Shown: positions 1 through 64,000, numbered from the stretch's first letter. The stretch is DNA of 64,000 bases from Alphaproteobacteria bacterium (GCA_965220745.1 CBDCQT010000012.1:416001-480000); one strand, 5' to 3'. Translations and numbers: made by a program. The notes: generated from the sequence alone by a model not told the origin.

Positions 1-1638
1 GGCTGACTCGCTCATTCCCAGCGCATCGAGCCTGGCGATGAAGAGATCGCGCAGTGCCACCGACGACGCCATGTAGACGTCCTGCTGCACCGCCTTGAGC
101 GTCTCGACGCCCACGGCGGATTCGGCCTCGACGAGGGCGTGCATGCGGTTCACCCGGTCGTCGCGCGAGAAGAAGAATCCCACCGGGATGCTCGTCGCCG
201 GCGGCCGGTCGTTGGCGGAGACCAGGTAGCCCGCCTCCGGATTGTAGCTGAAGGGCAGATCCGCAGCGGTGCGCATGGCGCTCCACGAGGCGTCGTGGCC
301 GGCCGTGTCGAGGGCGATGTCGGTAGGCGGGCCGTTGCGGCTGGGGAGCCGCACTGCCAGCACCCTGCCGATATTCCCGTCTGCATCCGCGTAGAGCATG
401 TTCTGGCCCGGCACCGCGAAGCCGTCGAACGCCGCGCGGAACTCGGCGAAGGTGCGCGCCCGGCTCACTGCGAGCATGGCACCGATCTCGTCGCTTGCAT
501 CGTGACCGGTCCATCGCAGCGCGAGCGGCGGCAGGTCGAAGTCGGCGAGGAGCGGTACGTCGGTGACGATCGGCCCCCACTCTGATTCGCGGACGGTCAC
601 GTCGCTGTCGAACCACCAGCGCACGCCGATGCTCTCGCGTCGCTCGTCGATCTCCGAGACCGGCACGTCGCTGACATCGTAGAGGTCGCTCGAGGCCGCG
701 CGCATGTTCGTGCCGCCCCAGGCGATGTGCGGGTTGCGGCCGATGGCAAAGATCGGCAGCCCCGGCGCCATGAGCCCGACTGCGTGATAGGAGGGTGATC
801 TGATTCCGGCGATCAGCCAGACGTTGGGAACCAGAATGCCGAGATGGGGGTCGTTGGCCATGAGCGCGCCGCCCGTGTCGGTGCGGTGGCCTGCCACGGC
901 GAGGCTGTTGCTGCCGGACTTCGAGAGCCCGCCGAGCCAGCGCTGCATCCGGGCGGTGTCTCCGTCACCGTCGGATCCCGCGACCGAGACCGCGCCGCCC
1001 TCCACCAGGCGCGCCCAAAGCTCGTCCCAGCCGGCCCGTGCGCGCAGGGGGAGCAGGTCCATCCAGACCAGCCAGTTGACGTCCGTGCCGGCGAGGCGCC
1101 CCATGGCGAACACGTCCTCGACCGTCCAGGGCTCGGGCTCCAGGTTGAGAACGTCGAAGTCGTGCGGCAGCTTGGCAGCGGTGTCCTGGTAGTGGTTGAT
1201 GCCGTCCACGAAGCGCTGCACCCAGAGCCGCGTCGCCGCATCCATGCCGCTCTCGATCTCAGGCGCCGCGCGACCGAAGTCGAGGGTGCGCAGGCCGTGG
1301 TCGATGTCGACCCCGAGAGGGCCAATCATCTCCGACACCCTCCCCCGCGCGATCATCCGCATCGTTGCCATCTGACCCAGCCGCAGATGGGCGTGCACGA
1401 GGCCGAGCGCAAACGCCGCGTCACCGTCGCTCTCCGCCTCGATGAACGGAATCTGCTGCTCGCTCCAGTGGATCGTCACGGCCCCGTCGAGCAGCAGGCC
1501 GGCGGTGGGGAACGCCGCCAGACGCTCGGCGACGTCCTTCTGCTTCGGCAACGGCGTGAGCAGCGCGCACGCCGACAACGCGACCATCGCCGTCCCGAGG
1601 GCAAGCCAGGCGGCGAGGGGGGAAAGAAAGGAAACCAT
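1..1638 (-). CDS. Penicillin acylase family (Ntn-hydrolase) lipoprotein; 3' end lies outside the window
   Basis: ATG at 1638 with GGAGG upstream; lipobox LSAC; beta-subunit start G|SNSLAVAG...LMANDPHLG near 850-915. Absent from the ORF track because there is no stop in the window. Confidence 0.85.
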   Translation of the reverse strand, partial: MVSFLSPLAAWLALGTAMVALSACALLTPLPKQKDVAERLAAFPTAGLLLDGAVTIHWSEQQIPFIEAESDGDAAFALGLVHAHLRLGQMATMRMIARGRVSEMIGPLGVDIDHGLRTLDFGRAAPEIESGMDAATRLWVQRFVDGINHYQDTAAKLPHDFDVLNLEPEPWTVEDVFAMGRLAGTDVNWLVWMDLLPLRARAGWDELWARLVEGGAVSVAGSDGDGDTARMQRWLGGLSKSGSNSLAVAGHRTDTGGALMANDPHLGILVPNVWLIAGIRSPSYHAVGLMAPGLPIFAIGRNPHIAWGGTNMRAASSDLYDVSDVPVSEIDERRESIGVRWWFDSDVTVRESEWGPIVTDVPLLADFDLPPLALRWTGHDASDEIGAMLAVSRARTFAEFRAAFDGFAVPGQNMLYADADGNIGRVLAVRLPSRNGPPTDIALDTAGHDASWSAMRTAADLPFSYNPEAGYLVSANDRPPATSIPVGFFFSRDDRVNRMHALVEAESAVGVETLKAVQQDVYMASSVALRDLFIARLDALGMSESA

Positions 1639-1771
1639 GCGCTCCTCCAGGCAACGACCCGCTCTCCCTTATACGCCCAATGCCGCGTATTCGGAGAGGG
1701 GCGGGCGGAACCTCCTTCACGCAGGGAGAACGTAAGGGACTCCACCCGCCCGGGCACCGGCACGCGGGAGG

Positions 1772-2290
1772 CTAGTCGTGCCTATGGTGGTGCCGCCAGT
1801 GGGACTCCAGTTCCGCCGCGAGTTCCTGGCGCTGAGCAGGTGTCAGCACGTCGGCCACGTCGGCGAGTGCCGTGAGCAGGCGCTGGCTGGCACGGTCGGC
1901 GGCGGCGAGCTTGTTCTGGCGCAGCGCTTCGAGCGCCTCGCGGTCGACGGTCTCCTGGGTGAGCGCCTCGACCAGCGCCTGCCGGCCCTCACGCTTGAAG
2001 TCGCGGAACTCCTCCATGTCGGCCAGAGCGGCGGTCGTGATCGCACGCACTTGCTCGCGCTGCTCGTCCGTGGCGTCGACCTCGTCGAGCATGCCGTCGA
2101 TCTTCCACTCGACGAAGCGCTCGATCTTGTCGCCGTCCCATGACTTGCCGGAATAGGCCACCGCGCTCCAGGTCATGCCGCCGATGACCAGGACGAGGGC
2201 GCCGGCGATGCTCATCAGGATCCAGCGCGGGCGCGCCTTGCGGCGGCTGGTGCGGTCGGGGGTGTTTTCCGTCTTGTCGTCGTCGGTCAT
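1772..2290 (-). CDS. Spy/CpxP-family periplasmic protein
   Basis: N-terminal TM segment; LTxxQ-like motifs (ATDEQRE, VLTPAQRQEL); His-rich C-terminus. Confidence 0.75.
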   Translation of the reverse strand: MTDDDKTENTPDRTSRRKARPRWILMSIAGALVLVIGGMTWSAVAYSGKSWDGDKIERFVEWKIDGMLDEVDATDEQREQVRAITTAALADMEEFRDFKREGRQALVEALTQETVDREALEALRQNKLAAADRASQRLLTALADVADVLTPAQRQELAAELESHWRHHHRHD

Positions 2291-2420
2291 GTCTTTGCTT
2301 CTCTCTTGCTATGGGGTGTCGGACATGACTCAAGATGGGGATGGGCGGTTTCCCGCCGGTGTCCGGCAAGTAAAGAATTGTAAAGGCCGGGCGGGCGCCA
2401 ATCCGCCGCCGAGGTGCCGC

Positions 2421-2882
2421 CTACTGGGTGGTTCGGCGCCGCCCGAGCCAGCGTCCGACTTTTCGGCAATAGGCGTCGTAGCGCTCGCCGAACTGCTGGC
2501 GCATCGCGCGCTCCTCGTAAGCGATGTACCAGTAGCGAACGACGAGCGCGTAGGCCGCGGCCAGGACGACCCCCGCCAGCGTTGCGGTGATCAGCGCGGC
2601 TCCGAGACCCGCCAGAACCATGCCCACGTACATCGGGTTCCGGCTGATGGCATAGGGCCCGTCGGTGACGAGCACGCCAGGCTCCTCGAAGGTATGGAAG
2701 TTGGTTCGGGCTCGCCGAAACCGCAACATCGCGGGCCCCGCGATGCAGACGCCGAGAACCACGATCGCCGCGCCCGCCCAGAGGAGACCGGGCGGGTCGA
2801 ACCGGATCAGGGGCAGGAACATGTCGGCCCCGACCATCAGGCCGACCAGGATGCAGAGCAGTATCGGCGGGATGATGCGCAT
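2421..2882 (-). CDS. Isoprenylcysteine carboxyl methyltransferase / PEMT-family membrane protein
   Basis: LVTDGPYAISRNPMY and EERAMRQQFGERYDAYCRKVGRWL motifs. Confidence 0.85.
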   Translation of the reverse strand: MRIIPPILLCILVGLMVGADMFLPLIRFDPPGLLWAGAAIVVLGVCIAGPAMLRFRRARTNFHTFEEPGVLVTDGPYAISRNPMYVGMVLAGLGAALITATLAGVVLAAAYALVVRYWYIAYEERAMRQQFGERYDAYCRKVGRWLGRRRTTQ

Positions 2883-3052
2883 GACTCGTCCTCAGAATAG
2901 CGGCACTTGGCGGTTGCCGTAGATCGGATTTTCGGGAGGTTGCAGGAACCGGGTGGATCAGGGGCGACTGCGGTCTCTGGACGGGTGGCGGGCGGCCGTG
3001 GCATAAGCGGCGTCGTCGGGCTGAAACGGGTGCGGGAGCACCGGCGGGAACC

Positions 3053-3436
3053 ATGGCGACGATCGGCACACGGCTCTACACCATGCTGTGCGGCGCGCTG
3101 GTGGGCGAGGACGACGCCGGCAACCGCTACTATCGCGAGCGGTGGGGGCGGTCGGGGCCTGGCGAGCGCGAGCGGCGCTGGGTCGTCTACGAGGGCGAGG
3201 TGGAGGCATCCCGCGTGCCGCCGGAGTGGCACCGCTGGCTGCATCACAGCACGGACGAGCCGCCGACGGAGGCACCGCTCAGGGCGCAGCCGTGGGAGAA
3301 GCCGCACCAGCCGAACCTCACCGGCACCGCCGCCGCCTACCGGCCGCCGGGCCACATCCTGGGCCGCGGCAAGCGCGACCCGGCGACCGGGGATTACGAG
3401 CCCTGGCAGCCCGACGAGGGGCCGGCCAACGGCTGA
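3053..3436 (+). CDS. NADH:ubiquinone oxidoreductase subunit NDUFA12 (17.2 kDa)
   Basis: VGEDDAGNRYY, RRWVVY, VPPEWHRWLHH, NLTGT, YEPWQP. Confidence 0.92.
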   Translation: MATIGTRLYTMLCGALVGEDDAGNRYYRERWGRSGPGERERRWVVYEGEVEASRVPPEWHRWLHHSTDEPPTEAPLRAQPWEKPHQPNLTGTAAAYRPPGHILGRGKRDPATGDYEPWQPDEGPANG

Positions 3437-3482
3437 GTGCCGGACGTCCGGGAGGAGCGCGCCGGGGTCTGGCGCGCGGGAA

Positions 3483-4730
3483 CTAGGCCGGGCGGATCAG
3501 GGCGTGGCGCTTCTTGCCGGCGGAGAGCTTGATCTGGCCGTCGGCGCCGATGTCGTCGGGGCCGATGGCGCGCGTTTCCGACTCGATCACCGTGCCGTTG
3601 ATGCGGGCGCCGCCGCCCCGGATGAGCCGCCTTGCCGCGCCTCCCGATTCGCAGAGCCCCGCCGTCTGAAACAGCGCGATGACGGGAATGCCGGCTTCGA
3701 GCTCGCTCCGCGCGGCGTCGAAGACGGGCAGGTCCGCACCGGCGGCGCCTTCCTCGAAGGTCTGCCGCGCCGTCTCGGCGGCATTGGCGGCGGCTTCCTG
3801 GCCGTGGCAGAGGGCCGTCGCCTCGTTCGCCAGCAGCTTCTTCGATTCGTTCAGCTCGGCACCTTCGAGCGCCTCGTGACGCGCGATCTCGTCGAGCGGA
3901 AGCTCGGTGAAGAGCCGCATGAAGCGGCCGACATCGGCATCGTCGGTGTTGCGCCAATACTGCCAGTAGTCGTAGGGCGAAAGCCGGTCGTCGTTGAGCC
4001 AGACGGCGCCTTGCGCGGTCTTGCCCATCTTCGCGCCGGAGGCCAGCGTGATGAGCGGCGTGGTGAGCCCGAAGACTTGGCGCCCGTCGATGCGCCGCGC
4101 GAGCTCCACGCCGTTGACGATGTTGCCCCACTGGTCCGAGCCGCCCATCTGCAGGAGGCAGTCGGCGCGGCGGGAAAGCTCCAGGAAGTCGTAAGCCTGG
4201 AGAATCATGTAGTTGAACTCCAGGAAGCTCAGCGGCTGCTCGCGGTCGAGACGCAGGCGCACGCTGTCGAAGGTGAGCATCCGGTTGATCGAGAAGTGGG
4301 CGCCGATATCGCGCAGCAGCGGGATGTAGCCGAGCCCGTCGAGCCAGTCGGCGTTGTCGACCAGCAGCGCGTCGGTGGTCCCGTCGCCGAAGGAGAGGAA
4401 GCGGTCGAACGAGCGTCGAATGCCCTTCTTGTTCGCCACGATCGCGTCTTCGCTGAGCAGCGAGCGCGATTCGTCGCGCCCGCTCGGGTCGCCGATCTTG
4501 GTGGTGCCGCCGCCGAGCAGCACGATGGGCCGGTGACCTGTCTTCTGCAGCCAGCGCAGCATCATGATCTGCACCAGGCTGCCGACGTGCAGGCTGTCGG
4601 CGGTGCAGTCGAAGCCGATGTAGGCGGTGACGCGCTCCGCTGCGGCGAGCCCGTCGAGCCCCGCATCGTCGGTGCACTGGTGGATGTAGCCGCGCTCCGA
4701 CAGCACGCGCATGAAATCGGAGGAGAACAC
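3483..4730 (-). CDS. tyrS: Tyrosine--tRNA ligase
   Basis: [15 protein letters not shown] (HIGH-like), [15 protein letters not shown]-terminal S4-like domain. Confidence 0.97.
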
Positions 4731-4852
4731 CGTCGCTCGACCCGCTGGCTGCCGTTCCGCCCGGCGGCCCGCGCGGGGCGCCGAGGCGCGCGGTCATGTA
4801 TCACACGGCCCGCGCGCGGACAACGCGGCACCCAGCTTGCCGCATGGCACAG

Positions 4853-5950
4853 ATGAGCGGCGCTTTGCCGGATGGGCCGGTCTGGGCCTTGGGCATGATG
4901 AGCGGCACCTCGCTCGACGGTGTCGATGCGGCGCTGATCGAGACCGACGGCGTCACCGTCCCGCGCTTCGGTCCGTGGCGCACCGCGCCCTATCCCGCCG
5001 CGCTGCGCGCGCAGCTCCGGACCGTGATCGAGGGGCGTGGCGAGCGCGAGGACGCGGAGCGGGCACTCACCGCGTTCCACGCGGATGCAGCCGAGGCGTT
5101 GCTAGCCGAAGCCGGCGTACGCCGGGAGGAGGTCGCTGTCGCGGGCTTCCCCGGCCACACGGTCCGTCACGAGCCCGAGGCCGGGCTGACCGACCAGATC
5201 GGCGACGGCGCGGCGCTCGCCCGCCGGCTCGGGATCGACGTGGTCAACGATTTTCGCAGCAACGACGTCGCCGCAGGCGGGCAGGGGGCGCCGCTCGTGC
5301 CGCTCTTTCACGCGGCGCTCGCGCGACGTAGTGGGCTCGCCGCGCCGCTTGCCGTGCTCAATCTCGGCGGCGTCGCCAACGTCACCTGGATCGGCGGGCC
5401 TGCCGACGAGGACCTGCTGGCCTTCGACACAGGGCCGGGCTGCGCACTGATCGACGACTGGGTGCTCGGCACGACCGGGGCCGCCCTCGACCGCGACGGC
5501 CGGCTGGCAGGCTCAGGCCAGGTGGACCGGGACGCCCTCGACGCCCTGCTGGCGCATCCCTACTTCGAAGCAAAACCGCCCAAGTCGTTGGATCGCAACC
5601 AATTCGACCCGGCGCCCGTGAGCGGGTTATCGGCGGGCGATGGCGCCGCCACGCTGATGGCCTTCACGGCGGAAGCCGTGCGCCGTGCGCTCGCGCACGT
5701 GCCGGCGGCGCCTTTGCGTTGGTTGGTGACCGGCGGCGGGCGGCACAACCTGGCGCTCATGGCGACGCTCGGCGAGCGTCTGGGCGCACCTAGCCAGCCG
5801 GTAGAGGCGGTCGGCTGGCAGGGCGATGCGCTGGAGGCGCAGGCCTTCGGCTATCTCGCCGTGCGCAGCCGGCGGGGGCTCGCGCTCAGCCTGCCGCGCA
5901 CCACGGGCGTTCCCCACCCGGTGAGCGGCGGGGTCTTCCATCCGGCGTAA
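4853..5950 (+). CDS. anmK: Anhydro-N-acetylmuramic acid kinase (start may be 4844)
   Basis: GMMSGTSLDGVD, GGQGAPLVP, NLGGVANVT, FDTGPG, EAQAFGYLA; divergent from tyrS. Confidence 0.95.
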   Translation: MSGALPDGPVWALGMMSGTSLDGVDAALIETDGVTVPRFGPWRTAPYPAALRAQLRTVIEGRGEREDAERALTAFHADAAEALLAEAGVRREEVAVAGFPGHTVRHEPEAGLTDQIGDGAALARRLGIDVVNDFRSNDVAAGGQGAPLVPLFHAALARRSGLAAPLAVLNLGGVANVTWIGGPADEDLLAFDTGPGCALIDDWVLGTTGAALDRDGRLAGSGQVDRDALDALLAHPYFEAKPPKSLDRNQFDPAPVSGLSAGDGAATLMAFTAEAVRRALAHVPAAPLRWLVTGGGRHNLALMATLGERLGAPSQPVEAVGWQGDALEAQAFGYLAVRSRRGLALSLPRTTGVPHPVSGGVFHPA

Positions 5951-5956
5951 GGGGAG

Positions 5957-6595
5957 TCAGTCGACGCGGCGAGCGACGTAACGCTCGACGATCTCGGCCA
6001 TGGTGTCGAGCTCACGCTCGTAAAAGTGGCCGGCGCCCTCGATCACTTCGTAGTCGATCTCGATCTGGCGCTGGCTCTGCAGCTTCGTCGCAAGCTCCGC
6101 CACTTCGGGCTCGGGCACCAGGTCGTCGGCGCCGCCGTGGACGATCAGGCCCGACGATGGGCACGGCGCGAGGAAGGTGAAGTCGAACTTGTTGGCCGGC
6201 GGGGAGACCGCGACGAAGCCTTCGATCTCCGGCCGGCGCATCAAGAGCTGCATGGCGATCCAGGCGCCGAAGGAGAATCCGGCGATCCAGCAGCGGTCGG
6301 CACCCGAATTCTGTATCTGCAGCCAGTCGAGCACCGAGGCCGCATCGCTCAGCTCGCCCTGGCCGTGGTCGTACTGGCCCTGGGAGCGGCCGACGCCGCG
6401 AAAGTTGAACCGAATGACCGAGAACGATTGCCGGAGGAAGGCGTGGTAGAGCGCGTGGACGATCTTGTTGTTCATCGTGCCGCCGTGCTGCGGGTGCGGG
6501 TGCAGCATGAGCGCGATGGGTGCGCGAGGGTCCTCGGCCTGCTGGTAGCGCGCCTGCAGGCGCCCCTCTGGCCCGTTGATCATCACTTCCGGCAT
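5957..6595 (-). CDS. Alpha/beta hydrolase
   Basis: HPHPQHGGTMNN, GFSFG nucleophile elbow, GAGHF; divergent from the cysE/isc genes. Confidence 0.9.
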   Translation of the reverse strand: MPEVMINGPEGRLQARYQQAEDPRAPIALMLHPHPQHGGTMNNKIVHALYHAFLRQSFSVIRFNFRGVGRSQGQYDHGQGELSDAASVLDWLQIQNSGADRCWIAGFSFGAWIAMQLLMRRPEIEGFVAVSPPANKFDFTFLAPCPSSGLIVHGGADDLVPEPEVAELATKLQSQRQIEIDYEVIEGAGHFYERELDTMAEIVERYVARRVD

Positions 6596-6698
6596 GGGCG
6601 ACTCATGGGCTCCGAACGCTGCTGAACAGGATCACGGTGCGACCGATGCCGGCGACGCATGGCGGCCACGCCTCCCCGCCCAGCATGGCGCAGCGGAG

Positions 6699-6731
6699 AT
6701 ACTTGACCCCTAGAGTCGGGAACTCTATATC
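6699..6731 (+). promoter_or_regulatory. IscR type-1-like operator overlapping a sigma70 promoter of cysE-iscR-iscS
   Basis: ATACTTGACCCCTAGAGTCGGGAAC resembles ATASYYGACTRWWWYAGTCRRSTAT; TTGACC(6703)-17 bp-TATATC(6726). Confidence 0.65.
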
Positions 6732-6803
6732 CCGTCCGTCACACGGGTATAATGGCCGGCGGCGGCGCCCCGCGCCGGCCATTGATATACGGACGGCTGC
6801 GCC

Positions 6804-7547
6804 ATGTTCAAGCGTATTTGGGAAGATATCGGCTGTGTGTTCGGCCGCGACCCGGCGGTCCGCTCCAGGATGGAGGTGTTTTTCTGTTATCCGGGGTTCC
6901 ACGCGCTGCTGTTCTATCACGTGTCGCACTGGCTCTGGCAAAGCGGCTTCCGCCTGCTCGGCCGCTTCGTGTCTCACGTGGGCCGGATTGTCACGGGCAT
7001 CGAGATCCACCCCGGCGCCCAGATCGGCCGCCGTCTCTTCATCGACCACGGCATGGGCGTGGTCATCGGCGAGACCTCCGTGATCGGCGACGACGTGACG
7101 CTCTATCACCAAGTCACGCTTGGCGGCGTCACTTGGTCGCCGGGCAAGCGGCACCCCACGGTGGGCGACGGCGTGGTGGTGGGGGCGGGCGCCCAGGTGC
7201 TCGGCCCGATCACGGTCGGCCGCGACGCGCGCATCGGTGCCAATGCGGTGGTGCTGAAGGACGTGCCGCCCGGCGCCACCATGGTGGGCATCCCGGCGCG
7301 GGCCGCAGGCCCGACTGAGGCGAAGACGGAGGCATCGTCATTCGATGCCTATGGCACGCCGTCGCCGGACATCGCCGATCCCATGACGCGTGCCGTCGAT
7401 AAGCTGTTGGCCGAGGTCCATGCCCTGAGAGACCGCGTGGAGGAGCTGGAGCAAGCCGCGCAGCCCGAGGCCGCGCCGTCGTCTGACAGCGAAGCCGAAG
7501 CCGAGGAGGCAGCGACACCGCTCGGCCGCCGTGCTGCGGGCGGCTAG
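6804..7547 (+). CDS. cysE: Serine O-acetyltransferase
   Basis: [33 protein letters not shown], hexapeptide repeats. Confidence 0.95.
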
Positions 7548-7556
7548 GAGCGGCCC

Positions 7557-8042
7557 GTGAAGCTCGGCACCAAGGGCCGCTACGCGGTGATGGCGATGGC
7601 GGAGCTTGCAATGCGCTCCGGCGGCGCGAGCGACGCTCAGCCCGTGACCCTCGCCGAGATCGCGGCACGGCAGGAGATCTCCCAATCCTATCTGGAGCAG
7701 CTTTTCGGCCGCCTGCGCCGCGCGGGCCTGGTGCGGAGCGCACGCGGGCCGGGCGGCGGCTACCGGCTGGCGCGGCCTGCGGCGGAGCTCCGGATCGTGG
7801 ACATCGTCGTCGCGGTGGACGAGAACTTGCGCGCGACGCGTTGCCCGCCGGATTCCGGGCGCGGCTGCATGAAGGACGCGAAGCGCTGCGTCACCCACGA
7901 TCTGTGGGACGAGCTGGGCCTCCACATCCACGGCTTTCTCAGCGCCGTCTCGCTTGAAGACGTGTGCGCGCGCCGGGTGCTCGGCATGAGCGACCGGCTT
8001 TCAGGCGGCGGGCGCGGGCTCGTGGAGCAGGCGGCGGAATGA
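7557..8042 (+). CDS. iscR: Rrf2-family regulator, IscR-like
   Basis: GTG start; TKGRYAVMAM, SYLEQLF, RGPGGGY; C...C...CVTH cluster ligands. Confidence 0.88.
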   Translation: MKLGTKGRYAVMAMAELAMRSGGASDAQPVTLAEIAARQEISQSYLEQLFGRLRRAGLVRSARGPGGGYRLARPAAELRIVDIVVAVDENLRATRCPPDSGRGCMKDAKRCVTHDLWDELGLHIHGFLSAVSLEDVCARRVLGMSDRLSGGGRGLVEQAAE

Positions 8043-9193
8043 GCGGTTCGGGCCCGATCTATCTCGACTACAACGCCACGGCGCCGATCAAGCCGGCGGT
8101 GGTGGAGGCTGTGGCCGAGGCGATGCTGCTGGCCGGCAATCCGTCGTCGGTGCACGGCTTCGGCCGCGACGTGCGCAAGCGCATCGAGGACGCGCGCGAG
8201 CAGATCGCGGCGCTGGTGGACTGCACCCCGGCGGAGCTGGTCTTTACCGCAGGCGGCACCGAGGCCAACAACACCGCACTCAGGGGCGCCGGCCGGCGGG
8301 CGCTGATCGTCAGCGCCATCGAGCATCCGGCGATCCTGCGCACGGCCGAGGCCGTGGCGGACGACCTCGTCGTGCTGCCGGTGGATGGCGACGGCGTGCT
8401 CGACATGGCCGCGCTCGGTGCGGCGCTGGCGGCGCACGGGCCGGAGGCGCTGGTCTCGGTCATGCTGGCGAACAACGAGACCGGCGTGATCCAGCCGGTG
8501 GCAGAGATCGCGTCGCGGGCCAAGGTGGCGGGCGCGCTGGTGCATTGCGATGCGGTGCAGGCGCCCGGCCGGATTCCGGTCTCCTTCGCCGGGCTCGGCG
8601 TCGACATGATGAGCATCGCCGCGCACAAGTTCGCCGGGCCCAAGGGGATTGGCGCGTTGATCGTGCGCGGAGGGCTGGATGTCGCGCCTCTCATCACCGG
8701 CGGCGGGCAGGAACGGGGCCTGCGCGGCGGTACCGAGAACGCCGCCGGCATCGTCGGCTTCGGCGCGGCGGCTGCCCTTGCCCGTGACGACCTCGCGCGG
8801 GCAGGCGAGATCGTGGCGCTCCGGGATCGGCTGGAGGCGCGGCTGCGCGAGACCGAGCCCGATGTCGTCATCTTCAGCGAAGGGGCAGCGCGCTTGCCCA
8901 ACACCAGCTGCCTCACCATGCCGGGCGTGCAGAGCGAAACGCAGGTCATGGGCCTCGATCTCGCGGGCGTCGCGGTGAGCGCGGGCTCCGCCTGCTCCTC
9001 CGGCAAGGTGGAACCCAGTCATGTGTTGCGCGCGCTCGGTGCGCCCGATGGCATCGGCGGTTGCGCCATCCGGGTCAGCCTGGGCTGGGCCACCACCGAG
9101 GACGAGGTCGAGCGCTTCCTGGGCGCCTGGCGGGCGCTCTACGCGGGCCTCACCAACCGCTGGAAGGCCGGCGTCTCGGCCGCTGCAGGATAG
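8039..9193 (+). CDS. iscS: Cysteine desulfurase (IscS/NifS family)
   Basis: IYLDYNAT, GNPSSVH, AHKFAGPKG (PLP Lys), GSACSS; ATG overlaps the iscR stop. Confidence 0.92.
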   Translation: MSGSGPIYLDYNATAPIKPAVVEAVAEAMLLAGNPSSVHGFGRDVRKRIEDAREQIAALVDCTPAELVFTAGGTEANNTALRGAGRRALIVSAIEHPAILRTAEAVADDLVVLPVDGDGVLDMAALGAALAAHGPEALVSVMLANNETGVIQPVAEIASRAKVAGALVHCDAVQAPGRIPVSFAGLGVDMMSIAAHKFAGPKGIGALIVRGGLDVAPLITGGGQERGLRGGTENAAGIVGFGAAAALARDDLARAGEIVALRDRLEARLRETEPDVVIFSEGAARLPNTSCLTMPGVQSETQVMGLDLAGVAVSAGSACSSGKVEPSHVLRALGAPDGIGGCAIRVSLGWATTEDEVERFLGAWRALYAGLTNRWKAGVSAAAG

Positions 9194-9207
9194 GCGCAGC
9201 CCGACCC

Positions 9208-9534
9208 GTGCCCTCCATGACCTTCATCGACCCCGATGGCACCCGCCACGAGGTCGAGGCGCCCGTCGGCGACTCCGTGCTGGATATCGCCTTCCGCCAC
9301 GGCATCGACATCGAGGGCGCGTGCGAGGGCGCGATGGCGTGCTCGACCTGTCACGTCATCGTCGATCCCGCGTGGTACGGCAAGCTCGAGGAGAAGTGCG
9401 AGGACGAGGAGGACATGCTCGATCTCGCGCTGGGCCTCACGCGCACCTCGCGCCTCGGCTGCCAGATCGTCATCACCGAGACGCTGGACGGGCTGGTGGT
9501 GACGCTGCCGGCAGAAACCAGCAACATGATGTGA
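9208..9534 (+). CDS. fdx: 2Fe-2S ferredoxin (adrenodoxin/ISC type)
   Basis: GACEGAMACSTCHV, EEDMLDLA, SRLGCQ. Confidence 0.93.
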   Translation: MPSMTFIDPDGTRHEVEAPVGDSVLDIAFRHGIDIEGACEGAMACSTCHVIVDPAWYGKLEEKCEDEEDMLDLALGLTRTSRLGCQIVITETLDGLVVTLPAETSNMM

Positions 9535-9583
9535 TGGGGTGCCCGGCGCCCCATCCCACGCAGGCCAGGCGGGACGCAAGACG

Positions 9584-10267
9584 ATGACGGAGGTAGAGGC
9601 GGGCTTCTTCGCGGGGCTACGCGAGGCCGCCGGGGACGACTGGCGGGCGTATGTCGAGCATCCCTTCGTGCAGGGCCTCGGCGACGGCACTCTGCCCGAG
9701 GCCGCGTTCCGCCGTTATTTGGTTCAGGACTATCTGTTCCTGATCCAGTTCGCCCGCGCCTACGGGCTCGCCGCCTACAAGGCGGACACCCTGGCCGAAA
9801 TCCGCGCGGCGTCCGACGGCCTCAAGGCCCTGGTCGAGGTCGAGATGGACCTGCACCGCGCCTATTGCGCCGACTGGGGGATCGTGGAGGCCGACCTCGA
9901 AGCGGTCGAGGCCGATGGCGCGACCCTCGCCTATACGGCTTACGTGCTGGAGCGCGGGCTGGCCGGCGACCTGCTCGACCTGCGGGTGGCGCTCGCGCCC
10001 TGCGTCATAGGTTATGGCGAGATCGGCGCCCGTCTTGCGGCCGAGCCTGGGGCGCACGGCGCTGGCAACCCCTACGGCCCCTGGATCGAGATGTATGCCG
10101 GCGAGGAGTACCAGACGTTCATGCGTGCCGAGATCGAGGCGCTGGGCGCGCTCGCGGCGGGCCGCGGCGGCTCCGCACGCTTCGCGCGGCTTGCCGAGAC
10201 CTTCCGCATGGCGACCCGGCTGGAAGCCGCGTTCTGGCAGGCCGGCCTCGACGCCGCCGGGACCTGA
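9584..10267 (+). CDS. tenA: TenA / thiaminase II family protein
   Basis: HPFV, YLVQDYLFL, APCVIGYGEIG (active-site Cys), YGPWIEMY, LEAAFW. Confidence 0.88.
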   Translation: MTEVEAGFFAGLREAAGDDWRAYVEHPFVQGLGDGTLPEAAFRRYLVQDYLFLIQFARAYGLAAYKADTLAEIRAASDGLKALVEVEMDLHRAYCADWGIVEADLEAVEADGATLAYTAYVLERGLAGDLLDLRVALAPCVIGYGEIGARLAAEPGAHGAGNPYGPWIEMYAGEEYQTFMRAEIEALGALAAGRGGSARFARLAETFRMATRLEAAFWQAGLDAAGT

Positions 10268-10515
10268 CAGACACGCACGACGCCGAAACATGGTCTGGTG
10301 CACGGTGCTTGGCGCCCGTGCCAGGATCGCGCCATGAGGTGTGTAGGCGATCGGAATACGGCCGGCCGGAGGAGCGTTCGCTCCGCAATCGAGAGGCTGC
10401 CCCTCTCAGTATGCACGCGGTCGTCCCTGCGGAATCCCGTCCATCCCGCTGAATCCCGGCGTGTCCCGCAACAAAATTAAGGTTGTGTGTCCCACGTGAG
10501 ACGCGGGAGGGGTAG

Positions 10516-10543
10516 TTGCGCCCCGCCAGCGCAACCCTATAGT
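10516..10543 (+). promoter_or_regulatory. Putative sigma70 promoter of the truncated mnmA copy (leaderless geometry)
   Basis: TTGCGC-16 bp-TATAGT, ATG 7 nt downstream, no Shine-Dalgarno; identical copy at 52151-52178. Confidence 0.55.
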
Positions 10544-10550
10544 GCGCGCC

Positions 10551-10642
10551 ATGCCCGCAGAGACCCTCGACCTCGGCCTCGCCAAGCCGCGCCGGCAGAC
10601 GCGCGTGGTCGTTGCCATGTCCGGCGGCGTCGATTCGTCCGT
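10551..10642 (+). pseudogene. mnmA: Truncated 5' fragment of mnmA
   Basis: Encodes [31 protein letters not shown], then runs into the miniature element and stops at 10691; 4 nt differences from the intact copy. Confidence 0.92.
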
Positions 10643-10735
10643 TGTTGTTCGGCACGTCGGTTGCGCGCCGACCGGCGCAATAAGCTATTGAAGTGGCTCG
10701 ATACTGGGGGGTCACAATTGCACGCCGGGCAACAC
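10642..10735 (+). mobile_element. MITE-like miniature element, copy 1
   Basis: TIRs TGTTGTTCGGC...GCCGGGCAACA; roughly 80-85% identical by eye to the reverse complement of 46708-46802. Confidence 0.8.
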
Positions 10736-11001
10736 ACCAGGCTGTCCACGGTCTCGATCGACCGCATGCTCTGGACCGTCGAGCGCAGGAAGTGCGCCAG
10801 CGGGCGGCCCTCCCGCACCGTGATCAGCAGCTCGGCCTCTGCATTCGCGAGGATCGCGGCCTGACGGCGGAGATGATCTTCGAGTTGCGACAGCCGCGCA
10901 GGCGGATAGATCGGAACCGGGATGCACCCTGCATAGAGAATCCCGGCGAAGGCGTGCAGAAAGCCGGCGCATGTGGGCAGCATCAGGGCGACGCGGGCGC
11001 C
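10736..11001 (-). pseudogene. Internal fragment of a fatty acyl-AMP ligase-like (AMP-binding) gene
   Basis: GARVALMLPT..FLHAFAGILYAGCIPVPIYPP..ILANAEAELLIT; cut at both ends. Confidence 0.75.
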
Positions 11002-12004
11002 GGAACTCGGTGAACAGGCGCGCCGGCTGGCCGCTCTCCCGCGAGCGGGCTTCGGCCAGGTCCAGGTCCGGTTGCAGGCGGTCCGTGAGCCGCGAGTTTC
11101 GGGCGAGGCCGAAGACGTAATCCACGCCGTTCTCCTCGCACCAGGCCATCAGCGCCTCGCGGGCGAAGCCGGAGTCTGCGCGCAGCACGATCTCGACGGC
11201 GGGCCAGCGGGCGCGGATGCGCGCGACGATGCGCGCCACCTCTTCGGCCGCGCCGGCGCTGGCGTCGATGTCGGCCCGCCTCAGCTTGGCCGCCAGCAGG
11301 TGATCGCCGCAGAAGATGTAGAGCGGCAGATAGCAGTAGCAGTCGTAGTAGCCGTGGAAGAAGCGGCCTTCCTGATGGCCGTGCAGCGGGTCGTCGGTGG
11401 CATCCAGATCGAGGATCAGCCGCTCAGGGGCTTGCCCGTGGGCGTCGAGGAAGAGATCGACGAAAAGCGTCTCGATTGCCTCAGGCTCATGACCGATCCG
11501 GCGGTAGCGATGGGCGCCCGAAGGCGCGTGCTCCAGACGGTTCAGCGTCGACTTGCCCGCAAGCGGCGCACAGCCCGCACGCCTGGCCTCCAGACGCCCC
11601 AGCACCACACCCAGAACAGGGTCGTGGCGCAGCGCGTCGTGGTCGATCAGGTCCTCGTAGCCCAACGCGATCCCGAACACCCGCTGGCCCACCAGGGTCG
11701 CGACATCGTGCACCACACGCCCGGCCGCGCGCCCGTCCGAGAAGCAGGCGGCGAAGCGATCCACCAGTCCGATCGCCCGGTCCGTGGCGCCGAGCAGCAA
11801 GGCGCCCGCGTCCGAGGTCATCACGCCGCCGCCGAAATCGGCCACCACATCACGACCATCGAGACGTGCAAACTGCATCGCGGCAGCGCTACACTCTGCG
11901 GGCATCGGGGAACTCCTCTGCAACTGATTAGGTCTTTGTTGCAGAAGAGCTTTCTCACGAGCAGAGCCCCGATGCACACTCTACTCGTGAGAAATACGGG
12001 CTAG
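11002..12004 (-). mobile_element. IS1380-family element, 3'-truncated (transposase starts at 11905)
   Basis: FGGGVMTSDAGALLL, GYEDLIDHDALRHDP, LAGKSTLNRLE, LDLDATDDPLHGHQEGRFFHGYY, RADSGF; end CTAGCCCGTATTTCTCACGAG; similarity stops at RLFTEF. Confidence 0.9.
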
Positions 12005-12184
12005 GCCCGGCTGAGCCGTGCGAGCACCCGCAGTATATCCCAAAGTCTCCAAAATCTGTCGTCCGACGATAAATCGGTCAGGCATGGGGCACAGCATGGG
12101 ACCTCGATGCCGGCCAGGTTTCCTTGCCCCGCGGCGGTGTGCCGCAACGGCCGAGCGCGCTTAGAAACTCAAATCGGTCTTCCC

Positions 12185-12230
12185 TGTAACCGGTCACATG
12201 CGCTATGGTTGGCTCACGTAACCGGTTACA
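12185..12230. promoter_or_regulatory. Two LacI-type operator palindromes upstream of tauA
   Basis: TGTAACCGGTCACA (12185-12198) and GTAACCGGTTAC (12218-12229) flank a TATGGT hexamer. Confidence 0.6.
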
Positions 12231-12398
12231 AATCATAAGACCGGATGCCTTGGGTCAATGGGGAGGATGTCCGCGTGCGCTCCGCCGCGAGACCATCATC
12301 TGAGAGCGAAATGTCGACATGATTGCACGATCGGATACTCACGAGCCCATTGCCGAGACTGGACTCTCAACTACCGCAAATCGAAAGGAGTGCTCGAC

Positions 12399-13373
12399 AT
12401 GAAACGCACCGGCTTCATGGCAGTCGTCGCGGCAGGTGTGGCGATGCTGTTCGCATCGTCCGCGTCTGCCCTCGACAAGATCACGGTCGCCTACTTCCTC
12501 GAGTGGCCGACCGCGAACCAGGTCGCGCAGCTCGAGAAAACCTATGACGAGGCGATGGGCGTCGAAGTCGAGTGGCGCGCCTTCGGCAACGGCAACGAGA
12601 TGAGCCAGGCGATGGTCTCTGGCGACGTGCAAATCGCCTATTCCCAGGGGCTGGTTCCGTGGGTGGTCGCGGTCACCAACGGGTTGCCTCTCAAGCTCGT
12701 CGGCGTGGCGGTGAGCTATGCGGAGGCCGACAACTGCGTCGTCCACGCCGACACCGGCATCACGCAGGCGAATGCGAGCGAGCTTGAGGGCAAGCAGATC
12801 GCGACTCCGATCGGCAACGTGACCCACTACAAGCTCTTGCGCACCCTCGATCACCTGGGAGTGGACGCCTCGAAGGTCAACATGGTGCAGATGAATGGCG
12901 CCGACGCGTCGGTCGCGCTCGCACGCGGAGACGTCGCCGCGGCCTGCGCCTTCGGCGGCCCGCTCCAGCGGATGAAGGAATACGGCGACGAGCTGATGAC
13001 TCCGGCAGAGCAGGAGGCCATCGGCATTCGCGTCTTCGACGTCGTCTCGGTGACCGAGAGCTTCGCCAACGACCATCCCGACCTGCTGCGGAAGTTCATG
13101 GAGGTCACCGATCAGGCGAATGCGGCCTACAACGCGGATTCGGCGCCATTCGTGGAGACCATCTCCCAGGCAGCCGGCATGGACCTCGCGGCAACGGAAG
13201 ACATGCTCGGCATGTTCTCGTTCCCGTCGGCGGCGGACCAGAAGTCGGAGGCCTGGATGGGCGGCACCGTGCAGGCCTTTACCAAGGAAGTGGCGGATTT
13301 CTTCGTCCAACAGGGCCAGCTTGACAGCGCTCTCGACAGCTACGCCTTCGCGATCGACGACAGCTTCCTCTAA
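12399..13373 (+). CDS. tauA: Taurine/sulfonate ABC transporter substrate-binding protein
   Basis: AAGGAG RBS; signal peptide; VAYFLEWPT, AEADNCVV; precedes tauB/C and xsc. Confidence 0.85.
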   Translation: MKRTGFMAVVAAGVAMLFASSASALDKITVAYFLEWPTANQVAQLEKTYDEAMGVEVEWRAFGNGNEMSQAMVSGDVQIAYSQGLVPWVVAVTNGLPLKLVGVAVSYAEADNCVVHADTGITQANASELEGKQIATPIGNVTHYKLLRTLDHLGVDASKVNMVQMNGADASVALARGDVAAACAFGGPLQRMKEYGDELMTPAEQEAIGIRVFDVVSVTESFANDHPDLLRKFMEVTDQANAAYNADSAPFVETISQAAGMDLAATEDMLGMFSFPSAADQKSEAWMGGTVQAFTKEVADFFVQQGQLDSALDSYAFAIDDSFL

Positions 13374-13419
13374 GCGCGACCGAGCGCGACTGCGGCTGGC
13401 AGGCCGCAGATGCACAACT

Positions 13420-13456
13420 CCTCCCTGCCTCCCCAAGCCTTCGGGAGGCAGGGAGG
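13420..13456 (+). other. Strong intergenic hairpin after the SBP gene (mRNA stabiliser or partial terminator)
   Basis: CCTCCCTGCCTCCC-9 nt-GGGAGGCAGGGAGG, 14 bp perfect stem, no U tract. Confidence 0.6.
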
Positions 13457-13578
13457 GCATTTCGCTGCCGATAGCCGGTCCTCGCGCAAAGCGGGGGTCG
13501 GTGCCGTGTGCTCGTGGTGCGGGACGCCTGCGGCTGTTACGGTCCAAGCTCTTTGGGACCCGCGAAGAAGGGAGCGTG

Positions 13579-14382
13579 ATGGACGGGCTGGTCATCGACA
13601 ACGTCTCGATGGTCTTCACCTTGCCCAATGGCGGCAAGGTCCACGCCCTCCAGGACGTCTCGCTGCACCTGAAGCCCGGCGAGCTGATGGCTGTACTGGG
13701 TCCCTCGGGCTGCGGCAAGACCACGCTGCTCAACATTGTCGGCGGCTTTCTGGCGCCGACCGCAGGCCAGGCGCTTCTCAACGGTCACCAAGTGACCGGC
13801 CCGCACAAGGAGCGCGGCGTGGTGTTCCAGCAGGGTGCGCTCTTCGAGTGGATGACAGTCGCCCAGAACGTGAGCTTTGGCCCGCGCATGTGCGGCGTGC
13901 CCCGCGCCGAGATCAAGCAGATCGTACGCCGCCTGCTCGACACCGTGGCGCTACAGGGATTCGCCGACAAGCCGGTCTATCAGCTCTCAGGCGGCATGCA
14001 GCAGCGCGTGGCCCTGGCGCGGTGCCTCGCGAACGACCCGGACGTGATCCTGATGGACGAGCCGCTGGGCGCGCTGGACGCGCTCACCCGCGAGAAGATG
14101 CAAGGTCTCGTGCTCAAGCTGTGGAAGGAGACCGGCAAGACCATCATCCTGATTACCCACTCTGTCGAGGAAGCGCTCTTCCTCGGTGAGCGCCTGGTGG
14201 TGATGGCGCCGCGCCCCGGCCGGATACATAAGGAATACACGCTACCCTTCGCCGAGCAGGGGGTCGAAGGGGACGCGCGCGCAATCAAGGCCCAGCCCGA
14301 CTTCATCACTGCCCGCGAGGAAATCCTCTCCATGATCTGGGAGATGGAGGAGGAGATCATGGGCGGCGCCGACGCACGCTGA
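13579..14382 (+). CDS. tauB: Taurine/sulfonate ABC transporter ATPase
   Basis: GPSGCGKTT, LSGGMQQR, LMDEPLGALDALTRE. Confidence 0.88.
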   Translation: MDGLVIDNVSMVFTLPNGGKVHALQDVSLHLKPGELMAVLGPSGCGKTTLLNIVGGFLAPTAGQALLNGHQVTGPHKERGVVFQQGALFEWMTVAQNVSFGPRMCGVPRAEIKQIVRRLLDTVALQGFADKPVYQLSGGMQQRVALARCLANDPDVILMDEPLGALDALTREKMQGLVLKLWKETGKTIILITHSVEEALFLGERLVVMAPRPGRIHKEYTLPFAEQGVEGDARAIKAQPDFITAREEILSMIWEMEEEIMGGADAR

Positions 14383-14392
14383 CGAGAAGAGC

Positions 14393-15310
14393 ATGGCGGC
14401 GCGCAATCAAAACAAGCAACCCTCGCGCTGGGGCATGTGGCTCGGCATCGCGGACACCTCGTTCACCCGGCAGAAGACGATCAAGTTCGGCGATGCGTCG
14501 GCGGTGAACTCCGGCCGCCTGTGGTCGGTGCTCACTCTGATCCTGCTGATCCTGGCCTGGTGGATCGCGACCATCAGCGGGTTCATCGATCCCCTCTTCT
14601 GGCCGCCGCTCGAGGGCAGCCTCTATCCGTGGGACAACCCCAATCGGGCGAGGCCCGGCGTGGTCGACCGCTTCGTGAGCCTCTTTGTCGACGGCTACCG
14701 CAACATCTCGCTCTGGGAGCACGTCGGGACCTCGGTCAAGCGCGTGCTCCTCGGCGTGATCATCGGCGCGCTGGTGGGGATCCCGCTTGGCTTTGCCATG
14801 GGCCTGAACTCGGTGGCGCGCGGGCTGTTCGACCCGATCGTCGAGTTCATCCGTCCGATTCCGCCGCTGGCGCTGATTCCGCTGGTCATCCTGTGGCTGG
14901 GGATCGACGAGGTCGCCAAGATCTTCCTGCTCTTCCTGGCGGCGCTCTTCATCATGTTGATCGCTGCCCGCGCCGGCGTGAACTCGGTGCAGATCTCCAA
15001 GGTCCACGCGGCCTACTCTCTGGGCGCTTCCAAGTTCCAGGTGCTGCGCCACGTCATTCTGCCGAACGCCTTGCCGGAGATATTCACGGGGCTGCGGACC
15101 TCCATGGGCGTCTGCTGGGGAACGCTGGTCGCGGCCGAGCTGGTGGCGGCGGATCAGGGCGTCGGCTCGATGATGATGATTGCGAAGAACTTCCTTCAGA
15201 CCGACGTGGTGGTGATCGGCATCATCATCATCGGCGCGATCGGCTTCGCCATCGAGATGTTCATGCGCTTGCTCGAATCTTGGTTGATCCCCTGGAAGGG
15301 GAAGGGCTGA
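14393..15310 (+). CDS. tauC: Taurine/sulfonate ABC transporter permease
   Basis: RPIPPLA, AAYSLGAS, LPNALPEIFTG, WGTLVAAEL. Confidence 0.88.
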   Translation: MAARNQNKQPSRWGMWLGIADTSFTRQKTIKFGDASAVNSGRLWSVLTLILLILAWWIATISGFIDPLFWPPLEGSLYPWDNPNRARPGVVDRFVSLFVDGYRNISLWEHVGTSVKRVLLGVIIGALVGIPLGFAMGLNSVARGLFDPIVEFIRPIPPLALIPLVILWLGIDEVAKIFLLFLAALFIMLIAARAGVNSVQISKVHAAYSLGASKFQVLRHVILPNALPEIFTGLRTSMGVCWGTLVAAELVAADQGVGSMMMIAKNFLQTDVVVIGIIIIGAIGFAIEMFMRLLESWLIPWKGKG

Positions 15311-15377
15311 TGTCCCGGACCTTGTCCAAGTTTGTCTGGCCGCAATGCGGGAACGAAAGGAACAGGAACGTAACGCC

Positions 15378-17144
15378 ATGAGAATGACGACTGAAGAGGC
15401 CTTCGTGAAGGTCCTGCAACGGCACGGAATCGAGCACGTATTCGGCATCATCGGCTCGGCCTTCATGCCGATATCGGATCTCTTCCCGAAGGCCGGGATC
15501 ACCTTCTGGGACGTGGCCCACGAGAGCAACGCCGGCTTCATGTGCGACGGCTATACCCGCGCCACCGGCAAGATCGCCATGTGCATCGGCCAGAACGGCC
15601 CCGGCATCACCAATCTCGTGACCCCGGTGAAGACCGCGTACTGGAACCACACCCCGCTGTTGCTGGTGACCCCCCAGGCGGCCAACAAGACCATCGGCCA
15701 GGGCGGCTTCCAGGAAGTGCCGCAGATGGCGCTGTTCGAGGAGATGGTCTGCTACCAGGAGGAGGTGCGTGATGCCTCCCGCATGGCCGAAGTCCTCAAC
15801 CGGGTGATCGAGAACGCGGTGCGCCAGTCGGCGCCGGCGCAGATCAACGTGCCGCGCGATCTCTGGACCCAGGAGGTCGATATCGAGCTGCCGCCGGTGG
15901 TGCATCTGGAGCGCGCCGCGGGCGGCGAGGACTCGGTGGCGGAAGCCGCGCAGCTGCTCTCGGAGGCGCGCTTCCCGGTCATTCTCTCCGGCGGCGGCGT
16001 GGTCATCGGGGGCGCGATCGATGAGTGCCGGGCGCTGGCCGAGCGCCTCGACGCGCCGGTCTGCTCGGGCTACCAGCACAACGACAGCTTCCCCGGCTCG
16101 CACCCGCTTGCCGTGGGTCCGCTGGGCTACAACGGCTCCAAGGCCGCGATGGAGCTGATAGCGCAGGCCGACGTGGTGCTGGCGCTCGGCACCCGCCTCA
16201 ACCCATTCTCGACGCTGCCGGGCTACGGCATCGACTACTGGCCGAAGGACGCGGCGATCATTCAGGTGGAACTGAATCCGGATCGCATCGGGCTGACCAA
16301 GAAGGTGACGGTCGGGATCTGCGGCGATGCCAGGAAGGTGGCGCGCCAGCTACGCGAGCAGCTGTCGGCCGGCGCCGGCGATGCCGGCCGCGAGGAACGC
16401 CGGGCGACGATCCACAGCACCCGCTCGGCTTGGCTGCAGACGCTTGCCGGCATGGACCACGAGGACGACGATCCCGGAACCACCTGGAACGTGGACGCGC
16501 GAACGCGCGAACCCGACCGGATGTCGGCGCGGATGGCGTGGCGCGCGATCCAGGACGGCTTGCCTAAGGACGCCATCATCTCGTCGGACATCGGCAACAA
16601 CTGCGCCATCGGCAACGCGTATCCCACCTTCGAGGAGGGCCGGAAGTACCTCGCGCCCGGCCTCTTCGGCCCGTGCGGCTACGGCTTTCCGGCCATCCTC
16701 GGCGCCAAGATCGGCTGCCCGGTCGTGCCGGTCGTGGGCTTCGCCGGCGACGGCGCCTTCGGCATCTCCATGAACGAGATGACCTCCATGGGGCGCGAGG
16801 GCTGGCCCGCGATCACCATGGTGGTCTTCCGCAACTACCAGTGGGGCGCGGAGAAGCGGAACTCGATCCTCTGGTACGACAACAACTTCGTCGGCACCGA
16901 GCTGAATCCTAACCTGAGCTACGCCAGGGTGGCGGACGCCTGCGGGCTGAAGGGCGTCGCGGTGAGCACCATGAGGGAGCTGACGACGGCGCTCCGAGAA
17001 TCCTGCGAGGCGCAAGCCGACGGGGTCACCACCTTCATTGAGGTGATCCTGAACCAGGAGCTGGGCGAGCCCTTCCGGCGCGATGCGATGAAGAAGCCCA
17101 ACGTGGTGGCGGGCATCGACGGCGCCGACATGCGCCCCCAATAG
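15378..17144 (+). CDS. xsc: Sulfoacetaldehyde acetyltransferase (ThDP)
   Basis: [60 protein letters not shown]. Confidence 0.95.
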
Positions 17145-18145
17145 TGGACATCGTCGAACGCCTCATCGCGCAAGCGAAACAGCGTCGGCGCACTGTCGTC
17201 CTGCCGGAGGGCGACAATCCGCGAATCCTCCAGGCGGCGCGGCGGCTGCACGACGAAGGCATCGCCCGGCCCGTCCTGATCGGGGCGCGTGGGGCGCTGG
17301 AAGAGACCGCCGCGGCGGCCGGTACTTCGCTCGACGAGATCGAAAGCGTGGCGCCGGCAGAGAGCGGCGCGCTCGACGCTTACGCCGCGCTATACCTCGA
17401 AGGCCGGCCGAAGGCGAACGAGCGGGTAGCGAAGCGCCTGCTTGCCAAGCCCTTGTTCTACGCGGCGATGGCGGTGAAGGCCGGCGATGCCGATGCGCTC
17501 GTGGCCGGCGCCAGTCAGCCCACGGCGCGGGTCATCGAGGCCGGGCTGATGTCGGTGGGTCTCGCGGACGGCATCGCGACGCCGTCGAGCTTCTTCGTGA
17601 TGGTGCCGCGTAGCGGGGGCGAGCCGCTGGTCTTCGCCGACTGCGCGGTCAACGTCGAGCCGGACGCGGAGGCGCTCGCGGATATCGCCATCGCCTCGGC
17701 CGCGAGTGCCGAGCGCCTGCTCGGCGTGCCCGCGCGAGTGGCCCTGCTCTCGTTCTCCACCCATGGCAGTGCGAAGCACCAACGCGTCGAGAAGGTCCGC
17801 CGCGCCGTGGAGATCGTGCGTGCGCTGGCGCCGGGAATCGCTATCGACGGAGAGCTACAGGCGGACGCGGCCCTCGTGCCGCGCGTCGCCAAGCTCAAGA
17901 CGTCGCGCGGAACGCGCGCGGAGCACACCACGAGCCCAAGCGACGTGGCAGGGCGGGCCAACGTTCTGGTGTTCCCGGACCTCGACGCCGGCAACATCGG
18001 CTACAAGCTGTGCGAGCACGCTGGCGGCATGCGCGCGATCGGCCCCTTCCTGCAGGGCTTCGCCAGGCCACTCTGCGATCTCTCGCGGGGCGCGACGGTG
18101 GATGACATCGTGGCCGCCGCAGCCATCACCGCTGCGATGGCCTGA
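17144..18145 (+). CDS. pta: Phosphate acetyltransferase
   Basis: [47 protein letters not shown]. Confidence 0.9.
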
Positions 18146-18149
18146 GCGT

Positions 18150-19292
18150 CTAACCGCGCTCCTCGATCGGCACGTAGTCGCGCGCCTCGGGCCCGGTATA
18201 GAGCAGGCGCGGGCGGATCAGGATGTTGTTCTCCAGCTGCTCCATCGCCTGCACGGTCCAGCCCGGAATGCGGCCGATGGCGAAGATCGGCACGAACAGA
18301 TCCTCCGGGATCCCGTGCAGGTAGTAGACGACACCAGCATAGAAATCGACGTTCACGTTGACGCCGTGCCGAGCGTAGGGGCTCATCGCCTCCACCAGCG
18401 CTTCCAGGATCGCGTGCCAGTGGGGCTCCCCCATCTCCTCGGAGAGCCGCCTGACGCCTTCGCGCATGTGCCTGGCTCTGGGGTCCTCGGCCCGGTAGAC
18501 CCGATGGCCGAAGCCCATGATCGGCTCGCGCGCCTTGCGCTTCGCCTTGACGTAGCCCGCCGCCCTGGCCGGATCGCCGATCTCCTTCGCCATGCGCATC
18601 ACGTTCTCCGCCGCGCCGCCGTGCGCAGGGCCGGAGAGCGCGGCCACCGCCGCGGTGATGCCCGCATGCAGGTTCGCATCGGTGCTGACCACGACCCGCG
18701 CGGTGAAGGACGACGCGTTGGAGCCGTGCTCGGCGTGCAGCACCATGTCGGTGTCCATCAGCGCGCAGGCATCTGCGCTCGGCGTCTCGCCCTTGAGCAT
18801 GTAGAGGAAGTTCGCGGCATGGCCGAGGTCGGTGCTTGCCGGCACCGGTCCGCGGTCGTGGCGGATGTGGTGGTGCGCGGTCACGATCATCGGCACCTGC
18901 GAGGTGAGCCGGATGCCCTTGCGCCGGGTCGCTTCCAGCGAGTTGTCGCCAGTCTCGGGATCGTAGGCGGCGAGCGCGGACACCGCGGTCCGCAGCACGT
19001 CCATGGGGTGCGAGTCCTTGACTGCGCGGATGATGTCGTGGATCGCGCTGGGCAGAACGCGCGCTTCCTTCAGTGCGGCGTCGAAGGCGTCGAGCTCGGA
19101 CCGCGTCGGAAGTTCGCCGTTGAGCAGGAGGTAGGTAGTCTCCTCGAAGGACGAGTGCTGAGCCAGATCGTGGATGGAGTACCCGCGATAGCGAAGCTCG
19201 CCGGCCCGGCCGTCGATCAGCGTGGTCGGCGAGCGGTCGAAACACAGGTCCTTCAGGCCGCGATGCACCTCGGGCTGGTTCGCATCCGACAT
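18150..19292 (-). CDS. Citrate / 2-methylcitrate synthase family protein
   Basis: LRYRGY, HAEHGSNAS, GPAHGGA, MGFGHRVY, DPR, NVDFY, LIRPR. Confidence 0.92.
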   Translation of the reverse strand: MSDANQPEVHRGLKDLCFDRSPTTLIDGRAGELRYRGYSIHDLAQHSSFEETTYLLLNGELPTRSELDAFDAALKEARVLPSAIHDIIRAVKDSHPMDVLRTAVSALAAYDPETGDNSLEATRRKGIRLTSQVPMIVTAHHHIRHDRGPVPASTDLGHAANFLYMLKGETPSADACALMDTDMVLHAEHGSNASSFTARVVVSTDANLHAGITAAVAALSGPAHGGAAENVMRMAKEIGDPARAAGYVKAKRKAREPIMGFGHRVYRAEDPRARHMREGVRRLSEEMGEPHWHAILEALVEAMSPYARHGVNVNVDFYAGVVYYLHGIPEDLFVPIFAIGRIPGWTVQAMEQLENNILIRPRLLYTGPEARDYVPIEERG

Positions 19293-19359
19293 GACTCTTC
19301 GCCTTTCGCCAGTTGGAGATCGAATCGTAGCCGACAGGGCCGGCCAGACAATCGCCTGC

Positions 19360-20229
19360 TTAGCCGAGCCTTGTCTGAAGCGCCCGTCCGACCCCCGACG
19401 GCGTGTCGAGCACCGCGACCCCGACCGCTTCGAGCGCCCTGCGCTTCGATGCGTAGGTGCCCTTGTCGCCCATCACGATGGCGCCGGCGTGTCCCATCTT
19501 CTTGCCAGGCGGCGACGCGGCTCCCGCGACGAAGGCCACGACAGGCTTGGTCATACCTCGCGCGTATTCCGCCGCGTCCTCCTCCATCGTCCCGCCGATC
19601 TCGCCGATCACCACGACCGCGTCGGTGCGCTCGTCGGCGTCCAGAGCCTGCAACGCGTCGCGGGTGGTCGTTCCGACGATCGGGTCGCCGCCGATCCCTA
19701 TGAAGGCAGACTGCCCGAATCCCGCCTGTACGAGGTTGAGACAGACCAAGGTGCCGAGGCTGCCGCTACGGGAGATCACGCCCACGCGGCCGGGCCGGAA
19801 GACGTCGGCCTCGAACGCCGGCATGAAGCCGACGAAGCACTCGCCGGGGGTGACCAGGCCGGCGGTGTTGGGCCCGACGACGGCAGCGCCGTTGGTCCGC
19901 GCCATTGCCAGCAGTTCCATCACGTCCTGCACCGGAACGTGCTCGGTGAGCACGACGAGGCGTGCACATCCGGCCTCGATCGCGTCCTGGGCCGCTGCCT
20001 TCACCCCGAGCGGAGGGATGAAGAGGACCGACACGTCGAACCCGGTCTCGCGCATCGCCTCGCCGGCGCTCGCGTAGACCGGCACGCCGAGATACCGGAT
20101 CCCGGATTTCTTCGGGTTGATCCCGGCCACGATGCGCGTGCCGTAGTTCTGCATGCGCCCGGTCCAGTAGGTGCCCTGCTTGCCGGTGATACCCTGAACC
20201 AGCACACGGTCTGCGCCCCGCACGATCAT
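19360..20229 (-). CDS. SucD-like ADP-forming acyl-CoA ligase alpha subunit (candidate sulfoacetate-CoA ligase)
   Basis: VLVQGITGKQG, GPNTAG, SRSGSL, GIGGD, GEIGG, MGHAGA; ATG overlaps the beta-subunit stop. Confidence 0.88.
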   Translation of the reverse strand: MIVRGADRVLVQGITGKQGTYWTGRMQNYGTRIVAGINPKKSGIRYLGVPVYASAGEAMRETGFDVSVLFIPPLGVKAAAQDAIEAGCARLVVLTEHVPVQDVMELLAMARTNGAAVVGPNTAGLVTPGECFVGFMPAFEADVFRPGRVGVISRSGSLGTLVCLNLVQAGFGQSAFIGIGGDPIVGTTTRDALQALDADERTDAVVVIGEIGGTMEEDAAEYARGMTKPVVAFVAGAASPPGKKMGHAGAIVMGDKGTYASKRRALEAVGVAVLDTPSGVGRALQTRLG

Positions 20230-21371
20230 TGTGTGGCCCTCGCGTCGCGGGCCGCCCCGATCGCGGCGACGATTGCAAGGTCCATCGTCTCGAAGGGGGT
20301 CACGCCGCGCCGTTCGCGCAGCATCGCCTGCGCCTCGGCCGAGCCTGTGCCCCGCACGCTGAAGAAGACCGGAATGGTCGGCTCGAGCGCCTCCCAGGCG
20401 TCGAGCAGGCCGGCGGTCATTACGTCGGTGCGCGCGAACGCGCCGCAGAAGTTCACCAGGAGACAACTGACCTTGGGGTTGTCGAGCACGAGCTCCAACG
20501 CCGGCCTGGCCTTGGTGTACGCCGCGCCGCCGACTTCCAGGAAGTTCGCCGGCCTCCCGCCGTGGTGCGTGATGACGTCCATGGTGGTCATGGTGAGCCC
20601 GGCACCGTTGGCGAGCACGCCGATGTCGCCGTCGAGCTCGATGTACCGCAACCCGAGGGCTTGCCCCCGCGCCTCCAGCGTGGTGAGTGTCTCGGGGCTC
20701 CCCGTGCTGGCGAGATCCCGCCTGCGCTGAATCCCGGAATCGTCGAGAACGAACTTGCAGTCGAGCGCGACCAGCCGCCCGTCCGCAAGCCGGGCCAGAG
20801 GATTCACCTCGAGCAACTCGGCGTCGTTCTCGCGGTAGGCGCGATAGAGCGCGGCTAGGGTCTCGGCGAGCGGTTCCTCGTCGCTGCCGAGGCCAAGGCC
20901 ACCCAACATCGCGCGCGCAGCGTCGAGGTCGAAACCTCGCAGGATGTCGACAGGTGCCTGCCGCAGACGATCCGGCTGCGACGCTGCGATCTCCTCAACG
21001 TCCATACCGCCGTCGGACGAGACCATCACCAGCGGCCCCTTGGACGCCGCGTCGTTCAAGACCGCTGCGTAGTACTCGGCCGCGATCTGCACCCGCTCCT
21101 CGACCAGCACCGACGCCACCCGATGCCCCGCGATCTCCATGTCGAGGATCGCGCTCGCGGCGTCATGGGCGGCCTGGGGATCGTCCGCCGTGCGGATGCC
21201 GCCGGCCTTGCCGCGCTTGCCCGCCGGCACCTGGGCCTTGACCACCACCGGCACCCCGAGCGTTGCCGCCGCGGCCTCAGCCTCGCCGGCGATCCGGGCC
21301 AGCTGCCCGCGCGGGATCGCGATCCCCGCCGCCTGCAGCAGCGGCTTTGCCGCATGCTCCTCGAAGTTCAC
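20226..21371 (-). CDS. SucC-like ADP-forming acyl-CoA ligase beta subunit (candidate sulfoacetate-CoA ligase)
   Basis: NFEEHAAK, VKAQV, RGKAGG, EVNPL, NGAGLTMTTMD, PANFLEVGG. Confidence 0.88.
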   Translation of the reverse strand: MNFEEHAAKPLLQAAGIAIPRGQLARIAGEAEAAAATLGVPVVVKAQVPAGKRGKAGGIRTADDPQAAHDAASAILDMEIAGHRVASVLVEERVQIAAEYYAAVLNDAASKGPLVMVSSDGGMDVEEIAASQPDRLRQAPVDILRGFDLDAARAMLGGLGLGSDEEPLAETLAALYRAYRENDAELLEVNPLARLADGRLVALDCKFVLDDSGIQRRRDLASTGSPETLTTLEARGQALGLRYIELDGDIGVLANGAGLTMTTMDVITHHGGRPANFLEVGGAAYTKARPALELVLDNPKVSCLLVNFCGAFARTDVMTAGLLDAWEALEPTIPVFFSVRGTGSAEAQAMLRERRGVTPFETMDLAIVAAIGAARDARATQ

Positions 21372-21407
21372 GTTGGTCGGTTCCGAATCGTGCGGGCGCT
21401 GCTTTGC

Positions 21408-22829
21408 CTACTTCCCGTACTTCTCCCAGTAGGCGCCGAACAGCGCCTCCTCGCTGGGCCTGTCCTGGGTGATCGGTACCGCGAGATGGGTGATGTTGAG
21501 GAAGTGCCGGTAGTTGAGGTTCTCGCTGATGCTGTTGCCCTGCCATGTCCCACAGCCCATGGAGAGCGTGAAGTTGAGCCCGCTGTCGAAGCCGCCGCCA
21601 TTGCCGAAGGTGTGCGCCATGTTTACCAGCACGCGGGCGGTGTCGAGCTCCTCGGCAAGCCGGCGGGCATGCGCCATCTCCTGCGTGTGAATGCCGACGG
21701 AGTGGCCGCGGCCCTTGACCGCCATGATCGCGCGGACCTTGTCCACGGCATCGTCGAAGCTCTTCGCGCGATAGACGGTCAGCACGAGGGCGAGCTTCTC
21801 GTCGGAAAACGGATGCTTAGAACCGATCCCGGTCTCCTCGACCATGAAGAACCTCGCGTCACCCACCTTGTCGTCGAGGCTGCATTCTGCCGCAAGAACT
21901 TCGAAGTCCTTCGCGATCACACTACGGTTGAGCTTGCCGCCCACCCAGAGGGTGTCCCGGATCGCGTCCTTTTCCGCCGAATTCGCCAGATAGCCGCCGG
22001 CGCGTTCCAGCGCGGCCACCGCGTCATCGTACACGTCATCCAGGATGATGACCGCGTTCTCAGAGGAGCACGACGTGGCGTTGTCGAAGCACTTCGACGC
22101 GGCAATCTTCGCCGCTGCCTCGCTCAACTTTGCGCTGGAATCGATGATGACCGGGACGTTCCCTGCGCCGACCCCGATCGCCGGCGTTCCGCTACGGTAG
22201 GCGGCACGCACATTGCTCTGCGAGCCGGTGACGACCACGAGATCGCAGGCCGCCATCAGCGCGTTGGTGATCGCCTTGTCCACGGGCGGCGGCAGCACCT
22301 GAACGAGATCCGCCGGCGCCCCGATCTTCTCCAGCTCTGCCCGCATCAGCGCCACCGCGCGGGTGGTCGTCGGGAGGCCCGCCGGTGACGGCGCAATGAC
22401 GATCGCGTTGCGGCCCTTGATCGCCATCATCGCCTTGTTCACCGGGGTTGCCGCGGGGTTGGTGGAGGGCGTCACCGCACCGACCACGCCGACCGGCTTC
22501 GCGTACTTCACCAAGCCGAGTTCCGGCTGCTCCTCGATGATGCCGACGCTCTTCACCCGCATGAGGTCGCGCAGCGTGCCGAAGGTCTTGCGCTGGTTCT
22601 TGATTACCTTATCCGCGGTGTTGCCGAGGCCGGTGTCCTCCACCGCCATCGCAGCAAGGGCCTCGGCGTGTTCCGGCTTGTAGAGCGACCACGCCAGCGC
22701 GGTCACCGCCTCGTCCACCCGCGCCTGATCCGAGGCCGCGAAGGCCTCCATGGCCGCGCGCCCGCGCCGGACCAGGGAATCGACGATCGCGACCGGGTCG
22801 CGCCCGAAGAGTTCGGCAGGCTGGCTCAT
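21408..22829 (-). CDS. sauS: CoA-acylating aldehyde dehydrogenase, SauS-like (sulfoacetaldehyde)
   Basis: DKVIKNQRKTFG, PSTNPAATP, GVGAGNVP, SKCFDNATSCSSEN, FGNGGGFDSGL, GCGTW; next to xsc. Confidence 0.75.
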   Translation of the reverse strand: MSQPAELFGRDPVAIVDSLVRRGRAAMEAFAASDQARVDEAVTALAWSLYKPEHAEALAAMAVEDTGLGNTADKVIKNQRKTFGTLRDLMRVKSVGIIEEQPELGLVKYAKPVGVVGAVTPSTNPAATPVNKAMMAIKGRNAIVIAPSPAGLPTTTRAVALMRAELEKIGAPADLVQVLPPPVDKAITNALMAACDLVVVTGSQSNVRAAYRSGTPAIGVGAGNVPVIIDSSAKLSEAAAKIAASKCFDNATSCSSENAVIILDDVYDDAVAALERAGGYLANSAEKDAIRDTLWVGGKLNRSVIAKDFEVLAAECSLDDKVGDARFFMVEETGIGSKHPFSDEKLALVLTVYRAKSFDDAVDKVRAIMAVKGRGHSVGIHTQEMAHARRLAEELDTARVLVNMAHTFGNGGGFDSGLNFTLSMGCGTWQGNSISENLNYRHFLNITHLAVPITQDRPSEEALFGAYWEKYGK

Positions 22830-23208
22830 CGTCGGTGTCGCTCCTCGAGTCTCGGAATATCTCGCCGAAGCCTGAACTTGGTGCAGGTTCCGGCTTTGAA
22901 TCAAGCATCTTACGTGCAGAGCGGCAGTCGTGCAGCAGGGTACGCGAATCCGCCGGACGAGATATTCCTGGTCGAAACTTGCTGTGATCCCTAGTCAATT
23001 CAGCTGCTCAAGCGTGACGACGACCGATGGCCCGACATCGGGATGCCGGAGCTAAACGGGCTTCACTACGACCCAGAACCGTCGGACCTGCCGGGCATTC
23101 CCGAATGACTGGCGACCATTCTCCGGCAGAGCCGCTGACGTGTTGATCGCCGACATCGATGGTGAAACTCGAACCGGGAACACAATCACCGAATGGTATC
23201 CAAATGGG

Positions 23209-23605
23209 GTGCGCCAGGCGAACTCTGGCGTGGATGGCCGGTGAAAGCCCGGTGAAGGGAAGGTGTAACGAGCCACTCTTTCTTGCCCTCGAGCCGTGCA
23301 TCGGGTCCCGCGAGGGATCAGGTGAAGCGTCGGTAGAGGCGCGTGTGGGCAGGGCTAATGAGCACCGAAAGATTTGTAATTCGGAGTGCCGAGGTTTTCC
23401 CATATGCCGAAGGCAACACTGGCCGTCCAATTTCGTGAGGGCGGTAGGGCTCCGCGGTGTCTGAGAACCCATGCACGCATGCAAGTCCACTCGGGGGACC
23501 TGGGAGGTCTCCATGCCATCCCGCCGTCGTGGCGGGATCGCTGAGGAAAGGAGGAATCCGTAACCGAAGATGGACGGCATGGAGAAGTCAGACTCGGCCA
23601 TAGTA
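23209..23605 (+). mobile_element. 5' fragment of a group II intron (domain I region); no RT ORF and no domain V/VI
   Basis: Starts GTGCG; contains GGTGAAAGCCC, GAGCCGTG..GAAGCGTCGG, GAAGGCAACA, ACCTGGGAGGTC, GAAGTCAGACTCGGCCATAGTA, then breaks off. Confidence 0.8.
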
Positions 23606-24319
23606 ATTGATCGGCTGCCTCTTTCACTACGTGCTTCGCTTACGATGAGACACGTCATATAGTGGGTCGCTCGACGGGAACAACAGGAAGTAGCGTCAAG
23701 TCGGGCGCTACACTTGATCGATGCGCCTTCCTGAATGGCAAGGTAGGGCGGTATAGCGCCCATTCGAAACCGTTTGAGACCGTTGAGATAATCGAGGCGC
23801 CGGAAGATGGTGGCGAGGCACTCCGATTCAGCGGGGATGGGCTGCCGGATGATGAGGGCTGTTTCGGCGAAGGCCATGCGAACGACCATGAGCGCCATCA
23901 ATGTGCAGACCGGGTGCGAGAGCGCCGGCTCAAGCAACGGTCCGGGGGCGTGGCGCGGACAATGGGCGTCTGTCGACGCAGTGGCGAGACGCATGGAAGG
24001 GCGTTGGCCAAGAGGGGAGAGTGGAGCGCAAGCGATGCCGGAGCGGAGCGACGCATCGCCAGGCGCGACACGATGCGGGAGGGGCCGATGCAGGAACAGA
24101 GCGCGATGGCGCGGAGCGCCGAGCGCTGGACGGCGAGCCGTGGCCGGCGCAACGCACTTTTAACTATAGGGGGAGGCGGCGGGGCATTCGGCGACGGTGC
24201 GCATAACCGGGCCGAAGCGTCTAGCGTCACGACACTCGGGACTGGCGCGAACGACGAAGGCGCGCATGCGCCGAGTTGGGCGCGAGGCCGGAGTGGATCG
24301 CGGCTCATCACAGGCTGAG

Positions 24320-25040
24320 GATTGGAGCGTGAACGCCCGGGTGCGCTGACGGGTGCCGTCGCCCAGGATCCGCGCCACCGCCAGCGTCGTGTTGTCATAG
24401 AGGGGCGAGCGCGGGATCCCGCCGAGGAAAGCGAAGGCGCTGACGTGTCCGTCGAGGAAGGCCTCCGTCGTCTCCCGCGGATAGGCCTTGACGAACCACA
24501 CGTCGGAATGGGGCAGGATCAGGCAGAAGATAGCGACCTTCTCGCGAATGCCCCGACCTCGACTGTCGCCTCGCTGAAGTCGACCTGGGCATGGCCGGGC
24601 GGGTGATGCAGCGGAACGAAGGCCTCGCACGTCGTCTGGCGGTGGGCCCGGACATAGTCCTTCACGATCGTGTAGCCGCCGCTGAACCCGTGCTCGTCCC
24701 GAAGCCGCTCGAAGATCCGATGCACCGTGTGCCGCTGCTTGCGCGGAACCTCCGGATCGGCGTCCGCCTCCAGGATCGCATCGATGATCCCGGTGAACCC
24801 GTCCAGCTTCGGACGCCGCACAGGTTTCGTCCGGCGGTCGATCCCGAACCGCCGACCGGTCTCATGATGGCTCAGACCTTCCTCGGCAACCGCTAGCCGA
24901 ACCGCCGCATAAAGCTCCACGCCGCACATCTCCCGCCCCGTGCCCGAACAGACAAGGCACCATGGATGGCGCATTTTCGCGCCGCCGCGACCGGACCGAC
25001 CGGCCGCTCCGCGTGGAGCATTATTCAGCCGCTGTTAACA
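24320..25040 (-). mobile_element. istA: IS21-family remnant (left end plus deleted, frameshifted istA)
   Basis: PRKQRHT..IFERLRDEHGFSGGYTIVKDYV, AQVDF, FVKAYPRETTEAFLDGH, YDN; end TGTTAACAGCGGCTGAATAATGCTCCA at 25040. Confidence 0.87.
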
Positions 25041-25400
25041 CCGTCTGCACCACAGTCTGGTGCGGATTGCGGAGCGCACGGCGGAAACGGAAGCGGAGGA
25101 AGCGGTGCTGACGCGCATTCGCACTGCGCTCGCCGATCCGCCCCGGGGGCAGTCGGACTTCCCAGGGCAGTGTTGGGCGAAGGCTCTCGGCTCCAATCGA
25201 TCGTCTCCAGCCAGTCGAGCGCCAGGGTTCGTCGCAAATGGTGCCGATCGGCGTGCGGGACGTCTGCGCTCCCCGGTGCGGCAATCGACTGGTTCTCCGC
25301 GCTCAACGCCTACCCTAGGGTACGGAACCGGGGCTATCCTGCTGCTCGGAGCGCCGGGGCCACAACCGCATCTAGTCTTGGACACTCTGGAAGTCATGAT

Positions 25401-26057
25401 ATGACGACGCAAAATCTCGTCCTCTGGGGCGCGGGCACGATGCGGACCCACCGCACCCTGTGGCTCGCCGAAGAACTGGGCCTCGACTACGAGCACCGCC
25501 CGATCGGCCCGCGCACCGGCGAGACCAGGACCGCCGATTTCCTGGCCATCAACCCGCGGCACAAGATCCCGGCAATGGTCCACGGCGATATCTGCCTGAC
25601 CGAGAGCGCCGCGATCATGACCTACATGACCGAGACCTTTCCGGTGCCTGACCATGTCTATGTGCCCGACGACGCGCTCGGGCGGGCGCGGCTGCTCGAA
25701 TGGTGCTTCTTCGCCATGAGCGAGCTCGACGCCAATGCGATCTACAGCATCCGGCGCCACGGCGACCTGGTCGAGATATACGGCGCCTCGCCGATCGCCG
25801 TCCGCGCGGCGATCGAGTATTTCGACCACCAGCTCGAATGCATGGAGGAACGGATCGCCGGGGCCGGCCCGTTCCTGATGGGGGAGAAGATCAGCGTCGC
25901 CGACATTCTCTTCATGTCCTGCCTGGATGCCGCCGAGCACTACGAGCTCGCCTTGCCGGACTGGCTGCGCGACTACCGCATCCGCATGCGAGCGCGCCCG
26001 GCCTATGCGGAGACCTATCCGCGCAACTACGGCGGGCGCAGCGCGCCGAAGGTCTGA
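25401..26057 (+). CDS. Glutathione S-transferase family protein
   Basis: LWLAEELGLDYE, INPRHKIP, LTESAAI, FLMGEKISVADI. Confidence 0.9.
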   Translation: MTTQNLVLWGAGTMRTHRTLWLAEELGLDYEHRPIGPRTGETRTADFLAINPRHKIPAMVHGDICLTESAAIMTYMTETFPVPDHVYVPDDALGRARLLEWCFFAMSELDANAIYSIRRHGDLVEIYGASPIAVRAAIEYFDHQLECMEERIAGAGPFLMGEKISVADILFMSCLDAAEHYELALPDWLRDYRIRMRARPAYAETYPRNYGGRSAPKV

Positions 26058-26060
26058 GCC

Positions 26061-27248
26061 ATGCCCGGCCCGCTCGAAGGCGTCCGCGTCCTCGATCTGA
26101 CGACCATGGTCTCCGGCCCGGTGGCGACCATGATGCTCGCCGATCAGGGCGCCGACGTGATCAAGATCGAAGCGCCGGCCGGCGACATCATGCGCCAGTA
26201 CGGTGTCGTCCACCGCGGCATGTCCGCCACCTTCCTGTCCTGCAACCGCTCGAAGCGCTCGCTCTGCGTCGACCTCAAGACCGCCGAGGGCCTCGCCATC
26301 GTGCGCAAGCTCGCCGCGACCGCCGATGTGCTGGTGCAGAACTTCCGCCCCGGCGCGATCGAGCGCATGGGGCTCGGCGAGGACATCGTTCGCGACCTCA
26401 AGCCCGACATCGTCTACGTCTCGATCAGCGGCTTCGGCGAGTCGCGGCCCTATGCCCACCAGCGCGTCTACGATTCGGTCATCCAGGCGCTTTGCGGACT
26501 CTGCGACATTCAGACCAATAACGAGACGGGGCGCCCGCACATGGTGCGCACCATCGTTCCCGACAAGACGACATCTTTGACAGCGGCGCAGGCGATCACT
26601 GCGGCGCTGTTTGCGCGCGAACGCACCGGTGAGGGCCAGCACGTCCGCCTCGCCATGCTCGACACCATGGTCGCCTACCTGTGGCCGGAGGCGAGCGCGC
26701 CGCTCACCTTTCTCGACAACGAGCAGGACCCGGCGCAGGAGCAAGCGGGGCCCGATCTGATCTTCCGCACCGCCGACGGCTATATCACCGCGGCCGCCGT
26801 CTCGGACGCGGAATGGGCGGGGATGTGCCGCGCTTTCGGCCGCGAGGAGCTGACCCTGGACCCGCGCTTCAGGACCGCCGCCGCGCGCGGCCACAACCGG
26901 ACCGAGCGCCGGACCATCATGAACCGGGAGATCGCCAAGTGGCCGACGGCGGAAATCCTCGCGCGTCTCGACCGCGAGACCGTGCCCGCCGCGCCGGTGC
27001 TGAGCCGCGCCGAGGTGATCGCGGACGCCCAGGTGGTCGAGAACGGGATCATCGAAGTGCGCGAGGCCCCCGATCTCGGCCGGGTGCGCCAGCCCAGGCC
27101 GGCGGCCCGTTTCGCCGAGACCCCGGCGGAGATCCGGTCCATCGCGCCCTGGCTCGGCGCCGACAACGCGGCGATCCTGGCAGAGCTCGGCTACGACGAA
27201 GCCGACATCGCGCGTCTCGCCGAAGACCAGGTGGTGCATCGGCAGTAG
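26061..27248 (+). CDS. Family III (CaiB/BaiF) CoA-transferase
   Basis: GPLEGVRVLDLT, GADVIKIE, NRSKRS, QNFRPG, YDSVIQA. Confidence 0.92.
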   Translation: MPGPLEGVRVLDLTTMVSGPVATMMLADQGADVIKIEAPAGDIMRQYGVVHRGMSATFLSCNRSKRSLCVDLKTAEGLAIVRKLAATADVLVQNFRPGAIERMGLGEDIVRDLKPDIVYVSISGFGESRPYAHQRVYDSVIQALCGLCDIQTNNETGRPHMVRTIVPDKTTSLTAAQAITAALFARERTGEGQHVRLAMLDTMVAYLWPEASAPLTFLDNEQDPAQEQAGPDLIFRTADGYITAAAVSDAEWAGMCRAFGREELTLDPRFRTAAARGHNRTERRTIMNREIAKWPTAEILARLDRETVPAAPVLSRAEVIADAQVVENGIIEVREAPDLGRVRQPRPAARFAETPAEIRSIAPWLGADNAAILAELGYDEADIARLAEDQVVHRQ

Positions 27249-27447
27249 CCGTGACCCTCATGAGAAATGCGGGGGAGCAGCGCACCACCGGCTCGACGGT
27301 GCTTCTCCCGTTTGCGTGACGCGCTTCCGGAGAAACTCCACTTCGGCATGTCGAAGAACGACCGCAGATAAAGCGCGTACACCTACAGCACTGGCACCAC
27401 GGATACCAACTGACGGCGAGTCTCGCCGTCGATCGCAGTGGCCGGAG

Positions 27448-27466
27448 CGTTGCAGATTCGGCAACG
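27448..27466. promoter_or_regulatory. Putative LysR recognition box
   Basis: CGTTGC-N7-GCAACG contains T-N11-A, upstream of an operon that ends in a LysR gene. Confidence 0.5.
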
Positions 27467-27788
27467 TAGAGCACGGAAAACAGCAATTCCGTTGAACACC
27501 ACCACGGGACTACGATCTCTCCAGCAGCGGGTGATCAGACACGATTCAAACGTCGACTGTCGCTTGCCGTCGCGTACGACCGAAGGCGGGAAAGTCCTGC
27601 GAAACGACGCCTGAACCGCTGGGCCCGGTCACCTGCATCGGAAAGTCAAAAGGGGGACGGTGAGGACAAGACGCCGGTGCCTCGCAGCCATAGGCGAGAA
27701 CGAAGCGCGCGGGCGCTCCAAAGAAGGTTAGCGGGACGGAAGTCGCGTACTTCGCGTGAAACCACATTGCCACTCGGGAGGTCTAGTC

Positions 27789-28835
27789 ATGGCAGAACAC
27801 TCGCAATCACACCGATCGCTCAATCGGCGCCAAATCCTGAAAGGCGCAGCCGCACTCGGCGGCGTTGCCGCCACCTCGTCCTTCATCAGCGTGGAGGCGC
27901 TTGGTGCCGACGCGGCGAAGGTCAACGTGCAACTCGGCTGGCTCGCCAGCAACGGCATCATAGGCGAGGTCGTGGCCAAGCGAACGGGCATCTACGACGA
28001 ACTCGGCATCGAGCTCGAGGTCACGCCGGGCGGGCCTGGCGTGGACGGCGTCGCGTCGGTGGCGGCCGGGCGGGCCGGGGTCGGCCATCTCTCCTCCAGC
28101 CCGTCGCTGATGCTGGCGCGCTCTGCCGGCATCCCGGTCAAGGCCTTCGCCGCCGGTTACCAGAAGCATCCCTTCACCTACTTCTCGCTCGCCAGCAATC
28201 CCATCAACACGCCCCAGGACATGATCGGAAAGACGATCGCCACGCAGCCCACGGCGGTCATTCTGCTCCGGGCGCTGCTGGCCAAGAACGGCATCGCCGA
28301 GGACCAGGTCGAGATCGTCAAGATGGGGAGTGACATGAACCAGGTGATGACCGGCCAGGCTGCCGCCGTCACCGGGTGGATGACCAATACCAATGCGCTG
28401 AAGATCCTTGGCGACGACCGCGTCGACATGATGCTGTGGGACGCGGGCATCCAGCTCTACGCCAATGTCTACTACGCCACCGACGAGATGCTGGCTGACC
28501 ACGCAGACGTGCTGACCCGCTTCCTCATCGGGACTGCGCGCGGCTGGGGCGAGGTGCGCAAGAACCCGGAGGCCGGTGTCGACCATCTCGTCGCCGAGTA
28601 CCAGAACCTCGATCGCGCGAGCGAGCTGGAAGCGGTGGGACCGGTGCTCGGATTCTCGTTCAACGACGTGACGGCAGCCGAGGGCTGGGCGGCCATGAAC
28701 CCGGCGAACTGGCAGGCGCAGATCGACACCTACGCCCAACTGGAGCAGTTCCAAGGCGCGACGCCGACGCTGGACGACGTGATGACCCTGGATATCCTTG
28801 CTGCCACGGAGGCCGTGAGGAAAGAGGTCGGATGA
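27789..28835 (+). CDS. ABC substrate-binding protein, NMT1/THI5/SsuA type, Tat-exported
   Basis: NRRQILK twin-arginine signal; VQLGW, PGGPGVD, GKTIATQ. Confidence 0.85.
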   Translation: MAEHSQSHRSLNRRQILKGAAALGGVAATSSFISVEALGADAAKVNVQLGWLASNGIIGEVVAKRTGIYDELGIELEVTPGGPGVDGVASVAAGRAGVGHLSSSPSLMLARSAGIPVKAFAAGYQKHPFTYFSLASNPINTPQDMIGKTIATQPTAVILLRALLAKNGIAEDQVEIVKMGSDMNQVMTGQAAAVTGWMTNTNALKILGDDRVDMMLWDAGIQLYANVYYATDEMLADHADVLTRFLIGTARGWGEVRKNPEAGVDHLVAEYQNLDRASELEAVGPVLGFSFNDVTAAEGWAAMNPANWQAQIDTYAQLEQFQGATPTLDDVMTLDILAATEAVRKEVG

Positions 28836-29647
28836 CGCAAGCCGCCGCCGTGGCGTCGGGCTGCACTAAAGCCTCCCCCGCCACGGCGATTGCAGTCCGC
28901 GACCTGGCGGTCCGTTTCGACGGAGACGCCGGCAGCGTCACCGCGCTCGACGGGGTCGGCTTCGAGGTGCCCGAAGCCGGCTTCGTCACCATGCTGGGAC
29001 CGTCAGGCTGCGGCAAGTCGACGCTGCTCAGGGCCGTCGCCGATCTAGTTCCCATCAGCGCAGGCTCGATCAACGTCTTCGGCCGCACGCCGGAGCAGGC
29101 CCGCCGGGCGCGGGATTTCGCCTTCGTCTTTCAGGACGCGACGCTGCTGCCCTGGCGCAGCGTCATCGACAACGTGCGGCTGCCGCTGGAGGTCGGCCGC
29201 CGCGGCGGTGCGGTCGAGCAGCATGCGGAGCCGGAGGAGCTGCTGGCGCTGGTGGGCCTCGAAGGGCGCGCCGACGCGCTCCCCCACGAGCTCTCAGGCG
29301 GCATGCGCCAGCGCGTCTCTATCGCGCGGGCGCTGGTTTGCCGCCCCCGCGTGCTGCTGATGGACGAGCCCTTCGGCGCCCTTGACGAGATCAACCGCGA
29401 CAAGCTCAACGAGGAGCTGCTGCGTATCTGGAAGGAGACCGGCACCACGATCATGTTCGTGACCCATTCGGTGCCCGAAGCCGCTTTCCTCGGCCAGAAA
29501 TGCCTGGTGCTCTCGGCCCAGCCGGGTCGCGTCCGCGAATACGTGGACATCTCCTTCACGTCGCCGCGTGCCCTCGGCATGCGCGACACACTCGAGTTCG
29601 TGCAGGTCACCGCGCACCTGCGCTCCCTCCTGGAGCTGCCGCGATGA
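28832..29647 (+). CDS. ABC ATPase (TauB/SsuB type)
   Basis: GPSGCGKST, LSGGMRQR, MDEPFGALD. Confidence 0.9.
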   Translation: MTQAAAVASGCTKASPATAIAVRDLAVRFDGDAGSVTALDGVGFEVPEAGFVTMLGPSGCGKSTLLRAVADLVPISAGSINVFGRTPEQARRARDFAFVFQDATLLPWRSVIDNVRLPLEVGRRGGAVEQHAEPEELLALVGLEGRADALPHELSGGMRQRVSIARALVCRPRVLLMDEPFGALDEINRDKLNEELLRIWKETGTTIMFVTHSVPEAAFLGQKCLVLSAQPGRVREYVDISFTSPRALGMRDTLEFVQVTAHLRSLLELPR

Positions 29648-30483
29648 CCACGACAGAGGTGGGCGCCAAGGCCGCCAGGCCACAGGCCGCGGCAGGCGGA
29701 ACTGCCCGCGCCGGGCGAGCGAGAGCGAGGCGGCGTTTCCGCTATGCGCCTGCCATCGGGGCTGGGGTCGGCATGGTGGTTGTCTGGCACCTCATCGTCA
29801 CCGGCTTCGAGATACCGACCTACATCGCGCCGAGCCCGTGGCAGGTGCTGGTGGTGTTCGCCAACCAAGGCGACATACTCTGGATCAATTTCCTGCCAAC
29901 CCTGTTAGAGGCGGTGTGCGGCTTCGCGCTGGGCAACACCATCGCGGTGCTGCTCGCGGTCTGGTTCGTGCACAGCGGGGTGGCGGAGCGCGCGTTCTAT
30001 CCCATCGCGGTCTTCATCAACACGATCCCCATCATCGCCATCGCGCCGATCCTGGTGCTGATGCTGGGCAACGGCTACGAGCCGAAGATCGTCATCGCGG
30101 CTCTGATCTGCTTCTTCCCGACCCTGGTCAACATGGTACGCGGTCTCAAGGCGGTGAGCCCGCAGATGCTGGAGCTGATGCGCGTACTCTCTGCCAACGA
30201 CCGGGAGGTCCTGTTCAAGATCCGGCTGCAGAGCTCGCTGCCCTTCCTCTTCGCGGCATTGAAGATTGCATCGACGACCTGCGTCATCGGCGCCATCGTC
30301 GGCGAATGGATCGGCTCCAACTACGGCCTAGGCTCCCTCATCATCGAGGCCACCTACAACTTCCGCGCCCCCCTGCTCTACGCCACGGTCATCCTGGGCG
30401 CAGGCCTCGCGGTCGCTTTCTTCGTGACCACGTCGATCGTCGAACGGCAGGTCCTGAAGTGGAAGCCGGGCGCGGTCTTCTGA
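29644..30483 (+). CDS. ABC permease (SsuC/TauC type)
   Basis: PIIAIAPIL, ICFFPTLVN, IGAIVGEW; ATGA overlap. Confidence 0.88.
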   Translation: MTTTEVGAKAARPQAAAGGTARAGRARARRRFRYAPAIGAGVGMVVVWHLIVTGFEIPTYIAPSPWQVLVVFANQGDILWINFLPTLLEAVCGFALGNTIAVLLAVWFVHSGVAERAFYPIAVFINTIPIIAIAPILVLMLGNGYEPKIVIAALICFFPTLVNMVRGLKAVSPQMLELMRVLSANDREVLFKIRLQSSLPFLFAALKIASTTCVIGAIVGEWIGSNYGLGSLIIEATYNFRAPLLYATVILGAGLAVAFFVTTSIVERQVLKWKPGAVF

Positions 30484-30514
30484 GCCGGCTGCGCTCACAC
30501 CTGGAGGCAAGTAC

Positions 30515-31876
30515 ATGTCATCGCCTGAAATTCTGACCCGGCCCGAGACCCGCGTGCCGGTGGTCGCCAGTGCCGATGTGGTGGTGGTGGGCGGCGGGCC
30601 CGCCGGCATCTCGGCGGCGGTCTCGGCCGCGCGCAACGGCGCGCAGGCCATCCTGGTGGAGCGCTACCCCTACCTCGGCGGCCTCGCCTCCGGCGGCATG
30701 GTGCTGGTGCTGGACGACATGCACAACGACACGGAGATCTCCGTGCGCGGCCTCGCCATGGAGATCGTCGAGCGCATGCACGCCAAGGGGCTCTGCGTCT
30801 ATCCGCCGAAGGCCGACCGCGACCCGGCGGTCCGCACGACGGACGCGATGTGGCGCAAGTGGTGCCGGTGGGGCCTGTTCGACTTCTACGCCAATACGAA
30901 GCCCTATCCCATCATCTTCGCCGCCTCCTTCGACCCGGACGGCTTCAAGCAGGCGTCCCTCGACATGGTGCGGGAAGCCGGAGTCGAGCTCAGGCTGCAC
31001 AGCTGGTTCCAGTCCACGATCGTCGAGGACGGCCGCGCGGCCGGCGTCATCGTCGAGACCAAGGAGGGCGCGCAGGCCATCCGCGGCAGCGTCGTCGTCG
31101 ATGCCACTGGGGACCTCGACGTGGCCGCGAGCGCCGGCGCGCCTTTCGCCGAAGGCGCCTACATCGTCACCACGGTCTCCCGCATGGGTGGCGTGGATAC
31201 GGACGAGGCGGAGCGCTTCCAATTCGAGGAGCCCGAGCGCTTCGCCGAGATCGACCAGCGGGCCCGGCGCCTGATCGGGGGCTGCTGGCAAAACTGGTGG
31301 CTGAAGACCCCTCTGCCCGGCATCGTCTGGTGCAACTGCCCGCACATGTCAGGCTTCGACGGCCTCAAGGTGGCGGACCTCACGGCAGCCGAGTTCGAAG
31401 GCCGGCGCCGCATGCAGGCGGTGCTGGAATTTGCCCGCGAGCACGTGCCGGGCTTCGAGCGCGCCTACTTCGTGGACTTCGCTGCCCAGACCGGGGTGCG
31501 CCAGACCCGCCTGCTGGAAGGCGAGTACGTGGTCACCAAGCAGGACGTGAAGGACCGCGTGCACTTCCACGACAGCGTCTGCCGCGGGCGCGACTACTAC
31601 ACCCCGTACCGCGCGCTGCTGCCCCAGGGCGTGGACCAGCTGCTGGTGGCGGGCCGGCACTATTCGGCGACGTCGCAGGCCCAGAAGATCAGCCGCGAGA
31701 TCCCGCCCTGCATGGCCATGGGCGAGGCCGCCGGCATTGCCGCGGCGCAGGCGCTCGATGCCGGCATCCTGGTGCGCGATGTCGACGTGCGCGGCATCCA
31801 GAAGCAGATGCGGGCGCAAGGGGCGGACCCCGGCGACCGGCCGGCCGCGAACGCGCTCGTGAGGGAGGCCGCCTGA
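30515..31876 (+). CDS. FAD-dependent oxidoreductase of unknown substrate
   Basis: VVGGGPAG, YLGGLASGG, VDATGDLD, GVRQTR, PYRALLP, LLVAGR, CMAMGEAAG. Confidence 0.88.
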   Translation: MSSPEILTRPETRVPVVASADVVVVGGGPAGISAAVSAARNGAQAILVERYPYLGGLASGGMVLVLDDMHNDTEISVRGLAMEIVERMHAKGLCVYPPKADRDPAVRTTDAMWRKWCRWGLFDFYANTKPYPIIFAASFDPDGFKQASLDMVREAGVELRLHSWFQSTIVEDGRAAGVIVETKEGAQAIRGSVVVDATGDLDVAASAGAPFAEGAYIVTTVSRMGGVDTDEAERFQFEEPERFAEIDQRARRLIGGCWQNWWLKTPLPGIVWCNCPHMSGFDGLKVADLTAAEFEGRRRMQAVLEFAREHVPGFERAYFVDFAAQTGVRQTRLLEGEYVVTKQDVKDRVHFHDSVCRGRDYYTPYRALLPQGVDQLLVAGRHYSATSQAQKISREIPPCMAMGEAAGIAAAQALDAGILVRDVDVRGIQKQMRAQGADPGDRPAANALVREAA

Positions 31877-33057
31877 TGACCGCCGATGGAGGCACGGCCG
31901 GCGACCGACCGCTCCCGCTGGACGGTGTGCGGGTTCTCGATTTCACCCAGGTGATGATGGGCCCCTGCTGCACCCAGATGCTCGGCGACTACGGTGCCGA
32001 CGTGATCAAGATCGAGCGCGTCGGGCTGGGCGACATCTCGCGCTGGAGCGTGGGCGAGGACCCGGACGGCGGCAACAACCCTGTCTTCGCCAGCCTCAAT
32101 CGCAACAAGCGCAGCGTCGCACTCAACCTGAAGTCGGAGGCGGACCGACAGGCCGCGTTGCGCCTGGTAGAGAGCGCGGACGTGGTGGTCAGCAACTTCC
32201 GCCCCGGCGTGATCGAGCGCATGGGCTTCGGCTACGACGATCTGCGCCGCATCAATCCGCGCATCATCTGCGCGGTGGGCACCGGCTTCGGGCTGGAGGG
32301 ACCCTACGTCCACAAGGGCGGGCAGGATGTGCTGGCCCAGGCGATGAGCGGCGCGATGCACCGCCGTGCGGACGACGCGCTGCCGCTCTCGATCTACCCC
32401 ACGGCGCTGGCTGACTACAGCGCCGGCATGCACCTGGTGCAGGGGATCCTGCTGGCGCTGCTGCAGCGAGAGAAGACCGGCGAGGGGCAACAGGTGGCGG
32501 TCTCGCTCTACAACTCCATGCTGGCCATGCAGATGCAGGAAGCGGCGATGCGGATGATGCGCGGCCGCGAGCTCAACTGGGCCGCCATGCCGCTCTCCGG
32601 CGTGTTCGAGACCACCGACGGCGCCATCGTCATGGTGGGCGCGTTCAAGGAGAACCCGCTGCGCGACATCTGCCAGGCGCTCGGCATCGACGATCTCTCC
32701 GCCGACGCCAGATACGCCACCCTGGAGCAGCAGCAGGCCCACCGCCCGGAGCTCCAGGCGATCTTCCGCGACGGCTTCGCGGGCAACACCACCGCACACT
32801 GGCTGGCGCGGCTCGATGAGGTCGATATCCTTTGCGCCCCGGTGGTGACTCTGGAAGACGCGTTGGACGCCCCCCAGACCGCCTGCAACCGAATGGTCGT
32901 GGAACTCGAACCGACAGCCGGCGGGCCCGTTCGCCTCGTGGCCTCCCCCATCGAGATGTCGGCGGCGCCGTTCGCGGTGCGCCGCGCTCCGCCTGGGCTG
33001 GGCGAGCACAACGACGAGGTGCTGGCACCAGAACGCGCCGGCGAGCACGCGGCGTGA
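31876..33057 (+). CDS. Family III CoA-transferase
   Basis: PLDGVRVLDFTQ, NRNKRS, NFRPG, GQDVLAQA, PGLGEHN; TGATG overlap. Confidence 0.92.
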   Translation: MTADGGTAGDRPLPLDGVRVLDFTQVMMGPCCTQMLGDYGADVIKIERVGLGDISRWSVGEDPDGGNNPVFASLNRNKRSVALNLKSEADRQAALRLVESADVVVSNFRPGVIERMGFGYDDLRRINPRIICAVGTGFGLEGPYVHKGGQDVLAQAMSGAMHRRADDALPLSIYPTALADYSAGMHLVQGILLALLQREKTGEGQQVAVSLYNSMLAMQMQEAAMRMMRGRELNWAAMPLSGVFETTDGAIVMVGAFKENPLRDICQALGIDDLSADARYATLEQQQAHRPELQAIFRDGFAGNTTAHWLARLDEVDILCAPVVTLEDALDAPQTACNRMVVELEPTAGGPVRLVASPIEMSAAPFAVRRAPPGLGEHNDEVLAPERAGEHAA

Positions 33058-33821
33058 GCGTCGATTTCAATGTCGCCGACGGCATCGCCCGGGTCACGCT
33101 GAACCGGCCCGAGCGCCTGAACGCCATCGACTCCGCATCTGCGGCTGCTCTCGATGATATCTGGACCGCGGTCGACGCGGACCCGGCGATCCGCTGCGTC
33201 GTGCTGACCGGCGCGGGCCGCGCCTTCTGCGCCGGCGCCGACATGAAGGAGGATGGTCCAGAGGGCTTGGCCTATTGGGCCGGCACCGGCGACCACGGCT
33301 TCGGTGGCATCGCGCTCGGCGGCCGCCTGTCCGTCCCCCTGATCGCCAGGGTCAACGGGCTCGCGCTCGGCGGCGGCTTCGAGATGGTGCTCGGCTGCGA
33401 CCTCGTCGTCGCCGCCGAGACCGCATCCTTCGGCTTGCCCGAGCCGCGGGTTGGCCGCTTGCCGCTCGACGGCATGATCCTCCTGCCCCGCCTGATCCCG
33501 CGCACGCAGGCCCTAGGACTGCTGCTCACCGGCCGGCGCATGAGCGCGGCAGACGCGCTCGACTGCGGCCTCATCAATCAGGTCGTGCCGGATGACGCGC
33601 TCGACGGCGCCGTCCAGTCCTGGATCGACGACATCGTTGCCTGCGCGCCGCTCAGCCTGAAGGCGATCAAACGGTCCGCGAACGACACCGCGCACCTTAC
33701 GGTACGTGAAGCCCGCAAGGCCCGCTTGCCGAGCCTCATCGCAGCGCTGCAGAGCCGGGATGCTCGGGAAGGGGTGCAAGCGTTCAGGGAGAAGCGAGAG
33801 CCCGTGTGGAGAGGCGGCTGA
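33054..33821 (+). CDS. Enoyl-CoA hydratase / crotonase (CaiD-like)
   Basis: LNRPERLNA, FCAGAD, GGGFE, FGLPEPRVG, AFREKR; GTG start. Confidence 0.9.
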   Translation: MSVDFNVADGIARVTLNRPERLNAIDSASAAALDDIWTAVDADPAIRCVVLTGAGRAFCAGADMKEDGPEGLAYWAGTGDHGFGGIALGGRLSVPLIARVNGLALGGGFEMVLGCDLVVAAETASFGLPEPRVGRLPLDGMILLPRLIPRTQALGLLLTGRRMSAADALDCGLINQVVPDDALDGAVQSWIDDIVACAPLSLKAIKRSANDTAHLTVREARKARLPSLIAALQSRDAREGVQAFREKREPVWRGG

Positions 33822-33931
33822 GGCGCGCAGCAACACGGCCGCTTCTACACGGCCGGCAGTCCGCATTGCCGTCACCTCCGAATTCTTCGATGATTCGCCG
33901 TGGAGACGTGGCGAGCGGAACCTGAGAATCA

Positions 33932-34843
33932 ATGCACGCGGCGGTATTGCGGTACTTCGAGGCGGTTGCCGAGGATGGCTCGATTCGCCGCGCCTCCGAA
34001 CGTCTTCATATCTCGCCCTCCGCCGTCAATCGGCAGATTCTCAAGCTTGAGGACTACCTCGGCACCCCGCTGTTCGAGCGGCGACCCGATGGGATGCGGC
34101 TAACCGATGCCGGGCAGCTGGTGCTATGCCACGCACGAGCCACTCTGCACGATTTCGCCCGGCTGCGCGGCGACATCGACAAGCTGCGCGGCGTCGTCAG
34201 CGGTGACGTGACCATCACCACCCTGGACAGTCTGAACGTGCAATTCCTGCCAGAAGCGCTGGCTGAGTTCATTTCCGCTCATCCGGCCGTACAGATCCGG
34301 GTGACGGCCTGCGATCCGGTCGAGACCATGCACGCGGTTACCCAGGGCAACGCGGATCTCGGCCTGACCTTCTCACCGGCCTTGCGTCGTGGAATCGCCG
34401 TTCTCAAGGACGTTCCGTGCCCCATGTGCGCCATCATGGCCCCGGATCACGCACTGGCGGCGCGCAAGACCGTTTCCTTGGACGAGTGCGGCGCCCACCC
34501 GCTGATGTACCAGGATAATTTGGGTTCGATGCAACTCTTCTTGGGAGAGGAGATGGAAGCCTTCAAGAACGCACACAAGCCGGTGGCGATCTCCAACACC
34601 CTGGCCGTCCTGAAGCGCTTGCTGCTGCGCGGTGTCGGCATCGCGTTCTACACGCGCCTGGGCTTCGCCGAGGAGCTGGCCAGCGGGCGCCTGGTCGCAG
34701 TGCCGCTCGAGGAAGAATCCATGTCGACCTTGCGCCTGTGCCTGATTGCACCCTCCGAGCGCAAACCGACTGTCGCAGCCCATGCGATGGCCGAGCACCT
34801 GCAGCAGGCCCTGGCCCAATTTGCCGTCGGCATCGATCCCTGA
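33932..34843 (+). CDS. LysR-family transcriptional regulator
   Basis: LRYFEAVAEDGSIRRASERLHISPSAVNRQILKLE HTH. Confidence 0.93.
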   Translation: MHAAVLRYFEAVAEDGSIRRASERLHISPSAVNRQILKLEDYLGTPLFERRPDGMRLTDAGQLVLCHARATLHDFARLRGDIDKLRGVVSGDVTITTLDSLNVQFLPEALAEFISAHPAVQIRVTACDPVETMHAVTQGNADLGLTFSPALRRGIAVLKDVPCPMCAIMAPDHALAARKTVSLDECGAHPLMYQDNLGSMQLFLGEEMEAFKNAHKPVAISNTLAVLKRLLLRGVGIAFYTRLGFAEELASGRLVAVPLEEESMSTLRLCLIAPSERKPTVAAHAMAEHLQQALAQFAVGIDP

Positions 34844-34862
34844 ATCGAGGCGTGACCGTTGT

Positions 34863-35130
34863 TAGAGCCTGTCCGTGATTGAGAGAATCATTAGGAATTC
34901 CGATTAGTTAGGGAATGTGATTCAAGCTGGCTACTGGTGAAGGAGGCCAGCATGGATGACACAGCCCTATTCCAGTGATCTTCGAGAGCGCGTGGTGCGG
35001 GCCCATTTGGCGGGCGAGCCGATTCGCCTGGTGGCGACGCGCTTCGGTGTCAGCGTCTCCTCGGTGCCGAAGTGGGTTGCGCGCTACCGGGCGACGGGGA
35101 GTGTGGCGCCGGGCAGGATCGGCGGACGCA
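34863..35130 (+). mobile_element. IS630-family remnant (left end plus N-terminal HTH)
   Basis: MTQPYSSDLRERVV...VATRFGVSVSSVPKWVARYRATGSVAPG from 34956; end after TA at about 34863. Confidence 0.75.
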
Positions 35131-35320
35131 ACGTGGCGGGAGACGATTTCGCAGTCATCGCTGGCCGGGACCACCACGATCTCGGCTCAACCGCGCGGCG
35201 TGAGTTTCGCATTCTTGTGGACGTTCATCCGGGGTTCTCTTCTCGGTTCGTTGACAGGTTTTCGTCACCCATCAGATTCCGAGATTCGGCCCCGGATGGA
35301 CAACCTATTGAGAGATCACA
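35131..35320 (-). mobile_element. IS481-family remnant (left end plus inactivated transposase start)
   Basis: TGTGATCTCTCAATAGGTTGTCCA end at 35320; ATG at 35228 encodes MNVHKNAKLTPRG, then TGA. Confidence 0.75.
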
Positions 35321-35774
35321 TATAGCAGGCTGCTAGAGCATCTTGACTTGGCTGTTGTTCGGCGTCGCCGCGTAGCCTCTCGGAATGGAAGCGAACCAAA
35401 CTCCTTGTACGCCGATCGGCATCCAATCTGTGCGTAGAACGACAATCGGCCGGGGCGGGATGGTGGCGCAGCCGGCGAGTCTGGAACGTTAGACCTTCCG
35501 TCCGCCGAATTGCCTTTATCCGCTCGGTCCCCTGGCTTGTTGAACAGCCGGTCAAGGTCCAAGGGCGACGTCCCGGCCTGTCGGAGGCGAAGCTCGTGTC
35601 TTTGTTGGACACGACCACCTATCCGAACGAGTCTCGGACCTATCCATTTCGCCGACTGACACGCGGGCGGCATGCTCCATAGACTTCAGCATCGGGTTGC
35701 TGCCTGGCGGGTTGGCGCGGGCGGGGCGTTGGGGCAACATCGGTGTCCTGAACGCTTGGAGAGCAGACGGATAG

Positions 35775-36689
35775 ATGGCGCTTGCTGCCGCCGAGGCGGG
35801 GCCGAAGCTCCCGCTGCCGGACCTTCGGCGCTTTTTCGCCGACGCCAAGTTTTATTGGCTGGTGTTGCCGGCCTTCACGTTCTTCCTGATCTTCTTCGTC
35901 ATCCCGACCGTCTCGCTGTTCCTGATCTCCTTCGACAAGTCGATCGCGGGCGTGGTCGACATCCAGTGGGACTTCACGCTCAAGAACTACATCCGCTTCT
36001 TCAACCGCTCGCTCTACTACGAGGCGGCGATACGGTCGATCGGGCTCGCGGCGATCGTCTCGGTCTGCACGCTGGCGCTCGGCTACCCGCTCGCCTACTT
36101 CGTCGCCAAGACCAGGCATCCGGGGCGCAACACCTTCTACATGATCCTCGTGCTGAGCGCGATGCAGCTCGACATGGTGATCCGCCTCTTCGGCCTGATG
36201 GTGCTGATGGGCGACAACGGGATCATCAACGGCGTCCTGCGCGATATCGGCGTCATCCGCGAGCCGCTGCCGCTGATGTACAACTTCTTCGGCGCGGTGG
36301 TGGGGCTGGTGCAGTTCACCCTGCCCTTCATGGTGCTCTCGCTGATCGGCATCATCCGAAGCATCCACCCGTCGCTGGAGGAGGCGGCGCGCAGCCTCGG
36401 CGCCAACCGCTGGACCACCTTCTGGCGCATCACCTTCCCGCTCAGCATGCCGGGCATCCTCGCCGGCACGCTGCTGGTCTTCGCGATTTCGATCTCTTCC
36501 TACGTGGTGCCGGCGCTGATGGGCGGCTGGAAGGTGATCGTGATGCCGCTCCACATCTATCAGCAGATCGCCGAGATGGGTAAGTGGCAGTTCGGCGCGA
36601 CCATCGCGGTGGTGCTCTTCGTCACCAGCATGATCGCGGTCTACGTCTATCAGCGCTTCGCGGCGCGCACCGCAGGCGGGCGGGCCTGA
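35775..36689 (+). CDS. PotB-type ABC permease
   Basis: LGYPLAY, NGIINGVL, LEEAARSLGA, FPLSMPG. Confidence 0.9.
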   Translation: MALAAAEAGPKLPLPDLRRFFADAKFYWLVLPAFTFFLIFFVIPTVSLFLISFDKSIAGVVDIQWDFTLKNYIRFFNRSLYYEAAIRSIGLAAIVSVCTLALGYPLAYFVAKTRHPGRNTFYMILVLSAMQLDMVIRLFGLMVLMGDNGIINGVLRDIGVIREPLPLMYNFFGAVVGLVQFTLPFMVLSLIGIIRSIHPSLEEAARSLGANRWTTFWRITFPLSMPGILAGTLLVFAISISSYVVPALMGGWKVIVMPLHIYQQIAEMGKWQFGATIAVVLFVTSMIAVYVYQRFAARTAGGRA

Positions 36690-36690
36690 G

Positions 36691-37578
36691 ATGGCGGAGA
36701 TGGTGACGGATACGGGGCCCGAGCCGCGCGGCGGTGGCTGGAGGCCGTTCGGCCGGCGCAACGGGCCGCGCGAGGAGCCGGCGGTCGCGCTGCCGCTCCA
36801 GATCGGCGCGTGGATCGCCTTCGTCGTCTTGCTGCTCCCCGTGGTCATCGTGGTGCTGGCCGGGCTCAACTCCGGCGATCACCTGACCTGGCCGCCGGAA
36901 GGGCTCTCGCTCCGCTGGATCTTCGCGTTCTTCGAGGCGAGCGAGTTCCTGGACGCCTACGTGTTCAGCCTCTGGCTCGCTGTGGTGGTCATGGTGATCT
37001 CGACCACGCTCGGCACCATGGCGGCGATCTTCCTCACGCGCATGACCTTCCCCGGCCGCAACCTGCTGAGGGCCTACTTCCTCTCGCCGCTGATCCTGCC
37101 GGGGATCGTGCTGGGGCTCGCGCTCTACGTCTTCTACGTCTCCAGCGGCATCGGGCTCTCGCGCACGCTGCCAGGGCTCATCATCGGCCACGTGCTGGTG
37201 ACGGCACCTTACGTGATCGGCACGGTCTCGGCCGCGCTCTTCAACTTCGACATCGCATTGGAAGAGGCCGCCCGCAGCCTGGGCGCCGGTCCCTGGACGG
37301 CATTCCGCAAGGTGACGCTGCCGATCATCGGGCCGGGCGTTGCAGCCGGTGCGATCTTCGCCTTCATCGTGTCCTTCGGGCAGTTCGACGTGTCGCTCTT
37401 CCTGAGCACGCCGAACTATACGCCGCTGCCGATCGCCCTCTATATTTCGCTGCGATACACGTTCGAGCCGACGGCGGCGGCGGCGGGCATCTTCGCGATT
37501 GCGCTGGTCGTGGTCTCGATGCTGCTCACTTCGCGACTCATCAACATCCGGCGCTTCGCCGGGATCAAGTTCTCGTAA
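36691..37578 (+). CDS. PotC-type ABC permease
   Basis: WPPEGLSLRW, SPLILPGIVLG, EEAARSLGA, SFGQF. Confidence 0.9.
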   Translation: MAEMVTDTGPEPRGGGWRPFGRRNGPREEPAVALPLQIGAWIAFVVLLLPVVIVVLAGLNSGDHLTWPPEGLSLRWIFAFFEASEFLDAYVFSLWLAVVVMVISTTLGTMAAIFLTRMTFPGRNLLRAYFLSPLILPGIVLGLALYVFYVSSGIGLSRTLPGLIIGHVLVTAPYVIGTVSAALFNFDIALEEAARSLGAGPWTAFRKVTLPIIGPGVAAGAIFAFIVSFGQFDVSLFLSTPNYTPLPIALYISLRYTFEPTAAAAGIFAIALVVVSMLLTSRLINIRRFAGIKFS

Positions 37579-37611
37579 CCGACGATGCAATCGACGAAAG
37601 GAGAATGAACG

Positions 37612-38733
37612 ATGACCGCCAAACGCACTATCAAGCCGTCGCGCCGCACTGTCCTCAAGGGGTTGGCTGCCGGCGGCGGCGTAGCTGCCTCCACCAAGTT
37701 CGGGCTCTTCAACATCAACCATTCCTGGTCGCAGGACGTGCACTGGGACGGCGAGCCCTTCGATGCGGGCGGTGCCACCTTCACGCTCGGCGAGTGGGGT
37801 GGCTTCTGGGAGGAGTTCGTCCGCGACGCGCAGCTGAACGAGTTCGAAAAGACCTACAACTGCACGATCGCCTACGATTCCTCTTGGCCCTGGTTCCCGA
37901 AGTACGTCGCAGGTGGGCCGGAAGACCCGGCCTTCGACATGTGCAACTGGAACCTGCCCGAGATGATGAAGACCGCGCGGGCGGGCGACTACTTCCTGCC
38001 GATCGACGACATCAAGGCGAACGTACCCAACGCGAACGACTGCTGGGACTTCGCCTTCGGCAACGGCATCGGCGTGACCTGGGCCTTTGGCCAGTACGCC
38101 TACGTGTACCGGACCGACCTGGTGGATCCCGCGCCCACGGACTTCAAGTCGTTCTGGGAGGACCGCTTCGCCGGCAACCGTGCCACTTACATCACGTCCA
38201 ATACCCTGCAGATGGTCTTCTTCATCACCGCCAGCGCCGCCTGGGGTGAGGGGCCGGAGGACCTGGATGCCGGTTTCGACGCCATGGAGCGCGCCATGCC
38301 GATGAAGATCAGCGACTTCACCGGCAACATGCAGACCCTGGTGGAGCGCGGCGAGGTGCACCTCGGCGTTCAGTGGGAGGGCGAGGTCTACCTGCAGATG
38401 GACAAGGGCATCTCCGTCGCCCCCGTCATCTGGGACGCCAAGCCGATCCTGACCCAGACCAAGACGATCAGCCGCTACGCCGAGCCGATGCAGAAGAAGC
38501 TCGGCTATGCGCTGATGAACGAGGCGCTCGACCCCGGCTACCAGTCGAAGGCCGGCTCCATATTTTATCTGCGGCCGACCAACGGCAAGGCGGCGGTGTC
38601 GGATAACCTCGCGAGCAAGGGCGTTGCCAACACCGCCGGCGCCATGGAGGGGCTCTGGATCCCGGATTGGAACTGGTATCTCGACAACGAGGACGACATC
38701 GTCGAGACCACCAACGAGATCTTCGGCGGCTAA
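37612..38733 (+). CDS. PotD-type ABC substrate-binding protein, Tat-exported
   Basis: AAGGAG RBS; SRRTVLK; WGGFWE; operon context. Confidence 0.82.
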   Translation: MTAKRTIKPSRRTVLKGLAAGGGVAASTKFGLFNINHSWSQDVHWDGEPFDAGGATFTLGEWGGFWEEFVRDAQLNEFEKTYNCTIAYDSSWPWFPKYVAGGPEDPAFDMCNWNLPEMMKTARAGDYFLPIDDIKANVPNANDCWDFAFGNGIGVTWAFGQYAYVYRTDLVDPAPTDFKSFWEDRFAGNRATYITSNTLQMVFFITASAAWGEGPEDLDAGFDAMERAMPMKISDFTGNMQTLVERGEVHLGVQWEGEVYLQMDKGISVAPVIWDAKPILTQTKTISRYAEPMQKKLGYALMNEALDPGYQSKAGSIFYLRPTNGKAAVSDNLASKGVANTAGAMEGLWIPDWNWYLDNEDDIVETTNEIFGG

Positions 38734-38767
38734 AGCCTTCTTGCCGGGCGCCTGAACGGAGCAGCGC

Positions 38768-39838
38768 GTGTCGGACGTCGAGCTTACGGGTCTGACCAAA
38801 CGCTTCGGCGAGACCCTCGCGGTCGACGACGTCTCGCTCCGGGTCGAGGAGGGGGAGTTCTTCTCCCTCCTCGGCCCGTCCGGCTGCGGCAAGACCACGA
38901 CGCTCCGCATGATCGCGGGCTTCGTTCGCCCGAACGAGGGGCAGGTCTTCATCGGCGGCGAGGACATGACCCTGCTCCCGCCGGAGAAGCGGGGCATCGG
39001 GATCGTCTTCCAGAACTACGCGATCTTTCCGCACATGACGGTGTTCGACAACATCGCCTTCGGCCTGAAGATGCGGAAGGTGCCAAAGCGGGAGATTCGC
39101 GGCCGCGTCGGCAAGGCGCTCGAACAGGTCAATCTCGACGGCTACGAGCGGCGCTACCAGCGCGAGCTTTCCGGCGGCGAGCAGCAGCGCGTGGCGCTCG
39201 CCCGCGTGCTGATCACCGAACCCAAGATCCTCCTCCTAGACGAGCCACTCAGCGCGCTCGACAAGAAGCTCCGGGAGGAGATGAAGTACTGGATCAAGGG
39301 ACTGCAGCAGTCGCTCGCCATCACCACCGTCTACGTTACTCACGACCAGGGCGAGGCGCTCACCATGTCCGATCGCATCGCGGTGATGAACCGCGCGAAG
39401 GTTGTCCAGATCGGCGCGCCCGATACCATCTACGAGCATCCGGCCGACCGCTTCGTCACCGACTTCATCGGCGAGTCCAACATCCTCGAAGCGCGCGTCG
39501 CGGCGGTGAGCGCGGACGAATGTCGCGTCGCCGTGGGCCGAGTCGAGTTCGCAGCCCCGCGGCGCGACGGGATCGAGACCGGCCAGGCGGTGGGCTTCGT
39601 GGTGCGGCCGGAGCGCGTGCTCATCGGCCCTGCCGCCGAGGCCATCGACGGCACCCGGCTTACCGCGACCGTGGTCGACCGCAGCTACCAGGGCGCGATC
39701 ATCCGTTACCGCATGCAACTCGAAGGCCAGGAGATCGTGGCCGAGGTGCCCAACCGGCCGGATCAACCCCACCTCGCTGACGGGGCCGAGGCCGTGATCG
39801 GCTGGACCGTGGCGAGCAGCGAGCTGCTCGTCGACTGA
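38768..39838 (+). CDS. PotA-type ABC ATPase
   Basis: GPSGCGKTT, FQNYAIFPHMTV, LSGGEQQR, THDQGEA, C-terminal TOBE domain. Confidence 0.92.
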   Translation: MSDVELTGLTKRFGETLAVDDVSLRVEEGEFFSLLGPSGCGKTTTLRMIAGFVRPNEGQVFIGGEDMTLLPPEKRGIGIVFQNYAIFPHMTVFDNIAFGLKMRKVPKREIRGRVGKALEQVNLDGYERRYQRELSGGEQQRVALARVLITEPKILLLDEPLSALDKKLREEMKYWIKGLQQSLAITTVYVTHDQGEALTMSDRIAVMNRAKVVQIGAPDTIYEHPADRFVTDFIGESNILEARVAAVSADECRVAVGRVEFAAPRRDGIETGQAVGFVVRPERVLIGPAAEAIDGTRLTATVVDRSYQGAIIRYRMQLEGQEIVAEVPNRPDQPHLADGAEAVIGWTVASSELLVD

Positions 39839-39854
39839 CTCCGTAACCGACTGC

Positions 39855-40958
39855 TCAGACCAGCTCTTCGATCGGCGTGTAGACGTCCGCGATCCCGAAA
39901 TACTTGGGGCCGAACACGTCGAGCGCCTCGGGCGTCCGCATCACCGGTGGCACGCTGACGCCCACCACGCGCACCCGCTGGCCGTACTTGAGTCCCTCGG
40001 TGGTGATCGGCTCGGCGTTCTCCTGATCGAGGATGCAGATCAGGTCCGGCACCATGCCGAGCATGCGCTCGCCCTGCTGAGCCACCAGAAACTCGTTCTG
40101 GAAGCGCACTTCGAGCTGCTCGCCCGAGTTCTCGCCAATGCCTTCGAAGAGCACCCGCCCGATGGCCCAGCCGCGCGTGGTCTCGCGCAATAGGTCCACC
40201 ACCTTGCCTTCGAACAGCACCGTGCAGAAGCGCTTGTCGCGGGAGGTCTGGAAGTACTGCTGGAGCCCGGCGAAGGGGTCGCTCTGGGTCTCGCGGGCCT
40301 CGCGGATCGAGCGGCCGATCTCCATGGCGAGCGTGGTGGTGTAGAGGACGCCGGTCTCCTTCGCCTCCTTGCCCGACATGCTGTAGAGCGCGATTTCCGA
40401 CTTGGTGCCCATGCGGGTGCACACCACCCGCGCGAACCACTCGGATTCGAGATTACTGCGGGCGCGCACGATGACCTCGTTGCCGTGCTCGTCGCGCAGC
40501 ACGATGGGGGACGCAGGCACGCCGTAGACGCCGAAGGTGCACATCTGCAGCTCGGGGAAGGCGCGCCCCATGCCGTCGCCGTCCACGACCGGCAGCCCGG
40601 TCATGGCTCCGATCACCATGGGCAGCGTGCCGTTGATGCCGCCGGCCTCGGCGGAGATGAGCGCGGTGGCCGTGCGGCCCTTCTCGCGCTCGATCGAGCG
40701 CAGGCACTCCACCATGGCATGCGCGCTCGGGATCTTCTCGACCATCACGGTGGGCGCGCCCATGTTGGCGACCGAGACGACGAAGTCGTCGTCGTCGAGC
40801 TCCATCGGGTCCATGATGGTGATGTCGGCGCCTTCCTCCAGCTTCTGGCGCAGGATCAGCCCGCCCACGTAGGGATCGCCGCCGCCGCCGGTGCCGAGAA
40901 AGGCGGTGCCGCGCAGAAAATCCGGCAGTAAGTCGAGGTGCATCTTCATCGTTGGCAT
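39855..40958 (-). CDS. DUF917 family protein
   Basis: LGTGGGGDP, GAPTV, EAGGIN, DGDGMGRAFPELQ, FQNE, VPDLIC, LKYGQRV. Confidence 0.88.
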   Translation of the reverse strand: MPTMKMHLDLLPDFLRGTAFLGTGGGGDPYVGGLILRQKLEEGADITIMDPMELDDDDFVVSVANMGAPTVMVEKIPSAHAMVECLRSIEREKGRTATALISAEAGGINGTLPMVIGAMTGLPVVDGDGMGRAFPELQMCTFGVYGVPASPIVLRDEHGNEVIVRARSNLESEWFARVVCTRMGTKSEIALYSMSGKEAKETGVLYTTTLAMEIGRSIREARETQSDPFAGLQQYFQTSRDKRFCTVLFEGKVVDLLRETTRGWAIGRVLFEGIGENSGEQLEVRFQNEFLVAQQGERMLGMVPDLICILDQENAEPITTEGLKYGQRVRVVGVSVPPVMRTPEALDVFGPKYFGIADVYTPIEELV

Positions 40959-40988
40959 TGTTCGCTATCGCTCCTGCTTGGCTGGCGC

Positions 40989-42533
40989 TCAGCCTTCCGC
41001 GAGATCACCCACCGCCTTGACTCGGACCCGGCAGGCGGCGCCCGGCAGGTAGGCGAGGGGGATCTCCTCGACCTCGATGATCTCGATGCTGGCAGGCTCC
41101 GCACCGGCATCCGCCGCCTTGGCCTGTGCCTCGTCCTTAGCCTGGGCGATGGCGTTCTCGCGGCCCTCCTGCTCGTAGGAGAAGACGCGGTCCACCTCGC
41201 CGCCGACCTGGGCGATGGCAGCGCCGATGGCGTTCGCGACCGCCGAGTGCTTGGGCACGCTCAAGGTCGAGACACCGGCCAGATCGCGCCCGATCAGGAT
41301 GCTGCCGCCGCCCACCAGAATCGCGGGCACAGGCTCCGCGCTCGTCTTCATGCGGTCGATCGCGTCCTCCACCATGGTGTGGATGGTATCCAGCGCGCGT
41401 TTCACAGCACCGCCATCGAGCCCGGCGACGGCGTTACGGTCGCCGATATCGGCGAGCCCGGCGGCGACGGCGATATCGGTGGCGGTCAGCGTGTCGCCGC
41501 CGAAGACCAGCGCCTTCTCCGTCAGTTCGAAGCCGACAGAATCCGGGCCGACAGTGACCGCGTCGTCGCCCCGCACCAGGCTGCCGCCGCCGAGCCCGAT
41601 CGCCAGCACGTCGGGCATGCGGAAATTGGTCCGCACCCCGCCGACGTCGACCGCAACCGCAGACTCCCGTGGGAAGCCCCGGGCCAGCACGCCGACATCG
41701 GTGGTAGTGCCGCCGATATCGACCACGACGGCGTTCTCCTTGTCGGAGAGGAAGGCCGCGCCGCGCATGCTGTTGGTTGGGCCCGAGGCGAAGGTCAGCA
41801 CCGGATAGCGCTCGACGTAAGCCGCGCTCATCAGGGTGCCGTCGTTCTGGCTGATGAAGAAGGGCGCATCGATCTTGAGTTCCTTCAACGAGTCGCGGAA
41901 CGCGCCCACCACCTTGGCCGAGAGCGAGACCAGGGCCGCGTTCATCACCGCCGCGTTCTCCCGTTCGATCAGCCCGACCCGGCCGATCTCGTTGGAGAGC
42001 GTGATCTGCGCGCTCGGGTGTTCGGCGCGGATGATCTCGGCGGCGCGGTCCTCCTGCGCGCTGTTGAGCGGCGCGAAGACCGAGGAGACCGCCACCGATT
42101 CCAGCCCCTTGGCGGCGATATCGCGGGCGATATTGGCGATCTCGGCCTCGTCCAGGGGCGAGATTTCGCGCCCGTCCACCTCGTAGCCGCCCTTGGCCAT
42201 GTAGACGTTGCGGCCGATGGTATCCACCAGGTCGCGCGGCCAGTCGATCAGGGGATTGAGGCTCTCGGTGGCCGGCAGCGCGAGGCGCACGATGGCCACC
42301 GGCACCAGGCGTCGTCGCTCGACGATGGCGTTGGTGAACTGGGTGGTGCCGATCATCACACCGGTGACGATCTCCGGCGCGACCTCGGAGCGGGCGAGCA
42401 CGCCCTCGATGGCGGCCACCACGCCCGCGCCCACGTCGGCGGTGGTGGGTGCCTTGATGGACGCGACAACCGTTGCACCGTCCATCAGCACCGCATCGGT
42501 GTTCGTGCCGCCGACATCGACACCAATTCTCAT
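40989..42533 (-). CDS. Hydantoinase/oxoprolinase A family protein
   Basis: IGVDVGGTNTD, GTTQFTNA, SGPTNS, DIGGTTTDVG, GLGGGS, ANAIGAA. Confidence 0.92.
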   Translation of the reverse strand: MRIGVDVGGTNTDAVLMDGATVVASIKAPTTADVGAGVVAAIEGVLARSEVAPEIVTGVMIGTTQFTNAIVERRRLVPVAIVRLALPATESLNPLIDWPRDLVDTIGRNVYMAKGGYEVDGREISPLDEAEIANIARDIAAKGLESVAVSSVFAPLNSAQEDRAAEIIRAEHPSAQITLSNEIGRVGLIERENAAVMNAALVSLSAKVVGAFRDSLKELKIDAPFFISQNDGTLMSAAYVERYPVLTFASGPTNSMRGAAFLSDKENAVVVDIGGTTTDVGVLARGFPRESAVAVDVGGVRTNFRMPDVLAIGLGGGSLVRGDDAVTVGPDSVGFELTEKALVFGGDTLTATDIAVAAGLADIGDRNAVAGLDGGAVKRALDTIHTMVEDAIDRMKTSAEPVPAILVGGGSILIGRDLAGVSTLSVPKHSAVANAIGAAIAQVGGEVDRVFSYEQEGRENAIAQAKDEAQAKAADAGAEPASIEIIEVEEIPLAYLPGAACRVRVKAVGDLAEG

Positions 42534-42697
42534 GCTTTTCTCCTGCGCTTCGTGCCGCCGCATCCTAATCGCAGTGCCATGTGATCGCACCGTCTAACGT
42601 TGCGCTGCCGCACCCGATTGAACGCCGGGCGGCAGAGACGTAGACTCCCCGCCAGGCAGCGTCCGCTGAGCGACGTTCCAAGGGAAGGGCACTGGCC

Positions 42698-43465
42698 ATG
42701 GCAACGGATGTGAGAGTGGTAACACCGATCACGACCTGGGGTTTTCGGGACAAGTCTGAGTTCGCCGCACTGGAGCGGCCGGACCTGACGATCAGTCATA
42801 TCGAGATCGAGACCGGCCCGGCCTCGATCGAATGCGAATACGACGAGGCGCTCGCCGTCCCTGGCACGATCGCGAAGATCATCGAGGCCGAGCGCGACGG
42901 CTGCGACGCGGTCGTGATCGACTGCATGGGTGACCCCGGCATGCTGCCGGGACGCGAGTGTGTCTCGATCCCGGTGATCGGGCCGTGTGAGGCGGCGATG
43001 CACGTGGCGTCGATGCTGGGGCACACCTTCAGCGTGGTTACGGTGCTGAAGCGGCTGCGCCCGCAGTTCGAGCATCAAGCGCAGCTCTATGGCGTGCGCG
43101 AGAAGCTCGCCTCGGTCCGTTCCGTTTCGATCCCGGTTCTCGAGTTGGAGCAGGATCTCGATCGTACCAAGGCGGCGCTTGCGGAGGAGGCGGTTCTGGC
43201 GGTCGAGGAGGACGGCGCGGATGCGATCATCTTCGGCTGCACAGGCATGCTGGGCTGCGCCGAGGCCGTGCGCCGCGGCCTGCTCGCCAGGGGCTACGAC
43301 GTGCCGGTGATCGACCCGGTGCCATGGGCGGTCAAGCTCGCCGCGAGCCTGGTGGACGCCGGGCTCAGCCACAGCAAGATCACCTACGAGCGCCCGCCGG
43401 CGAAGCCCGTGGTCGGCTACGAGATTCCGCCGATGACGAGCCTCACCCGCGACGCCGCCGAGTAG
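42698..43465 (+). CDS. Asp/Glu/hydantoin racemase family protein
   Basis: GPASIE, IDCMGDPG, FGCTGM (two catalytic Cys), PVIDP. Confidence 0.9.
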   Translation: MATDVRVVTPITTWGFRDKSEFAALERPDLTISHIEIETGPASIECEYDEALAVPGTIAKIIEAERDGCDAVVIDCMGDPGMLPGRECVSIPVIGPCEAAMHVASMLGHTFSVVTVLKRLRPQFEHQAQLYGVREKLASVRSVSIPVLELEQDLDRTKAALAEEAVLAVEEDGADAIIFGCTGMLGCAEAVRRGLLARGYDVPVIDPVPWAVKLAASLVDAGLSHSKITYERPPAKPVVGYEIPPMTSLTRDAAE

Positions 43466-43892
43466 GTGTCGCGCCCAACCCGGTGGACTGGCGCGTCGAT
43501 CTCGACGCCTCCTGCCCCGCGACCTCGGCCGTCGGCGTGGGGTGCCCGATCTCGGCCGGCCTGACGCCCCTCCGGCGGATTTTCCCTTTCGGATCGGCGG
43601 CTGCGGATTCGTCGAGGGCATCAAGTTCCCGAACGTCGAATTCATAACCTCCGCCAATCCTGTGGACTTTCAGACCCATTTGTAGTGAACGCGCGACTCG
43701 AGCGCTGATTGGCCTTGTGCGACTAGGTGCTGGAAACCCGTTATTCGACCGTAGGTGGATGCCGGTCGCGTGTCAGTCGGCGAAATGGATAGGTCCGCAA
43801 CTTGTTCGGATAGGTGATTACAGCCGACAAAGACCCGAGCCTCTCACCGACCGGCCAAGCTTTCGTCTCTCGACTTAGGCTGATCGATTTAG

Positions 43893-46688
43893 CTACGGGT
43901 GCGGCACTTCCGGCGGTTTGTCCAGCCCATGCCGCTGAGCCACGGAGACGGCGAGAGCCCGCTTATTCACGCCCAGCTTGGCATAGATATTCTTCAAGTG
44001 AAATTTCACTGTTGGTTCCGAGAGCCCCAAGTGCCGGGCGATGCGCTTGTTCGAGTGACCTTGCGCAAGTTGTTCCATGACTTCCAGTTCACGTGAGCTG
44101 AGAATATGCGCTGCCTCTCCATGTTCCCCAGAGCGCATGTCAGACAATAATCGGGCGACGAATTCCACTTCAACCTCACTCATGTCGCCGATCCCGGTGG
44201 TTCGAACGACTGCCTGCACCAATTGCGCCAGAAATCTACCCTCTTCGGCAAAGGAACCATAAAATCCGCACGAGCTGCCTAGGGCGATAGCTTGCTTGAA
44301 GGGCTTGGCGGCGGCGCGACTGTCTCCGGATTCATGCAGCGCCATGGACTGCAGGATTAATCCCTTTACCCGGAAGCGAACCGCATTTGCTTCCTGGGAC
44401 TTGCGAACCGCCTCGTTCAGTAACTCCACTGCATGGACGGCGTCGCCAAACCGAATGTGGTATCGGGCCAGGGAAAACGCCGCCATATAGAAGCCGCGCC
44501 AACACGCCCCGGCATCTCCTGCATCGGCGTGAGTCAGGCGATCGATATCCTGCAAAGCCAACTCGGCCAGATCGGCCCGTTCCGCGCGGACAAACAGATC
44601 CAGCCGCTTGTAACAAATAAGGTGCTGAAGCCGGTGCATGTTTCGCCGCCTGATCGTCCGCTCCGCTTGATCGAGTATCTCGGCGGCGGCCTCTGGACCA
44701 TTGTCGGCATATGCCACCTCCATGGCCACCGTGTATCCCGGAACATAAAGCTCGCTCCACCCTTCCCTGACCTCGATATCGTGAAGCGAATTGAAAATAC
44801 GCCGGCTGGCGGCTATTGGGTCGCCGCGTTCGAGATGGATTTCCGACAAGAGCACGGAAGCGATGCCCGCGAGCCCCCTGTCAGCGGGAAAATACCGCTC
44901 AGCCAGGTCTAGCGCCGTTGACCTTCGTTTCTGGGCATCGGAGAGAAGACCTTCTTCAAGATCGATAATGCTAATGTTGATATGAATAAAGAACTGGAGA
45001 TATTTGGCATCGAGATCCCGATAGTAGGCCATGGATCTCTCGCCGGACAGTCTGGCATTCTTCAGATTGCCTGCCTGGATCTGCGTGACGCAAAGAATAT
45101 TATGAAGAACTCCTCGAACGAGCGATTCCGATTCTGGTGTCGATCGTGTCAAACTCTCAAAGCGAGCGATATCTTCATCTGAAATCATCCGGTCTTCATA
45201 AATTCGGAGAAGCGCGCCGATCAGCGTGATCTCGTCGGCCAGATCGCGATCGTCGGTTGCGCCCTGGGCGACGACTTCGTCGAAAAGCTTGGCGGCCTCA
45301 ACGATCCGCCCTTCTTTCGCAAGGACGTAGGCCAAACACAACTTGGCGCGCGGACTGACATGAACCGCATTCGTAGGAATATGATCCAGGAGAGATCGAA
45401 GATAACCCACACCCTGTCTTATGCCGACTAGTACGCCGCCAGCGTTTTCGACATATCCTATCGCCCGCGCGTAAGCGTTTCCTGCCTTGGCGTGGTGTAT
45501 AGCGGACTGGAGATCATCGGCAGCGAAGAACCAATCGGCGGCGCGTCGATGCAACGCATCGACATGTTCCCTGCCGAGATAAATCTGCTGTTGCCGCAAG
45601 AACTCCAGAAACAGTTGGTGATGCCTGAACCACCCGTCTTCGGGAGCATCGCTCCTCGACATCAGGACTCCGGCCTTCCAAGTCTCGAGTAATTTCTCCC
45701 ATCCGTCATTTCGCTCTCGAACAGCATCTGCAAGATCGCCGTTCAAACGCTCCAGGTGCGCCGTTTCCAGAAGAAATTGCTGCTGGTCTTCCGAGAGTTG
45801 TTTGAACACGCGTTCATTGAGATAATCGGCCAACTCGGCCCGCGATCCGGACAGGCTGCTGACATGTCGCTCGAAGGGAACGCTGCCATTGTGGGTCAGG
45901 TGTGTCAGTTGAACCGCGACCGGCCACCCTTCAGTCCGCTCAATCAACTGCCTCGAAACCTGCTCGTCCAGCGGCTGATCGAACAGCGCTCCTATGTCCC
46001 CTTCGCCGAATCTAAGGTCGTCGACCGTGATCTCGTGGACTTCACCTTGCAATCTCAATCCTGAGACCGGAATGCCCGACCGCTCTCTAGTTGCGATGAC
46101 GATATGCAAGGTTTGTGGGCTGTTGTGGATAAGGTATTCGAAAAGCTCGAGGCAAGCGCCGGTATCAGCGAAATGCGCGTCGTCTATGATCAGGCATGCC
46201 TCCACACCGCTTTCGCGCAACAGCGTTGTCAACATCGAGAGGCGAGCAAGCGGCTCCGTATCGCCCGAAACGGAAGCGTGAACATCGAGGTCAGCCCGCG
46301 CCGCTTGTTCCAGGAGCGCGATCAACGACGTCGGATCGCAATCGCGGCGTTCAATTTGAACCCAGGCCCAGGCAATACCGGAACGGCCTAACCTCGCGCG
46401 CAGCTGATTCAGTAGGGTCGTCTTGCCATATCCGGCCGGTGCGTCGATCAGCGTCAGACGCCGCCCAAGATTGTCCTGAATGCGGTCGAGGAGCGGTGTC
46501 CGTTCGATCAGTACGACCCTGTCCGGTGAAGCCATCGACCCATGCCCGGCAACTGGTCCGGCTCGAATCTTAGTCCATGGACGGTTTGTCGACCAAGCTG
46601 GCTGATCGGCGGACCACAGCGGAGCAGGACGGCCCGCCTGGCAGGACGATCGTCTCCAGGTCTGGCCGCCTGAATTCCAGGCGGCCAC
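43893..46688 (-). CDS. MalT-like (LAL) ATP-dependent LuxR regulator (start uncertain)
   Basis: TKIRAGP, APAGYGKTT, IDDAH, TEGWP, WFRHHQLF, C-terminal LSSRELEV..SNKRIA..TVKFHLKNIYAKL. Confidence 0.9.
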   Translation of the reverse strand: MAAWNSGGQTWRRSSCQAGRPAPLWSADQPAWSTNRPWTKIRAGPVAGHGSMASPDRVVLIERTPLLDRIQDNLGRRLTLIDAPAGYGKTTLLNQLRARLGRSGIAWAWVQIERRDCDPTSLIALLEQAARADLDVHASVSGDTEPLARLSMLTTLLRESGVEACLIIDDAHFADTGACLELFEYLIHNSPQTLHIVIATRERSGIPVSGLRLQGEVHEITVDDLRFGEGDIGALFDQPLDEQVSRQLIERTEGWPVAVQLTHLTHNGSVPFERHVSSLSGSRAELADYLNERVFKQLSEDQQQFLLETAHLERLNGDLADAVRERNDGWEKLLETWKAGVLMSRSDAPEDGWFRHHQLFLEFLRQQQIYLGREHVDALHRRAADWFFAADDLQSAIHHAKAGNAYARAIGYVENAGGVLVGIRQGVGYLRSLLDHIPTNAVHVSPRAKLCLAYVLAKEGRIVEAAKLFDEVVAQGATDDRDLADEITLIGALLRIYEDRMISDEDIARFESLTRSTPESESLVRGVLHNILCVTQIQAGNLKNARLSGERSMAYYRDLDAKYLQFFIHINISIIDLEEGLLSDAQKRRSTALDLAERYFPADRGLAGIASVLLSEIHLERGDPIAASRRIFNSLHDIEVREGWSELYVPGYTVAMEVAYADNGPEAAAEILDQAERTIRRRNMHRLQHLICYKRLDLFVRAERADLAELALQDIDRLTHADAGDAGACWRGFYMAAFSLARYHIRFGDAVHAVELLNEAVRKSQEANAVRFRVKGLILQSMALHESGDSRAAAKPFKQAIALGSSCGFYGSFAEEGRFLAQLVQAVVRTTGIGDMSEVEVEFVARLLSDMRSGEHGEAAHILSSRELEVMEQLAQGHSNKRIARHLGLSEPTVKFHLKNIYAKLGVNKRALAVSVAQRHGLDKPPEVPHP

Positions 46689-46707
46689 GTGGCCGTACGG
46701 CGTTGTA

Positions 46708-46802
46708 GTGTTGTTCGGCGTGAAAAACTGCTCCCCCCAGTATCACGCCACTTCAATAGGTTATCGCGCCGATCGGCGCGCAACTCACGTGCCGAACAAC
46801 AA
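46708..46802 (-). mobile_element. MITE-like miniature element, copy 2 (inverted relative to copy 1)
   Basis: Perfect 11 bp TIR TGTTGTTCGGC/GCCGAACAACA; internal palindrome CGCGCCGATCGGCGCG. Confidence 0.8.
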
Positions 46803-46808
46803 TCCGGG

Positions 46809-47711
46809 CTAATAGTCGCGGAGCTCCGAGGCTTCGGTGGCGGCCTTGGCACCGCCGCGCATCCGCCCGCTGATCCAGACGCCGAGGATCGTCGCCATAT
46901 AGGGCAGCGAGAGCAGCACGTCGTGCGGGATGCTCGCGCCGAAGAGCAACTGCAGCCTGATTCCCGCGACGCCCACCAGGCTGAAGAACATCGCGGCGAA
47001 GGTTGCGCCAACCGGATGCGCCGCGCCGAAGATGACGGCAGCGAAGCTCATGAAGCCGCGCCCTGCGGTCATGTTGTGGGCGAAGATGGTGAGGCCGCCT
47101 GCAGCGAGCTCGGCACCGCCGATGGCGCCAAGGACCCCGCCCGCCGCCAGCGCGATGAGCCGCGCGGTGGCTGGATTGGTGCCCACGCTGCGTGCCGCGA
47201 GCGGGTGCTCGCCGGCAGCGGCCAGACGCAGGCCGAAGCGCGTGCGGCGCAGCAGTACCCACATGCCCCACACCACAAATGGCATCATCAGAACGAAGAT
47301 CGAGAGCGCGCCGTAGGGGCCGAAGGCCGCGCCCAGCCGGGGCACGCCAAAAGGCGCGGTCACGGCGGCGAGGCTACCGAAGAGCGCCTGGACGGCCAGC
47401 GCTGTCCCGCCGATGCCGAGGCCCGTAAGTCCCAAACCTGCGATGATCGGGTTGGCACCCAGCTTCTCGATCACGAACCAAAGCAGCACGGAGGCGGCGA
47501 CGCAGAGCATGCAGGCGATGCCGATGGCGGCCGGGAACGAACCGGTCAGCACGATGCCGAGAATTGTCGCGCAGGCGCCGATGATCATCACGCCTTCGAG
47601 GCCGAGGTGCCAGACGCCGGCGCGCTGGGCGATGACGCCAGCCATGGTGACGTAGACCAGCGGCGTGCCGGAGCGCAGAATCGCCACCATGAACTCGTGG
47701 AACTCGGTCAT
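46809..47711 (-). CDS. Nucleoside/sugar (BPD_transp_2) ABC permease
   Basis: RAGVWHLGLEG, TRFGLRL.AAGEHP, MTAGRGF, LPY. Confidence 0.88.
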   Translation of the reverse strand: MTEFHEFMVAILRSGTPLVYVTMAGVIAQRAGVWHLGLEGVMIIGACATILGIVLTGSFPAAIGIACMLCVAASVLLWFVIEKLGANPIIAGLGLTGLGIGGTALAVQALFGSLAAVTAPFGVPRLGAAFGPYGALSIFVLMMPFVVWGMWVLLRRTRFGLRLAAAGEHPLAARSVGTNPATARLIALAAGGVLGAIGGAELAAGGLTIFAHNMTAGRGFMSFAAVIFGAAHPVGATFAAMFFSLVGVAGIRLQLLFGASIPHDVLLSLPYMATILGVWISGRMRGGAKAATEASELRDY

Positions 47712-48754
47712 GTTGGCAGCCTGGCGGCCCGCAGGAGGCGGTCTAACAGCCCTGATTTCGCAGTGATGAAGAGCGCGACGGAGGCGTTGAAGATGTCGAT
47801 GGCGGCGGCTGGCAACCCGGCCAGGATCGGCAGGTAGAGCGCGGCCGACGCAAGGCCGCCGAAGAACATGCTGACGACCGCCGTCGCGAGCACCGATAGG
47901 TTAGCGACCAGCGCGATCAACACCGCGGTGAAGCCGTGGCCGGGCAGAAATCCGCTCGCGATGCGCCCGGTCGGGCCGAGAAGCTCGATGGTGCCGGCGA
48001 GCCCGGCCAGTCCGCCGCTGATGAGGAAGCTCGAAAGGCCCAGGGTCCAGAGCCGCGCGCCCTGAAAGCGCACCATGGTCGGGTTGCGCCCGGCGAGGCT
48101 CGCCAGCATGCCGAAGGGCGTACGGTTGACCAGCACCCACATGGCGAGCGCGACGGCGGCGGCAATGCCGATTATGGCGGGCGAGATGCCCTGTGAATCG
48201 CTGATCCGATAGACCGCCGGCAGCAGTGGGCTCGCCGCCTGCTGGCCGGTGCCGGAGGGGTCCTTGAGCGGACCCGAGGTGACGTAGACCAGCACGAGGG
48301 CTGCGATGAAGTTTCCCATCAGCGTCGTGATGACCTCGTCGGTACCGGAGCGAAGCCGCAAGTATCCCGGCCAGAGCGCCCAGAGCGCGCCCCCCGCCAT
48401 GCCGGCGAGAAAGGTCGCCGGCAGCACGAGGGCGGCCGGGCCGCCGCCGAGCAGGTCGGTGACGAAGGCAGCGCAAATGGCGCCCACATAGAACTGGCCC
48501 TGCGCACCGATATTGAAGAAACCGCAGCGGAATGAGATTGCGACGCCCGTCGCGGTGATGAAGAGCGGGAGCGCCCAGCGCAGGCTCTGCGCCCAGCCGC
48601 CCGCCCGCAAGAAGGCGCCCTCCACGACGCTCTCGAGCATCAGGAGCGCCAAGTAGCCGGCGAGCTCGAAGACGATGCCGCAGAGCGCGAGCGCGAGAAC
48701 GATGAAGGCGAGCGTGCGGATAACCGCACCTGCGCGGATGCTGATGCCGCTCAT
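47708..48754 (-). CDS. Nucleoside/sugar ABC permease
   Basis: FNIGAQGQ, DEVITTLMGNF, SGGLAGLAG, GHGFTAVLIAL. Confidence 0.88.
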   Translation of the reverse strand: MSGISIRAGAVIRTLAFIVLALALCGIVFELAGYLALLMLESVVEGAFLRAGGWAQSLRWALPLFITATGVAISFRCGFFNIGAQGQFYVGAICAAFVTDLLGGGPAALVLPATFLAGMAGGALWALWPGYLRLRSGTDEVITTLMGNFIAALVLVYVTSGPLKDPSGTGQQAASPLLPAVYRISDSQGISPAIIGIAAAVALAMWVLVNRTPFGMLASLAGRNPTMVRFQGARLWTLGLSSFLISGGLAGLAGTIELLGPTGRIASGFLPGHGFTAVLIALVANLSVLATAVVSMFFGGLASAALYLPILAGLPAAAIDIFNASVALFITAKSGLLDRLLRAARLPT

Positions 48755-49145
48755 TCGACCGCTCCGGTCATGGCGCGGCCCACCGCGGCGATGTCGTAAG
48801 GCGGGACGAACTCGGCGACGATGCGGCCCGAGAGCATGACCACCAGGCGGTGGCTGACGTCGAACAACTCGTCGAGATCAGACGAGATCAGCAACACACC
48901 GCAGCCGCGACCGGCCGCTTGGCGGAGAGCCGACCAGACGAAGGCGGTGGCACCGATGTCGAGCCCGCGCGCGGGCTGCGCGGCGACGATGAGGCGCGCG
49001 TCTTCGTCGATCTCGCGCGCGAGGATCACCTTCTGCGCGTTGCCGCCAGAAAGCGCGCCGGCGTTCTGTGCCGCCGACGCATAGTGCACGCCCCAGGCTT
49101 GGAGCGCCTCGTCGCAGCGCCTGCGCAGGGCGGCCGGATCACCGG
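48751..49145 (-). pseudogene. C-terminal fragment of a sugar-type ABC ATPase
   Basis: LSGGNAQKVILARE, QPARGLDIGA, ISSDLDE present; Walker A and N-terminal domain missing. Confidence 0.85.
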
Positions 49146-49244
49146 CACGCCGAACGTCGGCTTCGGGCTCACGGGCGCCGGCGCGCGGGAGTACCGCGTA
49201 GGCTGGCGGCTGACTTCGGCGATCTGGGGCGATCGCGGCTTCGA

Positions 49245-49446
49245 GGTCACCCGGAATGATCCCCGAGTTCGTGCGCAATCTGAATGCCTGGACCAGGTCG
49301 CGATAATTCGGGAAGCCCAGCGTTGACGGCGCCGGGCGACACGCTGGATCCACCAACGACAATTGGCCGGCATCTGAGTGCAAGATGGGCCGCAACGAGC
49401 CCTACCCCTGCAGTTCAGGCCGAGAATGCAAGCGGTGTTGCGGCGC
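49245..49446 (+). pseudogene. Decayed C-terminus of a YecA/UPF0149-like protein with SEC-C motif
   Basis: PGMIPEFVRNLNAW, in-frame stop, then KMGRNEPYPCSSGRECKRCCG (degenerate SEC-C). Confidence 0.55.
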
Positions 49447-49527
49447 GTCCCGGCTGGTGCATTGTCGGGGAGGCTCACACCGTTCGATGCAATGGTCCGT
49501 CGAAATGTCGGCGGGCCGAGCGGATGG

Positions 49528-50673
49528 CTACGGCTTCATTCTCCTGGCGATGGCCCGGCCCACCCTTTCGGCGGCCCGTTCGATTTCTCGGTCCCCGAGG
49601 TGAGCGTAGCGCAGGGTCATGCGGACATTGGAGTGGCCGAGCAGCCGGGACACCACCGGCACCGGCACGCCGTGCATCACCGCGTGGCTGGCCACTGTAT
49701 GGCGAAGGTCGTGGAGGCGCACATCCTCGATGCCGGCTTCCTTGCGGACCCGGTACCAAAGACCGAGGTCGGGGTGGCGTGGCCGAGACGGATCGCGCGG
49801 CGACGGAAACACGAACGGACTCTCTCCCCGCGGCTGCCATTCGAGGATACGCCGGGCCTGCGAGTTGAGGGGGACCTTCCGGGGCCCGGTCTTGCTGTCG
49901 GCCAACATGAGCATGTCGCCCTGAACCTCGGACCAGCGCAGGCGCACGATCTCGCCCCTGCGGCACCCGGTCAGCAGCAGGAGCCGGATCACGTCGGCCT
50001 GCTGGCGGTTCCTCCGTCCGGCTTGCCCGTCGAGCGCCCTGTGGAGGCGGGCGATCTCCTCGCGGGAGAGGAAGCGGGTGAGTTCCGGCCGGCGGTTGAG
50101 CTGGATGCCTGCGGTCGGGTTGGCGTCGGCGTGGCCGCGCGCGATGGCGAAGTTCATGATCTGGCGGAGGACGTCGAGGCTGTGATTGGCATTGCCGGGG
50201 GCGGTGCGGCTGAACGCGTCGAACCACCGCCTGACCCGCGCGGGCGTGATGCGGTCGAGCGGGATCGACCCGAACTCCGGCAACAGCCGGCTCGCGAGGA
50301 GCGAGCGGTGACCTTTTTTCGTGGAGGGTTTGTAGCGCGCGAAATGAGCGTCCCTCCACTCGCCCTCAACGAACTCCCGGAACAAGGGGGCGCGGCGTCT
50401 GGGCACGCTCTCCTTCTCAGGCTCGTGGGCGAGCTGCCGCGCGAGGCAATCCCGGCGCGCCTCCGCGATGGTCCTGAGCGACACCGGACCCAGCGAGATG
50501 CGTTTCGAGCGCCCGCCGGATCGCTGCAACCAGACATAGCTCTTCCCACCGCCGGGCCGGACCCGGACCCCGAGGCCGGGGGTGCGGTCGTCCCAGACGG
50601 TGAATTCCCGTTCTCGCGGACGGAGACGTTCGACGGCGGCATCGGTCAGTCGCATGCGCTCCCTGCCGGCCAT
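49528..50673 (-). CDS. Tyrosine recombinase/integrase 2 with N-terminal arm-binding domain
   Basis: LTDAAVERL..VWDDRTPGLGVRV; LTGCRRGEI, HDLRHT, LLGH, TLRYAH. Confidence 0.93.
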   Translation of the reverse strand: MAGRERMRLTDAAVERLRPREREFTVWDDRTPGLGVRVRPGGGKSYVWLQRSGGRSKRISLGPVSLRTIAEARRDCLARQLAHEPEKESVPRRRAPLFREFVEGEWRDAHFARYKPSTKKGHRSLLASRLLPEFGSIPLDRITPARVRRWFDAFSRTAPGNANHSLDVLRQIMNFAIARGHADANPTAGIQLNRRPELTRFLSREEIARLHRALDGQAGRRNRQQADVIRLLLLTGCRRGEIVRLRWSEVQGDMLMLADSKTGPRKVPLNSQARRILEWQPRGESPFVFPSPRDPSRPRHPDLGLWYRVRKEAGIEDVRLHDLRHTVASHAVMHGVPVPVVSRLLGHSNVRMTLRYAHLGDREIERAAERVGRAIARRMKP

Positions 50674-50676
50674 CGA

Positions 50677-51801
50677 TCAGTTTCCTTCCAGCACGGCGCC
50701 AACGATTTCGGCGGCTTCCATCGTCATGACGTCGCTGAGGTGCGTGTACTTGAGGGTCGTCTCCGGGATGGCGTGGCCGAGCAACCGGCCGATGGCGAGC
50801 ACGGTCTCTCCCTCGCGCAGGGCGATGCTGGCATGGGTATGGCGGAGGTCGTGGAGACGAACGTCGCGCAACTCCGACTCGGCACGGAGCTTCCACCAGA
50901 ACCGGTCCAGCCAGCCGTCGCCCTGCGGGCCTGCCGTCCGGTACGAGGGAAACACCCAGCGGCCCTTTCGCTCCAGGGTGTCGAGAATGTTCCTGGCCGG
51001 CTCGGACAGCCAGACGGTTCGAGGACCCGTCTTCGAGTCACGGAGGAACAGGCGCCCCTCTCGGTAGTCGGACCAGCGCAGCGTGAGGATCTCGCCCTTC
51101 CGGCATCCGGTCAGCAGGAGGAGACGCACGACCGCCACCTGCTCCGGATGCTGCCCCTCATGGGCCGCGAGTGCCGTCGACAAGCGTCGGATCTCATCGT
51201 CCGACAGGAAGCGCTCGCGCCCCTCGCGGCGGTAGCGCCGGATGCCCTTGCACGGGTTCGAGGCCTCGGGCCTGAGCCCCATCGCCTCGGCCTCGCGCAT
51301 AATGACGGAGAGCACCGGCATCGACCGGTCGGCGGCGACCGGGGTGGCGCGCAGCGAAGCGAACCAGTTGACGACGTCCCGGCTGTCGATGTCGGCGACC
51401 TGCCGTCCCGCGAAGTGCGGGAGGATCTGGCTGCGCAGGTAGGCCCGGTTCACCGCCAGCGTTCCCGGCTTCCAGACCCAGCTGCGGCGCTCGAACGCGG
51501 CCTCGGCGACGGCCTCGAAGAGGGTCTCGGCGGGATCGCGTGGCGGGTCCTCCCCCAGGCGGATCGCGGCGAGCATGGTCACGGCGCGCGATCGTGCCTC
51601 GCGAACATCCATGGTGGCGGCGTCGCCTATGATCTTCCAGACGCGCTCGCCGCGATGCCGGCAGTGGACGAAGAAGCGCTTGGCGCCCGAGGGTAGCACG
51701 CGGAGGCCGAACCCCCTGAGCTTGCCGTCGCGAATGTCGTATGCGGTCTTGCGGGGCTTGAAGGCGCGGACGCGGGCGTCGGTAAGGTCGGTTCTGGGCA
51801 T
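50677..51801 (-). CDS. Tyrosine recombinase/integrase 1 with N-terminal arm-binding domain
   Basis: LTDARVRAF..IRDGKLRGFGLRV; LTGCRKGEI, HDLRHT, LLGH, TLKYTH. Confidence 0.93.
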   Translation of the reverse strand: MPRTDLTDARVRAFKPRKTAYDIRDGKLRGFGLRVLPSGAKRFFVHCRHRGERVWKIIGDAATMDVREARSRAVTMLAAIRLGEDPPRDPAETLFEAVAEAAFERRSWVWKPGTLAVNRAYLRSQILPHFAGRQVADIDSRDVVNWFASLRATPVAADRSMPVLSVIMREAEAMGLRPEASNPCKGIRRYRREGRERFLSDDEIRRLSTALAAHEGQHPEQVAVVRLLLLTGCRKGEILTLRWSDYREGRLFLRDSKTGPRTVWLSEPARNILDTLERKGRWVFPSYRTAGPQGDGWLDRFWWKLRAESELRDVRLHDLRHTHASIALREGETVLAIGRLLGHAIPETTLKYTHLSDVMTMEAAEIVGAVLEGN

Positions 51802-51919
51802 CTCCCCTCTCCCGGTTTCGGTTGCATCCTGGGAACCGGGAGTTGACGGATCCGTCCGGATGCAACAATGTGGAGGAGAGAAAACGACCCTGTGTCAGAT
51901 AGTTAGCACCGCAGGTGCG

Positions 51920-52277
51920 TGGTCCGGTGTGAAACGCGCGGCGCTGGTGCCAGGATCGCGCCATGGGGTGCGAAGGCGGACGGAATCCGGCGGGCGGGAG
52001 GAGCGGGCGCTCCGCAATCGAGAGGCTGCCCCCTTCGCAGTCTGCAACGCGGTCGTCGTCCCAGCGGAATCCTGCCCATCCCGCTTAATCCCGGCGTGGC
52101 CCACAACAAAATTAAGGTTGTGTGTCCCACGTGAGACGCGGGAGGGGTAGTTGCGCCCCGCCAGCGCAACCCTATAGTGCGCGCCATGCCCGCAGAGACT
52201 CTCGACCTCGGCCTCGCCAAGCCGCGCCGTGAGACGCGCGTGGTCGTCGCCATGTCCGGCGGCGTCGATTCGTCCGT
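51920..52277 (+). repeat. Right copy of the direct repeat (putative attR); supplies the promoter and 5' end of intact mnmA
   Basis: Matches 10291-10642. Confidence 0.95.
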
Positions 52278-53367
52278 CACCGCCGCCCTGCTGGCGGAGG
52301 CGGGCTACGAGGTGGTCGGCATCACGCTCCAGCTCTATGCGTCGGGCGGTCCGCGGGCGCGCCCCGGCGCCTGCTGTGCTGGGGAGGACATCTACGACGC
52401 CCGCCGCGTCGCGGATCGGCTCGGCATCCGCCACTACGTGCTCGACTACGAGACGCGCTTCAAGGAGGCGGTGATCGACGATTTCGCCGACTCCTACCTA
52501 CGCGGCGAGACGCCGATCCCCTGCGTGCGCTGCAACGAGCGGGTGAAGTTCCGCGACCTGCTGGCGCTCGCCCGCGACCTGGGCGCGGACGCGCTCGCCA
52601 CCGGCCACTACGTGCGGCGCGTGGCGGGGCCGGAGGGACCCGAGCTCCACCGGGCGGTCGATGGTGCGCGCGACCAGAGCTACTTCCTCTTCGCGACGAC
52701 GCAGGAGCAGCTGGAGTTCCTGCGCTTCCCCTTGGGCGACATGCCGAAGGAGCGCGTGCGGACGCACGCGGAGCGGCTTGGCCTCGCCGTCGCGGACAAG
52801 CCGGACAGCCAGGACATCTGCTTTGTGCCCTCCGGCCGCTATGCCGGCGTGATCGAGAGGCTCCGCCCCGGTGCCGCCGAGCCGGGCGATATCGTGGACG
52901 AGGCGGGCCGGGTGCTGGGCCGCCACGAAGGCATCATCCGCTACACCGTGGGCCAGCGGCGCGGGCTCGGCATCGCGGCGCCCGAGCCGCTCTACGTGCT
53001 CTCGGTGGATGCCGCGCGCCGCGCGGTCGTGGTGGGTCCGCAGGCTGCGCTGCTACGGGACCGGGTCTTCACCGGCCCGCTCGCCTGGATCGGCGGCGAC
53101 GCGCCCCGGCCCGGCGAAGAGCGGGCGGTGGTGGCGCGGCTCCGCTCCAGCCATCCCGGCGCGCCGGCGCGGCTGGTGCGCGGCGCCGACAGCACCGCCG
53201 AGGTCACGCTGGATGAGCCCGAGCCCTCGACCGCGCCGGGGCAGGCCTGCGTTCTCTACGATGGCGACCGCGTGCTCGGCGGCGGCTGGATCACCGGCAC
53301 CGGGCGGAGCGCCGTTCTCGCGGGCGGTGACGGCCACGCCGGCGTGGCCGAAATGGCCGCCGCCTGA
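52186..53367 (+). CDS. mnmA: tRNA-specific 2-thiouridylase
   Basis: [55 protein letters not shown]. Confidence 0.97.
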
Positions 53368-53439
53368 CGCCGCGCTCGTGAGTCCCAACCACTCGGCCTT
53401 CGCTCTGCGCGATCCTGCTTCGGAAAGCGGCGAGGGCCC

Positions 53440-54660
53440 GTGACCGAGCCCCGGCTGATTACCGAGAGCGCTCCGCTCGCAGAGCTTTGCGCGGCGTGGC
53501 GGGAGGCCGAGTTCGTCACGGTCGATACCGAGTTCATGCGCGAGAGCACCTATCGCGCCAAGTTGTGCCTGCTGCAGATCGGCCCGGCCGAGGGGGAGCC
53601 GGTCGCCGTCGATCCGCTCGCGGAGGGAATCGACCTCGCGCCGCTCTACGATCTCTTGGTGCGCGCGCCGGTGCTCAAGGTCTTCCACGCCGCGCGGCAG
53701 GACGTCGAGGTGCTGCTGCCGCTCGCCGGCGGGGTGCCGCACCCGCTCTTCGACACCCAGATTGCCGCCATGGTGTGCGGCTTCGGCGATTCGGTCGGCT
53801 ACGAGACGCTGGTCGCCAAGCTCGCGCACGGGCGCATAGACAAGACCCAGCGCTTCACCGACTGGGCGCGCCGGCCGCTCACCGAGCGCCAGCTGCGCTA
53901 CGCCCTCTCCGACGTAAGTCACCTCCGGGTGGTGTACGAGAAGCTCGCGGCGAAGCTGGAACGTACCGGCCGGCGCTCGTGGCTCGACGAGGAGCTGGCG
54001 ACGCTCACGGACCCCGCCACCTACGAGAACCTGCCCGAGGAGGCGTGGCGGCGGATCAAGGTGCGCGGCGGCAACCGGCGCTTCTTCGCCATCCTGCGCG
54101 AGGTCGCGGCCTGGCGCGAGACCGAGGCCGCCCGGCGCGACAAGCCCCGCCCCTGGGTGATGCGCGATACCGCGCTGAGCGAGATCGCAGCGCAGCGCCC
54201 GCGCACGGTGAAGGAGCTCGCCAAGCTGCGCTCGGTGAGCCAGCGAAGCGCCGAGAGCGCTACGGGCGCGGCGCTGCTGGCGGCGGTGGAGCGCGGTCTG
54301 GCGCTCCCCGACGAGGCCTGTCCGAAGCCGCCGCCCCGGCCGGAAAAATCTGCTGCACCAGCGGCCTTGACCGATCTCCTCAAGGTGCTTCTTACCTTCA
54401 AGAGCGAGGAGAGCGGCGTCGCCCGAAAGCTGATCGCCAGCGCCGCCGATCTGGAACGGATCGCCCAGGGGCAGACGAATGGGGTGCCGGCGCTGCAGGG
54501 CTGGCGGCGGGCTCTCTTCGGCGATGCCGCGCTCGATCTGGTGAACGGCCGGCTGGCGCTCACCGTGGAGCACGGCGTGCTTCGCCTGCTCGCCTGCGAC
54601 GGCGCCGTCGATCGCGCGCCGGCGTCGGTTCAGCCGCTGGCAGCCGTGGAGAAGCGGTGA
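53440..54660 (+). CDS. rnd: Ribonuclease D
   Basis: VDTEFMRESTY, KVFHAARQD, FDTQIAA, DWARRPL, YALSDV, HRDC domain, GWRR. Confidence 0.95.
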   Translation: MTEPRLITESAPLAELCAAWREAEFVTVDTEFMRESTYRAKLCLLQIGPAEGEPVAVDPLAEGIDLAPLYDLLVRAPVLKVFHAARQDVEVLLPLAGGVPHPLFDTQIAAMVCGFGDSVGYETLVAKLAHGRIDKTQRFTDWARRPLTERQLRYALSDVSHLRVVYEKLAAKLERTGRRSWLDEELATLTDPATYENLPEEAWRRIKVRGGNRRFFAILREVAAWRETEAARRDKPRPWVMRDTALSEIAAQRPRTVKELAKLRSVSQRSAESATGAALLAAVERGLALPDEACPKPPPRPEKSAAPAALTDLLKVLLTFKSEESGVARKLIASAADLERIAQGQTNGVPALQGWRRALFGDAALDLVNGRLALTVEHGVLRLLACDGAVDRAPASVQPLAAVEKR

Positions 54661-55490
54661 ACGCGCGAGCAGCCTGGTTCGATCCGTTGCGGCTCACCGC
54701 CGACGACCCGCGGCCCTACTCCCGAATTGGGCCGGTCAGTGTCCATCCGCATTTCGTCCTGGTCTGCGACCATGCGAGCAACGCGGTCCCGGCCCACATG
54801 GAGCGTCTGGGCCTCGACCAGGCGGAGCTAGACCGCCACATCGGCTGGGACATCGGCGCGGCGATGGTCACCAGATCGCTCAGCGCCTGGCTCGACGCGC
54901 CGGCGTACTTCTCCGGCTATTCGCGCCTGGTGGTCGATTGCAATCGCCCGGTGGGGAGCCCCACGGCGATGCCCGCGGTGAGCGACGGCACCGTCGTGCC
55001 GGCCAATCAGTCGATCTCGCCGGAGGAGGCTGCGGCGCGGACGGACGCGTTCTTCCGCCCCTATCACGACGCCATCGCCGCATGCCTCGACCGAGCGATC
55101 GGCTTTGGCGCGGTGCCGATCCTGGTGGCGGTCCACAGCTTCACGCCGGTCTTCGACGGCTTCGCCCGGCCGTGGGAGGTGGGGCTGCTCTACGAGCACG
55201 ACGACCGGCTGGTGCAGCCGCTGAAGCAGGCGCTCGCTGCGCTCCGCCCGGGGCTCACTGTCGGCGACAACGAGCCCTACGCCATCGTCGGCCCGTCCGA
55301 CTATTCGATTCCGGTGCACGGACAGGGGCGCGGCCTGCCCCATATCGAGATCGAGCTGCGTCAGGACCTGATCGGTACGGAGGAGGGCGCCCGGTCCTGG
55401 GCCGAGACTCTCGCCGTCGCGTTCAAGCAGGTGCGAACGGAGTTGGCGCCGCTCGCGATCGAGAACCGGGTGCCACCGGGCGCCGGATGA
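54657..55490 (+). CDS. N-formylglutamate amidohydrolase family protein
   Basis: LVCDHASN, HIGWDIG, SRLVVDCNR, HSFTP, NEPY, EIELRQD; GTG overlaps the rnd stop. Confidence 0.9.
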   Translation: MNARAAWFDPLRLTADDPRPYSRIGPVSVHPHFVLVCDHASNAVPAHMERLGLDQAELDRHIGWDIGAAMVTRSLSAWLDAPAYFSGYSRLVVDCNRPVGSPTAMPAVSDGTVVPANQSISPEEAAARTDAFFRPYHDAIAACLDRAIGFGAVPILVAVHSFTPVFDGFARPWEVGLLYEHDDRLVQPLKQALAALRPGLTVGDNEPYAIVGPSDYSIPVHGQGRGLPHIEIELRQDLIGTEEGARSWAETLAVAFKQVRTELAPLAIENRVPPGAG

Positions 55491-55543
55491 GCCCTCCGCC
55501 CGCGGAGTGCGGGCGAAGGGAGTTGCCGATACGAAGTTCGCCG

Positions 55544-56203
55544 CTACTCGGGCTGCGGCACGATCCTGAGATAGGGTTTCGGGGCCGTCCAGCCGTCCGG
55601 GTAGGTCTTCCTGGCCTCCTCGTCGGAGACCGCCGGCACGATGATCACGTCCTCGCCCTGCTTCCAGTTCACCGGCGTCGCCACCTTGTGCTTCGCTGTG
55701 AGCTGGCAGGAATCGAGCACGCGCAGCACCTCGTCGAAGTTGCGGCCGGTGCTCATCGGGTAGGTGAGGGAAAGCTTGATCTTCTTGTCCGGGCCGACGA
55801 GGAAGACGGTGCGGACGGTGAGATTGTCCACCGCCGTACGCCCCTCGGAGGTGGTGCCGGCGCCCGCCGGCAGCATCTCGTAGAGGGTCGCGATCTTGAG
55901 CTCGGGGTCCCCGATCAGCGGGTAGTTGACCGCGTGACCTTGCGTTTCCTCGATATCCTTCGACCAGGCGTGGTGATCGCTCACGCCGTCCACGCTGAGC
56001 CCCAGGACCTTGCAGTTGCGCTTCTCGAACTCCGACTTGAGGCCGGCCATGTAGCCGAGCTCGGTGGTGCAGACCGGCGTGAAGTCCTTGGGATGGGAGA
56101 AAAGAATCGCCCAGCCGTCGCCGATCCAGTCGTGAAAGTCGATCGAGCCTTCGGTGGTGTCTGCCGTGAAGTTGGGTGCTTCGTCGCCAATCCGCAGTGC
56201 CAT
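55544..56203 (-). CDS. 1-Cys peroxiredoxin (Prx6)
   Basis: FSHPKDFTPVCTTE, TGRNFDE, ATPVNW. Confidence 0.95.
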   Translation of the reverse strand: MALRIGDEAPNFTADTTEGSIDFHDWIGDGWAILFSHPKDFTPVCTTELGYMAGLKSEFEKRNCKVLGLSVDGVSDHHAWSKDIEETQGHAVNYPLIGDPELKIATLYEMLPAGAGTTSEGRTAVDNLTVRTVFLVGPDKKIKLSLTYPMSTGRNFDEVLRVLDSCQLTAKHKVATPVNWKQGEDVIIVPAVSDEEARKTYPDGWTAPKPYLRIVPQPE

Positions 56204-56380
56204 TGCCTGGTGTCTCCTCTTGAGCGACCGCGGGCCGGCGGTTGCGCAGGCTGCGGTCTTGTCAAATTGGGGTCGAGCGGCCCCTCGCGCGCCTTAGCGG
56301 CCGCCGATAGACGACAATGTGGTGAGCGCAGCCCGCCGCGCAAGCGCCTTTTGCAGGCGCCTGCGCGGGAGCAGATCCAA

Positions 56381-56866
56381 TTAGAGCTGCGTGAGCATGT
56401 GCTCCGCGCTGCTCACGTCCATCTCCGCCGGGTTCTCCTCCACGTTGAGGGTGGTGATCGTGCCGTCGTCCACGATCATGGAGAACCGGGTCGTCCGCTC
56501 GCCAAGCCCGAAGCCGGTGCCGTCGAGGGTGAGCCCCGTCGCCCGCGCGAACTCGCCGTTGCCGTCCGCCAGCATGTCGATGGTATCGCCGCTGCCGGTG
56601 TCCTCGCCCCAGGCCTTCATCACGAACGCGTCGTTGACCGACACGCAGGCGATCTGGTCGACGCCCTTGGCCTTGAGCGCATCGGCCTGCGCCAAGAAGC
56701 TCGGCACGTGCTTGGCCGAGCAGGTCGGCGTGAACGCGCCGGGGACGGCGAAGAGCGCCGTCTTCTTGCCGCCGAAATAGTCGTCGCTCGCTACGTCGCT
56801 GAGCCCGTCCGCCGTCAGCATCTTGAAGTTGACCGACGGCACCTTGTCGCCCGCGCTAACTGCCAT
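56381..56866 (-). CDS. Peroxiredoxin (Prx5 type)
   Basis: VPGAFTPTCS, SVNDAFVM, ADGNGEF. Confidence 0.93.
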   Translation of the reverse strand: MAVSAGDKVPSVNFKMLTADGLSDVASDDYFGGKKTALFAVPGAFTPTCSAKHVPSFLAQADALKAKGVDQIACVSVNDAFVMKAWGEDTGSGDTIDMLADGNGEFARATGLTLDGTGFGLGERTTRFSMIVDDGTITTLNVEENPAEMDVSSAEHMLTQL

Positions 56867-57087
56867 TGTCTCCCTCTCCTCTGGCACGTTGGATTGCCGG
56901 GTCCACCCCGGTTGGCGCGCACTATGCGAAGAGCGCCGCGGGAATGCAAACCCCGCCTGTGCCCGCAGCAGCTACCGCATCGGCGTGCTCCGCCCGCTCC
57001 GTTTTCCGCCGCGCGCGCCCGTGCTAGGGAATGCGGCGGCGGCACGTGGTAGCGCGACAGGGAGGGCCCGGCGCGGGCGAGGGAGCG

Positions 57088-59535
57088 ATGACCGAGGCGT
57101 TACCGACTCAGGCCCAGGTGGTGATCGTCGGCGGCGGCATCATCGGATGCAGCATGGCCTACCACCTGACCAAGCTTGGCCTGCGCGACGTGGTCCTTCT
57201 GGAGCGGGGCCATCTCACCGGCGGCACCTCATGGCACGCCGCAGGCCTGGTCAACCAGCTGCGCGCGACCTCGACGCTGACGGAGCTCGCGCGCTACGCC
57301 GTCGGCCTCTACGAGACGTTGGAAGCCGAGACCGGCCAGGCGACCGGCTTCCGCCGCAAGGGCAGCCTGCCCATCGCCCGCACCGAAGAACGGCTCACCG
57401 AGATCAGGCGCACGGCCGCGCTCGGCGACTGCTTCGGCGTCGAGGCCTACGAGGTCGGGCTGAACGAGGTGGCGGCGCTCTATCCGCTGATGGACGTCTC
57501 GCGGATCAAGGGCGCCATCTACATTCCCGGAGACGGCCAGACCAATCCCGTCGATACCGCGATGGCGCTCGCCAAGGGCGCCCGCGCACGGGGGGCGCGC
57601 ATCTTCGAGGAAACCGCCGTCACCGGCTTCGAGCGCAGGAACGGCGCGGTCTCCGGCGTCTGCACCGTTCAAGGCACCGTCGCCTGCGAAACCGTCGTCA
57701 ACTGCGGCGGTGTCTGGGCACGCGAGATCGGGCTGATGGCGGGCGTCAGCGTGCCGCTCTACGCCGCCGAGCACATGTACGTGGTCACCGAGCCGATCGA
57801 GGGGCTCTCGCCCGATGCGCCGATCATCCGCGACACCGACGGCTACATCTACGTGAAGGAGGACGCGGGCCGCCTGCTCGTCGGCTCCTTCGAGCCGGTG
57901 GCGAAGCCGCTGCCGCTGGAGAAGCTGCCCGAGGGCGCCGAGTTCGTCGAGCTGCCCGAGGATTGGGACCACTTCGAGCTGCCGATGACCAACGCCATCG
58001 AGCTCCTGCCGGTGCTCGAACGGGCGCCGATCCGCCGCTTCATGAACGGGCCGGAGAGCTTCACGCCGGACAACAAGTTCGTGCTCGGCGAGGCGCCGGA
58101 GCTCGCGCGCTTCTTCGTCACCGCCGGCTTCAACTCGCAAGGCATCCTCACCGCCGCCGGCGCCGGCAAGGTGATGTCGGAGTGGATCGTGGAGGGGCAG
58201 CCCACGGTGGACCTCGCCGAGCTCGACATCTCCCGCTTCGCCCGCTTCCAGAACAACCGCCGCTATCTGGTCGACCGCACGAAGGAGAGCCTGGGCCTGC
58301 TGTTCCAGATGCACTGGCCCCATCGCCAGGTTGAAACCGCGCGGCCCGTGCGGCTCAGCCCGCTGCACGCGCGGCTTGCCGCCCACAACGCCTGCTTCGG
58401 CGAGGCGGCAGGCTGGGAGCGCGCCAACTGGTTCGCGTCCGACGGCGTGGAACCGGCCTATGAGTACGCCTACGGCAAGCAGAACTGGTTCGATTACGTG
58501 CGGGAGGAGCACCGCGCCGTGCGCCAGGCGGTCGGTATCCTCGACATGAGCTCGTTCGCGAAATACCTGGTGCAGGGGCCGGATGCGGAGCGCGAGCTGC
58601 AGCGCCTCTGCGCCAACGATGTCGCGGTGCCGGCGGGCAAGATCGTCTACACGCAACTGCTCAACAGGCGGGGCGGGATCGAGGCGGACCTCACCGTGAC
58701 CCGGCTCGACGACGACCGTTACCTGGTTGTGACCTCGGCGGCATCCCAGACCCGCGACCTCACCTGGATCGAGCGGAACCTGAGTGACGGCGCGCGGGTC
58801 TATGTCACCGATGTGACCTCGGGCTCCGGCGTGCTCGCCGTGATGGGCCCCAACGCCAGGGCGTTGCTCGGGCGGGTCAGCGATGCCGACCTCTCCAACG
58901 AGGCCTTCCCCTTCGGCACCTGCCAGGAGATCGACATCGGCTACGCGCACGCGAGGGCGATGCGGGTCTCCTACGTCGGCGAGCTCGGCTGGGAGCTGCA
59001 CATCGCGACCGAATACATGGTGCCGGTCTTCGACCGGCTGCTCGAAGCGGGCGCCGACCTCGGCGTCGGGCTGTGCGGCATCCACGCGATGGATTCGCTC
59101 AGGAGCGAGAAGGGCTATCGCCACTGGGGCCACGACATCACCCAGGCCGAGACCCCGCTGGAAGCCGGCCTCGGCTTCGCCGTCTCGTTCAAGAAGGATG
59201 CCGAGTTCATCGGCCGCGCGGCGCTGGAACGCCAGCGCGAGGAGGGACTCACCGCGCGCCTCGTCCACGTGATGCTGGAGAGGCCCGAGCCCTTCATGTT
59301 CCACGACGAGACCATTTACCTGGACGACAGGGTCGCGGGCCGCATCACCTCTGCGGCCTACGGCTACGGCTTCGACCGGCCGGTCGGCATGGGCTATCTG
59401 CTGAGCGACGAGCCGCGCCGGTGGCAGGCACTGGACGACGGCGCCTACGAGGTCGATATCGCCGGCGAGCGTGTGCCGGCGGCGATGTCGCTCACGCCTT
59501 TCTACGATCCGGCAGGCGAGCGGTTGCGGAGCTGA
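57088..59535 (+). CDS. GcvT-family FAD dehydrogenase (dimethylglycine/sarcosine dehydrogenase-like)
   Basis: IVGGGIIG, GTSWHAAG, NGPESFTPD, GWERANWF, YVGELGWE, LRSEKGY. Confidence 0.9.
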   Translation: MTEALPTQAQVVIVGGGIIGCSMAYHLTKLGLRDVVLLERGHLTGGTSWHAAGLVNQLRATSTLTELARYAVGLYETLEAETGQATGFRRKGSLPIARTEERLTEIRRTAALGDCFGVEAYEVGLNEVAALYPLMDVSRIKGAIYIPGDGQTNPVDTAMALAKGARARGARIFEETAVTGFERRNGAVSGVCTVQGTVACETVVNCGGVWAREIGLMAGVSVPLYAAEHMYVVTEPIEGLSPDAPIIRDTDGYIYVKEDAGRLLVGSFEPVAKPLPLEKLPEGAEFVELPEDWDHFELPMTNAIELLPVLERAPIRRFMNGPESFTPDNKFVLGEAPELARFFVTAGFNSQGILTAAGAGKVMSEWIVEGQPTVDLAELDISRFARFQNNRRYLVDRTKESLGLLFQMHWPHRQVETARPVRLSPLHARLAAHNACFGEAAGWERANWFASDGVEPAYEYAYGKQNWFDYVREEHRAVRQAVGILDMSSFAKYLVQGPDAERELQRLCANDVAVPAGKIVYTQLLNRRGGIEADLTVTRLDDDRYLVVTSAASQTRDLTWIERNLSDGARVYVTDVTSGSGVLAVMGPNARALLGRVSDADLSNEAFPFGTCQEIDIGYAHARAMRVSYVGELGWELHIATEYMVPVFDRLLEAGADLGVGLCGIHAMDSLRSEKGYRHWGHDITQAETPLEAGLGFAVSFKKDAEFIGRAALERQREEGLTARLVHVMLERPEPFMFHDETIYLDDRVAGRITSAAYGYGFDRPVGMGYLLSDEPRRWQALDDGAYEVDIAGERVPAAMSLTPFYDPAGERLRS

Positions 59536-59552
59536 GGGCGGTAGGGCGCGGC

Positions 59553-61205
59553 ATGGCTGATTGGTACCCGAAGGAGCGGCTGGGCGATCTGCCGGCGGTG
59601 GCGGCCCGGCGCTGGGACGCACGCGAGGCGCTGGTCTGCGACGGCAAGCGCTGGACCTATCAAGACTACGACCGGGAGGTGGACCGCGTCGCCAAGGGGC
59701 TGATGGCGCTCGGAGTCGAGACGGGCGAGCACGTCGCGCTCTGGATGAACAACCGGCCGGAATGGCTCTTTCTCACCTTCGCCATCGCCAAGATCGGTGC
59801 CGTGCTGGTGCCGCTCAACACCCGCTACCGCACCGACGATGTGGCCTACACGGTGCGGCAATCCGACAGCGACACCTGGATCAGCGTCGACCGCTCCGGC
59901 CCGGTCGACTACGCGGCGATGCTGGCCGAGGTGCTGCCGGGGCTGGCGGCGCAGGACCCGCGCGAGGTGGCCATCGAGGACTTCCCGCAGCTCCGCCGTG
60001 TGGTCATCGTCGGCCAGAGCGACATGCCCGGCACGGTGGGCTGGGAGGCGATGCTCGCCGGCGGCGAGGCGGTGAGCGACGCCATGCTCGCCGCCCGTGC
60101 CCAGGCGGTCGATCCCGACGAGCCGGTGATGATCGGCTACACCTCCGGCACCACCGGGCATCCCAAAGGCGTGCTCCACACCCACCTAATGATCCGCAAC
60201 ATGCGCGAGCGAGCCAACCGCATCGGCCTCACCTTCGAGGACGTGATCGTCAACCCGCTGCCGCTCTTCCACATGTACGGCTTCAGCGAGGCCGGGCTGA
60301 TGGCCGTGATCGCGGGCTGCAAGCACGTGCTGCTGGACCGCTTCGACGCCGACGAGTGCATGCGGCTGGTGGAGGCCGAGGGGGCCACAATCACCCACGG
60401 CTTCGATACCCACTACAAGGAATATCTCGATTCCCTGGAGCGAACGCCGCGGGACATCTCCAGCCTGCGCTTCGGCACCTTCCCTTCCGGCATGACCAGC
60501 TCGGCCCGCATCGCGCGGCGGGTGCAGACCGAGATGCTGCCCACCTTCACCGGCTGGGGCATGACCGAGACCTTCACCTTTGCCACCATGTCGTTCGGCA
60601 ACTCGACGCCGGAGCAGCGCTCGGACGCCTCGGGCTTCCCCGCTCCGGGCTTCGAGATCAAGGTCGTGGACCCGGAGACCGGACAGGAGATCGCGGTGGG
60701 CGAGGAAGGCGAGCTGCTGATTCGCGGCTACATGATCACCCAGGGCTACTACAGGAAGCCCGAGGAGACCGCCGAGGCCATCGACGGCGACGGCTGGCTG
60801 CACACCGGCGACACCGTGGTGCTCCGCGCCGACGGGCACATCCGCTTCGTGGGCCGCTTCAAGGACCAGCTCAGGGTCGGCGGAGAGAACGTGTCGCCGG
60901 CGGAGGTCGAGGCCTTCCTCATGGCGCACGAGGCGATCGATCAGGTGGCTGTGGTGGGCTATCCCGATGCGCGGCTCAACGAGGTCGTTGTCGCGTTCGT
61001 CGTCGCCGCGCCGGGCATGACCGTCACCAGCGAGGAAATCGCCGCCTACTGCAAGGGCCGCATCGCGAGCTTCAAGAGCCCGCGTCACGTGTTGAGCGTC
61101 GATGCGTTCCCCATGACCGCGAGCGGCAAGGTGCAGAAGCACAAGCTGCGTGCTCTTGCTCTGGAACGGCTGGGCGACCCGACGGCCGATCAGGCAGCCG
61201 AATAG
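59553..61205 (+). CDS. AMP-forming acyl-CoA ligase
   Basis: YTSGTTGHPKG, GWGMTE, GWLHTGD, GGENVSPAEVE, TASGKVQK. Confidence 0.92.
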   Translation: MADWYPKERLGDLPAVAARRWDAREALVCDGKRWTYQDYDREVDRVAKGLMALGVETGEHVALWMNNRPEWLFLTFAIAKIGAVLVPLNTRYRTDDVAYTVRQSDSDTWISVDRSGPVDYAAMLAEVLPGLAAQDPREVAIEDFPQLRRVVIVGQSDMPGTVGWEAMLAGGEAVSDAMLAARAQAVDPDEPVMIGYTSGTTGHPKGVLHTHLMIRNMRERANRIGLTFEDVIVNPLPLFHMYGFSEAGLMAVIAGCKHVLLDRFDADECMRLVEAEGATITHGFDTHYKEYLDSLERTPRDISSLRFGTFPSGMTSSARIARRVQTEMLPTFTGWGMTETFTFATMSFGNSTPEQRSDASGFPAPGFEIKVVDPETGQEIAVGEEGELLIRGYMITQGYYRKPEETAEAIDGDGWLHTGDTVVLRADGHIRFVGRFKDQLRVGGENVSPAEVEAFLMAHEAIDQVAVVGYPDARLNEVVVAFVVAAPGMTVTSEEIAAYCKGRIASFKSPRHVLSVDAFPMTASGKVQKHKLRALALERLGDPTADQAAE

Positions 61206-61223
61206 CCGGCGGCAACCGGGCGC

Positions 61224-63920
<2,697 letters not shown>

Positions 63921-64000
63921 CGGGTTGCTCCTTCTTCCGGCGCGACACGCAGGGCGGCTTCTTGCCGCGTGCGCGCGCCGCCGATAGGCTGGCATCCCCC

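Follow-up and report, generated by a model that had tools for sequence, protein, structure and literature searches.

The locus studied here raises the question of where an integrase-bearing island crossed into its host DNA, and whether the mnmA gene beside it still carries its native start. In the window, which is the whole stretch of 64,000 nucleotides that was analysed, 41,629 bp (from 10291 to 51920) separate tenA from intact mnmA and are bracketed by two diverged copies of the mnmA upstream region and first codons. The preliminary description had proposed an island that recombines inside the 5′ end of mnmA and rebuilds its promoter and N-terminus. We consider it probable that the crossover took place at a short core in the tenA–mnmA spacer, that mnmA and its promoter are native, and that the left copy derives from the flank of an earlier host, which the island took along. 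The features are arranged as follows.

9539–10267, plus strand: tenA (thiaminase II), host gene left of the island (Pfam TENA_THI-4, 8.1e-43)
10291–10300: proposed attL core, minus strand CACCAGACCA, first bases of the left repeat copy
10301–10642, plus strand: left copy, tenA–mnmA spacer and first 31 mnmA codons, Gln at residue 16; 81–96% identical to 51930–52277
10643–11087: junction-adjacent sequence without a family match; minus-strand open frame, GC3 0.78
11088–12007, minus strand: truncated IS1380-family transposase remnant (Pfam DDE_Tnp_1_4 positions 4–281 of 435 only)
12258–18145, plus strand: sulfonate/taurine utilisation block with NMT1-type ABC transporter, xsc (sulfoacetaldehyde acetyltransferase) and pta (Pfam)
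18150–22904, minus strand: citrate-synthase-like gene, both succinyl-CoA-ligase-like subunits, aldehyde dehydrogenase (Pfam)
23244–24974: mobile-element debris patch, group II intron fragment and transposase-like ORFs
23244–23469, plus strand: group II intron D1–D4 fragment (Rfam RF02005, 146 bits)
24160–24974, minus strand: frameshifted transposase-like ORFs (ORF translations)
24966–43465: mixed cargo (Pfam)
34956–35336: HTH transposase fragment within the mixed cargo (Pfam)
43893–46688, minus strand: LuxR/MalT-like STAND regulator, 931 aa (Pfam GerE, TPR_MalT, AAA_22)
46809–49395, minus strand: two BPD_transp_2 permease genes and the 3′ remnant of their ABC ATPase gene (Pfam)
49528–50673, minus strand: Int2, downstream pair member, 381 aa (Pfam Arm-DNA-bind_3, Phage_int_M, Phage_integrase)
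50677–51801, minus strand: Int1, upstream pair member, 374 aa (Pfam)
51802–51919: Int1 leader, island-side arm of the site, with a CGCACC half-site (minus strand, 51914–51919); conserved in module relatives
51920–51929: proposed attR core, minus strand CACCGGACCA, first bases of the right repeat copy
51930–53367, plus strand: spacer, putative promoter and intact mnmA (ATG at 52186; Glu at residue 16), read as native host DNA

The bracketing repeat and the island

The repeat consists of two direct copies of about 350 bp, at 10291–10642 (left) and 51920–52277 (right), with 41.6 kb between them. The outer segment (10291–10403 versus 51920–52032) is 81% identical over 113 nt, and the inner segment (10420–10642 versus 52055–52277) is 96% identical over 223 nt with 10 mismatches; a 6 bp indel separates the two. 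A block of 96 bp contains no mismatch (10469–10564 and 52104–52199), and the coding parts differ in four places (10565, 10595–10596 and 10613), a Q/E change among them. Both copies share a terminal identical block of 29 bp (10614–10642 and 52249–52277), beyond which they are unrelated, with 4 of the next 18 bases matching. This 29-mer occurs twice in the window, compared to an expectation of 0 from 100 shuffles. At the opposite end, the tenA-side sequence left of the repeat start is unrelated to the sequence left of the right core. The left copy forms an ORF of 46 codons that stops shortly past the SGGVDSSV codons, while the right copy continues into the intact gene. The architecture given in the preliminary description is thus confirmed, including the repeat over the mnmA upstream region and first codons, the end of the left copy at the SGGVDSSV codons (similarity ends at 10642), the divergence of the copies, and an intact mnmA, recognised by MnmA profiles, beside two integrase genes with Pfam matches.

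The tenA product matches NCBIfam salvage_TenA at 131.8 bits (cutoff 130), and in the distant Tistrella mobilis plasmid pTM3 a tenA homolog (54% amino acid identity) lies directly upstream of mnmA. The intact MnmA matches Pfam tRNA_Me_trans (1.5e-73) and NCBIfam MnmA (3.2e-127). A consensus promoter scan of 51700–52300 gave no match.

The sequence between the repeats has a GC content of 0.660, compared to 0.699 and 0.695 in the flanks, and contains IS and intron debris plus one gene at 56–58% GC. This lowest GC of the island (0.56–0.58 over 44–47 kb) lies at the STAND regulator. Next to the left copy, the minus-strand frame of 10643–11087 has no Pfam match at E up to 1, and similarity of the following transposase remnant to plasmid IS1380 copies begins at about 11088 (blastn, query 489–1408 only). 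The sulfonate/taurine block comprises NMT1, ABC_tran, BPD_transp_1, TPP enzyme and PTA_PTB matches by Pfam, and its stretch from 15376 to 17140 is about 80% identical to annotated xsc genes of Azospirillum and Shinella plasmids. Pfam detects no intron-encoded protein for the group II fragment, and the neighbouring frameshifted ORFs presumably resemble IS21 IstA. The mixed cargo consists by Pfam of a GST-like gene, two family III CoA-transferases, a second NMT1 ABC transporter, an FAD oxidoreductase, an enoyl-CoA hydratase, a LysR regulator, a third ABC transporter and a hydantoinase/S-Me-THD/racemase set. The ABC ATPase remnant carries LSGGNAQKV, covers positions 72–132 of 137 of ABC_tran (E 0.016) and breaks off about 330 bp from Int2. 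Pfam found no relaxase, coupling protein or type IV secretion genes among the ORF translations (39 + 12 + 3), a scan that would miss an oriT and may miss small or novel mobilisation genes, and no excisionase-like gene was found in the island ORFs scanned. The lower GC, the mobile-element debris, the tenA–mnmA adjacency in Tistrella and the occurrence elsewhere of pair-bounded islands with empty sites support reading the 41.6 kb enclosed by the repeats as an inserted metabolic island that bears integrases and is apparently of non-conjugative type. In this respect, too, the preliminary description is supported.

A tandem integrase pair and its plasmid relatives

Int1 and Int2 are P4-like tyrosine recombinases with arm-binding domains. 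The genes are co-oriented, the Int1 stop lying 3 bp from the Int2 start codon, and the next ORF after the pair is the ABC ATPase remnant. The two proteins are 40% identical and share the R, HxLRH and LGH..Y motifs in register, and alignment of the Int1 catalytic domain to XerA (5hxy) keeps the R, H-x-x-R, H and Y positions. Over 120 protein clusters share at least 72% identity with Int1; NCBIfam returns only sub-threshold, Xer-type matches for the integrases.

Tandem P4-like integrase-pair islands are a grouping defined in this analysis and not a named family; both window integrases have the arm-binding domain and the complete catalytic motif set of the pair definition. At least two Int1 matches occur in 24 of the best 30 records, and all five PLSDB loci fetched for Int1 matches contain two adjacent integrase genes with a 4 bp overlap. 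In a tree of six pairs, upstream and downstream members are split by one branch (support 87/89; 88% of bootstrap trees), and Int2 groups with the downstream members of the five plasmid pairs, whose members are only 34–43% identical to Int1 and Int2.

Three of these plasmids carry the pair at one end of an island of 11–27 kb delimited by direct repeats of 12–16 bp that begin with CACACC, and sister plasmids provide empty sites for two of the three. In the Sphingobium YBL2 plasmid, 26.7 kb lie between two 16 bp cores (15/16 identical), and the upstream integrase gene begins 12 bp from the core; the aligned site is uninterrupted in pSF1, and three more plasmids match the entire site-spanning query. 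The island of the Shewanella MR-1 megaplasmid spans 11.0 kb between perfect 13 bp repeats. S. baltica pS18501, in which one flank directly joins the other, provides the empty site, and the similarity of seven other Shewanella plasmids to MR-1 ends just before the core. The Polymorphobacter plasmid has two cores 20.7 kb apart (15/16 identical); pTAV1 has no second core within 50 kb. In all six loci a CACACC of matching orientation lies no more than 300 nt ahead of the first integrase gene (background chance 0.03–0.08 per locus), and the core of the three delimited islands lies 28–168 nt from the first integrase gene, with the target not rebuilt. The attachment site of the family is a short core that opens with CACACC and precedes the first integrase gene by a few tens to about 190 nt.

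Position of the crossover and origin of the left copy

A counterpart of this site is present in the window. The attR core sits inside a family-type site CACACCGGACCACGCACC at 51914–51931, 130 nt upstream of the Int1 ATG, and its partner, the attL core, lies 24 bp past the tenA stop. The sequence CACCRGACCA occurs in the 64 kb only at 10291–10300 and 51920–51929 (expected 0.2; two or more in 0 of 100 shuffles). The plus-strand sequence of the site is GAAACA / TGGTCY / GGTGTG; it lies 24–33 bp past the tenA stop, and the mnmA start follows about 255 bp further on. The core repeat of the window is short and imperfect, with 9 of 10 bases matching, and is the weakest of the four family islands; its far-side half-site is TGCACC and not CACACC, and the tenA-side half-site is unlike CGCACC.

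A spurious ORF over the Int1 antisense strand and leader, used as a query, matched 30 predicted proteins. The leader is conserved in this spurious reading frame from 95% down to about 50% identity. Eight matches run at least 15 residues beyond the end of similarity, which in all eight falls between 51889 and 51967, a range to be read with the fact that an indel in a non-coding frame also ends similarity; none reaches 52000. The 95% identical match ends at 51930, and two of the eight continue directly into sequence that, judged by eye, resembles IS transposase genes. Since the site and its partner start both repeat copies, and since Int1-module relatives lose similarity there, the crossover most likely lay in the spacer; therefore the right-hand mnmA and its upstream region would be intact native DNA.

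We postulate that the Int1/Int2 module mobilised the island, which recombined at a CACACC-type core in the tenA–mnmA spacer. In an earlier, closely related host, imprecise excision ending inside mnmA would have picked up about 340 bp of the equivalent flank, comprising spacer, promoter region and 31 mnmA codons, and in the same event the island would have lost its own far end, now gene debris. The roughly 340 bp of the left copy would then be passenger DNA at that end. The island would have re-entered the present host by way of the core (by integrase) or of the 340 bp homology (by RecA), with an identical map either way. The lambda gal and bio transducing phages arise when imprecise excision takes flanking host DNA along; as in these, a former host's flank would be carried beside the attachment site and the element's own far end lost, a likeness drawn here from the map alone. 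The debris right of 10642, with its unmatched frame and truncated IS1380 element, fits an illegitimate junction. The repeat, the gene content, the conserved pair and, on other replicons, the core with its direct repeats are observed; we infer where the crossover fell in the window, the event of capture, the joint action of both integrases and the present immobility of the island. Several observations count against this spacer-core explanation. The left copy stops directly behind the SGGVDSSV codons, among the most conserved motifs of the gene, which we take as coincidence but which a crossover at that block would explain, and its N-terminus is identical to that of six intact MnmA clusters. Further points against it are the short and imperfect core repeat of the window, the indirect nature of the spurious-ORF evidence, the low identity of the plasmid pairs to Int1 and Int2, and pTAV1 with its single core.

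The mechanism of the preliminary description reads the same map in the other direction. There the island integrates in the mnmA 5′ end, strands being exchanged within the P-loop block of 29 bp; the native start of the gene is displaced and survives as the left copy, and 51920–52248 is an island-supplied promoter and N-terminus. The similarity of the copies does stop abruptly at the end of this PP-loop block, and integrases often choose conserved sequence of this kind. The left copy is also collinear with tenA, like the empty Tistrella junction, and its N-terminus agrees in 31 of 31 residues with six intact MnmA clusters (P0137–41 and P0143) whose bodies are 89.5–91.4% identical to the MnmA of the window. 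Furthermore, the integrases adjoin the intact gene, as described for dusA islands (PMC4482086). Against these points, the model needs an island arm of 447 bp whose inner boundary falls by chance on a well-formed core, at the very place where the eight Int1-module relatives lose similarity, and it departs from the three delimited family islands with their unreconstructed targets. The closest MnmA relative, P0142 (144 of 151 residues identical ahead of a frameshift), has an N-terminus of the right-copy type (30/31 residues, Glu16). Glu16 also occurs in four MnmA clusters at 90–91%, and the MnmA tree does not separate Gln16 from Glu16 as the native state of the lineage. Among 39 mnmA loci sharing 23 nt of the 29 bp block, the 21 with at least 1700 bp upstream, all from distant hosts, contain no Int1/Int2-like gene, and the island-derived tail of the left fragment is in no short protein of a set of 5.8 billion. 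A crossover in the 29 bp block is not supported, as a family core lies at the other end of the repeat (51914–51931 and 10291–10300); nor is a rebuilt promoter and N-terminus, as the boundary at 51889–51967 and P0142 both point to native DNA. As a whole, we regard this mechanism as unlikely. A literature search found no paper on mnmA as an integration target.

Less probable still is a Campbell-type insertion, in which a circle carrying about 350 bp of a relative's tenA–mnmA region entered by RecA-dependent exchange at any point of the repeat, the integrases being uninvolved in the last event. Such a repeat, at 81–96% identity and with a 96 bp identical run, is enough RecA substrate, and a single crossover leaves one copy truncated and the other complete; decay is apparent at either end of the island, whose scanned ORFs include no excisionase-like gene. 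This leaves unexplained why the outer edge of the homology lies on a family core beside Int1, and an earlier integrase-mediated stay at the same site is still required to load the fragment. As the last entry route only, it is compatible with the spacer-core explanation. An assembly artefact, with reads from an empty-site chromosome and a free or otherwise placed element, or from two strains, threaded via the repeat, is very improbable: many close Int1 and MnmA homologs do come from metagenome assemblies, and the 96 and 29 bp identical runs could mislead a short-read assembler, but the copies differ at many positions and were not collapsed, the junction of left copy and island must exist in some real molecule, and either threading gives the same element and the same core.

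Relation to known integrative elements

In dusA islands, the crossover lies inside the gene, within semi-conserved 21 bp repeats (Farrugia et al. 2015, PMC4482086; Vibrio IMEVchUSA3, PMC8409611), and the element, with one integrase and the excision factor RdfN, supplies a new 5′ end and promoter (PMC4482086; PMC8409611). The window shares with them a tyrosine-integrase island at a tRNA-modification gene, the integrase at the gene-proximal end and, at the far end, an incomplete second copy of the gene's 5′ end. Unlike in dusA islands, its core is in the upstream spacer, the gene is apparently untouched, and there are two integrases with no excision factor found. SXT/R391, at the 5′ end of prfC (PMC5812530, PMC8409611), likewise combines a P4-type arm-binding integrase with a translation-related target, in or adjoining which it lies; the island of the window differs in that no transfer genes were found and N-terminus replacement is unsupported.

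Several elements contain more than one recombinase. The int-int-hp-hp-tnfxB1-tmexCD1-toprJ1 units of about 15.7 kb, which their authors propose to be moved by both integrases (PMC7064769, PMC8547460), resemble the present family by description, with two adjacent integrase genes at one end of a cargo insert and several sites. They differ in their RND efflux cargo, their Pseudomonas and Klebsiella hosts and umuC as the proposed hot spot, and no core is defined in the passages that describe them. Enterobacterial plasmid matches to Int1 at E up to 1e-20 are single genes of about 27% identity. GInts comprise three Cre/Xer-like recombinases and GinD with repeats of 10–11 nt (Bardaji et al. 2017, PMC5385486); all recombinases are required for movement, and transfer genes are lacking (PMC5385486). 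Their multi-recombinase operon at the island end, beside the 5′ end of a host gene, and their short imperfect repeats are similar. Identity with a GInt was rejected, as the window has two integrases and not three, no GinD-like gene was recognised, and the ORF after the pair is the ABC ATPase remnant. Tn6283 and its related elements are likewise integrative elements with more than one tyrosine recombinase, IntA and IntB having 467 and 731 aa compared to 374 and 381 aa here (PMC5991714). The same partial likeness extends to RIT, with three genes, BIM, with one recombinase and an SMC-like protein, and Tn554 combinations; Van Houdt et al. (2012, PMC3414803), who describe these, also mention unexplained pairs of related recombinases on plasmids, Famint11.

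We tentatively suggest, at slightly less than even weight, that Int1 and Int2 represent a widespread and so far uncharacterised type of two-subunit P4-like integrase, with translationally coupled genes from two ancient lineages, a CACACC core and cargo islands of 11–42 kb in chromosomes as well as plasmids of Alpha- and Gammaproteobacteria, for which neither excision factors nor transfer genes are known. If true, an element that has swapped its own far arm for a 340 bp host flank could re-enter related hosts by homology, and such re-entry would, from sequence alone, resemble gene-start replacement.

The mnmA repeat and its relatives

The island of about 41.6 kb lies between the two copies of a diverged direct repeat, which is present where the preliminary description placed it, at 10291–10642 on the left and 51920–52277 on the right. 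The copies align at 81% over 113 nt (10291–10403 versus 51920–52032) and, beyond a 6 bp indel, at 96% over 223 nt with 10 mismatches (10420–10642 versus 52055–52277). Identical runs within the repeat extend over 96 bp and, at its terminus, 29 bp. The window contains this 29-mer twice (0 expected), and past 10642 and 52277 the two sequences match at 4 of 18 bases. The left copy begins 24 bp after tenA (9539–10267) and carries an open reading frame (ORF) of 46 codons, consisting of 31 codons from mnmA and a short unrelated tail. The right copy continues into intact mnmA, and two integrase genes occupy the right end of the island; both points had been described earlier and are borne out. No tRNA genes were found in the window, and no Rfam family matched either repeat copy.

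On plasmid pTM3 of the distant Tistrella mobilis, tenA (54% amino acid identity) lies about 55 bp upstream of mnmA (62% amino acid identity), so that the 41.6 kb separating these genes here represent an insertion. The GC content of the island is 0.660, compared to 0.699 and 0.695 in the flanks. There is good support for the island and for its origin through an integrase.

The 96 bp block that is identical between the copies (10469–10564 and 52104–52199) lies upstream of the mnmA start and contains a TTGCGC-N7-GCGCAA palindrome. In the same block, a TATAGT hexamer ends 7 nt ahead of the mnmA ATG, a placement that would suggest a leaderless or nearly leaderless transcript. A scan for consensus promoters reported nothing in this region upstream of mnmA.

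The two copies encode different MnmA N-termini, with Gln16 on the left and Glu16 on the right. Using the first 40 MnmA residues as query, we observed exactly the left copy's Gln16 N-terminus in six protein clusters with a body about 90% identical, while Glu16 occurs in four clusters at 90–91% and in the closest relative, P0142. In a quick MnmA tree, one subclade unites the Gln16 sequences, and those with Glu16 have no clear placement. P0142 had appeared to join an island-type N-terminus (30/31) to a divergent body (68.6%); this candidate was rejected, as it is a frameshifted close relative with 144/151 identical residues. Short relatives of the 46-residue left-fragment ORF were likewise set aside, as all 14 matches resemble ordinary MnmA starts cut by contig ends; the island-derived tail was found in none of the 14.

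A DNA scan of genome contigs with 23 nt of the P-loop block returned at least 116 stretches from many phyla. This 23 nt stretch recurs verbatim across these phyla, and the block is thus a generic PP-loop motif in common codons. Among the matches listed, 39 are mnmA and 77 have no MnmA match, the latter presumably being other PP-loop ATPase genes; no contig carried two P-loop matches and no close relative of the host appeared. At least 1700 bp of upstream sequence was available in 21 of the 39 listed mnmA loci, and an Int1- or Int2-like gene was found in none of these 21.

The integrase pair and its attachment-site core

The right end of the island is formed by two integrase genes.

49528–50673, minus strand: Int2, the downstream member
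50677–51801, minus strand: Int1, the upstream member, 3 bp from Int2

Int1 and Int2 share 40% identity. Each comprises arm-binding, central, and catalytic domains, with the Arg, His-x-x-Arg, His, and Tyr positions conserved. Relatives of Int1 make up more than 120 protein clusters at 72–94% identity, mainly from metagenome assemblies, and 17 full-length clusters (P0017–P0033) reach 90% or higher; the best matches in PLSDB are 34–42% identical, and the best match among phages, at 30%, offered no useful lead. Two or more integrase matches occur in 24 of the best 30 PLSDB records. We opened five of the PLSDB loci (Novosphingobium pP6W1, Polymorphobacter p29334-2, Shewanella MR-1 megaplasmid, Sphingobium 2pYBL2-2, and Paracoccus pTAV1), and at each of them two integrase genes lie side by side with a 4 bp overlap. 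When the six pairs are placed in one tree, a single branch splits the upstream from the downstream members (support 87/89; 88% of bootstrap trees), so the pairing is an old one that has been maintained. No paper describing a tandem P4-type integrase pair with a defined core was found in the literature searched.

Two Int1 homologs (P0025 at 92% and P0125 at 73%) and an MnmA of the Glu16 type with a 91% identical body (P0152) are each reported from a contig of 4,170,122 bp. Judging by this equal size alone, one related genome seems to hold two modules of the pair family.

In three of the plasmids, an island has the integrase pair at one end. Between Sphingobium YBL2 and its sister plasmid pSF1, similarity is lost 12 bp ahead of the first integrase gene and returns 26.7 kb away; a 16 bp sequence lies at both ends of the break (15/16 identical) and once in pSF1, and a query spanning the YBL2 site is matched whole by three other plasmids. 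In the MR-1 megaplasmid, 11.0 kb are flanked by a perfect 13 bp repeat, and S. baltica pS18501 joins both flanks around a single repeat copy. In seven further Shewanella plasmids, similarity to the integrase-upstream region ends just before this core. Polymorphobacter carries two cores 20.7 kb apart (15/16 identical). The YBL2, MR-1, and Polymorphobacter cores all start with CACACC, and this motif is found in the same orientation 28–192 nt upstream of the first integrase gene in 6/6 loci including the window, at a background chance of 0.03–0.08 per locus. PLSDB gave no informative relatives for empty sites of the Novosphingobium and pTAV1 pairs, and no second core was found within 50 kb in pTAV1.

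The 20.7 kb island of Polymorphobacter p29334-2 (about 78.3–98.9 kb) is a defence island, comprising type I restriction-modification and DUF262/DUF3696 genes, a HipA toxin pair, and an HD/AAA gene set. The MR-1 island (about 32.3–43.3 kb) encodes two bacteriocin-like peptides, a peptidase-domain ABC exporter, an HlyD adaptor, and an S9 peptidase. Just within the integrase-side arm of this island, and again just outside the far junction, lies a 12 nt run, ATGGTTGTTTGT.

The corresponding site in the window, CACACCGGACCACGCACC, spans 51914–51931 on the minus strand at a distance of 130 nt from the start codon of Int1, and occurs nowhere else in the window. For its inner 10-mer, the 64 kb contain one further match, at 10291–10300 with 9/10 bases identical; 0.2 such matches are expected, and two or more were seen in 0 of 100 shuffles. 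With these two 10-mers the right and the left copy of the repeat begin, and the sequences outside them are unrelated, with tenA at the left and the Int1 leader at the right.

A spurious plus-strand ORF (51575–52150) spans the Int1 start in antisense, the leader, and most of the upstream region of the right copy; a search of 1.84 billion representative proteins gave 30 matches to it. Eight of the 30 run at least 15 residues past the end of similarity, which falls between 51889 and 51967 in all eight, none reaching 52000; in the one with 95% identity it falls at 51930. Two of the eight lead from the end of similarity directly into other sequence, which we take to resemble IS630-like and IS21-like transposases. 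In the more distant of these relatives, the residues spanning the core imply conserved GGTGCG and GGTGTG around six variable bases, as read back from codons and not from DNA. This support is independent but indirect, as loss of similarity in a non-coding frame can also result from indels; the end shared by the relatives of the Int1 module nevertheless coincides with the core.

Position of the crossover

We favour, with moderate confidence and as the simplest reading, a crossover at the core in the tenA–mnmA spacer. The right end of the island would then be the core beside Int1, and the spacer, promoter region, and mnmA to its right would be native, while the left core, 24 bp after tenA, would form the other junction. 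The approximately 340 bp past the left core would lie inside the island as a diverged copy of the native right flank. We postulate that they were taken up during an imprecise exit from an earlier, closely related host. One end of this excision would fall at codon 31 of mnmA in the earlier host and the other inside the far end of the island itself, which would explain the debris from 10643 onward. Re-entry could have proceeded through the core or through the captured homology, both giving the same map.

The preliminary description had placed the crossover in the 5' end of mnmA, at the 29 bp P-loop block, with the island replacing the promoter and N-terminus. This reading accounts for the left copy ending right after the SGGVDSSV codons, a point that our preferred crossover at the spacer core leaves as a coincidence of where the captured piece stops. 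However, it needs a larger coincidence: an island arm of 447 bp would have to place its inner edge exactly at the family core, which is also where relatives of the Int1 module lose similarity. We consider it unlikely, and the claim specific to mnmA as the target is probably not correct, as the core adjoins Int1, at the other end of the repeat. A last entry purely by homologous recombination, for which the captured homology could serve, appears less probable again, and an assembly artefact is very improbable.

No paper describing mnmA or the tenA–mnmA spacer as a target was found in the literature searched; the TIGER island database may list the site. For mnmA/trmU as an integration target, this literature yielded only a hot spot near mnmA in Erysipelothrix (PMC12785378).

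Island contents and relation to known elements

The cargo of the island is metabolic, and several insertions and truncations mark its interior.

Features of the island interior
11088–12007: truncated IS1380 remnant, similarity limited to this interval
23244–23469, plus strand: group II intron domains D1–D4 (Rfam RF02005, 146 bits)
24160–24974, minus strand: two overlapping transposase-like frames, broken by a frameshift
43893–46688, minus strand: LuxR/MalT-type STAND regulator, 931 aa, in a 56–58% GC stretch, far lower than elsewhere in the island or in the flanks
48751–49395, minus strand: ABC ATPase gene with its 5' end missing, cut about 330 bp from the end of Int2
Cargo, sulfonate or taurine block: NMT1-type ABC transporter, xsc (about 80% identical to plasmid copies), and pta
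Cargo: citrate-synthase-like gene, succinyl-CoA-ligase-like genes, and aldehyde dehydrogenase
Cargo: two family III CoA-transferases, FAD oxidoreductase, and enoyl-CoA hydratase
Cargo: two further ABC transporters and a hydantoinase/racemase set
Cargo: LysR regulator and the LuxR-STAND regulator

The STAND regulator is probably of separate foreign origin. Neither a reverse-transcriptase ORF nor a match to later intron domains was found in 22800–25200, and the RF02005 match thus looks like a dead intron fragment within the island. The translations of 24160–24974 presumably resemble the N-terminal part of the IS21 IstA transposase; Pfam gave no family for the frame at 24519–24974. As the ABC ATPase gene is truncated near Int2, the cargo beside the integrase module has been cut, by deletion or by the module's arrival. 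Pfam found no relaxase, secretion, or excisionase genes in the island and gave no support for an AMP-ligase at 10712–11098, which was rejected. Inverted repeats bounding the IS beside the left junction were not convincing, nor were arm-type repeats common to 51802–52249 and 10643–11090, where two 10-mers are shared.

The window resembles gene-start-replacing elements on the surface; the features that define such elements are lacking or equivocal here. GInts carry three Cre/Xer-like recombinases with GinD, and their repeats, of 10–11 nt, lie at the 5' end of an ABC gene (PMC5385486); Tn6283 encodes IntA (467 aa) and IntB (731 aa) (PMC5991714). RIT, BIM, and Tn554 combinations are unlike the window in gene content, and recombinase pairs without explanation on plasmids are noted in the same source (PMC3414803). 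The 15.7 kb tmexCD1-toprJ1 units, for which umuC is a proposed hot spot, are reported to carry two adjacent integrases at one end (PMC7064769; PMC8547460).

A long diverged repeat that ends inside a gene can mislead. If the island carries a captured flank, the rule that crossover occurs where the repeat ends indicates the wrong end here, and automated island mappers guided by such ends could then name the wrong target gene. With the CACACC core motif, many islands that lack annotation could be delimited, among them defence and efflux islands on plasmids. Should both proteins prove necessary, the pair would constitute a natural two-component integrase with arm-binding domains, of interest for recombination mechanism and genome engineering. 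The lasting interest lies in a conserved module of two integrases whose core can be recognised, together with an example of probable flank capture.
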